In this document: piece by piece, positions 1-64,000 of the stretch
Layout: each line of letters starts with the position of its first letter
Numbering within the stretch: the stretch's first letter is position 1
Source: Babesia bigemina
Taxonomy: Eukaryota
Direction: 5' to 3'
NCBI RefSeq assembly: GCF_000981445.1
Contig: NC_027218.1
Coordinates: 1,240,001 to 1,304,000, forward strand
Length of the DNA: 64,000 nt
The notes under the pieces: model-generated
The model's database searches: none
The model's input: the letters and a program-made list of their open reading frames with translations, nothing else
What the model was told of the DNA's origin: nothing
Position numbers and translations under genes: made by a program

Positions 1-2466
1 CTGGAACGGGCACTCCGCACGCTGCCAGAATGACTGCGACACTTCCGAAAAGGGGGCGCGCACGAGCTGCTGGATGACGCCGGTGTTGCGCTCGACCCAC
101 TCCACACGCTCAGAGAACGGCACCTTGTCCATACCATACAGGTTGCTCAGGTGTACCTTCAACCAGTAGAAACCGCGCTCACCCAGCGGCCGCTTCTCGG
201 CAAACTTCAGCAACGCACGGCACACGTCGTCCGCCATGTGGTTGAGGTGAGGCGATAGGGGGTACATCCGCCCCCTGAAGTCGATGTTCTGCGGGAAGTA
301 GATGCGCGGCTCCAGGAGGAAGTCTTCAGCCACGCGCAGCCTCCTCTCGAACAGCGAGCACTCGGACAGAGCATTCGCGCGCTCCATGGTGCTGACGGCA
401 GTTTCCGATTCGTCCTCGATGAGGGACTTGTCGGGCAGAAACGAACGCACGGGGAGCAACGTGTCCGTCGTCCACAGCGTCCGGAGCACCGTGAACACGT
501 CCCCGTTGACCTTCCAGGGGACGCGGCCGAAAGCGCTCACCACGTTTAGCACCCTCGAAAGGTCGTACACTCTGACGTCGAACGTGGGTCTGCTTTGCGT
601 GCGGATGAAGTAGTGCTTCAGAAGCGCAAGGCCCCCAGAGGACACCGACGTCCACGGCTTGGGCTCGCAGACCATGGGCAGGCAGCTCAAATTCACCAAA
701 CCCCGGGCCACCGCATCTCTCAGGTGGATCATGCAACACTCCCGCATTTCCAAAACGCCATAGACCTTCACGCCATGACGGTGGACCTTGTGCGCGAAAG
801 CGGCGATCTCCACCTTGCCGGCGTCGAACCGCGACTGGCGGATGCGGCTGATGGCCTTGTTCAGCCACTTGCGCTTCTTTTTGGCTATGGCAGTGTGATC
901 CGATTCTGCGTTGTGGACGTCCGGGAGCAGCATCGACGTGTCGAGTTCGGCGAACGAGTTCGTCTGCCGCAGAGCAGTGGTCAAATCCACCTGGACGTAG
1001 CACGACTGCACGAGCGCGTGCAACAGGTAGCCTCCAACCGCCGCACTTTGTTTGCTGTTCCACTGCTTCTGGTCGTCGGTCAGGGTGCCGTCGCTGTGCA
1101 GCTGGGGAGTTGGCTCCATCACACCGGTCGCGGTATTGGACATGACACGCGCCTTCGATGCCCCTGAAAATGCCGATGCCGTAAGTGAGCTCAGACTCGC
1201 CGTTAACAATTTAGGGATGTCGAAAACGGTGCCGACGCCACGGCTTAAACCTCCCGTGGTAGCGTCGGAGGTGCTGGAGTGGGTGGTAACTGCAGTCTCG
1301 GGACTCCGGGGGACATCGAATTTGGGTTCCGATTTGGCATGCGCTTCAGGCGGCTTACTAGATGCCAGTTTTCGCGCATACATACGGCCTATTTCGTCGC
1401 CCAGGCGAATCGCCGCATGAGCCAGAAGCACCTGGTTCCCAGCGGTCTGTTGGGGCCGACGACGCAACAGACCGCCCCTTTGCCCTTTGGAGTTATACGC
1501 ATATGCCGGGAAACACATCAGCTGGAGCGCGATGTTCACAGTAGCCCTCGCCAGCGTCTGGTCGTCTAGGTTCGACGGCAGCACCGAGTCGGTCAGCTTG
1601 AGCCTGTCCAGCTTTATGAACTCCGCTATGTCCTGCACCCACTGCTCGCACGTTTGGCTGAGAGCGGGCAGTTGCGATGGTTTCTCCAGCTCCATGAGGC
1701 TCGAAGCCTCCACACGGGCCGTTTCCAAAGCCTCGGCAAAACTTTGCCGTTCGATCAGAACCTGCCGCTTGTAGTTCACGTAGTTTGGACCAACGCAATC
1801 CACCCTAGCATCCTCACCCTCCGCAGCGCACTCCATCTTATCGCACGTATCCGCAGGTTGCTCCTTGGTGCCATTTAGCGCATTCTCAAGGGGCTCCACT
1901 GCCCGGTCAACGGGAGGGCGCTTGAGCAGCGGGAGGTGCTGGTGCCGATAGAGGGCCGCCTTTTGTGCCTCGATGAACTTGGGCGAAAACAGGTCCCTGA
2001 GGCACGAAGCACTGCGTACGTGCTCCTGCAGGTCATGCGGCGGCACATCGCAGAGCAGCAGCCCGTGCAACGAGGCGAACCTCTCTGCGTTGCGGAGTAG
2101 GTCAACGGTGGAGGGGTCGACATCTCGCATGTAACTCTGCCTGTTGGTCCTCAGCCAGCACACAATACTGGGTGTATGCGAGTCAAACGCCGCCTGGACG
2201 CGTCGAAGCAGTTCAGCCTGGTCCCTACATGACCTGTCTGCGATATGCAGCAGCTCAGCCGGAGCTGCGTCATCGGGTGCCGAAGCCGTATTCAGGCACC
2301 GTCTGGTGGAGAATACCGAACAAAGGCTCGATGAGTCCCTCTTAACGGCCGTTTGCTCCTGTCTTCCATCCGATAAAGGGGTGTACCGTCTCACGGATAC
2401 GCCGTGGAGGAAGCGGCCGAGATTCGCCTCCAGCCATACCGAATACAGCCTGCCAGGCGGAGCCAT
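1..2466 (-). CDS. Mitochondrial phage-type (T3/T7-like) DNA-directed RNA polymerase, 3' end outside window
   Basis: Minus frame read by hand from ATG 2466 (MAPPGRLYSVWLEANLGRFLHG..., transit-peptide-like) to the window edge; contains YFPQNIDFRGRMYPLSPHLNHMADDVCRALLKFAEKRPLGERGFYWLKVHLSNLYGMDK, the hallmark block of RPO41/POLRMT-type polymerases. Absent from the ORF track, presumably because no stop lies in the window. Confidence 0.93.
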   Translation of the reverse strand, partial: MAPPGRLYSVWLEANLGRFLHGVSVRRYTPLSDGRQEQTAVKRDSSSLCSVFSTRRCLNTASAPDDAAPAELLHIADRSCRDQAELLRRVQAAFDSHTPSIVCWLRTNRQSYMRDVDPSTVDLLRNAERFASLHGLLLCDVPPHDLQEHVRSASCLRDLFSPKFIEAQKAALYRHQHLPLLKRPPVDRAVEPLENALNGTKEQPADTCDKMECAAEGEDARVDCVGPNYVNYKRQVLIERQSFAEALETARVEASSLMELEKPSQLPALSQTCEQWVQDIAEFIKLDRLKLTDSVLPSNLDDQTLARATVNIALQLMCFPAYAYNSKGQRGGLLRRRPQQTAGNQVLLAHAAIRLGDEIGRMYARKLASSKPPEAHAKSEPKFDVPRSPETAVTTHSSTSDATTGGLSRGVGTVFDIPKLLTASLSSLTASAFSGASKARVMSNTATGVMEPTPQLHSDGTLTDDQKQWNSKQSAAVGGYLLHALVQSCYVQVDLTTALRQTNSFAELDTSMLLPDVHNAESDHTAIAKKKRKWLNKAISRIRQSRFDAGKVEIAAFAHKVHRHGVKVYGVLEMRECCMIHLRDAVARGLVNLSCLPMVCEPKPWTSVSSGGLALLKHYFIRTQSRPTFDVRVYDLSRVLNVVSAFGRVPWKVNGDVFTVLRTLWTTDTLLPVRSFLPDKSLIEDESETAVSTMERANALSECSLFERRLRVAEDFLLEPRIYFPQNIDFRGRMYPLSPHLNHMADDVCRALLKFAEKRPLGERGFYWLKVHLSNLYGMDKVPFSERVEWVERNTGVIQQLVRAPFSEVSQSFWQRAECPFQ

Positions 2467-2621
2467 CTTCCGTTAGATGGTCTTGCACGCTCGAGTCTTC
2501 CACATTGTTGCAACGGGGCGTTGCCTAGTGGGCGCAGAGGCGCCGTAGATGGCGTTGCTACGCCCCCATCGGGTTACACATCGGCATCTGCGCGCCTACT
2601 CGGCCATTCATTGTGGTCCGG

Positions 2622-4772
2622 ATGAAGGTTACAGGCGCCATACGCAGGTCGAGGCTATTGAGGGCTCCCTCAATCGCCAGGACCTACTGCGAAAAGAGCT
2701 TCGGCGGTCTTGCGGCCACCGGGTCGGCGGCGAGAATCGGCGCGAATGGCGCCGCTAATTCCGCGCTCTGCCGCCACAGTGGCGCCATCCGCTCCTATGT
2801 AAATTTAGGCCGGGATTGGACGCCAGTGCGCAACCAGTACACGAAGTATCGTATCACAAAGCCGTGGACTGCAGACAGCACCTACGACGACATCTTCCTC
2901 GCGCAGCCCTCCCGGGAGGACCTCTACGCGTTTTCCAAGGAGCTGCCCGTCTTCCTCAAGTTCCTGAAGCTGCTCACGAAGGCGCAGAACCGCAAAGAGG
3001 CGTTCGTGGAGTTTGCGAAGCGGTAGGTTATCCCTCTACGCGCTGGGTGGTGTGTGATCTATGCGTGGATATAAAGCGTCTGTCAAGTGGTGTACCATTA
3101 GATATCGATCGTTGTGTGTATTCGCATATACCTATCGCATTGTACGGGTTGTTGCGTTGTCATTGTTAAAGGGGTGTTGGCCGTTCAGCATTTCTAGCGC
3201 TGCTCCAGATGACTGCATTATTCTCCATGTAGTGCCACAATGTTACCTGAAGTTCTGTGCGATGCCATTTGTTGTCATATCCATGTATTAAGCGTGGATG
3301 GGCACCCATTACCCGCTTTTATCTGTGCTGTTACTGCATGCCGTGATTTGGATGCTTGCAACTCCACATCGCTGTGCAGGTGCGAGAATGGACTTGTTGT
3401 CGAAAAGGACGTGTACGTTACCAAGGCTGAGCTTCTGGACTGCATGTGGCGCAATGGCTACTCGGAGGGCGAGATCGATGCCATCAAGTTGGGGTTCCCC
3501 GATGACTACCGCTTCCACTACCCCGAGCTGGCCGTGACCTTCGACCTCACGGAGGAGGATTGCTACGCCTACTGCATGAGGCAAAGGGCTGCTAACCCTG
3601 AGGAGCTCATAGAGCTGAAACTGAAAAAGCCGCAAAACCTCATCTCGAGCTATGGTCTCATCTTTCTGGGATGCTGGTTCGGGTTGAGCAACGCGGTGTT
3701 GGGAAACGCCTGGTTCTTCGCGAAGACGCTGCCATTCGGAGCTGTTTTCTACATGCTGGCGGCATACTTCCAGTAGGTGCTCACCTGACGCTCCTCATGT
3801 GTTCCAGGAAAACGCTGAAGGAAATGGCCTGGAAGGAAGAAAACGCCCTCATAGACAAGGCGAAGGAGGAGAAGGAATACTGTGAAAACGCGATCTACAG
3901 CCAACTGACCAGTTAGTTTATGCCAGCCCAGCAACTGACCCTCGGCCAGAATACATGGACACCTCGAGGTGCGCGGACTACGTCGACAAATTCAAGGAAG
4001 AGGTTGCCAACCGCATGAAGGAGTACAGAATCGCGCTCCTACAGCACATGAAGAGCGAGTCTGCGCGCGTCATGAACGAACGGCTGCAGAGCATGCTCTT
4101 GCAGGAGAACGCCATGGCCCGCTCGGTGCAGCGGATCATGGTCGACGAGCTCATGGCAGTTTTCCGCGAGACTTTCGCCAAGAACTCCAGGCTTCAGGAC
4201 GCTGCAATCAACGCCGCCATCGCCGAAGTTGCGAGTGAAACTGTAAAACGTGACCCGGTTTCCACCTTCTTCAACGACGGACTGGCGTCCTTCCGCAGCG
4301 TATGTTACGCACTGGCAATGTTCATTTCGCGCTCAGGACAAGCCGTCCGAGATTGTGAAGCGTTGCACCGCCGCATTCGAGGCGCGCGAGAAGGAGTTTT
4401 TGGACGCGTTCAGCATCGGAGAAGCCGAGGCCGCGGAGGTCGGCGCCCTGGCCAAGCAGTGCCAGGACGGCAACGGCATGGACCTCACGCGCCTCTCCGA
4501 GGAGCAGCTGCAGCGCGCGCAAAAGCTATTCGACACATTCAACCACAGGTACGCGATAAGTAGTGCTTCTCAAATGATTCAGATTTGGTTACTACGTGCC
4601 CCGCGTCCCAGGCACCGTGGGTGCCATGGCGAAGGAGGGTGAGGCCTTCATCGACGAGGTCAACAAGGAGGTGGGTGTGTATGTTACAACGCTACATCTT
4701 GCGCAGGTGAGCCAGTGCGCCCAGGAAGTCGCTCGAGCGCGTCTCGGAGCGTTTTTGCGCGCATTCGCCTAG
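2622..4772 (+). CDS. Probable mitochondrial ATP synthase Fo subunit b-like protein (apicomplexan ICAP2-type), 7 exons
   Basis: GT-AG introns at about 3023-3379, 3773-3807, 3912-3949, 4300-4336, 4549-4582 and 4671-4706 join the ORF pieces in frame. Arg/Ser/Ala-rich presequence, then a hydrophobic hairpin (YGLIFLGCWFGLSNAVLGNAWFFAKTLPFGAVFYMLAAYF), then a long helical stalk. Family call is from recalled similarity only. Confidence 0.7.
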
Positions 4773-4780
4773 GCCGGGCA

Positions 4781-5365
4781 TCAACCCGAGCTCACTCGGC
4801 GGAAGTTGATAAGGCGCGAAAAAACCATGTGCAAGCATATAAACGTTGCAACGTATAGCACAAACAGTGGGAACCTCCTGAACGAGTCCGCGAGCTTAAA
4901 TTTGTAGCACCACAGCGTCGCCACAACCATAATCCATGCGGACGTGCTCCATTTCCACAGGTCCCTCTTCGGGGCTGTACACTGTTTGGGCGACAGCATG
5001 CCGCAAACACACCTGATTCCGCCTCCGGTTCAAGAGTGTCCGGCTTGGTGATGAACACCGTCAGAACCAGCTTCTCGCCGGCCTTGTAGCCGCGCAGCCC
5101 GCTGGGGACAGTGTCATCGGAGAGCGGACGTCCACCGTGGATGATACGGATCTTGTGGTCTGAAACTGTACGCAAAACGGAACACTGGGCCTACGGTTGG
5201 TGATGTCCTCCGCGAACAGACGCTCCTTGACCGAGGAGATGGGCTCCTGGTGGTCGAGCTCGACCTCTGCGAACGTTTGGAAGCTGGCAGCAGCGAAAGC
5301 TCACCCTCGACCGACTGGTCACTGTCAAACCTGTTTATCAAAAGCCTCGTTGTAACATTAGTCAT
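4781..5365 (-). CDS. Ubiquitin-like-domain protein with C-terminal transmembrane segments, multi-exon
   Basis: ATG 5365; exon pieces VELDHQEPISSVKERLFAEDIT and KIRIIHGGRPLSDD (UBL signature), followed by two hydrophobic segments before the stop at 4781. Exon boundaries approximate. Confidence 0.6.
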
Positions 5366-5387
5366 AATGGCGCATAGTTGTACGAAG

Positions 5388-6702
5388 TCACGCTGACGCG
5401 CGCTGACCGCCGTTGGCAATGACGGATCGGATGTGGAAGCAGATAGATGCTAGCTGAAAGTATTGCAGACCGCCTGTAGGATAGTTAAAAAAATGTGAGA
5501 CACACCGACCTTGCAGAAGCGCAAAATCCCTGCCCGACAACTCGATTGTGATCATGGCCTTTTGGACATCGCTCAATGTCTCGCAGTTCACGACGTATTC
5601 GGCGAGCTGCGGTAGACTGTTATTTCACAAAAATGCAGCCGCACCTGTTGGAAGATGGCAGCTATTTCCCAGCCGTCGTGGACTATCTGCTTGCAGATGG
5701 CCTCCACCTGCGAGCGGTGAGGCACGCGTACACCGCACAAACCTCGTTAGTCGGCGCCATACACGCGGTGAAGATGTCTTCTACGATGTGGCGGGGCGGG
5801 TAGCCGGACACATTGCGAACGGCGTCCTCCGTGACCTTGCTGTAGAGGCTAGCCGTTGACTGGACGCCGATGAAACCGTGCGTGCCGCACACCTATCTCA
5901 CCTGAAGCAGTGTTACACTGCGACGCATATCACCCTGCGATACGCGCGTGAGGAAGTCCAGCGCCGCGTCGTCGCACTCCAGCTGCTCAGACTGGCAGAT
6001 GAACCTGAGCCGCTCCACTTGAGCTTCCTGTACGATGGGCTTGAAGTGGAAAGCCGAGCAACGGCTGTATATGGGCCCGATGATCTTGTGGAGGTAGTTG
6101 CATATCAATATGAACCGCGATATGTTCGAGAAGTTCTCGATAACACGCCTCAGCGCAGCCTGCGCATCCGGGGTGATCATGTCGGCTTCGTCCAAGATGA
6201 TAATCTTGAAGTTAGGCATCACCCTGCAGAACCATTAACAGGCAATTCCTCACCGCCCACCTCCCGGTCTCTGGGTTAATGCGATTGTTTGAAATGTTCA
6301 GACGGGTGTAGGTCTTAATACGCTCCCGAACAACGCTGATGCCTGAGCCACATCTATCTACAGCAGACAGCCAAACACGCACCGCGCTCGTCCGACGCGT
6401 TCAGCTCCAGAACGCGCTCTTTCATCCCTTCGACGCTGAGCCACTGTCAACGTCACTGGGCGTTTGGCCTACCCGTAGATCTGACGCGCCATGGCCAGTG
6501 CAGCCGATGTCTTCCCCGTTCCAGGAGGGCCATGGAAGATCATGTGTGGCATCTATAGCTCCATGAGACCGCAAGTGCGGCAACAACTCACGTTGAAGGT
6601 CTCGACGATCTGCTGCATAGTCGCCACGGCATGGGTCTGGAAGACAACGTCCGCCAGCTTCGCTGGACGGTACTTCTCAACCCAGGGCGCGTTTTTCTTC
6701 AT
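5388..6702 (-). CDS. Replication factor C small subunit (yeast Rfc2/human RFC4 type), multi-exon
   Basis: MKKNAPWVEKYRP, Walker A HGPPGTGKT, VLELNASDERG, FKIIILDEADM..DAQAALRR and SRC motifs across short introns. Confidence 0.93.
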
Positions 6703-6813
6703 TTTATTGAAAATTGGCGGGAAATTGCAACACCGCGGTGTGCGTCAGAAAACCTGCGGCACAATGTGTGGAAGGCGCACAATCGACGTCGTTCACCCCG
6801 CAGTCAGTCTGCG

Positions 6814-7577
6814 ATGTGGTCGCTTATGCTACATTTAGTTATATACGCGGTCTGTGCGGAGAATGTAAAGGACGAATTCCGTCGCTGCTCGCAGTTGAGC
6901 CCTCGTTCCCTGGGCATCGGACAGCACTGTCTGGCGGTATGTGTAGCCTGGGCGACCATTTACGCCCTTATTGCGACAGTAAACACAGATTTGCAGACAT
7001 GTGAAGGGGTATGCAATCAAAGGGTGGCCATTCCCGGCACTATACGTTGGTTTGATGCGCGTGAATGTATACCAATGCTGCAGTGATGCGCGTGGATGAC
7101 GTCGGTCCAATCCGCAGCGGTAAGCCGTATAACAGGGTTGCTTAACGTTCGCAGACTGCGGAAACGGAAAGCAACGGTATATGTGCATAAGTACTCCGGC
7201 CACCCCGCACGGTTTGTTAAAACAATACTGCAAGGAAACCGACTACAGGCTACCCGCTGTGTACCCTGCTCGACCCGGACTACTACAAGGACCCCTCTGC
7301 AGCCTGCTGGTACGTCACAGCTATGGCACATAGCACATCATCTCAGGACGGAATGCCTCCAGCGTAAATGCCCGGAGGGCATGGTTCCAAAGGACAGCCA
7401 CCGCACAAACTTCGGTACGTTAGCACACGCCTCTACCCTGATGTCGCATTCTGAACCGACTCAGCCAGCACATCACGCTCAATACGGCTTCCACTGCCAC
7501 GATGTATTCGTCTTATGATTTTCAACATTGACGCAGGTTGTTTCGATAGCAACTCGAGGGTACTGTGCGTACCGTGA
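6814..7577 (+). CDS. Hypothetical cysteine-rich, probably secreted small protein with micro-exons (3' end uncertain)
   Basis: Four 35-38 nt GT-AG introns (7046-7083, 7120-7154, 7212-7248, 7310-7346) splice in frame to give ...TCEGVCNQRVAIPGTILMRVDDVGPIRSDCGNGKQRYMCISTPATPHGYPLCTLLDPDYYKDPSAACWTECLQRKCPEG...; hydrophobic N-terminus. Confidence 0.55.
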
Positions 7578-7579
7578 TC

Positions 7580-8057
7580 TCAGTTGTCCTTGCTCTGGGG
7601 CATGTTGATCCTCATGTGTGAGCTCCTGGGCTGCACGTAGGTCCTGATCTTGCGAGCCTCAGCGGACCTCACGCGCACCACGCGGGAGTGGATTGCACAT
7701 GACACGCAGTAGCACTGCTTGATGTACAACTTGGGCAGGTTGAAAGCTGCAGGGCCATTAGCCGGACATATCAACAGCAATCGCATTAATTAAGTCACTA
7801 ACACACACAACACACACGTACTAAACGACAGCGGGTGGAACTTCGGCGTCAGCGCCGCGCGGATATGAAAACTTACTGGAGAAGGCGCAAGCCTCCTTGA
7901 TGTCACGCTGGGAGCTGGCGTCCACGATGTTACGGACGTTGAAACGCTTGATGGCCTTGTCCTTCGGCACGGAGCGGCCGCAGTTGCTGCAGCGGATGGG
8001 ACGTACGCGTCCTCGCGCGTGCTTGGAGCGGCCTCCGTTCCTGCGCTTGAAGGGCAT
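7580..8057 (-). CDS. RPS26: 40S ribosomal protein S26 (eS26), 2 exons
   Basis: [39 protein letters not shown]...[25 protein letters not shown]; intron about 7747-7876. Confidence 0.98.
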
Positions 8058-8259
8058 GGTGGCAGACAGATATGTTGCAGATCCAGAAACGCTGAGATGG
8101 CGATTATACAACCACCAAAATTGCAGTCCGATAATTGGATGCGCGGAATTGAGTGAGCGGAGCCGAGGAGACTCTGTGGGAACCGACAATCCGCGTCCCC
8201 CCACGGCGGTCGGAGGGCCGCTTACACCTCAACCAAACGAGGGTAAAACAGAGTACACA

Positions 8260-8919
8260 ATGGGTCGGGATACTGGCTATTTTAGAGCCAAGTATCAAAT
8301 TGGACAGACGATACGACCAGGTATGTGACCGGGCCTCAACGGTCCCGGCGACGCCCATCAACGACGCGCCGTACGCTCCCGCAACCAAATCACACATCGC
8401 GCTCGCAGAGCCACGAGCTGATACAGACTACCGGCATGAGCCTGCGGCGGAGGAGTTCTACTCCTCCGACCAGGACGACGCCGACGCGGAGTTCGTGCGC
8501 GACACATTCGGTGAGTGACCTCCTCGACTACAATTGGCTGACCCGCAGCCCAGGTCTCGAGGAGGGGTCTTCCGACGCCGTGCTTTGCTGCCCCGGGTGT
8601 TTCACCCCTATATGCTACAAGTGTCGGATGTAAGTGACCCCGGCGGCTGTCGGTGTCATGTGCCTGCAGAAACTCCTCCGGCAACTTCGAATCCAAAGAG
8701 GCGGTAAACGTGTCTGTGGCATCCGGTCCTGAGGATGGCGCTTGCACAGTCCATGAGATTTCCGCAGACAACCTGTTCAGTAACAAGCGCCGCGCTGACG
8801 ACGGAGCGCTGTCGGATGACGGTCACGTGGCGCGGTGCGATGAGTGTCGACATGTCGTTGCCTTTGTGGACGACAAAGGCACCTATCACTTCCGACGGGT
8901 CATCGCCAGTCCGCCGTGA
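8260..8919 (+). CDS. E2F-associated phosphoprotein (EAPP C-terminal domain)-like protein, multi-exon
   Basis: FYSSDQDDADAEFV, SDAVLCCPGCFTPICYKC and C-terminal CDECRHVVAFVDDKGTYHFRRVIAS follow the Eapp_C pattern; intron 8321-8408 joins ATG 8260 in frame. Confidence 0.75.
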
Positions 8920-9069
8920 GCGCGCGACCCCAGCCGTCGGGGTCGCGGCAGCCTGCACACTAATATCATACCACCCTAAAATGCAATAATTATGCATCGC
9001 GGCCGCGGTGTAAGCTGGCGCCGCAACCAGCGCCGTTAGCCAGTTGAGACAACCACCTCCGTAGGCGCG

Positions 9070-11529
9070 ATGGATCCCCCCGATTTGGCGGCGGCGCTAG
9101 ACTGCGCCGTACGCGACCTCGACCTTCTGGAGGAGTCGCTGTGCGACCTCGCCGTTGCGCTCGGAAGCTCCGCGGAGACACCGCAGGGTTCGCATCACCG
9201 GCACCTTCAGATGGGTGCCGGCATCATGGGCTTCCAGGGCAAAACAGGATCCCGGCGGCTGCGGCATTTCCGGAAGACATTCGCGCAAGTGGAAGTGCCT
9301 GCTCCGGCGTTCCTGAGGGTGCTGCACCTGCATCTGAAGCGGGGAGCTGCGCTACTGAAGAGATGTCCTGCCTACCTCGACCAGGATGCAAGCGCGCAGG
9401 CTGAGAACCGATCGAGCGATAATCGGCCGAAAGGTGAAAGGCCAATCGTCACATCTCTGGAGGACGTCAGCGGATTGCCGCGGGAGTCGCTGCTGGACAT
9501 AGTCGAAGGCCGCAATGTGCCAATCGGTGCCGGGCTGCTGGAGAGGCTGCCAGACAGCAGTCGATTCGCGTCACACAATGTCGAGCTGTTCTGCAGGTGT
9601 TACATGGACGCGGTGCTCGACCTCTATCACGGAGTGTTAAAACGCGTTAGCACGTTTGACATATTTGACTGCATAAGGCTGCGGTGCTTCTTCGTCAACA
9701 TGGAGCACATCCTTGCCAGCAACGGTGTGAGGCACACGCGGCTACGGAACGAGATCATCTGGATAGTGCTACAGCTGATGCGGTTTGCCTTGCAGGACGC
9801 GTGGTGGATACGCACTGACACCGAGTGGCTCAGAACCAAGTTGCCATTTGTCTGCCATGGGAAGGCGGAAGCGGCACCTGGTGAGGCAAGGCTGTATGAG
9901 CTCAGAGATGCACTCAATAGGGTGAGCACAGTTTCAGGACAGCATTGTACCTTGGATGTGCGTATATTCCGCGATATATCGCGACTGTTCGGCTTGCCAC
10001 AAGGGGCGGGCGACATGTGGGAGCAACTCATGGGTGGCGTGGAAGAACCGAGTGAACAACCGGATGACTACATAATGTTCAAGAAGGTTGTCGGGGAGTC
10101 GAAGAACACTTGGGTTGACGTTATAGTTGCTGCTATAGTGGCAGTTGCTAACACTGTTCTCTTCGAGTGTTTCGTGCGCCAAATTGAGGCGTTGCCTGCT
10201 CCGAATACCATTACAGGGGCAGCTTCACGTTTGGAGATGCTGAATGGGCTAGTGGAGCTGCTGCACGAGACGGACTTCGGCTACACAGCGTGGGCTGTTG
10301 ATTTGCTAGGGCCCCGTGCGGATCCCGGGCTGCTTACGGCGTTCCGAATACACGGTGAACTGTTGTTAAAAGGAGACAGCACACCAAACGGACCGCCACT
10401 GAAACGGTTGGATTGGGGAGAGGGGATACTCGTGTACGTAGGTACACTAAAACGCATCAACCACATATTCCACAAGGAGGTGGTCGCATTTGTAGACCGC
10501 ATAGCTGCGCCGGTGTTGGAAGTCATGGGAAAGCGGGGTGGAAAGAAGCTGTGGTGGGAATTGCTGTACTCGGAGGACAAGCTGCTTGTGGGACCCGGCG
10601 GCGAAGTAGGGGATGTTGTCAGGGGGTGTAACAAACGCATCCGCGACGCACTGTGCGCTGAACTGTTCGCCAGAATTATCGCAAAGTTTGGTCAAGCAGT
10701 TGCAAGTGGAATGTTCAACTCAGAACAAACCGTGTTTAACGCTCTCGCCCTGTGGGACAGCTTTTGCAGCCTCAACCTAGGCAAGGCGGACGTGCATAAC
10801 AACAATTACCACATCAACAAACTGTTTGAAATGGTAGAGAAAATCAAAATGGGCAATGTGGTTAGCCCTACGGAGCCCATGGAATGCTTAGATGACTTCT
10901 GGGCCCCGCTGCTATCTAGCGAACGCAGTGTCACCGGCAGAAGGTACCCACCCATAGACCTATCGCATTACATACACCGGGAGATGGAGGGGCGTGTAGG
11001 GCCAGACAATTATGTGTGGGTTGGAGGAACACTTCGCAAACGTCTGGCGATATTTGGAAATGTGTTGCTCATGTTCAGGGATGACTCTGCTCTCCAACCC
11101 ATTGGCATGGTTGACATGGCCGACGTTGTCGCCGTTAATTCCCTGGATGACGAGGATAACGCAGACAAGCAGCAGTACATGTCGGATACAGACGCTGATC
11201 TGTATAGTTGCGGTACTACGGACTCGGAGCCCTCGGAGGTGGAGAATGAGCATGCCAACTTCGACATGACAGTCTTACATTGGGGTTGGCGACTGCGTAT
11301 AAAAGTCGGCGGCAGCGATGCGCTGATGCAACGTGAAGTACAGTATATTGGTGTAGAACGATCACGAGTTATAGACCTGGAATTCATGGGACCAGAGCAT
11401 CGTGAGCGATGGCTGAGATCGCTGAAACTCATCCACACACATCAGGCCTATCGAAAGCCTCTGTGGTGGCCAATGCACTCGGCGTTCTTTACCGATAGGT
11501 ATCAAAATTTTTCATCACATGTAAAATAG
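9070..11529 (+). CDS. 819-aa hypothetical protein with probable C-terminal PH domain
   Basis: Long intronless ORF; C-terminal RKRLAIFGNVLLMFRDDSALQPIGMVDMADVVAV...EFMGPEHRERWLRSLK fits PH strands plus the terminal Trp helix. Confidence 0.7.
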   Translation: MDPPDLAAALDCAVRDLDLLEESLCDLAVALGSSAETPQGSHHRHLQMGAGIMGFQGKTGSRRLRHFRKTFAQVEVPAPAFLRVLHLHLKRGAALLKRCPAYLDQDASAQAENRSSDNRPKGERPIVTSLEDVSGLPRESLLDIVEGRNVPIGAGLLERLPDSSRFASHNVELFCRCYMDAVLDLYHGVLKRVSTFDIFDCIRLRCFFVNMEHILASNGVRHTRLRNEIIWIVLQLMRFALQDAWWIRTDTEWLRTKLPFVCHGKAEAAPGEARLYELRDALNRVSTVSGQHCTLDVRIFRDISRLFGLPQGAGDMWEQLMGGVEEPSEQPDDYIMFKKVVGESKNTWVDVIVAAIVAVANTVLFECFVRQIEALPAPNTITGAASRLEMLNGLVELLHETDFGYTAWAVDLLGPRADPGLLTAFRIHGELLLKGDSTPNGPPLKRLDWGEGILVYVGTLKRINHIFHKEVVAFVDRIAAPVLEVMGKRGGKKLWWELLYSEDKLLVGPGGEVGDVVRGCNKRIRDALCAELFARIIAKFGQAVASGMFNSEQTVFNALALWDSFCSLNLGKADVHNNNYHINKLFEMVEKIKMGNVVSPTEPMECLDDFWAPLLSSERSVTGRRYPPIDLSHYIHREMEGRVGPDNYVWVGGTLRKRLAIFGNVLLMFRDDSALQPIGMVDMADVVAVNSLDDEDNADKQQYMSDTDADLYSCGTTDSEPSEVENEHANFDMTVLHWGWRLRIKVGGSDALMQREVQYIGVERSRVIDLEFMGPEHRERWLRSLKLIHTHQAYRKPLWWPMHSAFFTDRYQNFSSHVK

Positions 11530-11647
11530 TTTTAAAGTTTTTTATATTCCATGATATAGTCAAAAGTGGCCTTCATCAGACACTTGAGATTTGAGTGATT
11601 TAGCCTGATCAGTTTTAGGCCTGCCAACGTAGTGTATGTCATGGCTT

Positions 11648-12781
11648 GTGCCTAGGGTCGGTTTGTGGCTTTGGCGGGGCTGCCGCCTCACGCTGAAATC
11701 GGTTGCGGGATCCACGTCGGTCCATTGCCGGACGTCACTGGTGCCATCCATGCGGGCATCCATCCAGTTTGGGCCAGATGGTCATCAACAGAGTTATAAT
11801 CATCTTGGTTTCATGTACCTCGTCACATAACTTATAACGATATAACGTGTCTGCTAGATGAAAGATGTCCGCTTCATAGCCTCGACCACGTCCCTGCATC
11901 TCCTCTTCTTGTATGCCCCGTCTCCACCGGGTTGCCTTCGTTGACAGTCCCGTTATCCACGGTAGTGAAGGCGTGATTTATACTATATACGTTGTAGTGT
12001 TCTTGTAGAGTATGCTCTCAACCCTCATGAGACTCCTGAGTTTGGCATGGCACTTTCCATCATTACTATAGTCCTCCACTTGCCCTTACTGCTATTCACT
12101 CATACCATCGCCTTTCAGCCAGATATATCCTAACTGTGCTTCACATTTACATCGGTAATCTTCCATATGGACGTCATATTTGCAGACATCATGCATCGAG
12201 GATTCCGTTCCCTGTAAACGCTGCGGAGGTAAAATGCCATTGCCCTTTCCGCTTCTCGATTACGGCATGCTCATATTCGTGTAGTAGCCACCCAGTCGCT
12301 CGAGTCACATTTGGGAATATCGTATTAGCATTATGTTAAAACCGTGCAGTGGCAGTGGGGTGGACCAGTAAGTGCGCAGAGGCAGTGTAGAATTTGATGC
12401 GAATATTAACTAGCAGCTTGCATCAACTATACCTGTTTCTTCCGGCGGTGGAACATTGGAGTGCAGTTTGGAGGCTTCAGGACGCCGCCGAAGTGGGCCA
12501 GAATTTCGAGCTGTCTGGGTGCTGGTGGTTGGGATTAGGTGAGCGAGGTGGATGCCAAATTCGTCATGATTTTCAAATACGCCCTTAATCGAGGACGCCC
12601 TTGAGTAATGTAGTTTGGAGCACTGAAAGAGGAGGTTGTCAGCCGTTCAGTGCGCATCGCATTTTTGCAGTGGAGTGGAGGTCTGCAGCCTTGAATTGCA
12701 TATGTAGTTCCGCAAAACGAATAATACTGTCAACTTCAGCTTCTAAACAATGGTGCCTAAGAAGCTTACTGACTGCCCGGA
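11648..12781 (+). repeat. Left arm of 1,134-bp inverted repeat (ves upstream region plus first 32 nt of CDS)
   Basis: Reverse complement of 28393-29526 with a constant offset (no indels); ORF-track peptides identical in both arms; first mismatch seen at ves codon 11 (GAA vs GAG). Confidence 0.95.
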
Positions 12782-15700
12782 AAATCTCCGGGAGGCCATC
12801 GACTGGCTGATCCAGGTTAGGCATGGTGGTGGTGGCAGTGATGGTCTTGGTGAGTTATCGAAAGCTTTGCAAAAGCTGATTGAGGAGGCTATTGAGAAGG
12901 CTTATACAACTAATGTCGGTGCGCTTCTCAAGATTCTCGATTCTGCCAAGTCTTACACCTGTTGTGAGGGTAAAGTAGCTGAAATTCGGAAACTTAAAGA
13001 TTCAAAAAATCTTACCCCTGAAACTTTTGAAAACCTTAAATCGAAATGTGAAGACATCAACAATTGCACTAAAAATCACTTAGATTCTTCCCAACAGAAA
13101 TCCTACGATGAGATTGAGTCCAAGTTGGAACAGCTTAAAAAGCTTGGAGATAGTCTTAATGGGTTCACCGACGAAAGGCAATGTAAAGACCTTTTAACGC
13201 ATCTATGTGATGGTCTTCAAACCTTCCTCGGCTTCAACCCTGACTCCAAAGGCTACGACGGCAAGGGTATTGTGTACTCCGACCTGGACAGGCTGTGTGA
13301 CGGGGTGATGGGATTTTTGTATCAAACCATGAAAATGATTGTAACTGATCCTAATGTAATAACGTATTATGATTCGTCATCTGAGTATGTAAAAATTTTA
13401 GAAAAGCATCTTGATAACGGCCATCATGGCTTTTCAATGATGGTTTCAGCCATGCTGGCTTGGCATGGGTATTATGAGAAGGAGTTTAGTAGTAGAGTGA
13501 AAGCAATTGTTGATAATGAAAATGGAAAATTAACAGCTTTGAGAGCCAATATTAAGACGAATATTAATGAGGTCGGGAAATTGAAGGATCTTAGCACTAA
13601 GCCCTTTGAAGTGGTTGTCGACGAATGGAAGGAAACTGTTACTAGGGGACTTGCCATATCAGTAAAAAATGCCGAGTCGGCGATTAATAATCTCGACAAA
13701 CCACTTAGAAATGAGATAATGGTAGAATTTGATAAGATTAAGATGCAGATTGATAAATTAAACGAGTCTACCGTCAGGGATGTAAAACAGCTCAACGATT
13801 TGGCGCGCCAGGTTAATTTCGATCTAAACGAGTTGAAGAAGAGTGTCTACTTTGCGATACATACACGTGTTGGGGATCTGCGTAAGAAGTTGACAGAGGA
13901 TTTTACTGCAATTAATGAAGAAATTAATACAGTCAGTGTTACTCTAGGACAATATGTAGAGGCCTTGAAGGTGTGGATTCAGAATGCTCAGTCATTGGTC
14001 GATAAAGCTATTCCGCAAATTGAAGCTATATTGAACGAGATTGATGATAACGGTTCAAAAGGTCGAAAATATCCTGCGACGATTAAAAAACAAGCCGGTG
14101 AATTGAAAAGAAAAGCAGATGCACTTTGGAGTGCAACAGGGGAAGTTAAAAGGGTTCTAAAACCATTAGGGCAAAATATTAGAAGCGCCGTTGACACATT
14201 AGAATCTGTGTATAAAAAGACTTTAAAAGACTTGCAACAGGCTGTGCAGTCTCAAGTTCACGAGGCGCAGAGGGTGCTTGGGGAGTTGGGAAGCAAAGTA
14301 AAAAGTGATTTGGGGAATGATATGTTCCAAAGACCTATTAAAGAGGAAATTGGGAAAGTCATGAGTGCTTTCAAAGGGGGAATCGGGAAAGCTCGGCAAG
14401 CTTCAGACTGGGCCGTAGAGATCGTGCAAGGATTCCGGGAAGGTTTGGCATATGATTACAATTCGGCGAATGATAGAAACACATGGCTATATAAGTGGGC
14501 TGATTCTACACAAAGTGATATACGCAATGTAGTAGAGAAATTAGGTGACTTGTCAAAATTCCGGGCGGTGCTTAATGCTCTGGAAAGTTCGACACATGAC
14601 GGAAAGAATTTCTTCGAAGTCATCACCGAAGATCTCTATAAGAAGCTTACGGAAGCGATCAATGCTATAAAAGGGGAATTGCCCAGAAGAATGTCTAATT
14701 ATAATAACCATGCTAAAATGGGCGGTGCAATTCATAATGCGATTGGGAAGGTCAAGGAAGATGTCAATGGTTTTTTCTACGTAGATGGTAGCAGAGAACA
14801 ACAGGTAAGGCAAGATAAACTTGAAGGTTATAACAGAAACGGTGTAGATGATGAAATCAATAAGATAGAATCCGAGGGCCTACAGCATTTCAAAAAATTC
14901 GACCAACCTGACAATGAAATTAAAAACAACACCTTCAATGAATTAAAATCTGCGATCACCTCCAACCTCGAGGGTCTAATCGAAGCTATAAAGCAGAATG
15001 CTGACCATAATGAAGACAACACAGGTATCAAGCAAAAATTGGAAGCGTTACAAAATACGTATTTCAAGCAGACCGAACATGTAAAAAATGATAGTATCTA
15101 CAAAATTTATGCAGATCTGGAAACTCTGCAGACTGTTAATTTAGCCCAACTGATAAGTATGGCCCAAACATTCCTTGTTGACACTATTCCGAAGCAGGCG
15201 AAAGAATGCATCACAGCAATAAAAAACCATCTCAAAGCCGAGGTCATTAAGACCGTTGAGAATATTAAAATGGATGCGCTGGAGCGATACATTGAGTCCA
15301 AAAGCCAGGAGCTTGGTGTATTTAAAAAATGCGTTGATAGGCGGTGTGATACTATCACAGCTATTATTGACGAAGATATTAAGAGGGGCATTAAAGGCCT
15401 GCTTGCGATCGTAAAACAACAACTGAGTGGTACAGCATTGCAAATTGCGGATCAAACCAAATTAGGTGATTTCCCTTCTAAAGTGCAATTTCTTCTAGAG
15501 GCGTTCTGGGGGTACGTAGGTGGCCAACTTACGGGGAATGATGATGATGTTCTTTCTGCATTCGTTGGAGTCAAAACCAAAATGACCACGTTGTTCACCG
15601 ACCTTACGCACTACAACCACGAATTTAAAAATAACCTACATGATTTTTCTAACGCACTCAGCAACTTAAAGCCGGAGCACTTCTGCGGTCAGTCGTCTCC

Positions 15701-17975
15701 ACTCCTCGACGTTTTCAAGAAAGGTTGCGAATCAATGATTGGCGAGTTGAGAAAGGCCTATGTGGCCGCGTATTCCGGTGCATTCTCGATAGACTGGAAA
15801 GGTCCGAAAACCGATGAAATATCCCAGAACGGCATTAACTGCGCCGAAATCTTCTTCACCATCCTCGTATTTATCTACAAGCATTTTATGACGCTTAACG
15901 AAAAGTGTGGTGAGAAAGGTGAATGGCTCGACAAAAAAATCTGCCTTTTGAACTCAACTAATGCGTACAACAGCCTGGGCGATTTTCTAGAGGAATGCGG
16001 ATTTCATGTCACAGAAAAGGAGGACACTCCAGACAATGAGTTGAGATGTCATGGAAATATGAAGGGTTCCAATATGATTCAGAGACTCACGCAAAAGCAG
16101 ATGGAGAGCACTGAAGAAATTAAGCATATCCAGAAGTGTTCGACAGATAAGATTGAAAAAAGTAAAAAACAATTCAATTTTTTCGACATTCTTCACTGTA
16201 TGTTCACCCACCTAGAAGAATATTACTCGCTGTGCCATATCGCAAATCCGTCATCGAAACAACCATGCTCCGTCTTCGAAATGCTGAATTGGCTGGCCGG
16301 TTTGCATTACACTGCTGTTTATCCAAAGTTGTTGCGCGCCGGTATCGAAAGCGTGTTTGTTAAGTCAGATAAGCAGAAGAATAAATCCATAGAGAGCCTT
16401 CAAGTCACAGTAGTTGACCAGGAATCCTTATCATTGGCTGCCTACCCCAACAACATAACATATTATAACGTCAAATCGGCAATTGAGCATATTTGTTCAA
16501 AGTCCTACATTGTTCTTACCTCCATTGTCGGCACTGGCAACTCGGCGACCACGTATGCTGTTAACTTTTGCACCAACTCCCTTGGATTAAAATATCCAAT
16601 CTCAGGCGAGGATTGCCTACATACGGTAATTGACATATGTCGTAAAGTAATCCCTCCACTTAGATTCTTGCAGACGCAATGTAAAATGAGTGCTCAGCAC
16701 GGTGGATGGGAGCAGTGTGGTTACGGCAAAGATGTGCCGTCAGCCAAATGGCCGTGTACAGAGAACGCAATTGACCAACCAACGTGCCAACCAACATCTC
16801 CATTAATGTCTTACTTAAATGACTGTCTACCTGGCCATTTACCTCACCTATTAACCAGCGTGGGATGTAAATCAGAATGTAAAACATGTCCTAGCGGGAA
16901 ACCCGGCATGCCATGTATCACTCCCCTTGGATTCAGGGGGTTCTCCGGATCTACATCTACGGGTAGAGACCTGTGTGACATCCTCAATGAATTACTTGAT
17001 GACGTGGACCTTTCAGCGTTGTTATGCGTGGTACCCAAGCCACCATCCACGTTACCGGAGCACTTCGGCTTTGCGTTGACACTTGTTCATGGCTGGTATG
17101 ATGGTGCCAAGAAAATCAAAAACAGTTTCCAGCGTCATGTATACGACGCCATCACGAAACAGTCGATTAGTCTATATCACGACCCCGGTGTACTGACAGA
17201 TGCACTGCGCAAAGCATACTGTTCGCAACCGCCAAACTGTGGAAACGAACACAAAAATGCGGAGCACTCTGACGTGTTTAGTTTGTCATTGAACAATTAC
17301 ACGAGACAATGTTCCGGTGAAAACCATTGCGCTCACTACATCTACAGTTTATCTTCCGACTCACATTATTACATCGCTAACAAGCACGCCAGCGTGTGTC
17401 TGTCATGGGCATTGTACTTACCATGGCAGTTTCACACTTACCTCAACTCTCTACTACAGGAATTGAAGGAGATCTTCTGCCGGGACTGGGAATGCTCCAA
17501 GTGTTTGCATGGCAAAAAATGCAAACCTGGACATCACGGAGTCATCCATACAAAAACGCAAAACTCCAGTTGCCAATGCGACTCTGTGGTACGCTGCAGG
17601 GGTGTATTACCGACGTTGTACAAATATGGCTTCACATTTGGTGACCCGTCAGCTTTGAATGATGTGCGAGATCCGAAGACTTGTTCCAACTTCTGCTCTC
17701 AATTGGAGAAAGTTATTAAATCGTCATACTTCACTGTCCTTTTCAATGAATGTGACAACTTCCTCTGGACCATCCGCCTCCCCTTCTCCTACCTCCTTCT
17801 CACCCTCTGGCTCCTGTCTCTGCTCTACCTCATCCACATCCTCATCATCCGCCTCGACCTGCTCCACATCAAATCGCATTTGCGTTCACCGTCATCACAT
17901 CGCATCGCTGCGCAATCACTACTCGCCGCCGCACGTGTTGGCAAACTTGCCAAGATATCGTACCTGCAAACTTAA
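12750..17975 (+). CDS. ves/VESA1-like variant erythrocyte surface antigen (1741 aa), copy 1
   Basis: N-terminal KKLTDCPENLREAIDWL, GYDGKGIVYSDLDRLCDG, AT-rich helical middle, Cys-rich C-terminal third, single TM and tail LHIKSHLRSPSSHRIAAQSLLAAARV; no signal peptide. Confidence 0.92.
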   Translation: MVPKKLTDCPENLREAIDWLIQVRHGGGGSDGLGELSKALQKLIEEAIEKAYTTNVGALLKILDSAKSYTCCEGKVAEIRKLKDSKNLTPETFENLKSKCEDINNCTKNHLDSSQQKSYDEIESKLEQLKKLGDSLNGFTDERQCKDLLTHLCDGLQTFLGFNPDSKGYDGKGIVYSDLDRLCDGVMGFLYQTMKMIVTDPNVITYYDSSSEYVKILEKHLDNGHHGFSMMVSAMLAWHGYYEKEFSSRVKAIVDNENGKLTALRANIKTNINEVGKLKDLSTKPFEVVVDEWKETVTRGLAISVKNAESAINNLDKPLRNEIMVEFDKIKMQIDKLNESTVRDVKQLNDLARQVNFDLNELKKSVYFAIHTRVGDLRKKLTEDFTAINEEINTVSVTLGQYVEALKVWIQNAQSLVDKAIPQIEAILNEIDDNGSKGRKYPATIKKQAGELKRKADALWSATGEVKRVLKPLGQNIRSAVDTLESVYKKTLKDLQQAVQSQVHEAQRVLGELGSKVKSDLGNDMFQRPIKEEIGKVMSAFKGGIGKARQASDWAVEIVQGFREGLAYDYNSANDRNTWLYKWADSTQSDIRNVVEKLGDLSKFRAVLNALESSTHDGKNFFEVITEDLYKKLTEAINAIKGELPRRMSNYNNHAKMGGAIHNAIGKVKEDVNGFFYVDGSREQQVRQDKLEGYNRNGVDDEINKIESEGLQHFKKFDQPDNEIKNNTFNELKSAITSNLEGLIEAIKQNADHNEDNTGIKQKLEALQNTYFKQTEHVKNDSIYKIYADLETLQTVNLAQLISMAQTFLVDTIPKQAKECITAIKNHLKAEVIKTVENIKMDALERYIESKSQELGVFKKCVDRRCDTITAIIDEDIKRGIKGLLAIVKQQLSGTALQIADQTKLGDFPSKVQFLLEAFWGYVGGQLTGNDDDVLSAFVGVKTKMTTLFTDLTHYNHEFKNNLHDFSNALSNLKPEHFCGQSSPLLDVFKKGCESMIGELRKAYVAAYSGAFSIDWKGPKTDEISQNGINCAEIFFTILVFIYKHFMTLNEKCGEKGEWLDKKICLLNSTNAYNSLGDFLEECGFHVTEKEDTPDNELRCHGNMKGSNMIQRLTQKQMESTEEIKHIQKCSTDKIEKSKKQFNFFDILHCMFTHLEEYYSLCHIANPSSKQPCSVFEMLNWLAGLHYTAVYPKLLRAGIESVFVKSDKQKNKSIESLQVTVVDQESLSLAAYPNNITYYNVKSAIEHICSKSYIVLTSIVGTGNSATTYAVNFCTNSLGLKYPISGEDCLHTVIDICRKVIPPLRFLQTQCKMSAQHGGWEQCGYGKDVPSAKWPCTENAIDQPTCQPTSPLMSYLNDCLPGHLPHLLTSVGCKSECKTCPSGKPGMPCITPLGFRGFSGSTSTGRDLCDILNELLDDVDLSALLCVVPKPPSTLPEHFGFALTLVHGWYDGAKKIKNSFQRHVYDAITKQSISLYHDPGVLTDALRKAYCSQPPNCGNEHKNAEHSDVFSLSLNNYTRQCSGENHCAHYIYSLSSDSHYYIANKHASVCLSWALYLPWQFHTYLNSLLQELKEIFCRDWECSKCLHGKKCKPGHHGVIHTKTQNSSCQCDSVVRCRGVLPTLYKYGFTFGDPSALNDVRDPKTCSNFCSQLEKVIKSSYFTVLFNECDNFLWTIRLPFSYLLLTLWLLSLLYLIHILIIRLDLLHIKSHLRSPSSHRIAAQSLLAAARVGKLAKISYLQT

Positions 17976-18365
17976 TCGTACTCACATTTGTCACTCTCAC
18001 CACCACTCACCTAACCCACTACCTAGCAACCCACCGCCTAACATAACACAATAACACATATCTGACCTAACACTTACTCAGCAATTTGGCAGTTATGTCA
18101 GTTCATCTATCCATAGTTTTGTGGTTTGAGATGTCGAGTTGTGAGTTACCGGTGACACGTGCCCCACGTCCTCCCATGGATTTAGTGGGCAGTGATGCCG
18201 GGTGATAGGCTACTGATGGAGACTGTTTACGAGTGCGGTGATATGTGAAACTGCGTCGTATGAAATGTGATTGTTTGGCGAGATGGCTATTATATACGTC
18301 CCTAGGAAATGAACGTTGACGGGGCAGTGACATGAAGGCCAGTGGACGGCGTAGTTAGGTGGCTT

Positions 18366-18827
18366 TGGTGGTAGCAGTGTAAATGAGAAGCACGTTAATC
18401 AAGTGATGTAGCTCAGTTAGGCACTCATTAAGGCATAGATGTAACAGTAGTATTAAGCGCTGGCTATGTTGTTTGGTCTGTGATGGATGGAGTTGACTCA
18501 ACGACTGACACCGGTTGCCCTGCATGCCACGGCCAGGATGGTATCAACATGCTTTAGCTGGGTCGTACTTCAGTTGTGAGAGCTACAAAGCCGTAATGTG
18601 GCTGGCTATTCGCGGGACGACGGGCACCTGGCTGATGTCGAAGCTGATGGTAGCTCAGTTGTCTGTCCTGAGGTGCGTGTCCATAAGTGGTTGGCGAGTG
18701 CTGCTTAGGTGATTGATATATGTTTGCAGGTTGAGGGGACTGGGAGCGGCAGTGGTACGTGTTGCAGTTGGTGAGTTATGCTTGAGTGATTGATATGTTT
18801 GCAGGTTGAGGGGACTGGAAGGGGAAG
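18366..18827 (+). promoter_or_regulatory. Shared upstream element / spliced 5' UTR of the Cys-rich small gene family
   Basis: Homologous to 22242-22520(-), 45604-46016(-) and about 55980-56325(+). Invariant TGCATGCCACGG; candidate introns 18673-18729 and 18755-18804 ending TTTGCAG/GTTGAGGGGA; GGGAAG immediately before the ATG. Confidence 0.6.
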
Positions 18828-19310
18828 ATGTCGGGAAGGGGCCTATTAGACTGTAAGTGTAACAAAAGCTGTACGGAGCGTGACTGTTATTGCTGTTACG
18901 TGTCTTGTGCAGGATGCACTAGAACGAGGTGTTATTTCTGTATGAAGTTTTACAGTCAGCGCGTGGGTGGAGAAGGGGAGTGCCATCCCGATGGATGTAA
19001 AGAGTGTAAGACACGCACATGTTATTGTTATTGTGGTCTCAAGAAAGGCTCTACTGCATCCAGTTCCCAACGTTCCCTCAGTCAACAGCATTCCCTTACT
19101 TACTCCAGTGCCGCCTCTGCCTCCGGTCCCGTCGCCTCCTCCCGTGAAGAGCATCCCACCCTCAGTCCACAGCTTTCCACCGGCGCCACCGCTGCCACCC
19201 CCGTCCCTTACATCATCGCCCCCGTTGCGCTCATCATCGTCGTCGTCTGCGTCATGATCTACTTCCGCATCCGGCCGTTCCACAGGGTGCGGTATCTACT
19301 GCGCAGCTGA
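18828..19310 (+). CDS. Small Cys-rich single-TM protein, family copy A (160 aa unspliced; possible second exon to 19486)
   Basis: 16 Cys in the first 70 aa, Ser/Pro/Ala stalk, TM PYIIAPVALIIVVVCVMIYF, basic tail RIRPFHRVR; three paralogues in the window. Confidence 0.8.
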   Translation: MSGRGLLDCKCNKSCTERDCYCCYVSCAGCTRTRCYFCMKFYSQRVGGEGECHPDGCKECKTRTCYCYCGLKKGSTASSSQRSLSQQHSLTYSSAASASGPVASSREEHPTLSPQLSTGATAATPVPYIIAPVALIIVVVCVMIYFRIRPFHRVRYLLRS

Positions 19311-19542
19311 TGACAATAACTTAATTAGAAACTGACATCTAATGTTCTAGACAGAGTAATGATTGCGTTGATGACCAATCACATGAGCAAGTTATCAGTT
19401 ACAGCTGCGATGACAGTGGTGACCAAGCAAATGACCAATGCCATGACCAAGGTGGTGGCCAAGCAGCTGACAAGAGTGGTGACTAAGAAGCTGACCTAGT
19501 GGCCGGCTAATTGAATATGTAACGTAATACATGATTTAATGT

Positions 19543-20445
19543 ATGACACACCTATATCATGACCCTCCTCCTCTCCCAAACCTTCAACCCCTGGACCCAA
19601 TAGGCCCAGCCACCGCCGACGTCTCTGTCAACTTCCCACCAATCGATAATCCGGAGTCTCTCCCAAACAGTTACGTGGATCCGTATATGCACGATGCGCA
19701 AGCCGTCGGTATGTGCATTGCCCCGTGGATGAAACAGGCAGAAACTTGAGCCTCCACCGACATCCCCGAGACTGAGCTGTTCCCTTCCCAGGCCCCGCGC
19801 ACTGTCCGGGATATGCTTACTTGGCTGGCTGGGCTTAGGAACCCAAAGCATCATAAGACTCTAGAGAAGTGTATTAAGAAGGCCTTTAGTGGTTTACATA
19901 ATGAGTCATCAGATCTTGCGCTCTCCGTCAACGGGTCTCACGTCCTCCCCCAACATGTATTCGATATACTCCAGCTTACCGCCATGTTTGCAGGTTCAGT
20001 GCTCACCGCCATCGCACCTAACTGGAGAGCTAGTGTTGCATCAAGAACTGTGAAGCCTAACTCTTCCACCCAGTCTGACGAGTTAGATTGCTCCGCCCTC
20101 CTCTGCCAGCTGCTTGACTACGTGTACGCCTGCCACCACCAGTTGCAGTTCCTGAAGGCGCAGTGTAAACGAGATAAACTAAGTGGTGGTTGGAAAAATG
20201 ATGAGTACGGCAGTGACATCACTTCTTCCAAGTCCCCCCTCCAGGCGTTCCTGACTGACGGCTGGGACTCCACCTTCAAAACTCACCCCTTCGACCCGTG
20301 CAACCTGTGCCTAAGGAGCCGCGTCAGGATGGGATTCAGGGACAGAGATTTACCGAGTAGTCAACAAACTGGCGACACCCTTTCTTCCATCCTCACTCCC
20401 AGCTGCGGAGGTGAGCAGCATGATTCGCTAGTCGACACGAAATAG
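19543..20445 (+). pseudogene. Internal fragment of a second ves subtype (ves1b-like)
   Basis: APRTVRDMLTWLAGL...QLQFLKAQC...SPLQAFLTD...RVRMGF is collinear with ves motifs; in-frame TGA at 19747; truncated after TPSCGGE; no ves N-terminus or TM. Confidence 0.8.
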
Positions 20446-20713
20446 TAATTGTCGCCATACGTTATTATATGTTGCATCGATATATATATTGCTGCAGTTG
20501 TCATAACGTATATTACGCCATATCTTACAGTGTCATGGTGCTCTACAAAAGTGTGAAGCGGGCATAACATCCGCGTACGGCCAATGATTGTCTAACGCAA
20601 CGCAGGCGAATTGATGTACAACAACCGTGTTAGTGATTGGATCAAATAATCAAATTGAAATTGGGTGTGGCATGGCTACAGTGGGGCTACGTGGACTCGG
20701 TGAGGCTATGCGG

Positions 20714-20929
20714 TTATTGGAGTTTAGGCTTGGAACCACGGAACCCGTCCCGTATTTGGCCGAATATGGTACCAAGACTCACATCATATTGTCTACCCGT
20801 GATGTATAGGACCAAGACGAGAAGGGCGGAGAAACCAATGAAGCCGGCAAAAGCAATTCCTAGAAATTTTAAGGCGCAGCCAGTTTTGCTACTACAATCG
20901 CTGCCTCCATTGCAGAAGCAACTACCCAT
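20714..20929 (-). CDS. 71-aa single-TM microprotein, second family copy 1
   Basis: MGSCFCNGGSDCSSKTGCALKFLGIAFAGFIGFSALLVLVLYITGRQYDVSLGTIFGQIRDGFRGSKPKLQ; paralogue at 53852-54034; GGGAAG-ATG context. Confidence 0.6.
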   Translation of the reverse strand: MGSCFCNGGSDCSSKTGCALKFLGIAFAGFIGFSALLVLVLYITGRQYDVSLGTIFGQIRDGFRGSKPKLQ

Positions 20930-21794
20930 CTTCCCTCGACTCACTCAACAACCAGCCTTCACAACAGTGAACAACGTGCCTAAAGCCTCGAGCACCCTCA
21001 GCCAACTGACGATTCACAATGACCATACCCCACCCCTATTATGTCGTCCACCTTGTGCTGGGGCAGCCGTGATTGCAGACCTCACAACGCTGACATATAA
21101 TGGGCGTACCCTCCCGCATGCGATAGTTAAACATGTCTTGATTGTTATTCAATGGTAGAGCAACTAACGATGTAGTGTCCACGAAAAGCGCCAAGTCTGT
21201 CTAACATCTGCCTTGATCCAGCCTGGTTATTCTGATGTGACCAACTGAACTAAGTCGCTTGCTTGATGTTTCTGATCGGCACAATGCTGCCACTGAGCAC
21301 GCCACATTACAGCACCTCTCACTCACATGCCACTTGCCAACCTAACAGATGGCCCAGCACGTCACATGGTGCGTCACCCATCGGGTGACGGACAGGATGA
21401 CCACCGGCGTAGTTCCACCTCCCTCTTGAGATTGGGTCACCAACCCCAACAAAGTAGCTAGTACGACGCCATGCCAGCAGATTTTCATTAACTGAATCTT
21501 GCAGGTATAGTGACGCTATACTAGAGTAGAGGGATAGGCGGTGCGTGAGGCGCAGGTTTTGCATCCGTGCTCAAACGCCTTATTTCAAGCACCATCCTCT
21601 GTGTGTCTGTAAGACGCATAAGCCACAAGCCATCAAGCAATATGAAAATGATGAAGACGATGATGGCAACGATGACGGCGGCGATGATGTAAGGGGCGGA
21701 GGTATGGTCACCTCACTGCTCATGTGATCGATCACCAACGCAATCATTACTTCGTCTACGACATTAGATGTAGTTGCCAGTTGCTTTATTGCGA

Positions 21795-22241
21795 TTAGCT
21801 GCGCAGTAGATACCGCACCCTGTGGAACGGCCGGATGCGGAAGTATATCATGACGCAGATGACGACGATGACGAGGGCGACGGCGGCGATGATGTAAGGG
21901 GCGGGGTTGGAAACGGCGGTAGACTGTCGACCGGTTTGGTGCTCTACACTCGGAAGAGAGGGGGAACTTGGGGCTTGGGATGTACGCTGTAGACTGGCGG
22001 ATTCCTGGGCACGGGCTTCGGCAGCTTGTTTAATTCTACAACAGTCACATGGACAACTGTCAGTGTTACAACCAACACATGCCGGAGAGTAGCACGGTTC
22101 TCCTCTCATGCGCGAAGAAGACAAATTGAAACATCGTAAACATCTTGATATTCTACATCCTGTGCAACAATAGGGACAACACTTACAGTGAGGTTTTTCA
22201 CATTTGTTATTACAACCACACGAGAAATCCCAATTACTCAT
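21795..22241 (-). CDS. Small Cys-rich single-TM protein, family copy B (148 aa unspliced; possible second exon to 21713)
   Basis: 18 Cys scaffold, stalk, TM APYIIAAVALVIVVICVMIYF, tail RIRPFHRVRYLLRS identical to copies A and D. Confidence 0.8.
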   Translation of the reverse strand: MSNWDFSCGCNNKCEKPHCKCCPYCCTGCRISRCLRCFNLSSSRMRGEPCYSPACVGCNTDSCPCDCCRIKQAAEARAQESASLQRTSQAPSSPSLPSVEHQTGRQSTAVSNPAPYIIAAVALVIVVICVMIYFRIRPFHRVRYLLRS

Positions 22242-23009
22242 CTTCCCGCTCCCACTCCCCTCAACCTGCAAACATCAATCACTTAAGCAAGCACTCACCA
22301 ACTGCACTCATGAACCACGCACCTCGGCAAGGACACTGACCATCTCCCATCGGCGCTACGATAGCATCCATGTGACCGCCATCCACCGCAACGCCAGTCA
22401 CATCACCACGATGCAGCTATCACAATTGAAGTTGTGCTTAGTTAACGCATGTGGCTGGTGTCCTGTCCGTGGCATGCAGGTGAACCGGTGCCAGTTGAGC
22501 AGTCAACTGTATCCATCACAGACCGTGCAACGGTGCGACCGCTGCTTCTAAATGTCATAACATTTTCGTCATAATGAGTGCATTAGTGAACCACATCACT
22601 TGGTTAATATGGTCGTTATTTACACTGTTACCATCAATGTCACAACGACGCAGTCCACTGGCCATCACGTCACTGTCCCGGCGACATTCCATCCGTGGAG
22701 ATAACATAATATCTATCACGCCAAACAATCACGTTTCACACCACGCGCTTTCACCTGTCACAACACTCGTCATAAGCCTACATCGATCGCTTATAACCCA
22801 GCATCACTGCCAACTATAACCATGGGAGAGCGTGGACACATTCCACAGCTAACTCACAACTCAACATCCCAGAACACGAACCTATAAATGCACTAACAAC
22901 ATTAACTGCCAATTGATGAGTAGGCATTAGGTAATATATTCGTGTGGCTATTAGGTTAGGCGGTGGGTTGCTGGGTAGTGAGTTAGGTGAGTGGCGGTGA
23001 GGTGATTCA

Positions 23010-26000
23010 TCAAGGTTGCAGGTACGATATCTTGGCAAGTTTGCCAACGCGTGCTGCCGCCAACAGTGATTGAGCGGCGATGCGGTGTGATGAGGGTGAG
23101 TGCAAGTGAGATTTGATGTGGAACAGGTCGAGGAGGATGACCATGATGTGGATGAGGTAGAGGAAAGAGAGGAGCCAGAGGGTGAGAAGGAGGTAGGAGA
23201 AAGGTTCTCTGATTTTCCATAGATATTCTGGAATCGTTCTATAAACTAATTTGGCAAGCGCAGCTCCTACTTGCGTCTCATCGTTAAGGATGCTCTTCAA
23301 CGCGCTGCAGAAATCTTTGCACGTACGCTTTTTAGCGCCACTGTCTGACAAGCCGCTCAGTCTGTGCTGGCTTCCAAAAGTGAACCCGTACTTATACAGC
23401 GTTGGATGGGTGTTTTGGCATTCAACGATTGAATGGCATTTGTCATCGTGATTTTTGCTTTCGAGCTGCTTCACGGTTGCTTGCGTATTATTGGACTTCA
23501 GTAAATCATAGTACCCTTTCACTTCGCAATCTTCAACACAGCTTTTGTCGTGGCATCTCGTACCAGCGGTGTCGCAATTCTTGCAGCACTCGTCGAGCAA
23601 CGCCTTAAGCAATGCATAGAATGTTCCAGTTATGTATACAACCCACGACAGATATTGCTTGTTATTGGAGGCCGCGAAAATACTATACAGGTTCAAGTTG
23701 ATAGATTGAACGTACATCCCACACGTCGCCTCGTCGCTGGACTCACACGACGTTATGCTAAACAGATCACCGTTTTTATGGGTACCGTCTGTATTACGGT
23801 GGCTGCTGCTGGCGAAAAGTGAAGGGAGATTGAACTCGTATTCGTTCCCGAAATAAGCCTCCTTGACGGCAGTTTTGAAGGCGACGCGCTTATGCGTCAG
23901 GACTTCCTGCTTCGGCGGTGAAATACCATTCCAGTTTGCCAGGTAACCGTAGAAGAAACCGAAGATATCTCCAAGTGTCTGAGGCGGCGTCTTCAGCAGA
24001 CATTTTGTAAAAGCGCAAAACCTGGTGAGTGGTTTGCTGATGTTACCACAGAGTTGGAAAACAGCATCCCTAAGATGCGTACCGTTTTGTGTATGGGATG
24101 CCACAATGCCAATGTCCCTGAAACCCATCGGCGTTTTACACGGTTTGCCAAAGTGGTTAGAGACAGCACATTCTAGCTTGCAGCCTGGAGCCTTGAATTG
24201 ATGCGGTAAGAAACCCTGGAGACCATCTTCCAGGAACGACTGCAGCGGAGATTTCACTCCGCACGTAGGGTGCCGGTCGCAGTTTTGCCCAGCATTTTGG
24301 TCACCATTTTGGTCACCATTTTGGTTAGCGATTTGGTCAGCTACTTGGGGGCATGTTTGGTTGCCACATTGCTTCCTGTTGCAGTTCCAAGCCGACCCGG
24401 CAACGTGCTGCCCGTATTGACAATCACGCCACCCTCCACTCTCCGGACCGTTCTGACAAATCTTGTATATAAAAGCAAGTTGCTCATACACTCTATTCGA
24501 TACGTCGACGAGCATGTCAAAGCACGCACCTGCACTGCTTGGATAAGTGATGTTACTCTGATTAGTGTAGAAGTCAACGGCATATACACCATCCGCGTGC
24601 CCGTGGCCCTGGATGGCAACCAGCACGTCGACGGAGTAGTTGCAAACACTGCGAAGCTCATCGCCTAATTCCTTAGCGTTCAGGTTCGTCTCAGTGGATT
24701 CAAACTTGTAAGCGGATACATCGTTTGCTTTCGCATCTTCAGGTTTCTTGAACAGGCCTTTTAAGTACGCAACTAGTTTGTCATACATCGGATTGTGCCG
24801 CAGTCCCGTGAGCCATTGCAGCATCTGATATACGTTGCACGGTGCTTTCGGCGCTGGAATGTGGCGAAGGTGAGATGTCTTAAAGTAGATGATAAGGTGC
24901 TCGTGGAAGAAGGTAAGTACGTCAATAATGGTAATCTCTGTAGCACCTTGGCTGCTTCTTTCAGTGGACTTACTGTTCTTCTGCTTCCACTCTGTTAGGA
25001 TGCTATTTGTATGTTTAAGATCCTTGTTTAGTAGGTCACTTGCTATTTTCTCTGCATTGAAGTCATTTTTATTTCTCAACTCCCCCTCGTGGGAATTTTC
25101 CGCTGTGGATACCCTGTAACCGTTCCTTTGGAAAAAAGCTCCTAGCGGATTTGTCATATTTTTTTTGTTTACATTAATCATTTGCAAATTAATTTTCCTG
25201 CTTTTTTGTTTGCCGCATCCGATCTTCAACCCATCCAACTCGTGGTACAATGTCTCTAAAATCGTTAAAAACACCTTCGACAAATTTTTGCCATTATTCG
25301 TCAATTTACCTTCATTATTAACCAATTGATCCAAATTAATTGTCTCCCTATGCCCATCATACCCATTCACATACGCCCGCTCCAACTCCTTGACAAACCC
25401 CTCCAGCCCCGCTCTAACCGCATCGAGCAGCTCCGGGTGCCGGGGGTTGGAGAAGTGGGCGGGGGATAAAACGCTGAGAGAGGAGGAGAGAGAGGAGAGG
25501 AGGGTGGTGAAGCGGGTGTCGAAGTTATAAACCTTTTCATTCTGCTTTTTCAGATGACGTAGCAAGTCATAAAGTCTCTCTTTCAGATCCTTAACTTTTT
25601 CGGACTCCTTAGTTTGCAGCATTATCGACGTGTTTCCATGCGTTTGGTATGGTTGAGTCATAACGTGGCTTTCTACGTATTGTAGGATAGTATAAGCATA
25701 GGTTGTTAAACCCTCTACCAAATACGTAACTTTCGGAGCATCATTTTTAGTTTGAACAACTGCAGCTTTTTTCAGTTCAGTAAGCAAATTAGCGTCATTT
25801 GAACCACGCAACTCGAAGCCATATATTCTCCCCAAAAACCCTTTCAGGCCCTTTTCTCTGTCGTCTTTCATGATTTTCTCAACCTCATATCTTTGAGTTT
25901 CCAGAAAAGTAGTCAGAGATGTCAGCTCCTTTTGCTTGTGTTCCGCATATAATTGTTGCGCTTTGTTTTTTATGTTGGTGGATACCGACATAACTGCTTC

Positions 26001-28424
26001 ATCGACGTAATTTTTGAGAAATCCGATACAATCATCAGCATCAGTCTGGATTTTCTTGTCGAAGATACCAGCTTCTCTTATAATTCCCGCCAGAGAAGTA
26101 AGATCAGTGCTGCCTAGATTACCGATAATATTTTCAATACGCGTCTGGATTCCTTTAACGGACTTTTTAGCATCTCCGTATAACGTATTGGTCATCATAT
26201 GATTTAGGCTTTTCAACTTTTGCTTGACTCCGGTGTCATTATCGACTTTCCCGGCAAGCTTCTCGATTTTTTTGCAGAGTTGTCGAAAGGTGTTCTCGAT
26301 TACACTGGCTCTGTCTATTATCGTGGTTTCAGCCTTTTTAGCGGCTTCAACAAGCGCCCTTGCCTTATTTGTAATAGGTTCTAGATGGACACTCACGATT
26401 TGATCAACAGCCTGTTGCATCTCCAAAATACCATTCGTTATAGCAGCGTTGAAAAGGTTAAACAGGTGTGTGTCGAAGTTCTTTCCTTCGGCGGCCTTTT
26501 TTCCAATATCCGCTGTAATCCCCTTGATAACCATGTTGGGGATAACTCCCGGTATACTATTCCAAATTGCTCTGGCACTGTAGAGCTGGTTCAAGACTTG
26601 TTCTATTTTAGGGCCAACGTCGTCTCTGCCATCTAGTTCTACCGTAGCATCTAGCGCCTTAGATACTCCATTAACACTCCACAACTCAGTATCTTTCAAA
26701 GCTTTGAGACCACGGATCTTAGCATGTTCCCAAGAACCGCCTGTAGCATCCACGGCATGCTGTAACGCTTTCTTCAACTTATCCATATATCCCTCTACGT
26801 TCATTTCGATTGCTGTTGTTAGCGCGGAAATCTTACCACCCAAATTCCATACCTCTTCACCGTCACCCTTATTAAAACCATCCAAAGACTTAGGTACTAA
26901 TTTTTCAACTTGCTGTTGTGTCTCTTTAAGCTTCTTTACCGCGCAGTCTCCTGTTCCATTTTCATCCTGACCCTTAATTTGTTTGATTACACGATCATAT
27001 TCACCCTTCAACTGCTTGAATTGCTGATGCAGCTCCGCAGCTTTGGTTTTGATTTCTTCGACCGCCATACCGATTTCGCGGGGCTTTTCTTCAGCTGGTT
27101 CGATTTCGTTTATAATTTCATCGACCTGATTTTCAATCACTTTGATAAAATTAGTCGCCACCCCAATCCACCTTGCCAAGTCACTCTTAACATCGTCCAA
27201 CATAGTTCTAAGTTGCTCCAATGGAGCCTTAATATTCTTTTCAAACGTTCCTTGCAAATTTTCTCTAAGAGTAATTATATTTTGAAGTATCTCACCATTC
27301 AGAATCTTTTGCAGCTCTTCGAGCTGGCCATTAACCGTCCCATTCAAATCCGCTAAATCCCTGTTCTCACAATTTTTTCTAAAACCTTCAACTACACACC
27401 TTATCAATTTCATCGGCATCTCCAACTTCTTCTTAAGCTCTGAGTCCAACTTCTCTTTGGCTTCTTCGACCTCACTCAATTTCTCAACATACTCTCCGGC
27501 TCGCTGAGTCCACTCGCTAAATTGCGTTTTGAGAGGCTTCCCTTTTTGATTATCCCAATTTATTTTAGTATCTGCAAATAAATCATTCAACTCACTTAAT
27601 GCTTTAGTTACCTTTCTCGTTCTCCTCTTCAAACCAATATCGTACCACATGAGGCCACGATGAACGCTCCCGATGGCCTGAGAAAATCCCGAAACTCCAA
27701 GCCCATTACCAATGGTACCTTTTAAAGCCTCGATACTACTGGTGATATTGTTATTGTAATGCTTTAACAACGGTTCACTGCCCTCTATACATTTAAACAA
27801 AAACACCATCACGGCATCACAGAGCCTGTCCAGGTCGGAGTACACAATACCCTTGCCGTCGTAGCCTTTGGAGTCTTTGTTGAAGCCGAGGAATTTTTCG
27901 AGGCCATCACATAAATGCGTTAAAACATTCTCACTATTCTTTTTTTCAAGTTCAGTAGCAAATGTCTGAAGCTTACCAACAATTTCTCTCCGCTGCTTAA
28001 TCTCAGCCAAACCCTTATCCCTCTCCTCCTGAGGGAGGTGATGGGTATTAGCACAGCCATTTTTAGAGGTTTCGGCTTTTTTGATTTTAGCGTTTAGGTC
28101 ATCTTTTTTAGATTTATCAGCGTTTTCAGGTTCTTTCAATTTCTTATTGGCTTCATCAATTTTAGTCTGCTGCTCCTGACAAAAGGGCTTGACAGGGGGA
28201 CTACCAGAGGAGGGCTGATCAGAAGGGTTTCCACGGCAAATGAGCTTGGATTCGCGTTCATCAAGGGACTTAGTAGCCTTCCCAATTGCCTCCTCAATCA
28301 ACTTTTTCAAAGCTTCAGACAACTTGGTAAGACCATCCTCACCACTCCCATGCCTTACCTGGATGAGCCAGTCGATTGCCTCCCGGAGATTCTCCGGGCA
28401 GTCAGTAAGCTTCTTAGGCACCAT
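23010..28424 (-). CDS. ves/VESA1-like variant erythrocyte surface antigen (1804 aa), copy 2
   Basis: Same N-terminal, GIVYSDLDRLCD, TM and tail motifs as copy 1; highly divergent middle. Confidence 0.92.
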   Translation of the reverse strand: MVPKKLTDCPENLREAIDWLIQVRHGSGEDGLTKLSEALKKLIEEAIGKATKSLDERESKLICRGNPSDQPSSGSPPVKPFCQEQQTKIDEANKKLKEPENADKSKKDDLNAKIKKAETSKNGCANTHHLPQEERDKGLAEIKQRREIVGKLQTFATELEKKNSENVLTHLCDGLEKFLGFNKDSKGYDGKGIVYSDLDRLCDAVMVFLFKCIEGSEPLLKHYNNNITSSIEALKGTIGNGLGVSGFSQAIGSVHRGLMWYDIGLKRRTRKVTKALSELNDLFADTKINWDNQKGKPLKTQFSEWTQRAGEYVEKLSEVEEAKEKLDSELKKKLEMPMKLIRCVVEGFRKNCENRDLADLNGTVNGQLEELQKILNGEILQNIITLRENLQGTFEKNIKAPLEQLRTMLDDVKSDLARWIGVATNFIKVIENQVDEIINEIEPAEEKPREIGMAVEEIKTKAAELHQQFKQLKGEYDRVIKQIKGQDENGTGDCAVKKLKETQQQVEKLVPKSLDGFNKGDGEEVWNLGGKISALTTAIEMNVEGYMDKLKKALQHAVDATGGSWEHAKIRGLKALKDTELWSVNGVSKALDATVELDGRDDVGPKIEQVLNQLYSARAIWNSIPGVIPNMVIKGITADIGKKAAEGKNFDTHLFNLFNAAITNGILEMQQAVDQIVSVHLEPITNKARALVEAAKKAETTIIDRASVIENTFRQLCKKIEKLAGKVDNDTGVKQKLKSLNHMMTNTLYGDAKKSVKGIQTRIENIIGNLGSTDLTSLAGIIREAGIFDKKIQTDADDCIGFLKNYVDEAVMSVSTNIKNKAQQLYAEHKQKELTSLTTFLETQRYEVEKIMKDDREKGLKGFLGRIYGFELRGSNDANLLTELKKAAVVQTKNDAPKVTYLVEGLTTYAYTILQYVESHVMTQPYQTHGNTSIMLQTKESEKVKDLKERLYDLLRHLKKQNEKVYNFDTRFTTLLSSLSSSLSVLSPAHFSNPRHPELLDAVRAGLEGFVKELERAYVNGYDGHRETINLDQLVNNEGKLTNNGKNLSKVFLTILETLYHELDGLKIGCGKQKSRKINLQMINVNKKNMTNPLGAFFQRNGYRVSTAENSHEGELRNKNDFNAEKIASDLLNKDLKHTNSILTEWKQKNSKSTERSSQGATEITIIDVLTFFHEHLIIYFKTSHLRHIPAPKAPCNVYQMLQWLTGLRHNPMYDKLVAYLKGLFKKPEDAKANDVSAYKFESTETNLNAKELGDELRSVCNYSVDVLVAIQGHGHADGVYAVDFYTNQSNITYPSSAGACFDMLVDVSNRVYEQLAFIYKICQNGPESGGWRDCQYGQHVAGSAWNCNRKQCGNQTCPQVADQIANQNGDQNGDQNAGQNCDRHPTCGVKSPLQSFLEDGLQGFLPHQFKAPGCKLECAVSNHFGKPCKTPMGFRDIGIVASHTQNGTHLRDAVFQLCGNISKPLTRFCAFTKCLLKTPPQTLGDIFGFFYGYLANWNGISPPKQEVLTHKRVAFKTAVKEAYFGNEYEFNLPSLFASSSHRNTDGTHKNGDLFSITSCESSDEATCGMYVQSINLNLYSIFAASNNKQYLSWVVYITGTFYALLKALLDECCKNCDTAGTRCHDKSCVEDCEVKGYYDLLKSNNTQATVKQLESKNHDDKCHSIVECQNTHPTLYKYGFTFGSQHRLSGLSDSGAKKRTCKDFCSALKSILNDETQVGAALAKLVYRTIPEYLWKIREPFSYLLLTLWLLSFLYLIHIMVILLDLFHIKSHLHSPSSHRIAAQSLLAAARVGKLAKISYLQP
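24285..24345 (-). repeat. 12-bp in-frame tandem repeat in ves copy 2 (DQIANQNGDQNGDQNAGQN)
   Basis: TTTTGGTCACCA units visible on the + strand. Confidence 0.75.
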
Positions 28425-29526
28425 TGTTTAGAAGCTGAAGTTGACAGTATTATTCGTTTTGCGGAACTACATATGCAATTCAAGGCTGCAGACCTCCACT
28501 CCACTGCAAAAATGCGATGCGCACTGAACGGCTGACAACCTCCTCTTTCAGTGCTCCAAACTACATTACTCAAGGGCGTCCTCGATTAAGGGCGTATTTG
28601 AAAATCATGACGAATTTGGCATCCACCTCGCTCACCTAATCCCAACCACCAGCACCCAGACAGCTCGAAATTCTGGCCCACTTCGGCGGCGTCCTGAAGC
28701 CTCCAAACTGCACTCCAATGTTCCACCGCCGGAAGAAACAGGTATAGTTGATGCAAGCTGCTAGTTAATATTCGCATCAAATTCTACACTGCCTCTGCGC
28801 ACTTACTGGTCCACCCCACTGCCACTGCACGGTTTTAACATAATGCTAATACGATATTCCCAAATGTGACTCGAGCGACTGGGTGGCTACTACACGAATA
28901 TGAGCATGCCGTAATCGAGAAGCGGAAAGGGCAATGGCATTTTACCTCCGCAGCGTTTACAGGGAACGGAATCCTCGATGCATGATGTCTGCAAATATGA
29001 CGTCCATATGGAAGATTACCGATGTAAATGTGAAGCACAGTTAGGATATATCTGGCTGAAAGGCGATGGTATGAGTGAATAGCAGTAAGGGCAAGTGGAG
29101 GACTATAGTAATGATGGAAAGTGCCATGCCAAACTCAGGAGTCTCATGAGGGTTGAGAGCATACTCTACAAGAACACTACAACGTATATAGTATAAATCA
29201 CGCCTTCACTACCGTGGATAACGGGACTGTCAACGAAGGCAACCCGGTGGAGACGGGGCATACAAGAAGAGGAGATGCAGGGACGTGGTCGAGGCTATGA
29301 AGCGGACATCTTTCATCTAGCAGACACGTTATATCGTTATAAGTTATGTGACGAGGTACATGAAACCAAGATGATTATAACTCTGTTGATGACCATCTGG
29401 CCCAAACTGGATGGATGCCCGCATGGATGGCACCAGTGACGTCCGGCAATGGACCGACGTGGATCCCGCAACCGATTTCAGCGTGAGGCGGCAGCCCCGC
29501 CAAAGCCACAAACCGACCCTAGGCAC
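28393..29526 (-). repeat. Right arm of 1,134-bp inverted repeat
   Basis: Reverse complement of 11648-12781. Confidence 0.95.
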
Positions 29527-29708
29527 CCAGCCACATAGCACACTATAAAATGAGGGGACACAACTGTAAGGAGCATTCTGCTGGGTGATACCAAGGTCTA
29601 ATATGACGCAATGACAACTGCCACGAGTAATCAAAAGGCCTCGATAGACAACTGTGCAAAGAGATGTAGTTTGAAAATGCAGTGTTGTTATGATAAAGAC
29701 TTATGATT

Positions 29709-29732
29709 GCCTCCACGCCATGGCGTGGAGGC
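29709..29732. repeat. 24-bp perfect palindrome GCCTCCACGCCATGGCGTGGAGGC
   Basis: Read directly; self-reverse-complementary, GC-rich in AT-rich surroundings. Confidence 0.95.
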
Positions 29733-31205
29733 TACTCATTGGCGACTTTGTCATTACAGATACATCATTGAGTTCTATGTTATCCTCATTGCCGTTACAA
29801 CGTGTCCTATACATGCATGGTTTATGTTGAGGTAGTTTGTAAGCAGGAGTAACTCGATATTTTATCATGCTCACCTCAGCAAAAGGTGAATGTCTGGTTG
29901 CGTGTTTGATTGTAGAGATTGTATATGGCCAGTTCGCCGAGAGTAGCTAAGTGTTGCAGATGAATTTTCATCGATCTGCAAGATGAACCAACAACTAACT
30001 TGTAGGGGAAGATGATTACGACATAGCAGGCTGCAGGTAGCGATGTTGACGTTATGATTGCTAGATTCATAATATGCTCCATCCTTAATTACCATGCCAG
30101 ACTTCCGAACCTCTACAATAAGCTTACAAATTGATTTAAAAATTACGAAGAGGAGTATTGCGTGTTCTGATTTTTGCCTCCAAGGATCGCTCGTAATCTA
30201 ACCTTCACCCTGTGTATGCTGCAGTTTTCACTTCAAATTTCAATATATAAGGAACCACCATAGTTATGTTTTGATCATCTAGCTTCAACAGTTACATTCT
30301 GAGTGCATTGAACATTTTATTATCGTTCAGCATTTAGCCCGTCCGCTGCACCTACATTCAAGCATACGTGTTTCAATTATTTTACCCAGCGCCTGACATC
30401 ACAATAATCATGTGATGCTAACGTAATGGACATATTTAAACACCGGAGAGCGTCCAATTTTAATATAGGCACTTTTAACAACAGATCGTAGGATCGGAAC
30501 CTAGTTTGCGCTACGTGTTGCATTTCAGTTTAATTACACAATTACCCTGATTGCAATCCAATTATGTAGAAACATACAACATAGACTCTGTATTGGTTTC
30601 AGTAGCTAACACTACATACTTGTGACGAATCCGATACTTAACTGGATTGTTCTCGACGACAAAGGAATAGATTCCAGGTTTATACGAACGCAGTTTGTAC
30701 TTATAGGTATATGGAAACGTAGCATGGGTATGCACAAAAAAATATACAGTTTAAATCGTTAAGGAAGCACCAAAGCATCCATCCCTGTTCGTCGCTGGTG
30801 AAAGGCCATAATAATTGTCAAACAATCGCCTTTCAAATAAACAATAGCGCCAGCGGCACAAATAGCAGCTATTGATAATAATAAATGTCATTGCTTACTT
30901 ATGTCCTTTGACCGACACTAGGCGTCTGTGGCACACTAATAATAATTCTGTAACACCTTATATGCGCCACACATTATCTCACACACTTAATAATAAGACT
31001 TTCTATTTTATTCCAGCTATTTAACACGTTGTTACACTTATAATCTGTTTTTTTTATGGTGGAAGGTTCTTCATAACCTCCCCCCGGAGTGTGTAACTTT
31101 GAATGCAAACAACCCACCGAATCACACGCCTCTGATGATATAACAAATTTGTTTTTTGATTTCCTAATGAAGTTGAAAGTCGTTATGCTTGTTTGAGCAA
31201 GTCGG

Positions 31206-33818
31206 ATGCCAGTTACGCTGCTGTGCGTAGTCGGCTTCTCAGCACCGTTTCACGTTGGCATCTGGGCCGAGATTCCATGTCTAGTACTTATCATAATTCT
31301 CATCACAACCGTTTCTGTCTACTCGCTGTATAGTCGACCTCAGAGAGCCCAAAAGTGGAGTTACGGAAGTTTTGCAGGCACCTTCCATATCCACAGACAA
31401 TATCCGCCGGGATTCCTCATCCATGGTACCTATGAAGGGATACGTTCAGATGATTGTACCACAATAAGAGCATCATCGACCTTATGCACTGGCAAAAAGA
31501 AGTGGGAGTGTAACGATGGCCGTTTTTGTCGCTCTAACAACTCACCGGAAGATATAGATTTATTGTCTGGTGGTTCCGGCGACTTACCTGAAAGCACTAA
31601 AACGCACAAAGATGGCAATAATTCGAAAGCAAAAGGACAGCGTCACTTTCTAAGTGCAACAGAGGTATGTTGAGACACTCCACTTTGATATGTGTCAGCT
31701 TGGCATTGTCAAGGTTACCAAGTGCCATTTAGTATCGGACGCAGCTGCATCATTTCATGAGATTTACGGAGCGAATTGGTGTTACAACGATTACACTTGT
31801 GATGCTGTGAGCCATCTATTTACCGCCCTAGAGGCATCCGGTTGTGATACGCTGCTAAAAGCGTAAGTTGATGGGACTGTGTTATATTTCCCCCCAGGTA
31901 CCGCAACCAATGGCCCAATGCGGACTCAGTGGCACTATGCAGAGCGTATCAAGGATTATTTTTGTCCATGTATCGATTGGGAGGAAAAGAACGCATGTTG
32001 GATATCTTTTTGAGCCTGCTTGACCATCCGCTTTTGCTCCGTGCCAACATGTTCCATTTGTGCAGTACATCGGCGTACCAGACGTTTGTGAATGGATGGA
32101 TCTTGTCGTTGTTGTTCTTTAACATCTACCGTCTATACGGATCTCGATTTTTCTATCAGGTTCCAGTATTCACCTCTTTCAAAACGGCGTGCAATTTGCC
32201 AACTCCAGCGCCAACAGACAAACAAATCAAGAAGGATCTATTTGTGGATTTTAAATGCTTTCGGAATAATAAGTTACGCCGGTCCGATGTTGGCAGCTTT
32301 CACACTGGTGTTATGGAAGCCTGCCTCCATGCCCGGGAGTTTCGTATGGCCACATCCGTGTATTTCAGCAATCTGTTTTGCGGTGATGCATTGGACGATG
32401 ATACATATCAGTCTGGTGTACCAAACTTTAGGGTGCGAGGTACGGATAACACGTCATTTGATTCGTCACAGGCTGGTCGCAGATTCTCAGACCTTGTAAG
32501 CTGCGTGGTATCGAAGACGTCCCGGATTGAGAGTTCACTCAAACTGGAATCACCATCGCCTAAGACGGTAGATGAAGATTTGAAAGCCGTATCTGCGTTG
32601 AACGAGTCTAATTTAAACCAGGCAGGCGAGCTGTGGGCCAGGACGCTGATGCTGAAGCATGCGCTTCACAACATTTTCCTGTCTCTTGACGTTGCAGTTC
32701 CGAGCTATGAAACGGAAGAATCAGGTGAAAATAACACTCTTTCTGTCGATGTAAGGCGCATCCTTTCCCCATATGCCGATGTTGGCTACCTGGAACCCTT
32801 GCTTACTCGATACCACCAGGCTCTTGCAAATAAGAACTTGTTTAAGCCACCGAAGCAAGATGCCACTCTATCTGTCGACGAATTTATGTGCTACATACAT
32901 GGAAACGATGACGCATCTTCGTCTTCTTCTGAATCTCAGCGCATGTTACGTTTCGTGCACAGGCCGTTGAGCGATACATTTTTAAAAAACTCGCCTTCCA
33001 CCGGAGAAGACGGTCGGATAACGCTGAATTCTACAATCCGTGGTTTGGTAAAATCTGGAGTGCGACTGGGAGAAATAGGTGCCAGCGGTGTCTACTCAAT
33101 CATGCGACAGCTGCTATCATTCGGTATCAGTGGTTCGGCGACCATACGTTTGTTATCGGCCGTTTTCCCCGACATCCGATTCCAAACGTGGAGCCATTAC
33201 CACGCCTTTGTTTGTGCTTTCGAGTGCGATATCGAACGGCGTGATTTGAGTTCTCTAGATCGGCTAATGGATCTGATGCTGCGTTGGAACTGCAGACCTG
33301 AGCCTGCGATATATGCCCGGTTCTTCGAACTATGCTCTTCACGAGACGCAAACGATCTAATTATAAAGCACGGCCGCGCTTTTATGGAGCTACCATCAGT
33401 TGCGGATGGTATTGAAGATCGCCTTTTGGGCTTGGCTCCCTACAGCCGGGTATCGTTCGAAATGTACTTCCATTTACTCCTCGCATACAGTCGTTTGGGT
33501 ATGTTTACGATCTATCTGTCGCTTTAATCATGTTACACAGGCCGTAACAAAGAGGGTCTACTGGTTTTCAAGCGTCTGCTGCTGGAATTGAATGGACTAT
33601 ATCGCACGATTCCACCTCGAATCTGGCAGGTAGTGCGGACGATCGCAGGGAATTGCAATATGTCTCCCGAGTTTGTTGCATTGGTTGATCAGTGTGAGTC
33701 GTTGTATACGGCCTGCAACCCGACGCGAACGCTGGAATCTCAAACACCAGGAGCCGCGCGGCCTGTGTTATCTCGCGAGCTGGAGAGGCTCATAGACAAT
33801 CATGTTAATGCTAGTTAG
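31206..33818 (+). CDS. Helical-repeat (PPR-like) protein with hydrophobic leader, 4 exons
   Basis: Introns near 31665-31698, 31863-31897 and 33499-33540 join four ORF pieces. PPR-like segments: YHAFVCAF...LMDLMLRWNCRPEPAIYARFFELC and MYFHLLLAYSRLGRNKEGLLVFKRL. Start codon uncertain. Confidence 0.6.
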
Positions 33819-33987
33819 TGTGTAAGATAGTTATTAGTCGAATATTTAACCTGTTGCTCATTTTTCTCCATCTGTCAGTGGGATTCCTCGGTGATTCCAC
33901 GCCCACACATTTGAGGAATGCGGCGCGTTTCGGCAAGGGTCACGTTGTGAGACCGACCACAGGGTAACTTCTGCTCTCGGCATATCG

Positions 33988-36900
33988 ATGCACATCAAGG
34001 AGGTAGGAATCCGGGGTTTCCGGACCTACCGGGATCCTTGTGTCTTCCGCTTCTGTCCAGGCTACAACGTGATCGGTTCGTTTCTATTCTATTGATCGTT
34101 TACACACACGCAGTTGGTCTAAATGGTTCTGGGAAGAGTAATGTGTTGCTTGCCGTGAGCTTTGCGCTCGCTGAGACGCTCGAGCACGCCAACCGTAGCT
34201 GCTATCTGTACCGCGGTGCCGAGTCATCGGAGGACGACGACTTTACTGCTCACGTCGAAGTTGTATTCGACGTGTCACGCGATGTTAATATACAATCGGT
34301 AATCGACAATAAGGACGAACTGCGTCTGAAACGCATTTTTTCACGGTCGAAGGATCTCTACCTGGTGAACGGACGTCAAATGTCACGGAAGGATTACCGA
34401 CAGCTGATTGAGAGCGTGAAACTGATCCACTTCAGCAAACAAAGCGCATCATATCGGAACGATTTACATTTTATCGTAAAGCAGGGCGCAATAGGGAAGA
34501 TTTGCAGCCTCAGCTCGGAGGAACGTTTGGCGGCGTTTCGCGATGTTATAGGCCACCGATCGTTCGACTCAAAGATAGAAGAGTCTATGAAACTGCTCAA
34601 GGATTACGATGTCACTTTCAGCTCTGTTGACGCGCAACTATCGCAAATCCAGCGCAAGCTGGACACCCTCGACATTCAGCGTGGCGCAAGCGAGGAGTGG
34701 TCTAAGCTCGATGCTGAGCGACGCGTGCTCCAGGCATCTCTAGTGCTGCTTAAACTATCGCAGTTGCGAGAAAATGCGTCTGCCCAAGAAACTGCGGAGT
34801 CGGAACTGTCCGCCAAAATTAACGAATTACAAGGGCGCGTCGACCTGCTTGAGATGGATGTCAGGGAATCGCGTGGAGCACTGTCGATCATTGAATCCGC
34901 GGAAGAAGCAGGAACTGCTAATGCCGAACTTTCGTCGCTGGAGTCGTCCCTGGCAGATGTGGAAGCGGAGTCCGCTGAGCTTCGCAAGGAGCTGGGTCTG
35001 CTCACCCACACCAAGGGTCAGCTTGAACGGGAGTTGGACACCCTGAACACCTCCTTGGAGTCGTCAGTTGCTGAGTTGGCGGGTGTTGAGAACGATCATG
35101 TGAAGGCGTCTCGTCGTATCCAGGACCTTGAGACACAGCTGAGCGATGTGATGCATCGTCAACACTCCTCCGACGAGAAGGTGAAAGAGCTGATAGAGCG
35201 CTTGGAACAGCGCAAATCAGAGGCACGCGAATCTATAAAAGAGTTCGAGTCGCAAAAGGCCACTCTTTCGTCTTCCTTAACGCGCTGCATGAACGACCAG
35301 GAGCTCCTGCACTCCGAGATTGCCAAGCTCAAGGACCTGTGCGCCGACAAGGCAGCACGCATGGAAGAATGTACAGCGTCTCTTGAGACATCTCTTGAAA
35401 CCAAGCGTATAAAGCAGAACGAGTTGTCTGCGAGCGCTGCGAAGCAGTCGAACTTGCGTGTTCAGTACAGCGACGCTGATAAGAATTTCAGCAAGGTTGC
35501 ATTGTCACAAAAGACGACACTGGGTTTGGTGAAGGACTGGTTAGACAGTGATGACTCAGCGCCTCATCGGGATAGTTATGTGGGCGTGCTCATTGATCTG
35601 GTTACGGTGTCTGATGCGTTCAAGCTTGCTGTGGAGCAAACGCTTGGCCCAAAGTTGTTTACTGTGGTGGTTCGCACTATGAAGTGCGCTAAATCGCTCA
35701 TCAGCCACATAGAAAAGAGCGAAAGCCGCTACAGCAACATCCGTATCGTACCGCTTGACATATTTCCGAAGTCGATCGACATTAACGACATGCATCTGCC
35801 GAACTCTGTTGATCGGGCAGAGGCGATGCCGCTGATGGATTGCCTTACGTTTGACGACCACCTTAAGCCATTGATTCGATCTTTGCTAGGTGACTTTTGC
35901 TTGGTTGAGAACGCCGATGTGGCATCGCGCATATCGGGCAACCGTGTTAACTGCGTGACCCCAGATGGACAGGTGTTCTACCACCGCGGATCGGTATCTG
36001 GAGGCTATGTGGACATGAAGGAGTCCATATTGCGTTTGTATGACATAATGAAGCAGGCGGGCGCCGATTTGGCTGCAGAGGATGAGCACGTCGCTCGTCT
36101 ACAGAGCGATCTGGAGTCCCTTGGCGAGGTATACGCTGTTATATCTGTTTCTAACCGTTATGCAGGAGCAAACGAAGCTAGCCCAGCAACGCAACGTATT
36201 CAAATCGGAGCGTGCATCGCTTCAGGAAAACCTGCGCCAGCTACAGATATCGTTGCAACATCTCACTAGGTGGGTCGTACCTTAGCCGAGTTACACAGCA
36301 TCTCAGCCTCGAGGACTCAATTCGCCATAAACTTTCTGATAACTCGACAGAACGCCTTTTGTACCAGATAAAATCTTGGGACGAGCAAATCGAGGTTTAC
36401 AAGCGTGCTGCGACGCCCTCACCTGCCGCTTTGGCTGAGCTTGCGTCACGCCAGTCAAGTCTTGAATCTGAACTGGTTGCATTGCGCCGGCAGAAATGCA
36501 CGCTTGAGTCTCGCGCTCATGAGTTGCGCGATAATGTTTCGGTCCTGCAGGATAAGCGCAATGCACTGGCGAAACGCGTGATCACCACCCTGCAGCTTCT
36601 GGAGGATTACTCGGGCCACCTCCGCGACCTTGAGCAACGATCCGCATCTTTGACCCAGTCACGCGACTCCATAGGGTCAGAAATTCTGAAGGCGTCAGAG
36701 GAGCGCGAAAAATCCCAGCGCCAGCTTGATGAGCTGTGTTCGCGCATCCACAAGCTGGAGACGGAACTTGCCTCCCAGAAGGCCGCTTTGGCTGAAGCAA
36801 CTGCTCAACTCCGAGATACATCACAAACACTGTCAAGTATCAAGTAAGTCCTCTGAGTCGAGTTTTTTGTAACATTGTTTTACAGAATCTCAATTAAAGA

Positions 36901-37916
36901 GTCGGAGGACGAGCTGTCACGTCTGGATCAGGCTGTCTTAGAAGAGGCCAAGCAAACCCCGGTTTACAACAAGGACGACCTCATGTCTCGGCTTGCCGAA
37001 ATAAACAAACGCTGCTCGAAGTTCGATCTGTCAGTCCGTGGATGCTCACAGGACAGTGCCGCACTGCGCGGTAGGTTCATCCATCGTCATGGTGACGACC
37101 TGCAGCGGAATTCAAGGAACTGCGCCAGCGCCAGGAGCGAATATCACGTTCCAATGCGGCGATTCTGAAGTCTATCAGGGTGGGTCGAATAAGCCTTGTC
37201 TACGCATGTCCACTCAGGCTTTGAAGAGCCAGAAGGACAGTAACCTCGTCCAGATGCTTAGCCAGCTGAACGACAAACTGTCGCAGACTTTTGAGGAGCT
37301 CGTGCCCGGAGGCCGTATTCGTGCGGTATGTGGAATTTCAGCGTTGACACTAGACTCAGGTCCTGCTCCGCAGAGAACTCGCTACCAGCGAGCCTTTGGC
37401 CCACGTTGCCGTGTGTCTGCCCGGTATGTTTGTATGCCTTTCGTGGTAATACAAATTTGTACAGAGTGCTTTGTTGAGTCTCCAGATGAGGAGAAATTCA
37501 CGGGTTTGGACCTGAAGGTGTCCTTCAGTGCCGGCTCGGATGGTATGCAGCAGTTGTACCAGCTCTCCGGCGGCCAGAAGACCCTGGTTTCACTTGCATT
37601 TATACTCGCCGCACAGCGCCTGCAAGCGGCCCCCTTTTACCTGCTTGACGAGATCGACGCCGCACTGGACGAGGGATACCGCGTCAACGTTTCGCGCCTA
37701 TTGGAGCGCCAGTGCCGAGAGGGGTCGCAGTGCATTCTGACCACGTTCCGGTACGTTGCCCGCATCGATTTATTATTGTGTGTACACAGCCCCGAACTAC
37801 TACACCCGGGAGAAGTTTTTTACGAGGTTTGCAACGAAGGCGGCGTCAGCGTGGCCCATCGTGTGGGTCTGGATGACGCCATGTCCGTGATAAGCCGGGT
37901 GAGTTCCCAGCACTAG
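33988..37916 (+). CDS. SMC3: Structural maintenance of chromosomes protein 3 (cohesin), multi-exon
   Basis: MHIKEVGIRGFRTYRD, GLNGSGKSN, coiled coils, hinge (CVTPDGQVFYHRGSVSGGY), LSGGQKTLVSLAFILAAQRLQAAPFYLLDEIDAALD. Confidence 0.92.
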
Positions 37917-38131
37917 GTTTCACAATATTCAGTGTACTCTTGCCATTACCAATGGCCCTGTTGAATAATTTTGCGAATGTCTGCCTCCTTCACCACGATT
38001 GTTTTGGGCGAAATGGCCGTTGCGACTCTACACATTTACGGGGTGCACATCACTAGCGCACTACGGTCCTTCGCCGTGGCAAGCGTTTAACTGTTTACTT
38101 TTTAATGTAGTTTTTGCTTTGATGAGCCGCG

Positions 38132-39407
38132 ATGAGCTCCGCTACGCGCTCTCCCGCAGTGCCGAGCAACGGCGACACATCAGAACAAGGCGACGACACG
38201 TCGTCCGCAACGGACTCCCAGAGTGCCCCGGCGGCGCCGAGCGAGCCCATATATTACCTATATGGCGATGATGAACGTTGGTGGGAGGAGGAAGAGACTA
38301 AGGGCGGGGAGATCCCAGCCGCGGAGGCATGGGAGCATCCACCGCGTCACCAGTGCCTCCTGGAGACTATCCACAAGCTGAACGACACACACATCCGCTC
38401 CCCGTTCCTGTACACGCGCTACCCGCACGAATATAAGAGCGAGGCGTACGCACTTTATCACCAGCCAGGGGCGCAGAGCAAGAAGAGTAGGTGTATTAAC
38501 GACGGCAGCAGAAACACTGTACCGCAGGTGAACACCCCAAAGAGCAGTCGAGTCCCAAACAATCGGATGATCCCCAGCGCCGCCGTGTGAACATCGAGCT
38601 GACCCCCGTCAAGCGCCCGGAAGCATGCACGAAACCCCGCAAGAGCCTACGCGAACGATTGGAGGATGGCGAGGTAAGTTACGCTTAGCGCAGTTCGATG
38701 ACACTTTGCAGGTTGTGTTCTATGAGGATTACGTGGAGCGTGAAATCGCGCGTGACTACTGCCGCCTGTTCGGGCGCCCGTTTTCCGTGCCTCGGCACGA
38801 CTGGGGTGGCGGCGACTTCTTTTTCGGGGAACACGTGCCAACGGTAACCAGTGTTCCAAAAGAGGTTCCTAGGCAGGATGAGGACGATAAGCTGTCGGAA
38901 AAATCTGCCGAATCTGTGGAAGATCCTGTGAAGCACCGTCAGGTGGACGCGCTGATTCTGTCAGACACCAGTCTGGACCCGGCGCAGCGTCAGGAAATGC
39001 TGGACGGCAAGATTGCCAATCTATACAGTGCGTTGCCGTCAGGCGCCACGAGACAGCGCCACCCGAAGGATCGGCTGGTCAGCTACCACCACCTGCGTAC
39101 GTATGCATACATGATCGACTCAGTGACTAAGTGCCCGCTGATTCACGTGGAACTTCAGTCGGCGCTGCAGCAGGGGTGGTCGCCTGAGCGCGAAACGGCC
39201 AAGTTACAGCCTCGGACCCGCACCCTACAACCGCCCAAGGACCCCTACACCGTAACTCCGGAGCAGCTCGCGCGCGCCAACGAGATTCTGGCAGGCCGGC
39301 GCAAGATAAAGGCGGATTCATCCAAGGACGTGAAGGTGATGGTGTCACGTCGCCAGGCGGCGCAGAAGGAAACCGTTCAGGTGGGCGGGGGTCGTTACGA
39401 AGTGTAA
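38132..39407 (+). CDS. Hypothetical protein, 3 exons
   Basis: Introns near 38487-38527 and 38674-38711 join the ORFs in frame; coding-like GC bias; no recognised motif. Confidence 0.65.
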
Positions 39408-40420
39408 CCGCAACGCCGCATGTACGCTATCTGAGGTGCCATTTGTGGTTATAGGGGGCTAATTACGCGCCTGGAGTGTTAACGACTCCAAAAAGTGTCA
39501 AGTGAAGTCATAGCTGGTCGGGAAGTGTGGGCACACCTCCCATACACCTCGCACGTATATCGCCAAAACATGCCGCCAGCAGCCGAGCCTAGACCTCAAA
39601 ATGAGGCATGTGTACTATGTATTTGCTGTTGAACCGCAAATTCAACGGTAGTATCCGAATCTGTTGCTGATCCTGAGGATCAGCTTCCACGGCGCGCGAT
39701 GTAGCTTCCTTCCGCGCATCTACCATCACACTAACGCGGTACCTGCCGTTCATCGGCCATAAAATCTCATTTAGCCGGTTGTGGGAGCTCCTTCTATTAG
39801 CGTTGGCCGGGCTTAATGTGTTAGCCGCGGAGCCTTGCATGGTAAGCGCACACCGTCGAGTTAACGGTTCGTCTGGCGCCCGCGCTGCGTTTTACGCGTC
39901 GTATTTAAGCCCATCTGCTGCGCCTGTAGTGATCGTAAGGGCGTCTCGCGCGCTGGCGTCAATTAGCGTACTGGGACAGCGCATTCAAGCGGTGTGTCAG
40001 GTTTCCGGCTTTTATGACCGTTAAGTCGCCTGGTGGATTAAAAGTTAGGAGTTAGGCCCGCACGGAGTTTTTCGCCCGTATTTGATGTGCAGCAATCGGC
40101 GACATCGCCATATAGGGGATGCTGTGTGAACACATCTTGGGCGCCTTCGTCAGTCCATTCATCGAAATTGTAAAACATCGTAGGCTAGATTACCTGCAGT
40201 AATGTTGGCCTAATTGAGGAGTAACAGCGTGCAGCCTGGCCGTGGTTTTGTGCTGATTTGCACAGCCATTCGTCGGTTAGTTTGCGCGTTTTGTTGTCGT
40301 GCGCGACGACTTCGCGGTGGACATCTGGATTACTCTGAGGGCCTGGCATTTATCGGAGTTGGCGTCAGGTCACGCGCGTGTTGATGGCTTGGCGGTTTCC
40401 TGCGGCACTTGCTGGTCAGA

Positions 40421-41437
40421 ATGATCACTAGGTCGTTGGAGATTCGCGTGGGCGGTAAGTACCGGCTTGGTCGTAAAATTGGCAGCGGTTCCTTCGGCGA
40501 CATATTTATCGGAACGCACATCACGACTGGCGAGGATGTTGCGATAAAGCTGGAGTCCCACCGCAGCCGCCACCCGCAGCTGCTGTACGAGTCCAAACTC
40601 TACAAGCTGCTGGCTGGCGGCGTGGGTATTCCCACGATCCACTGGTACGGGATTGAGGGCGAGTACAACATACTGATCATGGATTTGTTGGGACCGTCTC
40701 TGGAAGACCTGTTTACCATATGCAACCGTAAGCTTAGTCTGAAGACGGTCCTCATGCTTGCGGACCAGATGCTGAACCGCATCGAATATTGTCACTCGAA
40801 GAACTTCATTCACCGCGACATAAAGCCCGACAATTTCCTCATCGGGCGCGGTAAGAAGATCTCGATCGTTTACATTATCGACTTCGGGCTCGCGAAGAAG
40901 TACCGCGACCCCAAGACTGCGCAACACATTTGTTATCGCGAGGGTAAAAACCTGACCGGTACCGCGCGTTATGCAAGCATAAACACCCACCTGGGCATAG
41001 AACAGAGTCGCCGTGACGACATGGAGGCGCTGGGCTACGTGTTACTGTACTTTATGCGAGGCTCCTTGCCGTGGCAAGGTCTGAAGGCTACTAGCAAGAA
41101 GGACAAGTACGACAAGATCAGCGAGAAAAAGATTGCGATCCCCGTTGACCTTTTGTGCAAGCAGCTGCCGTTTGAGTTCGTGACTTTCATCAACTACGCG
41201 CGCTCTTTACGGTTCGAGGACCGTCCGGACTACTCGTATCTGCGTCGTATACTGAAGGACCTGTTCTTCCGTCAGGGGTACCAGTACGACTTCATTTTCG
41301 ACTGGACTTTCCTGCACACAGCGCAGCTGATGCACACGATGATGAACGAGGACATCGAGCGCTTCGAGCGGCTGACCAAGGATCGCGAGCGCGAGGCCGA
41401 GGAACCCAATACCAGGCCCGTGCTGAAGAACAAGTAG
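40421..41437 (+). CDS. CK1: Casein kinase I
   Basis: [53 protein letters not shown] motifs. Confidence 0.98.
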
Positions 41438-42571
41438 GTGGTTACCGCCTCTCAACATTCCGTCGGTAATTACCTATGCGACACGTATAGTATAGGTTGT
41501 TTGGGTACATATGCCATTGTTAGGCGGAGTGCCACCTCGTTTGTTCCCACCAAGATGCGGAATATGGAGGGATGCACAACGCTCTTCGTTGCGTCGGTAT
41601 CACGGTAATGTACGCATTCGTGTGTTAAGATGGTGTTCGATGGGCCTGTTTCGTTCGGCTACTGCACGCTGCTGCACCTGGGCGTTGATATAACGGATGG
41701 TGAGGAAGCAGGCTCCGGATCCAAACAGCACCTCTCGTTTCCCCACGAAACTATAGATGATGCAGAGCATATTAGGGATAATGAGAACAATAGCCAGCAC
41801 TGTCTTATTAGCTGTGTTATGCGCATATGTTCCCAACTAATAATCATAATATGTTTCAATGAACCCCCTGTGTTCACATTGTGTCAGTGGTTATGATAGC
41901 GTGATGTGCTACAAGTTTGATATGCTGCGTGTTAACGAGATGTCGCACGTATAGCATTCATTGTATGAGTGTCATTGCGTGGGTTGGTCAGTGAGTTGGT
42001 GACATTGCCATCTGCTATCTAGAAATGCGTGTGTGACGTGTTACGAAGGTGCACATTAAATAGGCAGAAGCATTTGCACATCAATGCTATTATTGAAGCA
42101 CAAACATGAGTGTATCTGGTGCAGTAAACTCATAGTTTGGTGATTAGGAAAACAGTGGACAAGGGATCACTCTCACCGGCTGCTACTCAAGATGCTATAA
42201 AGAGTTAATTGTGAGATGGGCATTCACAACATCCGAATGATGAACCACGATTTTCACACAAGCTGACGTAACAGCATATAGGTGTTTGACGTATCATAAA
42301 CACGAATAATGGCCAAAATCATGCGTAATCAGGTATAATGCTATAGCGAGCTGCAAACACGTACATAATTAGGTACCTTGTTATGTCATGTATTCACATT
42401 GAATGAGAAGTCTATAGAAGAATGCTATCTGCAGTAGGTACAAATATAAGATATCACTGAGGTGAAGGCGTAGAGTCATTGTCATGCAAGAACTAAATAA
42501 TACTGCATAGCAATCCATCCCATGGTAACAAACAACATCGTTAATGTGATAACTATTAACAAAATATAGGG

Positions 42572-43323
42572 TTACCGAAGCAGGTCCTCGTCGAAGTAGT
42601 CGACGTCTTTGTAAAGTGAAAGCATATTCCGGCCTTTCGTGAGTAAGGCCTTGACGTCGATGTGGTAGGAAGCCTTGGTGCGGATAAGGTCTGATCGTAT
42701 ACGCAGCACGTCCAGGCGGTATAGCATCGTGTTGGCGATGACCAGCAATGCGGCCGACCACAATGCCACGATGGTGTAGATGAATGGCTCCCGGACTCTG
42801 TAGAGGAAATCGTCCATGGCGGTCATGAGTGATGCGATAGGCTTGCCGTTGACAGTTTCCTGCAGCATGGTGATGACCTGTTTACATGTGAGTGGTGACT
42901 GCGATTGACCCTCCGGCGGCGTGAACCCGTGTAAGTAGAGGAGGGGCAGCGCAGTGGAACACTGGTGGAGGGAATAGCACTTGCTGCTGTCATGATGTTT
43001 TTGCAAATCGTAGTGCAATTTTTGAAGTGACTCCCACAGTCTGTCAGGTAGGTACACCGTCCAGCTGAGGTAGGTGTGGGCAAAGGTATGAGAGTAGAGG
43101 GCGTAGGGCCGGTAGGTGATGGGCGAGCAATGCGGAGGGCAGTTGTCAGGGTCACTGCCGCAGCCAACCAGTGTGGACAGGGTACGGGGATGTGCATAGT
43201 CGTGGCTGGAGTTGTGTTTGGATATGAGAGACTCTGCACCCCGGATGCCAAGGACAATGTCGAGGTTGGAGGCACTAAGATGATCCCAGTCGGGGTGTGG
43301 AGTGCGGAGGGGATCGCCCAGCG
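42572..43323 (-). pseudogene. 3'-terminal fragment of ves1b-like gene (Cys region, TM, tail)
   Basis: Open frame HPDWDHL...TYLSWTVYLPDRL...LPLLYLHGFT...REPFIYTIVALWSAALLVIANTMLYRLDVLRIRS; in-frame TAA immediately upstream; no N-terminal part. Confidence 0.8.
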
Positions 43324-45019
43324 ATTATACTATGCATGATAATAAAACAGTAAAAGACTCATTTTGTGCTCTCAAAACTCATTAGACAGGACGATTATCT
43401 TGTAAGCATCCCACCTACGTGAGGGGGAGGAAGGCAATGAGCCCATGAATACGGTAATGCCGAATATTGGCTGGCATAAGAGACTGGAGCAAGGCTGGAA
43501 GACGGGATACCCCATGAGGTGTCTGAGCAGAATACCGTACAGCCCTTCTGACCCAGCATTGCGACCCTGCCAAGCCGTCTCCCCTAGGAGCTAGGGAGCA
43601 TCTAAGGGTCCGCCACCGAAAATATCGCCAGATATCACAACAGTACGCTTTACACCACATAAACAACATGCTTAGAAGGTCAAACATAGACTGATCAATT
43701 CACTCCATATTCATGTCTACATTATCTGTTCGATGTTGTAAATTCAGTCATGGGATAAGGCATCAAATTAGTTGCCGTCGAAGCAATATAATGTTTCGAT
43801 GGCCATGCTTCAATATCTTCGAATGCGTTGCCCTTTACCCACCTAACCACGTGGTAATAGCCCTGTGCCATCCATACAACGGCTTTGCAATCCAGCTGAC
43901 TACTTCAATCTCTCAGTCGGCGGATCTGATTGCTAGTCGACTAAAGATTACACGCTTCATCATTATGTCAGCATTATACTGCCGATTCTGTCAACGCCTA
44001 TCGTCTGAGCCCAAACGAGGTCGGGGACATTGTAGACATGAGGCGTATCTCGGATATTTCGCTTACTCCCGACATTGATTGCAGTTATCACATCTTTATC
44101 GCATTGAGAAGTTTCAACATTACCATATGAGCATTCTATTGATGTACCTCACCCGCATGCCACCAAGCGTTAAGCCGTGTGGATGAGGCCGATGGCAGGT
44201 GGCACCTCGAAACCCGCACTTCAACATCATCCGTGTTGCACAACAAATGTGTTATGGAGCAGCTGAAATCGTACGTTGTTAATGTACTATGGTCAAGTAA
44301 CTCCATGGCGCTATGCATCCCAACGGTGGTCTGGTGTGGTCAACCACTGCCACCGTTGTTGTCAAGGGTAGTGGAGCCACTGAGGTGGAATGGAAGTTGC
44401 CGTCAAACAACAATCTTTGTGTATTATGGACATAGTCGATCCTTCAAATCGTGAACAATTATGCTGATGGGTGTACCCCATGTTACTGATTCAAGTAGTT
44501 CCAAAATTTGAGCTAAGTCAAGGATAGACGTGGATACACAAAGCACTGGTAATTATATTATTCCCACATACACGAATCAAAAGCTCTGATGGCAACGCAA
44601 GGAATACACCTCGCAATCAACAACCGGAGACAGGACGTTTTTTTACTCAGCTTTAACGTCAAGTGTTTGCACAAATTAGTATCAGGATAATCAACCTGTT
44701 CGATTGAGAAACAATGTTTTGTGTCTGAGCTACACGATACTTCGAGTAGTAGTTACGGATATGAATTGTGGATAAGGTGGATGTTGAGTTTTAGGGGCTC
44801 CAGAAATAATTAGAGAAACTTAAAAATAGTGAGAAATCAATGGCAAACTAGGATTATCGGCATGACAGAATGGTCGAGGAGACTTTGATGGCAATAACAG
44901 GCACTCGTAACTACATTACCTAATGGTTGGTGGACCGCGTGAGATAGGTTGTGGCGGCATCACGCTGATAGGTATCAGTAAATTGGCGATGAAGATCACA
45001 CGTGCAGATGCGATTAGAA

Positions 45020-45190
45020 TTACAGGTACGATATCTTGGAAAGGCTGCCGACGTGTGATGCAGCGAGTGGTGATTGCGAGGCAATACGGTGGCTTGAGGG
45101 ACTATACGAATGCGATCGGATGTGGAGGGGAGAAATCAGTGACAATTACGTTCACTAAACCTAAGCCATGAGAGCAAAAGTAGATACAGC
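45020..45190 (-). pseudogene. Decayed ves TM/cytoplasmic tail remnant downstream of Cys-rich copy C
   Basis: Translates LHIRSHSYSPSSHRIASQSPLAASHVGSLSKISYL*; preceded out of frame by YLLLLSWL. Confidence 0.75.
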
Positions 45191-45237
45191 TAATATATTA
45201 TTAACTAATGTAACATGTCTACGTGTAAAATGTGAGC

Positions 45238-45603
45238 CTATGAGAGTCCACTGTAGGGGCTCCGTCGAGGTGTTGGGAGGATGTTGGACAGCTTTTGATA
45301 AGTTATGTTTAGCAGACCGAAATGGTAACATGAAACAACTATGACTAAGATAACGAATATGGGAATAAAAATCCACGCCTTTTTTTTCATACAACATAGA
45401 CAAGTACACTTCAATACTGCTTTGCATCTTGGACATTTAGATGTATCGCATATTTTTTGTTCCTTTGTGAGCGTTGCGCAATTCGATCGACATTTCTGGC
45501 AAGTCGAACACTTCGAACAACACCAAGGACAGCACTGACAACTGGATCCGGAGCAGGATCCGCTGCCACTACTGCTACACGGGCACTCTAGATTATCACC
45601 CAT
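45238..45603 (-). CDS. Small Cys-rich single-TM protein, family copy C (121 aa, no stalk, different TM/tail)
   Basis: 19 Cys with the same CxC...CxCCPWCCxxC...CxCxCC spacing, directly followed by TM AWIFIPIFVILVIVVSCYHF; same upstream element. Confidence 0.75.
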   Translation of the reverse strand: MGDNLECPCSSSGSGSCSGSSCQCCPWCCSKCSTCQKCRSNCATLTKEQKICDTSKCPRCKAVLKCTCLCCMKKKAWIFIPIFVILVIVVSCYHFGLLNITYQKLSNILPTPRRSPYSGLS

Positions 45604-46395
45604 ATTCCCCTTCCTTTACATCTACCTGCAATAGCGTCAAACACATGCCTTAGTCTCGGACTCCCCCTATTCTTTCCCATCAACCTGCACAAGCGTGAAC
45701 CACGCACCTGAGCAGGAACACTGGCTGTCTCCCATCTGGGCCCCAACGAACCATACAACCGTCATCCACCGCACCGCCAGTCACATCACATCTATGCAGA
45801 TATCAGGACAGAAATACAGCTACGTTAACGCATGTGGCTGGTGTCCTGCCCGTGGCATGCATGTCAACCGGTGCCAGCTGGGCAGCTGACTCCATCCATC
45901 ACAGACCAAACAACATAGCCAGCGCTTAATACTACTGTTACATCTATGCCTTAATGAGTGCCTAACTGAGCCACATCACTTGATTAATGTGCTTCTCATT
46001 TACACTGCTACCACCAGTTACACTTAACCACGCCATACACGGGCCATCACGTCGGGTAAACACAGCTACATACATCGCCTCGCACCGCACATAATGGCTA
46101 ACGTGCCAAACAAACACGTTATATACGGCTCACTTTCACTTATCAGACCACGTTTCAGCAGCCTACATTAGTGGCTCATAACCCAGAATCACTGCCCACT
46201 AGAACCGTGGGAGGGCGTTGGCACGTTTCACAGGTAGCTCACAACTCGACATCCCAAACCACGAACCTATCACGGCATAAACTACATCGACTGTCAAATT
46301 GCTGGCCATCTATTAGGTAATATATTTGGGTGAGTATTTGGTTAGGCGGCGGGTTGCTAGGTAGTGAGTTAGGTGGGTGGTGGTGAGGTGGTCTA

Positions 46396-49300
46396 TCAAG
46401 GCTGCAGGTAGGTGAGCTTGGCAAGTTTGCCAAGACGTGCAGCGGCGAGTAGTGATTGGGCAGCTATGCGATGTGATGATGGTGAGTGCAAGTGAGATTT
46501 GATGTGGAGCAGGTCGAGGCGGATGACCATGATGTGGAGGAGGTACAACAAAGAGAGGAGCCAGAGGGAAAGGAGGGTGTAGAAGAAATATTTTCTGATG
46601 GTCCACAAGAAGGTGTCAACGGCAGTGAGGAAATTGTTTAACAACTCGGAATTTAATATGCGATCTAGAGCCTTGCAGAAAATATAGCACCGCTTTTTGC
46701 TTTTGTAACTGGCGTCTGCATATGTGAGGCCATACCGATAGAATACGGGCAGGACTCCACGACAATGGACCATGGAAGTGCAGCCACATTCCTCTGTACC
46801 ATGCTTACCAGATAGGCATTTGCCTTCATGGTGACAGCCTTGGCAACCGGATTCGAAACAGGAAATATTGCAGTATGCATTTTTCAGCTGCTCAAGGAAT
46901 GTGACAATACTAGGACATATGTAAGTCAACCAGGAAAGATACTTGTTGGCGTGTTTAGCGGAGAGGTCAGAGTACGCCGGACCGTTTAGCATCTGAATGA
47001 GGTACCCACAGCCATTTTTATTACAACCAATAAGATATTCGATGTCGGGCGATTTTTCATAGTCATGTTTGTTGTGCGATTTGGAACGATACAATTCCCG
47101 GCAGGAATCAAGCAGCTTTCTGGCATCATTATAGTCACATGCCACCGTTCCGACGATTTTATCGCAAACAGATTTTTGGACACTTTTATCACCACTCGGA
47201 AATCCTGTCTCCGGCATAGTTTTCCACGATTGAGTGAGATGGGAGAAAAAGCAGAATATGTCTGGTAATGACTGAGGTGGACGGCTGATAAGGCATGATA
47301 GGTTGGAATAAACAGTAGTGAACACGCCATTGTCGCCGCATAGTTTGTCAAGCACATCGCACAAGTCCTTTCCCACTCGTGTAGTTCCAGAGAAGCTCCT
47401 GAAACCAAGAGGGGTTAAACATGGCATACTGGGTGGGGTCTTTGTACAAGTCGCACATGTGAGTTTTTGGTTTTCGGATACGATACTGTGCGGCAACATG
47501 CCCCTCAGACCATCTGTGAAGTATAACTGCAGTGGCGAACTGATCGAGCAATCTGCAGTCCCAGATGCCAATTTATCATTATATTGACTGCAATGCCAAT
47601 CGGAAGCCTGCACACCTGTTCCAAATCTGCACTCACCCCAACCGTAGGACGATTTATCGATACTACAGTGAACGTGTAAGAATCGCAGCGCATGAAACAA
47701 TCGTCGAAGAATATCTAACAACATATCGAAGCATTGTGAAGGTTTTTCCATATAGTGCAAATTAAGCGAGTTGTTCATATATTCACAGCCGTAGTACGTG
47801 GCAGCATCACCAAATCCGGCAATTCGTGTAAGCAAATTATATGAATAATCGCATACAGTGGTTAGATCATATGCCATGAGGCCGTGCATTTTTGATACCA
47901 TATGGCGCTCCTTTTCAACGTCATAATAGCTTTTGCAATTCTCTTCGAGTTTCCTAAATATAGGATTATATGGGAGACCTGCTAACCATCCTAGCATCTC
48001 GTAGATGGAAGATGGATACCTAGTCGACGTTGCAATATTGTGGTGAGAGACTCTGCAATATGCTTGTAGATTCCGGAACAGCACAGACAGCGGAGCCTCC
48101 ATCTCTAGTGCAGCGCCCATGTAAACATCAAAACGTTTTCTTGTTTCCTCAGGGTTTGAAAACCCTCCATTATTGTTAAATCCTTTGCCCAATTTGACTG
48201 CAACATCCCAACCAGTCTTATTTTTATAAAGACGGTCGACATTAAACCCTTGGAGCTGCAAATACTTTGCCAAGTCGTATCTGTTTTCGTCCGTTGTTGC
48301 ACTACCGTCAATTGCAAAGGCTTTGTAACTTCTGGCGCATTTATAAAACATCTCATGTAGTCCGTTGAAAAGCATATGAATTGAAGTTAAGCAAACTTTG
48401 GCACAATTTCCTTTGTCAGTATTATCGTTACGGTTCCAGTTGATTGCGCGCCCAGAATACGAATTCACGTATGCCTTTTCCAATTCTTTGCACAATTTTA
48501 ACAACCCAACTCGTAAAATATCCAAAACTGGATATGCCGGAACGTCGAATTCGTGAGGATTTAAATCGCTGAGTAAATTCTGAAATTCAGCAAGATTTGT
48601 CGAAAAGTCGGCATTGTAATGAGTAAGGGTATCCAACAGTCTGGAAAACTTGTCAAAAATACTCTTAACTTTGGAACGATACATTATCATGCAATCATGT
48701 GTGAATACTTTCTTCACATCCCCTCCAGCATAAATCAGTATAACATCTATAAAATCTCTTGCTATTTTGGACAGATCAAGCAATGTTATGTGGTCACCTT
48801 TTTCTAGTTCTGTTTTCATCTTGCTAAGAAAGTTCTCTGCGCTTCGGCGGCCGGATGCATCTAGATCGCCACTCATCCATTTCATCATACCTTTGATTCC
48901 AGTTACAGAATCCTTTTCAATTATCACATTAATCCTTTTCAAACGTTCACTAATTAAACCCTTAAGCTTATTGAGCGCAAACTCCTTGGATTCCGCAAAT
49001 TTAGATAACGCTTCTTTTTTAATATTCTTTTTGGCATTCAAAGATGATCTAAAGTATATATCGTGGAATTCTTGAATGTATTCTTTTGCTTTCGTGTGGA
49101 CATCGTCAATTCCAAAGTTTACCTGCCGAATCATAGCGTCCAATTTATGTAACGAATGGTCCAAGGTGCTTATGGCGATTTTTACCTCCGTATTGAGCGC
49201 TTCATAATATTTTCTAATATCTTTAATAAACTTATCAACACTTAATCTCGCCCGTTTAACAGCTTCGGGTAGCTCTTCAAGCTTACCGATTTTTTCAAAG

Positions 49301-51447
49301 AGCTCTTCGACCGAAATGTTAGCACGTTCTTTTATCACATTGTAAGTGTTTAATGCTCCACCTACTTCAGTGTTAAAAGTTGAATGCTCATTCACAATGC
49401 CATCAGCGAAAATGTTTTTAAGGTCTGTAGTAATCTTTTTTATTTTAGAATGAAGGGAGGTGGAATCGCCAGCACTTGTTACCCACTTTATATAATTTAC
49501 CATGAGATTCTGCACAACAATGTTATCATTATTCGCATTGTACAAGTTAAATACAATTTTTTTTACTATGCCAGTTATCTCAGCGCCGATGGCACCGAAG
49601 AAGGTTTTTTGGTTCTCGTCTACAATCTCTATAAACTCCTGTACAAATGTTTTGAATTTAGGTAATTCACCGGAAATATCTAATTTATATAGCGCATTTT
49701 GAAGTCGAGTATTATTATCCTCAGCCCACTTATGCAACTTTGGAGCTTTAGCATCGCCTTTACCACCTCCTATGCCAATTCGAAATTCTTGAGGGAAATC
49801 AGAGTGACTATAACTCACTTTTACAGCATTCTTCAACCCCGCATCCACCGTCTGAAAATACTCCTGAATAGGCCCATCAATCTTATTTTTAAGCAGAACC
49901 AAGTCATCTTTCACCTTATTATCCAACTGCACAAGTGCCACGGTAATATCGCTTACAGCTGTTGAAATTGTTCTGCCAATGTCGGACGCGCACTTGTTGA
50001 GTTCTACGTTTAGTTGACGAAGGTTTTGCTGAACGGTAGTGACTAGCTGTCGAAGCTGAGATTTGTTCTTGGAAGGCATTGAAGATTTATCATTAACTTC
50101 CTTTAACAACCCCTCTATTGCATCGAATTTTACCCTAAACATGTCTCGTTCATTATTGTTGTATACTGCTGTCAAATATGCATCGGCAACCAACTTCGCT
50201 TCCAATAGAGTGTGCTTGGCAGCCTCAATGGATATCCGTAACTGCCGCGGATATTCTTTCTCTACTTTATCTTTAAGCTGCGTAATATTATCATTTAGCT
50301 TATATCTTAGACCACCATGATTCGTCTCACTCAAACCCTTCTCGAAGGTATCATCCAGCGTTCTAAATTCATTGTCCACCCTAGAACAGTAATCTATGAG
50401 CCCATAAACGTCCCTACTAAAGGAATCTTGATATGATTCTACGAATCGTTTAATTAACTCTATATGCGGTAATAACAGCTCGCTCAATTTCCCGTCTAAA
50501 GTTTTTAGTTTGTTAAATGATTGTTCGGCAATCCCGGGCAGTAGGTCAACTCCGTAAATCCAATCACTGTACACACCTTCAAAGTATTCCTTGCCTTTAA
50601 TATCCTGAAGCTCTTTTAGTAGCTTGGGAATGTTTTGCCCTTCAGTAATGAGATCATTTATATGTCTCGTAACTTCATAGTTAGACGACTTCACTGCACC
50701 CAACCACCCCTGAATACCACTCTTAACATGGTCAATAACAACATTCAAACCTCTTTCGCCTTTACTTAGTTGAGCATCTAAATCAATTACAGAATCATGT
50801 AATTTCTCCTTATAAGGCGAAAGATTCTTATTATCATGGACACCTTTAAGCACCCCGTGCAAAAACGCGATCATCCCGTCACATAGCCTATCCAGGTCCG
50901 AATACACTATCCCATTGCCATTGTAGCCTTTGGAAGAAGGGTCGAAGCCGAGGAAGGTTTCAAGGCCAGTGCACAACTGTTCTAAAATAGGGCTGGGATC
51001 ACTTGTAAATCCACTAAGATTTTTTCTAAGCCCTTCAAGATTCTCCATTCTGGACTGAACATCCTCTAAAGCCTTATCTGTGGAGGTATCAACACGATGA
51101 TTTGTTACACAGCCATCTTTTAATGTTTTAACGTAATTCAAAAGTATTTCTAATTTATCTTCCTCAACAATTCCGGCCTTATCAACCTCTGCCTTCAGAG
51201 CTTTGATGGACTGAATTTTCTCCCTGCAACACTCGTACCGTTGCCCAGCTGGATCAAGAATAGTGCATAGATTATCACAAAAGCTGGTGTAAGTCCTCTC
51301 TATAGCCTCTGCTATCAATTTTTTCAAAGCTTTGGCCAACTGCTCAAGACCATTACCATCTCCACCATGCCTCACTTGGATCAACCAGTCGATGGCCTCC
51401 CGAAGATTCTCAGGGCAGTCAGTAAGCTTCTTAAATCGTGGAGCCAT
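46396..51447 (-). CDS. ves/VESA1-like variant erythrocyte surface antigen (~1683 aa), copy 3
   Basis: ATG 51447 MAPRFKKLTDCPENLREAIDWL; same conserved blocks and tail. Confidence 0.92.
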   Translation of the reverse strand: MAPRFKKLTDCPENLREAIDWLIQVRHGGDGNGLEQLAKALKKLIAEAIERTYTSFCDNLCTILDPAGQRYECCREKIQSIKALKAEVDKAGIVEEDKLEILLNYVKTLKDGCVTNHRVDTSTDKALEDVQSRMENLEGLRKNLSGFTSDPSPILEQLCTGLETFLGFDPSSKGYNGNGIVYSDLDRLCDGMIAFLHGVLKGVHDNKNLSPYKEKLHDSVIDLDAQLSKGERGLNVVIDHVKSGIQGWLGAVKSSNYEVTRHINDLITEGQNIPKLLKELQDIKGKEYFEGVYSDWIYGVDLLPGIAEQSFNKLKTLDGKLSELLLPHIELIKRFVESYQDSFSRDVYGLIDYCSRVDNEFRTLDDTFEKGLSETNHGGLRYKLNDNITQLKDKVEKEYPRQLRISIEAAKHTLLEAKLVADAYLTAVYNNNERDMFRVKFDAIEGLLKEVNDKSSMPSKNKSQLRQLVTTVQQNLRQLNVELNKCASDIGRTISTAVSDITVALVQLDNKVKDDLVLLKNKIDGPIQEYFQTVDAGLKNAVKVSYSHSDFPQEFRIGIGGGKGDAKAPKLHKWAEDNNTRLQNALYKLDISGELPKFKTFVQEFIEIVDENQKTFFGAIGAEITGIVKKIVFNLYNANNDNIVVQNLMVNYIKWVTSAGDSTSLHSKIKKITTDLKNIFADGIVNEHSTFNTEVGGALNTYNVIKERANISVEELFEKIGKLEELPEAVKRARLSVDKFIKDIRKYYEALNTEVKIAISTLDHSLHKLDAMIRQVNFGIDDVHTKAKEYIQEFHDIYFRSSLNAKKNIKKEALSKFAESKEFALNKLKGLISERLKRINVIIEKDSVTGIKGMMKWMSGDLDASGRRSAENFLSKMKTELEKGDHITLLDLSKIARDFIDVILIYAGGDVKKVFTHDCMIMYRSKVKSIFDKFSRLLDTLTHYNADFSTNLAEFQNLLSDLNPHEFDVPAYPVLDILRVGLLKLCKELEKAYVNSYSGRAINWNRNDNTDKGNCAKVCLTSIHMLFNGLHEMFYKCARSYKAFAIDGSATTDENRYDLAKYLQLQGFNVDRLYKNKTGWDVAVKLGKGFNNNGGFSNPEETRKRFDVYMGAALEMEAPLSVLFRNLQAYCRVSHHNIATSTRYPSSIYEMLGWLAGLPYNPIFRKLEENCKSYYDVEKERHMVSKMHGLMAYDLTTVCDYSYNLLTRIAGFGDAATYYGCEYMNNSLNLHYMEKPSQCFDMLLDILRRLFHALRFLHVHCSIDKSSYGWGECRFGTGVQASDWHCSQYNDKLASGTADCSISSPLQLYFTDGLRGMLPHSIVSENQKLTCATCTKTPPSMPCLTPLGFRSFSGTTRVGKDLCDVLDKLCGDNGVFTTVYSNLSCLISRPPQSLPDIFCFFSHLTQSWKTMPETGFPSGDKSVQKSVCDKIVGTVACDYNDARKLLDSCRELYRSKSHNKHDYEKSPDIEYLIGCNKNGCGYLIQMLNGPAYSDLSAKHANKYLSWLTYICPSIVTFLEQLKNAYCNISCFESGCQGCHHEGKCLSGKHGTEECGCTSMVHCRGVLPVFYRYGLTYADASYKSKKRCYIFCKALDRILNSELLNNFLTAVDTFLWTIRKYFFYTLLSLWLLSLLYLLHIMVIRLDLLHIKSHLHSPSSHRIAAQSLLAAARLGKLAKLTYLQP

Positions 51448-52570
51448 TGTTACGAAACGATCGATGATGGTGTATTTACTTTTTAAAGGCAACATGCATT
51501 TCGAGGTTGCAGATCACCTACCCCTCTGCAAAAATGCGCTACGCACTGTACGTCTAACAAACTCCTCTCTCAGTGCTCCCAACTACATTACTCAAGCATC
51601 TACCCGACTGAGGGCGTCTTTGATATTCACGACAAAACTAGCATCCACCTCGCTCACCTAATCCCAACCACCAGCGCCCAGACAGCTCGAAATTATAATC
51701 CACTTAGGAGGTGGCGTCACTCCCCCAAATACAGCCCTATGTTCAACTTCCTTAAGAAACAGCTAGAGGGGATGCAAGCTGCGTGCTAATATTCGGATCA
51801 AATTCGATGCCGCTTCTCCTCAACTACTGGTCCACCCCACTGCCACTGCACGGTTTTAACGTAATACTAATACGGTATTCACACAATGCGACTCTAGTAA
51901 CTGGGCGACGATTACACGAATACAAGCATGCTCTAATCTAGAAGCGGAAAGCGCAATGGCAATTTACCTCTGCATCCCTTACAGGGAACGGGATCTTCGA
52001 TACGTGATGGATGAGAATGTGACCTCAATATGGAAGATTACTGATGTGACTGTGTAGCACAGTTAAGATGTATCTAGCTGAAAGGCGATGGTATGAGTGA
52101 AGAGCAGTTAGGGCAAGTGGAGGACTATAGTAATGATGGAAAGTGCCATGCCAAACTCAGGAGTCTCACGAGGACTGAGAGCATGCTCTACCGGAAGACA
52201 ACATCGTAGATAGTATACAAAAGCCTTCACAACCGTGGAGAATGGGACTGTCAACTAAGGCAACCTGGTGGAGACGGGCATACAAGAAGAGGAGATGCAG
52301 GGACGTGGTTGAGGATATGAAGCGGAGAGCTTTCATCTACCGGAATAGTTATATCGTTATCAGTTATGTGACGAGGTACATGAAACCAAGATAAGATTAT
52401 AACTTTGTGGATGACCTATCTTTCCAGACAAGGTGAATTTCATTTTGGCTGACACCAGTGACGATCGGCAACGGACCGACGTGAAACCAGCAGCCAACAA
52501 CAGCGTGAGGCAGTAGCCTTTCAAATCGAATACCGGCTCTAGGCACGTAGCCACACAGCACACTATATGA
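51448..52570 (-). promoter_or_regulatory. Diverged third copy of the ~1.1-kb ves upstream region
   Basis: Collinear with 28425-29550, with many substitutions but near-invariant blocks (CTGGTCCACCCCACTGCCACTGCACGGTTTTAAC; GGGCAAGTGGAGGACTATAGTAATGATGGAAAGTGCCATGCCAAACTCAGGAGTCTCA). Confidence 0.75.
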
Positions 52571-52618
52571 TGAGAGAGCATAATAACAACAGGCTAAACT
52601 TCTGTTCATCGACGCTGA

Positions 52619-53593
52619 GACTGGCGAAACCGATGCGCAAAACAGAATAATGGTCAGGGTGAAGAAAAGCCATCAGATTTGGAGTCTGCGCTTAGACTTG
52701 ACTTAAAGGACGACCTTCTACCTCCACAAAGCGACACTCCCCTTCACACAACAGGTCCAGACACTGGTACCATCGATGTCGCCTCCCTACCAGTAATTGA
52801 TCCAAAACTTAAGCCACCCGAAGACTTCGATAGAAGGACAATCAAGCGCCCAGACATTGTACTGTGCCTCGCTCCCTGGGCTACCTCAAAACCCGCGCAT
52901 GACTCCACCGATATCCCCGAGACGGAGCTGTTCTCCGCCAAGGCCCCGCGCACTGTCCGAGATATGCTTCAGTGGCTGGCAGGGTTTAAGAACGAAAAGC
53001 ATCATGATACCCTGAAACAATGTATTAAAAGGGCATTTGGTGGCTTGCATAAGGACACTTCACAGCTTGCACTCTTCATCAACCACGCCAAAATCAGACC
53101 CGGAGATGTCTTCGACATACTCCAGCTTACCGCCATGTTTGCAGGTTCAGTGCTGACCGCCATTGCGTCTAACTGCAAAGAAAACGTGCCATCAAGATTT
53201 GTGAAGCCTAAGTCATCTGACCAATCCGATGATCCCGATTGCTGCGCCCTTTTCTGCCAGCTGCGTGACTACGCCTACGCCTGCCACCACTAGTTGCAGT
53301 TCCTAAAGGCGCAGTGTAATCGGGATGAGTTATATGGTGGATGGAAAGATTGTACGTACGGCAGTGCTGTAAAGCAGCCATCTCCCCTCCAGGCGTTCCT
53401 GACCGACGACTGGGACTCCACCTTCGACACTCACCCATTCGACCCGTGCAACCTGTGCCACAAGAGCAGAGTCAGGATGGGATTCAGGACGGAGGATTTG
53501 CCTAAAACATCGCAACAGGGCAGTGTCATTTCCACCATCCTCACTCCCAGCTCCGGCGGTGAGGGCCATGATGCGCTGCTCGACACAAAATAG
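52619..53593 (+). pseudogene. Internal fragment of ves1b-like gene, paralogous to 19543-20445
   Basis: Same motifs; CAG>TAG stop at 53291; same truncation point (TPSSGGE...DTK*). Confidence 0.8.
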
Positions 53594-53851
53594 TAATTAT
53601 AGCTATAAGCGGTAATATGGTGCTTTGTGGTACAGTATTGATTAAATGTATTAGGGCGTGGTCCTAAGTGTCATGGTGTACAAGAAAATTATGAAGCAGC
53701 AATAACAGCATCGCAAGACCACTGGTTATACAACAGGCTTTATGTGACCATATGCACAACAACCGTGTTAATGATTGGATCAAATAATCAAATTGAGATC
53801 GGATGTGACATGGCTACAGTGAGACTATGTGGACTGGGTGAGACTATGAGA

Positions 53852-54034
53852 TCAGTGGAGTGAAGGCTTGGAACCACGGAACCCGTCCCGTATTTGGCCG
53901 AATATCTCTCCGAGGCTTACGTTATATATCCGACCCATGATGTAAAGGACCAAGACAGCGAGGGCGGGGAACGCAATAAATCCGGCAACAGCGGCTCCGA
54001 TCCCAGGGCCTAACTTTTCCTTCCAGTCTCCCAT
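53852..54034 (-). CDS. 60-aa single-TM microprotein, second family copy 2
   Basis: MGDWKEKLGPGIGAAVAGFIAFPALAVLVLYIMGRIYNVSLGEIFGQIRDGFRGSKPSLH; frame preserved relative to 20714-20929. Confidence 0.6.
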   Translation of the reverse strand: MGDWKEKLGPGIGAAVAGFIAFPALAVLVLYIMGRIYNVSLGEIFGQIRDGFRGSKPSLH

Positions 54035-56325
54035 CTTCCCTCGACTCACTCAACAACCAGCCTTCACAACAGTGAACAACGTGCTTATACCTCGAACACT
54101 CTCAGCCAACTGACGATATACAATGCCTATACTCCCACCCCTACCACGCCATCCACCTTGTGCTGGGGCAAGAATCATCCCACATTTTGCAACGCTAAGA
54201 CACGTGAATATCTATTATCACCACATGTGGCAAGGCGCATGCTGATAATCAAGTGGCACGTCCATCCCAGTAGCCCAGCGTCTCCCCTGTAGACGTATAA
54301 ACGACGAGCAATTCATCCGCAACGTACTTGCAATGCTGTACAATTTCAATTATTAGCACCAATACGCAGTGCTACGTCAACTCAACCTCCACTGTATTTC
54401 GCAACACCTATGAATTCATGCCACCTTAACAAATACTCCTTGACAAATGCCAATTCCACCACTTCGTTAATCTGCTATGTCCACGATACATCTCGGCCCC
54501 ACGCCAATCCGTCCAGCTGCTTCCATTTTCTCCGGTACAGGGACACCTACTAACTAATGATGGGTGAGCGCCATGCCGCTTCTCTTCCACTTGCGCCGGT
54601 TCCACCTTCCCCCTACCGGTCAACGTCACAATTCCGGTTGTTACATCCCGAGTCCCCTGCTAGAGCCTGAGTCTGCTTCGTGACCGGGTACCGCTATTTC
54701 CCGCTTTCGTGCTACTAGTACGCCTATCCCCAAGACCATAGATTGTCCGCGCCCCTCAGCCTCGCAGCTGGATTATGCCTCCATTACGGCGTCCACCTGC
54801 TGCACAGAACTTTTGCTGTTGTACGTCGTGTTGAGCCTCTCACCCTGGGCCCATGCGGGGATCGTTCATTGGTCGTGACTAGGGCGATACCGTTGTCCGG
54901 CCTACCCGCTTTCTTTCCACAATTAGGGCCATATCCACTCCTTCGTAGGCGTGTACGGAAACTCGTACTTTCAAAGCATATATGGAAATTGCGTATACGT
55001 TGTTGTTCTGTATGGTATTCTATACTGCCCCTAACCTCGTAGACGTATCCATCCACCCGAGGCCACCTTGGCATGTTCAACTGTGCCGAGTCCAAAGACA
55101 TATGACGGGTTGGACACAACATTGCTTGCGTCTGATATGCTCCGGTTCTGTGTTTTGAGCCATAGAATATGGTACCTAATAAGTCGTGGAGAATATCACT
55201 CCGTATTGACACCGGCTTGACCGTTGCAGCAATCATGAACGTGGCGTAACAGCAACATCATGCAGCGCTATCCCCAGCAATCTGCATCATGATTAGGTGA
55301 GACATTGCGCCACTTAAACTGATGGTTGCCTCTGTGGTTGAACTAGTCAATGAAAATTTATGAATGGCTGAGGCCTACGAATGTGCCCAATATACGTGAC
55401 ACGAAGCCATTGGGTGAGTAAATTAAACGTGGCATAAATACACCGGTAGCAGTCAAATGGATTAAAACTCTAAATTCTTGGCATATAATCACGGTCTTAT
55501 TAGAAAAGTGCGGCAATGGTTTAGCGCAGTCCACGCCTCCCATCTAGCCGACCCTCACTTCACTGCGCAATTTAGATGCCATACGTAGAAATAAGTTGGG
55601 GACTAATGCCCTCCTAACATTACTGATAAAAGAAACATTCCGGCTGAACGCGTATATGGATCACAGGAACCTAAACAAGGTGCTGGTCGATTGTGGAGAT
55701 TGGCGGCCTGATATTCGGGTCGGCCTCCAACGAATACCGTGCGATGTGAGCTAGCGTGCTATATGCGAGGTGAGTCATTTGTGTAAAGCGGCAATTCGTT
55801 CTGTGCGTATACGATCTGTTACGTACTAGCTGGCGAGATGGTAGCGATGTTGGACAATCCTACGTGAACAGTGGGGGGTGCGGTTACGTGGCATGTGTGG
55901 CCAACATGGTGGTATTTACTAATTTTGTAAAACAAGCCTTAGTTCATTCAGGCAGTAATTAGAAGACAAATGCGATGATATTTAGCAGTGGTGGCACAGT
56001 TGTACGGTCTGTGGAGTATGAAGTCGACTGCCCAGCTGGTACCCTGTGATCTGCATGCCACGGCAAGGATACCTCCAAGATGCGTCACCCAAAGCGCATT
56101 GATGTTGTGACAATGGCATAGTTTTGATGTAATATACGGTGCGTAGAATGACGGTCACCTTGCTGCTACCGTGGCGCCGATGGTAGATGGTCAGTGTCCT
56201 TGCGTAGGTGCGTGTTCATGTTGTAGTTGGTGAGTGTCTTGATAAGGTGCGTGCTCATGAGTGGTTGATGAGTGCTTGCTTAAGTGATTGATGTGTTTGC
56301 AGGTTGAGGGGACTGGGAGGGGAAG

Positions 56326-56814
56326 ATGTCAGGATTGCTGAGGTTCGACTGTGAATGTGGTACGGAATGTCAAATGCCTATTTTGTGTAATTGTTGTCCG
56401 TGGTGCTGTGAAAAATGTACAAGCAAGGATGGTTGCAAAGGATGTAAGGCACATTACCTTAAGCGCACTATGTTCCATATGCCGTACGATTGCGAAATAT
56501 TGAAATGTGCAACGCAATGTAAAAACAACGTGTCTAAATGTTCATGTAAGTGTTGTAAGGAAAAACAGCAACGCTCTTCCCCCGGTCTACACGCTCCCGC
56601 TGTTTTTCCCGGTGTTCAGTCTGAGGCCGCCAGCCATCAACAGCTCCCTTCACGTACCGAAGCTCGGGCCCAAGATCACAATTCTCTACCATTCTCCTCC
56701 CCTCTCCTCCCCATCATCATCGTCCCCGTCGCCCTCATCATCGTCGTCATCTGCGTCATGGTCTACTTCCGCATCCGGCCGTTCCACAGGGTGCGGTATC
56801 TACTGCGCAGCTAA
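56326..56814 (+). CDS. Small Cys-rich single-TM protein, family copy D (162 aa unspliced; 248 aa if intron 56796-56856 is removed, ending 57133)
   Basis: 18 Cys scaffold, stalk, TM, RIRPFHRVRYLLRS. Confidence 0.8.
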   Translation: MSGLLRFDCECGTECQMPILCNCCPWCCEKCTSKDGCKGCKAHYLKRTMFHMPYDCEILKCATQCKNNVSKCSCKCCKEKQQRSSPGLHAPAVFPGVQSEAASHQQLPSRTEARAQDHNSLPFSSPLLPIIIVPVALIIVVICVMVYFRIRPFHRVRYLLRS

Positions 56815-56856
56815 TGACCGTGATAACCTAACTGGCTACTGACATCTAATGTCTAG

Positions 56857-57133
56857 ACAAAGTAATGATTGCGTTGATGAGCAACCAGATGAGCATGTTA
56901 CTAGTTACGGCAGCAATGACAGCAGACACAACAGCGATCACAGTAGACACAACAGCGATCACAGTAGACACAACAGCGATCACAACTCTCCCTCTGGGCT
57001 CCTCTCTCTCCTCTACCTGCTCCACATCAAATCGCATTTGCGCTCACCCTCATCACACCGCATCGCTGCTCAATCACTACTCGCCGCTGCACGTGTTGGA
57101 CGACTTGCCAAGATCACATACCTGCAAACCTAA
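56857..57133 (+). other. Candidate second exon: acidic linker, 21-bp repeats and intact VESA cytoplasmic tail
   Basis: QSNDCVDEQ...(SRHNSDH)x3...LLSLLYLLHIKSHLRSPSSHRIAAQSLLAAARVGRLAKITYLQT*; most of the ves TM is deleted. Confidence 0.65.
56920..56982 (+). repeat. 3 x 21-bp tandem repeat CAGYAGACACAACAGCGATCA
   Basis: Read directly; unit length is a multiple of 3. Confidence 0.95.
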
Positions 57134-57581
57134 TCGTACCTTCACGAGTGATGTTAATCGCCGTCTTATGGCTAATCACCACGTTGATTGTACGCACAAC
57201 TAAATTTATGCCACTCCCTAGCTCACCCAGACACCTAATCAACAACCCACCACTTAACGTAGCATACAATTTCAATGCCAATCTATTGCCTTCATATACT
57301 AATATGCGAGATACCACACGAATCTACTCATCACATACGGGCAAAGCAGAGAGATCGCGAATCTACCGCCTCTATAGACAATTTCTCAATAACGTTCATA
57401 TGGAAACACAAAATTGCGTCGTTTATACATTTCATATAAACTTAGATTGTTGGGAGAACCTACGTTCGCATATTCTCTAAACAACATCGACACAGTAACG
57501 AATATGCTGTTCAAAGTTAGAAGGCACGATATGTTTGTAAGAAGTACTACATATGTCCATTTCGTTTGTATAACGGTACAA

Positions 57582-58704
57582 TTACGTAGTCTTTTTTGCG
57601 GCACGCGCCAACCGTCGGGCCTCGTTCCTCTTCTGCTTGAGCTGTATTTTGAACATGTGCCGTTCGTCATGAATGCGGTACACAGTCTGGCTCCTAGAAA
57701 GCAGTTGAAGATGCACGGGCAGTGGTTTAAGATGATACAGCTCATCTACTTCCTCCTGCACTTCGGGTGGCAGCGGCATTCTACCCTCCCGCCAGTGCAC
57801 CGTTAACTCGTCTTCCAGTGCTCTAGACTGCTGAATGAATAGTGTTTGAAGTGTTTTCTCGGCTGTATCATCGCATTGTAATCCCAGCGTTACTCTTCCA
57901 CCTGAACTGGTTGAGTAATGGTTGTCTGAATACCTACCACTGACGTCGAACATTCCGTTTAGCCCATTGCTTGTAAGGAAGTCAGACCACGCACCAAATC
58001 GCATTAAAACGGATAGGCCAGCTTTGTGCCACTTGCCGGAGTAGAAGTTGCGTTCGTATATTCCGGTGGATACGTCGCGCAGTGCGCACGGCCCCTGCCT
58101 CGTGAGCTTGTTGTAAAGTTGTCTTGCGATATCGACAGTTTGTTTAATATAATGCCTCTGCTTGTGCACATAATCTGGGTCGTTCGTTTTGTCCGTGTCA
58201 AGGTGCCGTATTGCGATAATTTTGCTGTGCAGAGCATAGGGAAAGACCAGGTTGGCACTTGCCGCTGCCACCGAGGCCTCCTTGCTTCGAAATGTGACGT
58301 AGCCTGTGCCGTTACACTGGTACGGATCTAAATCATGCGGCATGCATCTGCAGAATGTGATGGTGCCGAACTTTGAGAAGAATCGCCTGAGTCTCTCCTG
58401 TAGGTATTCAGGCGTCCTGCCCATCGGCAGGTTGCTCAGCTCGATGGTGTTGGGGCCGTAAATATCCACCGCATCGTACCTTAGACATACATGAACGTGT
58501 ACGAACTCGTCACTACCTGCTCTTCGGCTCTGTGTAGAGCCAGTCGATGCGTTTGCTGTCGACGTGCGACACCTCAGGGTAGTGCAGCAGCTTGTCCGGC
58601 TCCCAGCGCACATAAGGTTTGACAAAGAACCAGCGCATTTTTGATGCGCCGGGGTAAGCGTAGGCTGCACATCTTCTCTGCGTGAATGTGCGGATCATTT
58701 TCAT
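57582..58704 (-). CDS. RRM-domain protein, probably mitochondrial, 2 exons
   Basis: Presequence-like MKMIRTFTQRRCAAY; intron about 58480-58516; RNP2 IELSNLP and RNP1 GTGYVTF. Confidence 0.8.
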
Positions 58705-58777
58705 CTGCCTGGACGCTCTTCGTCATGACGACTCGCGTCAACCCTCTATGCACATCCTTTAACCATTAGACATTAGG

Positions 58778-60159
58778 ATGATTAACGCGAAACGCGTATG
58801 TAACTTATTTTGTAGGCGCCAGTCTGCACTGGCGGCCTCTCGTTTAGGAGGATGGAGCGGCCGGCCTTCCTTATGTGCATCGACTCGCAAACCTCCATTG
58901 AGGCCGTCGCCGCTACGGTTGGCTACTTGCCACTATCGTAGTTATTCTAGTGCGACGAATGATTGCGAACCGTCCGGTTCGACGCCAAACAGCGCGGTAG
59001 ATGGCACTGGAGTCGATGGCAGCGTCGGCACCGAGCAGCCTTCCACTGGGCATTCTGAGCCAGTGGATTCCGATACGTTTGTACGTCTCATATCCTCCGT
59101 GAACGACCGAAATTCGTCATTTGTGGTCGCTTTGCAGAAGTTCAAAGACCAGTTACAGGCCGATTGCTCAAGAGCGTACCCGTTCCGCCTCCGAGACTTG
59201 CGAACGTTGTTGGAATTCAGTTCGCAGCTATTGGGTATGCAGAGTGACCCACATGCAGCAGATGTCATATCCGGAGCATTTGAACTATTCAAATCAGATG
59301 GCGACGCCGCAGCTGCATTCCACCTATGTCGCCTGTTTTCGTCTTTTAATAACTGCCTCGGGCGTACCATGACGTCCAGTGTTTTCCAGCGTGTAGTCAA
59401 TAATCGCGTGGGTATGATGGGAGCCAAGTTTCTCTCTCCGAAAAAGATGGACAACCTCCGGGAGGTGAGTGAAGCGTGCGCTTATTTTCAGCTGTCCGTA
59501 GAAATTGGGCCCCGGTGCGGAGATCGCAATGAAGTTTCTGGCCTCAGCTTTAACTGAACGCGACATCACGGGCTTAGAGGGATGTTGCGAGAAGTCACTG
59601 TTTGACTTCTTAAATCAGGGGCTGGGCTACCTGGATCGCATGGGTTTGAAGGTATGTTCGACATTACGCTTGAAACATAAGTTCCTTGCAGCTTAAGTTT
59701 GAGGTGTCTGATGTGAAGGACACAAAACTGGACGTATTCTGGCTGACTATCGGAGGGAAGCGCGGGAACGAGATCTCTTCGCCATATCTGATGAAGCAGG
59801 CGCTCGCACATCAGATTCTGGTTGAATTGCCCAAGAAATCGGGTTCATCCTCGGGATCAACAGGCGATGAGATGCCAATGAATAGGCAACAAAATCGCGA
59901 ATTGGTGATGAAGACGTTCGAGAAAGGTATACTAGCTCGTATGGAGGTCTTGCTGACTGTGCGCCAGTCCTTGAGCCTGGTTGACTCTCGTGGATCGACC
60001 GTATGGGAGGACAATAAGAAGATAGCCACTCACAAGCTGACATTTGAATCTGAAATTGCCATGCGTTCGCGCGACGGTGATGATATAGACACTAAGGACT
60101 GGACGGTCGTTGACATAAACGGCGTGCTCAACAGCAACGCGCCGTTCACTGCTCAATGA
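58778..60159 (+). CDS. Mitochondrial Tim44-like-domain protein, 3 exons
   Basis: Arg/Ser-rich presequence; ALTERDITGLEGCCEKSLFDFL helix and C-terminal VRQSLSLVDSRG...HKLTFE...DWTVVDIN pattern of Tim44/Mba1-like folds. Confidence 0.6.
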
Positions 60160-60187
60160 CTTATGAGCAGCAACAAGTTTTGAATAG

Positions 60188-61613
60188 TTAAGCATTTGAT
60201 TTTCGTGTGATTTGTTTTGGAGCTGTCCCCACGTATGCTGCGATATGTTCGATTCTGCGTTTGACCTTGTGTTGTTCGGCGATATGCGATAGCCACCCTG
60301 CGCAAGTCGCGCTAATCACGATTTACACTTACCTACTATGCGTGGCACCATTAGCATGCTTCTAACTGCTCCGATGGTTGATTGGTTTTTATCCTTGTGC
60401 AACCTAACGTTTTATAAGGCGGTTCACCTGAACAACCCACCTAGTGAGCAGGTGGAAGACGAACACATCGAAGCGGAAGTGGCAACGTCCATCTAAACCT
60501 TTCTGTATCTCCAGTACCTGATCTAGCATGTCAGCATCACAGTGTTCCTGAGAAACCATTGCAACTATGGCGGCTGTACTGCTTACCATCAAAATATCCG
60601 TCCTGGGATCTTTGCATGGATGAACGAAGTCCCTGAAAGGTTTGGGTAAGCGTCGCTCCTCGTTATATGTTTTAATGATGTTCCGCTTCTCAGTTTCAGA
60701 CGCATTAAATAGGTCGTCAAAATGCTGCCATGCAAACATTGGCGTGCAGCTCTTGTGTGTTGCTATGGCATTTATAAGCGCCGAGTACACGCTGCCCTCC
60801 TCCGATATGCATATCCTGGCAGCGTAAGAAGCACCTGAAGGCAATTGACATACATATAATCGTCACAATATGGTTTATACGTTTGCCCGAATGCACGGAT
60901 TATTTTTGGAGGTTAAATAGAAGGTGAAACCTGCTGAACATAAACTTACTTGTCAGTCCGTGTTCCATGTATAGGATTGCGATGGTATTTAGCAGCATTT
61001 TGGTATCCAAATCGACCTCATTGATAGGCACTGAGCATATATTTTGAGCTAGGAAGTCCAATACGGTATCTTCAGACTGTAGTTTCATGGCTGATCCGTC
61101 ATGCGACCGTGCGAGTATAGCCAAACATTCCCCTATAATTTTCTCGTAACTGCAGGAATCTCCATGATCGTATCCAGCGTCTAGGCAGGCCAAAGATGCT
61201 GTCAGGATGTTCTGATATAGTGTTTATTCCACTGCGCTGCTTCCTACCGCTACATGCGCATTTTGGGGCATAAGCTGCCGTACTTTATGCACCAGTGGAG
61301 TGACGTTGTTCATGCCCTCATTCACTGCAGACTCGAACGTCACCCTGTCATGTTCCTGTGGAAGGTTGCCCTTGATTAGCAGGTGCGCGACATCTGTGAA
61401 GGTACACTTGTTGACCAGTTCTCGGAGCGGGAATCCGCGATAGTATATATCTGTTTCGTAACTTTATGATGGATTTGAAATAAAACGCATACCATTATTG
61501 ATACAAGGGGAGTATATTTCGGTCTCCACAGCGACTAATTTTTCATGTCTTTGTTTTGCTGTAGCCTCTCTCGCGGTGCTCATGGCCCGGAACAACAGCC
61601 GTGAAGCCCTCAT
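60188..61613 (-). CDS. Citrate synthase-like protein (degenerate), multi-exon
   Basis: IYYRGFPLRELVNKCTFTDVAHLLIKGNLP, ILYMEHG, AARICIS..SVYSALINAI, KDPR, and last exons PRIVGWLSHIAEQ...AYVG; presequence MRASRLLFRAMST. Confidence 0.8.
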
Positions 61614-61850
61614 ACTTGCGGATGTTGCTGACCTTCCGCCTCTATACCCACTCTATTGCAATTATGTATTAGGAATTCATCACATGGGACCCATTTGATC
61701 GCTTCTTCACCCGTTTTTCTCTAACCGGAACGCCACACATCGTCCGGTGTGTCTAACTTCCATTACTTGATAGGGCCTTCCTGGGCCTTTATATTTTTCT
61801 TTCCCTTAAGTAAACAATAATGTGGCAGTGTTGGCGGTAGTATCTGCGTA

Positions 61851-64000
61851 ATGTGCAATGTAGGCACCTTTTGGTGTCTGATTGCCCTGCTGTGCCAAGT
61901 TGGCCTATGCGTCTGCTTCATCCGTCGTGATTCCTGCCACAAGCGCGCATATGGAGGTCCACTACGAGCGCAAAAGCGCAGAAGGTGGCCTGATCACCGC
62001 CACTGGGGTCCAATGGTCCCTGGTCGCGAACTAACTGAGGAGGAGATTGACAGGATCTTTGATAATCTCTTCTCCAACCCGATATATGAGGCACGGGAAC
62101 CAGATACACCTCCTGAGAAAACTGGCAGTGCCACTAAGAATGAGAATCGGTTGAAGGGCCTAGGAACGAAGCATTACCAGGGCATATTAGACGAGATCAG
62201 AACCGAGGTGGCCGTTCGCGTTCGTCGTGAGCAGGGAGGAAAATCGCAAACCGTCGACACCAATGAAGATGTGGAAGACACTGTATCGTCAGCTGTGAGC
62301 GATTCAGCTCCCCCAACCACCGCATCCCCGTTGCCTGTTGACACGGCAGCATCGGCTGCTGAACGCCGTGTCAAATTCGTGGCACGGAATAACTTCCCTA
62401 CTGCAAAAGTGCTTAATTCTAAGCATTACGTGGAGGGTAAGTCAATATAAATCCAGTTGTCTGTTTAACATTGGCACCAGGGCTAAAGTTCCGTCGTCTG
62501 GGGGAGAGCGAGTTGGTCGTTAGTGAGTTGGGCATCGGCACGTCAATGTACGACAACCCTGAACTCATCGATCACGACCATGCTGTTGAAGTATTGGAGA
62601 CTGCTCACAAACAATACGGCATAAACTTTTATGTGAGCGTTATATGCTTGCGATTGTCATTGATTTTCAGGATACCTGCGAATACGACCCCTATCCATAC
62701 GAGCCTCGTAGCTACCTGGAGGGCCAGCATCGCAGCATGCGCGAGTTTTTGCGCCGAGTTAAACGTGAAGATGTTGTGGTATCGGGAAGGATATCGTCTA
62801 GCAACTTGGGGAAGTTTCGCACCCGGGGGCGTTTCTTGTCTTGGGTGCGCGGGGATATATCGTCACCACCCACTCTGTAAGTTGCCTTGTCGTTCATATT
62901 ATCCATCTGGTCCACAGATCAGTGATAGAAAAAGCAGTAGACAAGCTTTTGGATCGCCTGGGTACAGACTACTTGGACATCTTGTCCTTTGTGCATCCTT
63001 ACCGATACGTGCCAAATGCTCACCTTGGGGAGGACACCTACTGCTGGGGCAATGAACGCGACGTGTTCAGCGGCGCGGCCTCAGAGAATGCGGACGAGTG
63101 TACGTACGATGCTGACGAATTACTCTCGGCTCAATGCGAAATATTCGAGACTCTGGTTAGCAAGGGTAAGGTGCGTTCCATCGGCCTGTCCAACGAGACG
63201 GTTTGGGGACTCTGCCATTTGAAGAACAAGTCGGGTCGAAAGTTCCCTGTAGCTTGTACACAGCAGATGTACAACATGCTTCATCGCAACGAGGTTGAGT
63301 CTAGTGGTTGGTGACCAGCTGATAGTTGTTATCGTGTTCAGGCATGTCGGAAGCAGTGCTAAAGGAAAATCTGAACTGCCCAATCGTCGCATACGGCATA
63401 CTTGCAGGGGGCATTCTGACGGGAAAGTACATAGACCCCGAGCGGTGCGTTTCCGGTTTGACGGCTCGCTTATTTGCATTAGACACAACCCTATGGGTCC
63501 CGACAAGACGAAGGAGAATGCAACATTTGCGGACAAGCACGACTACCCTGGTGATTGTAAGTTGCATTGCAGATCAATCGTGCCTCATCTTGATATCAGT
63601 TGAGATCCCTGAGGATTACGGTCATTTGAGCTTCGGCCCGGCCAATGCGCGGTGCAACCTCTTTCCCGACACCTTCCACACCCACAGGTTTGTTTTCGAA
63701 CACAGCTGTTTGTCTCATAACATCAATAGAACTATTTGGTGTCAGCACGCCACTGCCGAGTACCTGAAGGTTGCACGGACTCACGGCATGACCCTTGCGC
63801 AACTTAGCATGTCTTGGGTATTTAGTCGCCCTTTCGTAAGTTTATCATTGACCACATTTTAACTCCTAACCAGGTCGGTTCCAGCTTGTCATCGCCGCGT
63901 AGCATCGGTCAGCTGCACGAAACGATTGCAGCCCTGAACTACCCGATGACACGTGAGATAGAGAATGACGTTCACGAGATATTCCTGCGCTACCGCGCTC
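61851..64000 (+). CDS. Aldo/keto reductase (Tas-like), signal plus transit-like leader, multi-exon, 3' end outside window
   Basis: [68 protein letters not shown]. Confidence 0.9.

What the first reader, a model, noticed from the sequence alone, without database searches (positions are those of the whole stretch)
11648..29526. 17.9-kb cassette bounded by a perfect 1.13-kb inverted repeat: candidate invertible antigen switch
Seen: arms 11648-12781 and 28393-29526 appear identical and indel-free, each covering the ves upstream region and the first 10 codons. The two ves genes they lead into are highly divergent, and a third upstream copy (51448-52570) is clearly diverged. The outer flanks are asymmetric: only ~120 bp to the previous stop on the left, ~1.7 kb of AT-rich intergenic DNA with a palindrome on the right. 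Inference: crossover between the arms would flip the 15.6-kb interior without breaking either ORF, swapping which ves plus microprotein unit sits next to the long flank. Known ves1 switching in B. bovis involves head-to-head pairs, in situ switching and segmental conversion; this pair is tail-to-tail.
Basis: partly seen in the sequence, partly recalled or inferred. Interest (0 to 1): 0.8.

Follow-up and report, generated by a model that had tools for sequence, protein, structure and literature searches.

The report
Freshly copied Babesia antigen-gene front ends
Two surface-antigen genes of a cattle blood parasite carry an identical 1.1-kb front end pointing in opposite directions, likely left by a recent copying event of a kind seen repeatedly in this gene family; the DNA between them could flip, but nothing found shows that it does or that flipping would change which gene is used.

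Summary
The repeat is real in the assembly: 11648-12781 and 28393-29526 match at 1134 of 1134 bases, and they lead into two 34%-identical Babesia bigemina ves1b-type genes arranged tail-to-tail. A crossover would leave both reading frames intact. The switch reading is not supported. The perfect tract sits inside older homology on both sides and stops abruptly. Elsewhere the two units are no closer to each other (78%) than to a third copy. Long identical blocks are routine in this family: 17 of 121 relatives share blocks of 300 or more identical residues with another relative. Each arm holds the whole conserved upstream element except its outer ~18 bases, so both genes would keep the same likely promoter after a flip. 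No centromere-like or telomeric sequence lies nearby; the long right flank leads into an ordinary neighbouring gene. Best reading: one recent ectopic gene conversion that incidentally made an invertible segment (0.65). Rivals: a slowly flipping, repeatedly homogenised repeat (0.15), an assembly artefact (0.12), a programmed switch (0.06). No long reads were available, so orientation is untested.

The parts
11648..12781 (.). Left arm of the perfect inverted repeat (1102 bp upstream + 32 nt of ves A coding sequence); likely conversion tract
   Evidence: 0 mismatches in 1134
28393..29526 (.). Right arm of the perfect inverted repeat (upstream + 32 nt of ves B coding sequence)
11630..12749 (+). 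ves1b family upstream element of ves A; its outer edge is shared with copies B and C; likely holds promoter and 5' UTR (inferred)
   Evidence: alignment; identical runs of 59, 36, 35, 31 and 31 bp with copy C
12750..17975 (+). ves A, single-ORF ves1b-type gene, 1741 aa, hydrophobic C-terminal segment
17976..18827 (+). Conserved 3' spacer of unit A; holds an ~110-nt tract nearly identical to unit C's spacer
18828..19310 (+). Cys-rich microprotein ORF with C-terminal hydrophobic segment (unit A)
19752..21065 (.). Block with a ves-like coding remnant (+, ~19790-20445) and a small hydrophobic ORF (-, 20714-20929); 75% copy at 52903-54170
21795..22241 (-). Cys-rich microprotein ORF (unit B)
22242..23009 (-). 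Conserved 3' spacer of unit B (77.9% to A, 77.5% to C)
23010..28424 (-). ves B, single-ORF ves1b-type gene, 1804 aa
28425..29545 (-). ves1b family upstream element of ves B
29709..29732 (.). Perfect 24-bp palindrome in the right flank, outside the repeat; no role shown
9070..11529 (+). Left neighbour, 819-aa gene ending 118 bp before the left arm (points toward ves A)
31206..33812 (+). Right neighbour, conserved piroplasm gene (best hit named 'chromosome segregation protein' in B. caballi), head-to-head with ves B; start and end approximate
46396..52565 (-). ves C (46396-51447, 1683 aa) and its upstream element, the in-window outgroup

Best explanation
The identical arms are likely the scar of one recent ectopic gene conversion, in which the upstream element and first ten codons of one ves1b gene were copied over the already homologous element of its inverted neighbour 15.6 kb away. 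Shown: the tract is perfect, begins and ends inside older homology, and joins two otherwise unrelated-looking ves bodies. Inferred: a break in one copy was repaired from the other, starting and ending in conserved patches (the outer motif near 11648 and the conserved start of the coding region); the direction of copying is unknown. The result is a segment that homologous recombination could invert as a rare accident, but since each gene would keep the same upstream element, an inversion is predicted to change little. Expression is expected to follow the epigenetic in situ switching known from B. bovis, not orientation (inferred from a related species).
For: Tract embedded in homology on both sides: ~18 nt outside, ~120 nt inside. 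No gradient: the 45 nt just inside the tract are 91% A-B, 89% A-C, 87% B-C; the 3' spacers are 77.9% A-B, 78.8% A-C, 77.5% B-C, so A and B are not preferred partners. A second, short tract links A with C instead (83 bp perfect, ~110 nt near-identical, B and D differ). Family background: among 121 ves1b-like proteins, 12 pairs involving 17 proteins share 300-821 identical residues; in the 10 of 12 pairs aligned, the parts before the block are 27-73% identical (one pair has none), one pair lies on two different chromosome-scale contigs, and another pair shares only its first 91 residues, like A and B. Recency: 0 of 1134 gives divergence under 0.27% (95% bound), against 3-6% between the window and run X1 in coding pieces. 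Both arms carry G at 11929, where copy C and all 12 X1 contigs covering the site carry A. Jackson et al. 2014 (PMC4066756, sections 21-26 read) report that 0-3.3% of BbigVes1b loci hold orthologous sequence between strains and attribute this to conversion. Mack et al. 2020 (PMC7485966, passages) say crossover appears rare in B. bovis.
Against: 1134 bp is ten times the mean B. bovis segmental conversion tract (109 bp; PMC7485966, passages), and those tracts were measured in coding sequence, so this is not the standard process. Eleven of the 12 long-block pairs include a small contig and could be haplotypes of a mixed isolate or assembly products. Identical protein blocks are not identical DNA. 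A single genome cannot separate one event from repeated homogenisation that always resets the same tract. No reads of the source isolate were found, so an artefact is not excluded. The promoter and transcription start were not mapped.
Confidence: 0.65

Rival explanations
1. A standing inverted repeat that is homogenised again and again and flips slowly, giving a neutral inversion polymorphism among strains, like the 24-kb flip/flop region of Saccharomyces chromosome XIV.
For: Size and geometry suit it (1.13-kb arms, 15.6-kb interior, frames intact after a flip). In run X1 the left junction also runs into the element's edge (contig covering 11322-11664), so an element may sit at this place in another strain. 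Jackson et al. report that ves loci coincide with inversion breakpoints between species (PMC4066756, section 21).
Against: No nested older tracts and no extra A-B similarity in the other inverted homologous parts. ves1b loci turn over fast between strains (PMC4066756, Table 2), and X1 has no cover over 25638-27626 of ves B (a hole in contigs proves little).
Confidence: 0.15
2. Assembly artefact: two similar but non-identical upstream copies were merged or polished to one consensus, or the interior was oriented arbitrarily.
For: The published assemblies of this species in PMC4066756 (methods passages) used 8x capillary reads with short-read polishing, or 76-base Illumina reads; capillary reads are usually shorter than 1134 bp (recalled). 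The X1 contig at the left junction stops fitting after 11664, its last 20 letters unlike the arm, as expected if the true left copy were different.
Against: Typical paralogues differ by 17%, too much to be merged; a mis-join would need two wrong joins at short patches. The window has no N. Even arms 99% alike would still be a young repeat. The X1 result fits a recent conversion equally well.
Confidence: 0.12
3. A programmed flip/flop antigen switch: recombination between the arms moves ves A or ves B to an active side (head-to-head with the housekeeping gene on the right) and the other to a damped side (just downstream of the left gene), like Ogataea mating-type inversion.
For: Perfect arms that end just inside the coding regions; frames intact after a flip. 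The two sides differ in context: a terminating gene 118 bp away on the left, a divergent gene and a 24-bp palindrome on the right. The Ogataea system has no known site-specific recombinase either (PMC5720833, passages), so the lack of one here is not fatal.
Against: Both sides carry the same 1102-bp upstream sequence, which holds every conserved non-coding block shared with copy C. No telomeric repeats and no 2-kb window under 37.9% GC, the lowest lying inside ves C. A two-state switch adds little to a family of about 80 ves1b genes (PMC4066756). The identity is explained by ordinary family dynamics.
Confidence: 0.06

Closest known systems
BbigVes1b family and its turnover by gene conversion (Jackson et al. 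2014, PMC4066756; abstract, sections 21-26 and methods passages read)
   Same: Both genes are full-length members by similarity (36% over the length to P0003, a protein the paper lists as a co-dominant VESA1B); solo genes at an internal site between housekeeping genes; mosaic exchange among paralogues.
   Different: The sections read deal with coding sequence and positional orthology; they describe no identical upstream arms or invertible segment.
Segmental gene conversion in B. bovis ves1 (Mack et al. 2020, PMC7485966, passages; review PMC6630957, passages)
   Same: A patch copied between paralogues, bounded by shared homology; the A-C tract of 83-110 bp matches the known size.
   Different: The arm is 1134 bp, mostly non-coding, and lies at a tail-to-tail pair, not at a head-to-head locus of active transcription.
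Saccharomyces chromosome XIV flip/flop region (Salzberg et al. 2022, PMC9731477; abstract and two sections read)
   Same: Inverted repeat made of gene-family sequence, kept alike by homogenisation, flanking a segment of similar size.
   Different: There the 4-kb repeats are homogenised across a genus and both orientations are documented; orientation was stable over ~53,800 mitoses. Here neither conservation nor a second orientation is shown.
Ogataea polymorpha flip/flop mating-type switch (Hanson et al. 2017, PMC5720833; passages)
   Same: Identical kb-scale arms (2 kb there) around a 19-kb segment with an alternative gene at each end.
   Different: There a centromere silences one end and inversion is induced; here no such landmark was seen and no inversion is shown.

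Membership tests
BbigVes1b | Full-length similarity to a documented VESA1B protein | tested here: met
   ves A vs P0003: 36% over 1858 columns; P0003's source name is listed as VESA1B in PMC4066756 section 23. ves B and C are 33-36% to A and each other.
BbigVes1b | Conserved VESA C-terminus with one hydrophobic (transmembrane) segment | tested here: met
   Seen in all three translations and shared with relatives; no transmembrane predictor was run; Pfam gave no VESA match.
BbigVes1b | Expression on the infected red cell surface | not testable with these tools
   No reads or localisation data.
B. bovis-type locus of active transcription | Head-to-head ves pair sharing a bidirectional promoter | tested here: not met
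   A and B are tail-to-tail; their outer neighbours are non-ves genes.
B. bovis segmental gene conversion | Short tract (mean ~109 bp) | tested here: not met
   Arm is 1134 bp; the separate A-C tract (83-110 bp) does fit.
B. bovis segmental gene conversion | Shared homology at both tract ends | tested here: met
B. bovis segmental gene conversion | Non-reciprocal, recipient is the transcribed gene | not testable with these tools
   Direction and expression unknown.
Flip/flop inversion switch (Ogataea type) | Identical kb-scale inverted repeat around alternative genes | tested here: met
Flip/flop inversion switch (Ogataea type) | Silencing domain (centromere or telomere) beside one arm | tested here: inconclusive
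   No telomeric repeats, no strongly AT-rich 2-kb stretch in the window; B. bovis centromeres are described as AT-rich ~3-kb regions (PMC2034396, passage). Composition is only a proxy; chromatin was not seen.
Flip/flop inversion switch (Ogataea type) | Both orientations occur within a clone | not testable with these tools
   Only short contigs of another strain were found; none spans an arm.
Flip/flop inversion switch (Ogataea type) | Expression depends on orientation | not testable with these tools
   No expression data.
Homogenised inversion polymorphism (Saccharomyces XIV type) | Arms alike within each strain while diverging between strains | tested here: inconclusive
   X1's left junction departs from the arm after 11664; its right copy was not seen.
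Bacterial inverton | Site-specific recombinase gene and short crossover sites | tested here: not met
   No recombinase family among the 20 and 11 ORFs scanned in Pfam (overlapping sets, a subset of the 125 frames, covering the main ORFs of the cassette); arms are 1.1 kb.

The most novel reading that the evidence does not exclude
The cassette is a eukaryotic flip/flop antigen switch: recombination between promoter-bearing arms moves one of two divergent VESA1b plus microprotein units to an active chromosomal side, the first inversion-based antigenic variation in an apicomplexan.
Probability: 0.06. Interest if true: 0.85.

Novelty: new member of a known kind. Interest (0 to 1): 0.27.

Why it matters
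On the best reading it is a clean snapshot showing that ves1b conversion reaches kb length and overwrites upstream regulatory DNA, not only coding patches, and that such events can create the inverted repeats that would explain why ves loci mark inversion breakpoints between Babesia species. It also gives a ready test: two ves genes with identical upstream DNA in different surroundings show whether ves1b choice depends on promoter sequence or on position. If the switch reading were true it would add a new mechanism of antigenic variation; four searches of the held library that included inversion terms (listings only) showed no such report for Babesia.

Tried and rejected
No whole genome is held for the window, so identical upstream pairs could not be counted genome-wide; protein blocks served as a proxy. 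Run search: 4 runs listed, best share 0.12; no RNA holder listed. Laying contigs: X1 gave 1409 short pieces, X3 none, X4 one, X2 could not be read; no piece spans an arm. Four opposite-strand joints in X1 (17982/22991, 18388/22519, 18759/21906, 18818/21906; one contig each) lie in multi-copy 3' spacers and were read as paralogue mosaics, not as inversions. The lack of X1 cover over 25638-27626 is a hole in contigs and was not used as proof. The right junction was not examined in other-strain data, which leaves the direction of copying open. Metagenome scan with the ves A N-terminus: 264 pattern matches, 0 confirmed. Earlier findings: none in three look-ups. My early note that the right copy is native and the left derived was dropped after the gapped alignment showed homology beyond both arms. 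A composite-transposon reading was rejected: no target-site duplication is visible at the element edges and the same edge occurs at unit C (by eye). A centromere in the right flank was rejected on composition. The B. bovis promoter paper PMC3294438 is not held. ESM Atlas hits for the microprotein were all under 0.9, leads only. The three supplementary files of PMC4066756 were listed but not opened; they may bear on whether these loci are conserved between strains or expressed.

Full report
Observation. The two arms, 11648-12781 and 28393-29526, are exact reverse complements over 1134 bp with no gap; the next longest perfect repeat in the window is 83 bp. Each holds 1102 bp upstream of an ATG (12750 +, 28424 -) and 32 coding bases. 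At the 83% identity of the third copy, chance identity is about 1e-92. The other stated facts hold: proteins 34% identical, third upstream copy 82.9%, 118 bp to the left stop and about 1.68 kb to the right neighbour, and a perfect 24-bp palindrome at 29709-29732. The right flank is 39% GC, no lower than another intergenic stretch and close to the ves genes themselves.

Identity of the genes. The named hits among the 120 listed of 217 are Babesia bigemina or B. ovata proteins at 30-44% identity. ves A aligns along its length (36%) to P0003, which Jackson et al. list as a co-dominant VESA1B protein, so A, B and C are ves1b-type. Each unit runs: ~1.12-kb upstream element, single-ORF ves1b, ~0.8-kb conserved spacer, Cys-rich microprotein. 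Units A and B face each other with a ves-like remnant block between them. Neither has a head-to-head ves partner. The left neighbour ends beside the left arm; the right neighbour begins ~1.7 kb from the right arm and points away, so the flank asymmetry is a 3' end on one side and a likely promoter region on the other.

Anatomy of the tract. The upstream element has one outer edge shared by all three copies (about 11630, 29545, 52565). The perfect tract starts ~18 nt inside that edge and ends in the conserved start of the coding region, with diverged homology beyond both ends. That is how a conversion tract looks. There is no gradient: the next 45 nt are 41 of 45 alike between A and B, 40 of 45 between A and C, 39 of 45 between B and C; over ~120 nt A-B is 85.6% against 80.5% and 83.3%; the 3' spacers are 77.9%, 78.8% and 77.5%. 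A has also exchanged with C: an 83-bp perfect, ~110-nt near-identical tract in the spacer where B and D differ.

Family background. Among 121 long ves1b-like proteins (the 120 listed hits plus ves B; 7260 pairs), 12 pairs involving 17 proteins share 300-821 identical residues, and 25 pairs share 100 or more. I aligned 10 of the 12: outside the block they are 27-73% identical before it and 46-94% after it, and many blocks run to one end of the protein. One pair lies on two chromosome-scale contigs (702 residues); the rest include small contigs and may be haplotypes or assembly products. One further pair shares just its first 91 residues and is 39% identical afterwards, the closest parallel to A and B. 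The window's three ves proteins share no block over 46 residues with any hit. Jackson et al. (PMC4066756, sections 21-26 read) found 0-3.3% of ves1b loci orthologous between strains and attribute this to conversion.

Other-strain data. Only one useful run was found, as short contigs about 95% alike. It covers the middle of ves A at single-copy depth (2.5-4.7 in most bins) and the arm at summed depth 38-48, as expected of a multi-copy element. One contig runs from the left gene to 11664 and its last 20 letters do not fit the arm. All 12 contigs covering 11929 carry A, as does copy C, whereas both arms carry G, so the arms share a private change and were copied from one another recently: under 0.27% divergence against 3-6% between strains. 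This cannot tell one event from repeated homogenisation or from an artefact, and no piece spans an arm.

Would a flip matter? A crossover in the arms leaves both frames intact. But each position offers the same 1102 bp upstream, which includes all long runs conserved with copy C (59, 36, 35, 31, 31 bp) and splice-like signals suggesting a 5' UTR intron (inferred, not mapped). A switch would therefore need a position effect from outside the arms, as in Ogataea, where a centromere silences one end of a 19-kb segment (PMC5720833, passages). No telomeric repeats occur and the lowest 2-kb GC value, 37.9%, lies inside ves C. Readthrough from the left gene or a shared promoter on the right remains possible and untested. 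In B. bovis, crossover is described as rare and solo ves genes can be activated in situ (PMC7485966, passages). In Saccharomyces a comparable repeat-bounded segment did not flip in ~53,800 mitoses (PMC9731477, section read).

Artefact. Published assemblies of this species used capillary or short reads (PMC4066756, methods passages), which are generally shorter than the arm (recalled), so consensus identity and interior orientation need read-level checking. Merging of 83%-identical copies is unlikely, hence 0.12.

Verdict. Real repeat, ordinary likely cause: one recent long ectopic conversion between neighbouring ves1b upstream elements (0.65), leaving a passively invertible segment. A programmed switch is not excluded but has no positive evidence (0.06). 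Four literature searches with inversion terms (listings) showed no inversion-based ves switching; most subscription papers are not searched. Interest 0.27.

Noticed in passing
18828-19310 +, 21795-22241 -, 45238-45603 -, 56326-56814 +: A Cys-rich microprotein ORF (121-162 aa, 16 invariant cysteines in the four copies, hydrophobic C-terminal part) follows each of the three full ves1b genes at ~0.8 kb, with a fourth beside a ves1b fragment. All 25 homologues found are B. bigemina hypothetical proteins, no Pfam match above cut-off, and one literature search showed no paper devoted to them. A possible ves1b-linked partner family, in a species reported to lack smORF.
   Followed up: partly
18411-18493 and 45889-45971: 83-bp perfect (about 110-nt near-identical) tract shared by the 3' spacers of units A and C only; a conversion of the size known from B. 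bovis.
   Followed up: yes
29709-29732: Perfect 24-bp palindrome, the only one of this size in the window; 0 in 60 simulated windows. Role unknown.
   Followed up: partly
19752-21065 and 52903-54170: Duplicated block (75%) with a ves-like coding remnant and a 60-71 aa hydrophobic ORF on the opposite strand; the second copy lies directly outside the upstream element of ves C, head-to-head with it.
   Followed up: partly
11630, 29545, 52565: The ves1b upstream element ends at the same position in three different surroundings, suggesting the unit moves or is homogenised with a fixed boundary.
   Followed up: no
56849-57133 + and 45011-45127 -: Short ves1b C-terminal fragments follow two of the microprotein genes; the first is preceded by a 21-bp tandem repeat.
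   Followed up: no
18704-18836: The splice-acceptor-like stretch before the unit A microprotein is duplicated with 75-bp spacing.
   Followed up: no
P0026 and P0057: Two ves1b-like proteins on different chromosome-scale contigs share their last 702 residues exactly but are 36% identical before that; a third shares the last 463.
   Followed up: partly

What the first reader, a model, noticed from the sequence alone, without database searches (positions are those of the whole stretch)
18828..56814. Family of ves-linked hypervariable cysteine-scaffold membrane microproteins (4 copies)
Seen: each of the three full ves genes is followed ~0.77-0.85 kb downstream, on the same strand, by a small ORF (18828+, 22241-, 45603-); a fourth is an orphan (56326+). 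All share a two-cluster Cys framework (about 11 + 7 Cys: CxC-x-C-x-CxCC-xx-CC-xx-C...C-xx-C, linker, C-x4-C-xx-C...CxCxCC; copy A lacks two of these Cys). The residues between the cysteines are almost unalignable, yet TM/tail DNA is nearly identical in A, B and D. There is no signal peptide, as in VESA1. Known: B. bovis ves clusters carry SmORFs (signal-peptide proteins), and VESA1a has a Cys/Lys-rich domain. Inference: this is a distinct small variant surface-antigen or VESA partner family, possibly a free-standing equivalent of the Cys/Lys-rich domain or a metallothionein-like metal-binding module under diversifying selection. I do not recall it being described, but cannot confirm novelty.
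Basis: partly seen in the sequence, partly recalled or inferred. Interest (0 to 1): 0.9.

Follow-up and report, generated by a model that had tools for sequence, protein, structure and literature searches.

The report
Overlooked Babesia variable cysteine-rich membrane microproteins
The cattle parasite Babesia bigemina carries at least 60 small genes, many beside its known surface-antigen genes, for membrane proteins with a fixed cysteine frame and highly variable filling; they likely form an undescribed second set of variable surface antigens, but their expression is not yet shown.

Summary
Four intact ORFs (121-162 aa) share an 11+7 cysteine frame and one C-terminal membrane helix, with no signal peptide. 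Three lie 768-852 nt downstream of a ves1b gene on its strand. They belong to a family of 62 annotated 'hypothetical' proteins, all from Babesia bigemina; 44 of the 62 models lack part of the cysteine domain. Among 22 intact members, non-cysteine identity averages 20%; two tail types are 96% and 88% identical. Linkage extends beyond the window: 15 of 48 chromosomal members are next to a listed ves1b (1.7 expected), but 27 of 48 have none within three genes. Homology tests against ves1b, the ves2 and smORF definitions, Pfam and PDB found no known family. Best reading: variant antigens anchored like VESA1, with a likely disulfide-held outer domain, riding in a ves1b cassette whose flanks are homogenised by gene conversion. 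Not shown: expression (0 of 23 in an RNA-seq table, but only 1 of about 12 ves1b controls), surface location, positive selection (dN/dS saturated) and homology to the B. bovis CKRD. New variant of a known kind.

The parts
12750..17975 (+). ves1b gene V1 (1741 aa), upstream of copy A
   Evidence: an annotated gene of the same length, with the tag next to P0018's, is listed as ves1b and has 2.8-8.9 CPM in blood stage
17976..18827 (+). conserved spacer from ves1b stop to copy A (likely ves 3' UTR, then promoter and intron-containing 5' UTR)
   Evidence: 75-77% identical to the spacers of B and C
18521..18532 (+). invariant 12-mer TGCATGCCACGG, candidate promoter element of A
   Evidence: 4 matches in the window, all exact and one before each copy; 0.4 expected by chance; motif picked from the alignment
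18671..18804 (+). two tandem intron-like units in the likely 5' UTR of A
   Evidence: donor motif at 18671-18678; internal repeat 18690-18752 vs 18767-18827; splicing inferred
18828..19310 (+). copy A, 160 aa, 16 Cys before the membrane helix (lacks Cys7 and Cys18), Ser/Pro linker, type II tail
   Evidence: public model P0018 is identical over residues 44-160 but splices out the first Cys cluster
21524..21712 (-). second, separate membrane-helix copy downstream of B with another tail
   Evidence: family HMM E 1e-4; DNA repeat 21653-21699 vs 21858-21904
21795..22241 (-). copy B, 148 aa, 18 Cys, type II tail
   Evidence: no matching public model found
22242..23009 (-). conserved spacer of B, with the 12-mer at 22467-22478 and donor motif at 22317-22324
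23010..28424 (-). ves1b gene V2 (1804 aa), upstream of copy B
   Evidence: 29% identity to V1 over its whole length, shared C-terminus
45238..45603 (-). copy C, 121 aa, 19 Cys, no linker, type III tail
   Evidence: closest relative P0040, 57%
45604..46395 (-). conserved spacer of C, with the 12-mer at 45850-45861 and donor motif at 45702-45709
46396..51447 (-). ves1b gene V3 (1683 aa from the second Met; ORF open from 51495)
   Evidence: an annotated gene of the same length is labelled BbigVes1b, with 3 peptides, in Table S1 of PMC4066756
55942..56325 (+). upstream region of D: only the proximal ~390 nt are shared with the other copies; 12-mer at 56052-56063, donor motifs at 56206 and 56245
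56326..56814 (+). copy D, 162 aa, 18 Cys, type II tail, no full ves gene upstream

Best explanation
These are protein-coding members of a family of at least 60 Babesia bigemina genes for small single-pass membrane proteins that likely act as a second set of variant antigens on the infected red cell, beside VESA1. Shown: each has an ~80-residue domain with 18 nearly fixed cysteines and a variable filling, usually a Ser/Pro linker, one membrane helix and a short basic tail of one of three types. Shown: many sit directly behind a ves1b gene, joined by a conserved spacer. Inferred: with no signal peptide, the membrane helix would serve as the entry signal, as proposed for VESA1, leaving the cysteine domain outside and the basic tail inside. 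Inferred: the cysteines would pair as about nine disulfides that hold a small fold whose loops vary. Inferred: gene conversion between copies would keep the spacer, helix and tail alike while swapping old, divergent outer domains, and the ves1b-plus-small-gene block would be copied between loci as one unit. My odds: coding family 0.93; outer, disulfide-held domain 0.65; red-cell surface variant antigen 0.5.
For: Coding: 4 of 4 window copies are open although their variable DNA is at the shuffled baseline, while the spacers hold many indels that are not multiples of three. Family: 62 annotated B. bigemina proteins. Frame against filling: 17 Cys columns in at least 80% of 22 intact members, 20% mean identity elsewhere; tails 96% (n=37) and 88% (n=12) identical. 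Topology: net charge +3 to +5 after the helix and -3 to +1 before it in all 20 type I/II members. VESA1 has the same layout without a signal peptide (PMC6630957; PMC9477259). Disulfides: an extra Cys pair is present whole in 22, absent in 18 and single in 3 of 43 models. Both clusters are odd-numbered, and A loses one Cys from each. 19 of 22 intact members have an even count once a helix Cys of P0040 is set aside. Conversion: synonymous differences in helix and tail are only 0.07-0.11 per site; tail types I and II are not clustered on the Cys-domain tree (6 changes each; shuffled means 7.6 and 6.7). Linkage: 15 of 48 adjacent and 20 of 48 within two genes of a listed ves1b, against 1.7 and 3.2 expected; inner chromosome 3 alone gives 6 of 23 against 1.2.
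Against: No expression found: 0 of 23 members are among the ~3,720 genes of an RNA-seq table, and 0 of 6 in a proteome table. The ves1b controls are also mostly missing from the RNA-seq table (1 of about 12), so this is weak. 27 of 48 members have no listed ves1b within three genes, and D has none; the ves list is incomplete, and gives gene order only. 44 of 62 models lack the first Cys cluster: mis-splicing is shown for copy A only, and the others could be broken genes. dN/dS cannot show positive selection (pN 0.52-0.67, pS 0.57-0.91 at non-Cys codons). Three intact members have an odd Cys count, and counted as kinds of change there are two paired against three single; the extra pair may simply be inherited as a block. 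The charge rule is ambiguous for C and P0040. The tree has only 2 well-supported inner branches of 19. A basic C-terminal tail also fits tail-anchored proteins with a cytosolic N-terminus (own knowledge).
Confidence: 0.5

Rival explanations
1. The small protein is a partner subunit of VESA1b. It is switched on with its neighbouring ves1b and supplies, as a separate chain, the cysteine- and lysine-rich domain that B. bigemina VESA1 proteins lack.
For: Fixed position behind ves1b. The domain is 23% Cys and 12% Lys. B. bigemina VESA1 lack the CKRD, only 35% of its ves1 genes are in paired arrangement, and VESA1A was not detected in the proteome (PMC4066756). Members P0073 and P0049 lie two tags from the two dominant VESA1B genes named there.
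Against: No VESA protein among the 34 hits of a length-unrestricted profile search. The Cys HMM has no hit under E 6.9 in 121 ves1b proteins. D and over half of the members have no listed ves1b nearby. D keeps its own upstream element, which suggests a separate transcription unit.
Confidence: 0.15
2. A tail-anchored, metallothionein-like or zinc-cluster protein: the cysteine domain stays in the parasite or red-cell cytosol and binds metal, and the tail sets the membrane it sits in.
For: No signal peptide; helix within 14-25 residues of the C-terminus; CxC, CC and CxxC motifs; three members with an odd Cys count.
Against: 20% identity between cysteines and dozens of copies at antigen loci are not what a metal buffer needs (inference). 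About 9% aromatic residues. No metallothionein or zinc-finger Pfam match at E 0.1. The extra cysteines come as a pair.
Confidence: 0.15
3. Mostly silent passengers: a gene caught in the ves1b duplication block and copied with it, now largely unexpressed or decaying, serving at most as a conversion donor.
For: 0 of 23 in the RNA-seq table; 44 of 62 partial models; the same loci are full of ves relics; near-identical tails at synonymous sites point to copying as much as to protein constraint.
Against: All four window copies and 18 annotated members keep an open frame and the Cys frame despite saturated divergence; neutral decay would break both.
Confidence: 0.1
4. A variable surface protein of the parasite itself (merozoite or tick stage) rather than of the red cell.
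For: The topology argument fits any membrane; a PEXEL-like RxxL motif is present in the first 60 residues of only 1 of 22.
Against: Absent from the table in kinete samples too; linked to red-cell antigen genes; several confirmed exported Babesia proteins have no such motif (PMC9477259).
Confidence: 0.1

Closest known systems
VESA1 / ves1 (B. bovis VESA1a/1b; B. bigemina ves1a/1b)
   Same: No signal peptide, variable N-terminal part, one C-terminal helix, short conserved tail, same loci, conserved ends around a divergent middle.
   Different: About a tenth of the size; no detectable homology of the Cys domain or the tail to ves1b; surface location untested.
CKRD of B. bovis VESA1
   Same: Cys- and Lys-rich and highly variable (PMC6630957); here 23% Cys, 12% Lys.
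   Different: Free-standing with its own anchor; no B. bovis sequence among the hits; no direct comparison with a CKRD was possible.
B. bigemina ves2 and B. bovis smORF
   Same: Short, multi-copy genes near ves1 (PMC4066756).
   Different: Those are signal-peptide proteins without a membrane anchor; ves2 derive from the ves1b 5' end; smORF are absent from B. bigemina. This family is the reverse: anchor, no signal peptide, no ves homology.
Giardia variant-specific surface proteins (VSP)
   Same: Works like: variable Cys-rich N-terminal part on a ~90% conserved C-terminal 38 residues with a membrane stretch; metal against disulfide is debated there too (PMC3656445).
   Different: No homology found; no CRGKA tail; one fixed 18-Cys domain instead of many CXXC repeats; different organism.
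Plasmodium RIFIN/STEVOR beside var genes
   Same: Small variant membrane proteins clustered with the large variant antigen (recalled, not from a call).
   Different: The only RIFIN Pfam match is weak and below the cut-off (17.5 bits against 32, 1 of 16 members); those families have an N-terminal export signal (recalled).

Membership tests
BbigVes2 | homology to the 5' 500 bp of ves1b | tested here: not met
   tblastn of V1-V3 has no hit on the four ORFs; Cys HMM best E 6.9 in 121 ves1b proteins
BbigVes2 | signal peptide and no membrane anchor | tested here: not met
   22 of 22 intact members have a C-terminal helix (hydropathy 2.4-3.4) and none has a hydrophobic N-terminus by a crude hydropathy scan; SignalP was not available
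smORF | signal peptide, RXXL motif, A/B repeat, no membrane helix | tested here: not met
   RxxL-type motif in 1 of 22; helix present; no smORF among the hits
ves1 (VESA1) | conserved VESA C-terminal domain | tested here: not met
   HMM of the last 70 residues of 119 ves1b proteins against 62 members: best E 0.94; ves1a tails were not tested
ves1 (VESA1) | no signal peptide, one C-terminal helix, short conserved tail | tested here: met
ves1 (VESA1) | exposed on the infected red cell; expression switches | not testable with these tools
   no reads available; published tables uninformative
CKRD domain | sequence homology to the CKRD of B. bovis VESA1 | tested here: inconclusive
   no B. bovis hit in a 4-sequence profile search over 1.84 billion representatives and no VESA Pfam match; no CKRD sequence was on hand for a direct test
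metallothionein | soluble, nearly free of aromatic residues (features recalled) | tested here: not met
   membrane helix in all; Tyr+Trp+Phe 8.6% of the Cys domain; no Pfam match
metallothionein | binds Zn/Cd/Cu through thiolates | not testable with these tools
   needs bench work
Giardia VSP | CXXC repeats with conserved motif 2 and CRGKA hallmark | tested here: not met
   no CRGKA tail; no VSP Pfam match; analogy only
6-Cys (s48/45) | s48/45 domain, mostly with signal peptide | tested here: not met
   no such Pfam match at E 0.1 in 16 members or the four ORFs

The most novel reading that the evidence does not exclude
B. bigemina has replaced the two-large-subunit VESA1 of B. bovis with a VESA1b plus microprotein pair: each ves1b locus carries its own ~80-residue, nine-disulfide variable domain of an unknown fold as a separate membrane chain, switched on with its neighbour, so the antigen on the red cell has a component missed by every study of ves genes.
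Probability: 0.15. Interest if true: 0.85.

Novelty: new variant of a known kind. Interest (0 to 1): 0.62.

Why it matters
Surveys of B. bigemina antigen families that I read list ves1a, ves1b, ves1ba, ves2, mfs and 6-Cys genes. A family of 60 or more genes, comparable in number to ves1a or ves1b, sits beside them unnamed. It is under-annotated: only one of the four copies here has a public model, and that model is spliced across its key domain. Corrected models make open questions testable with existing RNA-seq and proteome data: what B. bigemina shows on the red cell, what VESA1b pairs with when VESA1a is not detected, and how genes next to a silenced ves gene are regulated. The cysteine domain matched no solved fold and may be a new small scaffold.

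Tried and rejected
No whole genome is held for the window, so linkage rests on annotation order, not DNA. Sequencing runs: none was listed, which is no evidence on expression. Complex prediction of V1 residues 1165-1741 with copy A gave no verdict (score 0.00, mark 0.34, alignments not used, partner fold uncertain); it counts neither way. AlphaFold2 models were weak: P0020 mean pLDDT 63.6, Cys domain of D 59.7; both suggest four short helices in the domain. Foldseek found nothing; VIA-align found only helix matches at Z 3 or less for the whole protein and nothing for the domain: inconclusive at this model quality. PDB sequence search gave only membrane-helix matches at E 0.17 or more. ESM Atlas: best feature score 0.83 and no usable hit for the domain; leads only. 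Single-cell supplement search was void, since the ves1b control was absent too. Upstream coding exons carrying a signal peptide: rejected for A, C and D (in-frame stops; acceptor-to-ATG distances of 22-24 nt differ in phase). P0053 (E 8e-4) was dropped as unrelated: two CxxC motifs and a helix only. A weak HMM hit at 38499-38678 (-) overlaps a conserved gene on the other strand and was dropped. Scripts stopped with errors after printing the rows cited; the missing parts were redone. Earlier scan findings: nothing shown. Absence from B. ovata and other species is absence from protein databases only; no search for fused longer forms was run with the 16-sequence profile.
Full report
Setting. The window is from a Babesia: its casein kinase clusters with piroplasm orthologues, and all close relatives of the small proteins are named Babesia bigemina. 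The three long ORFs are ves1b-type genes: relatives are B. bigemina and B. ovata proteins, and genes of the same length as V3 and V1 are labelled ves1b in published tables. This matters because B. bigemina has no smORF and its VESA1 lack the Cys/Lys-rich domain (PMC4066756).

Observation. The four ORFs, their strands and their distances from the ves stops (852, 768, 792 nt) are as reported. The first-cluster pattern occurs 4 times in the window and never in 30 shuffles. The DNA shows a sandwich: ves 3' ends 86-87% identical, spacers 75-77%, Cys-coding DNA at the shuffled baseline (59-67% against 61%), helix and tail 92-93% among A, B and D. Open frames across such divergence, next to spacers full of frame-breaking indels, show selection for protein. 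Each gene has its own upstream signature: an exact 12-mer 226-296 nt before the ATG in 4 of 4 copies and intron-like donor and acceptor motifs. D shares only the proximal ~390 nt. I read this as a promoter and spliced 5' UTR (inference; that TGCATG resembles an ApiAP2 site is recalled). In-frame stops in A, C and D exclude upstream coding exons.

Family. Three searches returned 62 annotated proteins, all B. bigemina 'hypothetical'; one further weak hit was dropped. One of the 62 is a mis-spliced model of copy A; B, C and D have no matching model, so the true number is probably higher. Two models (P0060, P0067) look like the same sequence. With A-D, tails fall into type I (34), type II (27), both in tandem (3) and type III (2). 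Both Cys clusters are in 18 models, the second only in 26, neither in 18; 31 of the 44 partial models contain translated 5' repeat text, as expected from wrong splicing, but breakage cannot be excluded. In 22 intact sequences the frame is C-x1-2-C-x3-C-x4-5-C-x-CC-x2-CC-x2-C-x4-7-C-x2-C, a 9-17 residue gap, then C-x4-C-x2-6-C-x4-6-C-x-C-x-CC, with 20% mean identity elsewhere.

Linkage. I mapped 48 chromosomal members to accession order and compared them with 88 ves1b/ves1ba genes from a published table and. Fifteen are adjacent, 20 within two genes and 21 within three, against 1.7, 3.2 and 4.4 for random genes; no draw of 5000 came near (with the published list alone, 14 and 19). Limits: order only, mapping good to about one gene, and an incomplete list (it lacked V3). 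Twenty-seven members have no listed ves1b within three genes; several of them lie in runs of genes missing from the RNA-seq table, some with room for a ves gene. PMC4066756 reports 28 lineage-specific ves1b insertions on chromosome 3, where 28 of the 48 members lie; a ves1b-plus-small-gene block copied as a unit would explain both (inference).

Mechanism. Charge distribution predicts N-out, C-in for all 20 intact type I/II members and is ambiguous for the two type III. VESA1 is the precedent for a signal-less protein exported with that layout. For disulfides: an extra Cys pair is all-or-none in 40 of 43 models (the three singles carry another extra Cys just upstream), and A loses one Cys from each odd-numbered cluster. 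Against: three intact members have odd counts, and neighbouring Cys may travel as a block. Low synonymous divergence in the tail (0.07-0.11) means recent copying, not only protein constraint. Tail types are mixed on the Cys-domain tree, though the tree is weak. Both fit gene conversion that keeps anchors alike and shuffles old outer domains. Positive selection could not be measured because the domain is saturated.

Expression is the gap. None of 23 members checked is in the blood/kinete RNA-seq table of PMC9806345, whereas ordinary neighbours are. Only 1 of about 12 ves1b genes under the same tag prefixes is listed, so variable genes drop out generally, probably through strain mismatch, silencing or shared reads. 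None of 6 members checked is in the proteome table of PMC4066756, which covers 8% of proteins and used the faulty models.

Comparison. It fails the definitions of ves2, smORF, ves1 (by homology), 6-Cys, metallothionein and VSP (see membership tests), but works like VESA1 in layout and like Giardia VSP in design. Pfam gives only sub-threshold helix matches.

In print? Eight searches found no description, and six locus tags appear in no main text. The library omits most subscription journals. [quoted passage not shown] Its figures and supplementary document were not seen. What I saw: PMC4066756 abstract, passages, Results parts 1-2 of 4, Table S1 part 1 of 11 and one search; PMC5660447 passages, section 28, all 81 ves1b rows of Table S2; PMC9806345 passages, data sheet part 1 of 118 and three searches; PMC9531838 passages and one supplement search; PMC10463595, PMC10471129, PMC6630957, PMC9477259 and PMC3656445 passages only.

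Verdict. A real, large, apparently unnamed and badly annotated family. The variant-antigen reading is the most likely (0.5), the VESA1b-partner reading the most novel (0.15). Interest 0.62; new variant of a known kind.

Noticed in passing
window 11648-12902 vs 28275-29526 (and 51287-52546): The 1.25 kb upstream of ves1b genes V1 and V2 is 98.4% identical (80% to V3) while their coding middles are at aligner baseline: a recent conversion of the likely promoter region.
   Followed up: partly
window 19563-20448 (+) and 52700-53594 (+): Twin truncated ves-like fragments, 75% identical over 1.3 kb including 600 nt past the stop, both ending at the same position; the first has an open 210-aa frame. 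Possibly a further short ves-derived family rather than decay.
   Followed up: partly
window 42580-43222 (-): Open 3' fragment of a ves gene with a different tail from ves1b, likely ves1a-type.
   Followed up: no
window 45023-45127 (-) and 57023-57133 (+): Isolated ves1b 3'-end relics lie 110-210 nt downstream of copies C and D on the same strand; before the second is a 21-nt tandem repeat.
   Followed up: no
window 19286-19390, 21717-21820, 56790-56922: A conserved donor-like site in the type II tail and an acceptor-like site ~65 nt further on; three annotated relatives join a type II helix to a type I helix through it (P0036, P0041, P0059), so alternative tails by splicing are possible.
   Followed up: partly
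window 18690-18827 and 56183-56278: The likely 5' UTR holds tandem mini-intron/mini-exon units; annotated relatives carry up to six or more, which gene finders translate as Gly/Ser-rich repeats.
   Followed up: partly
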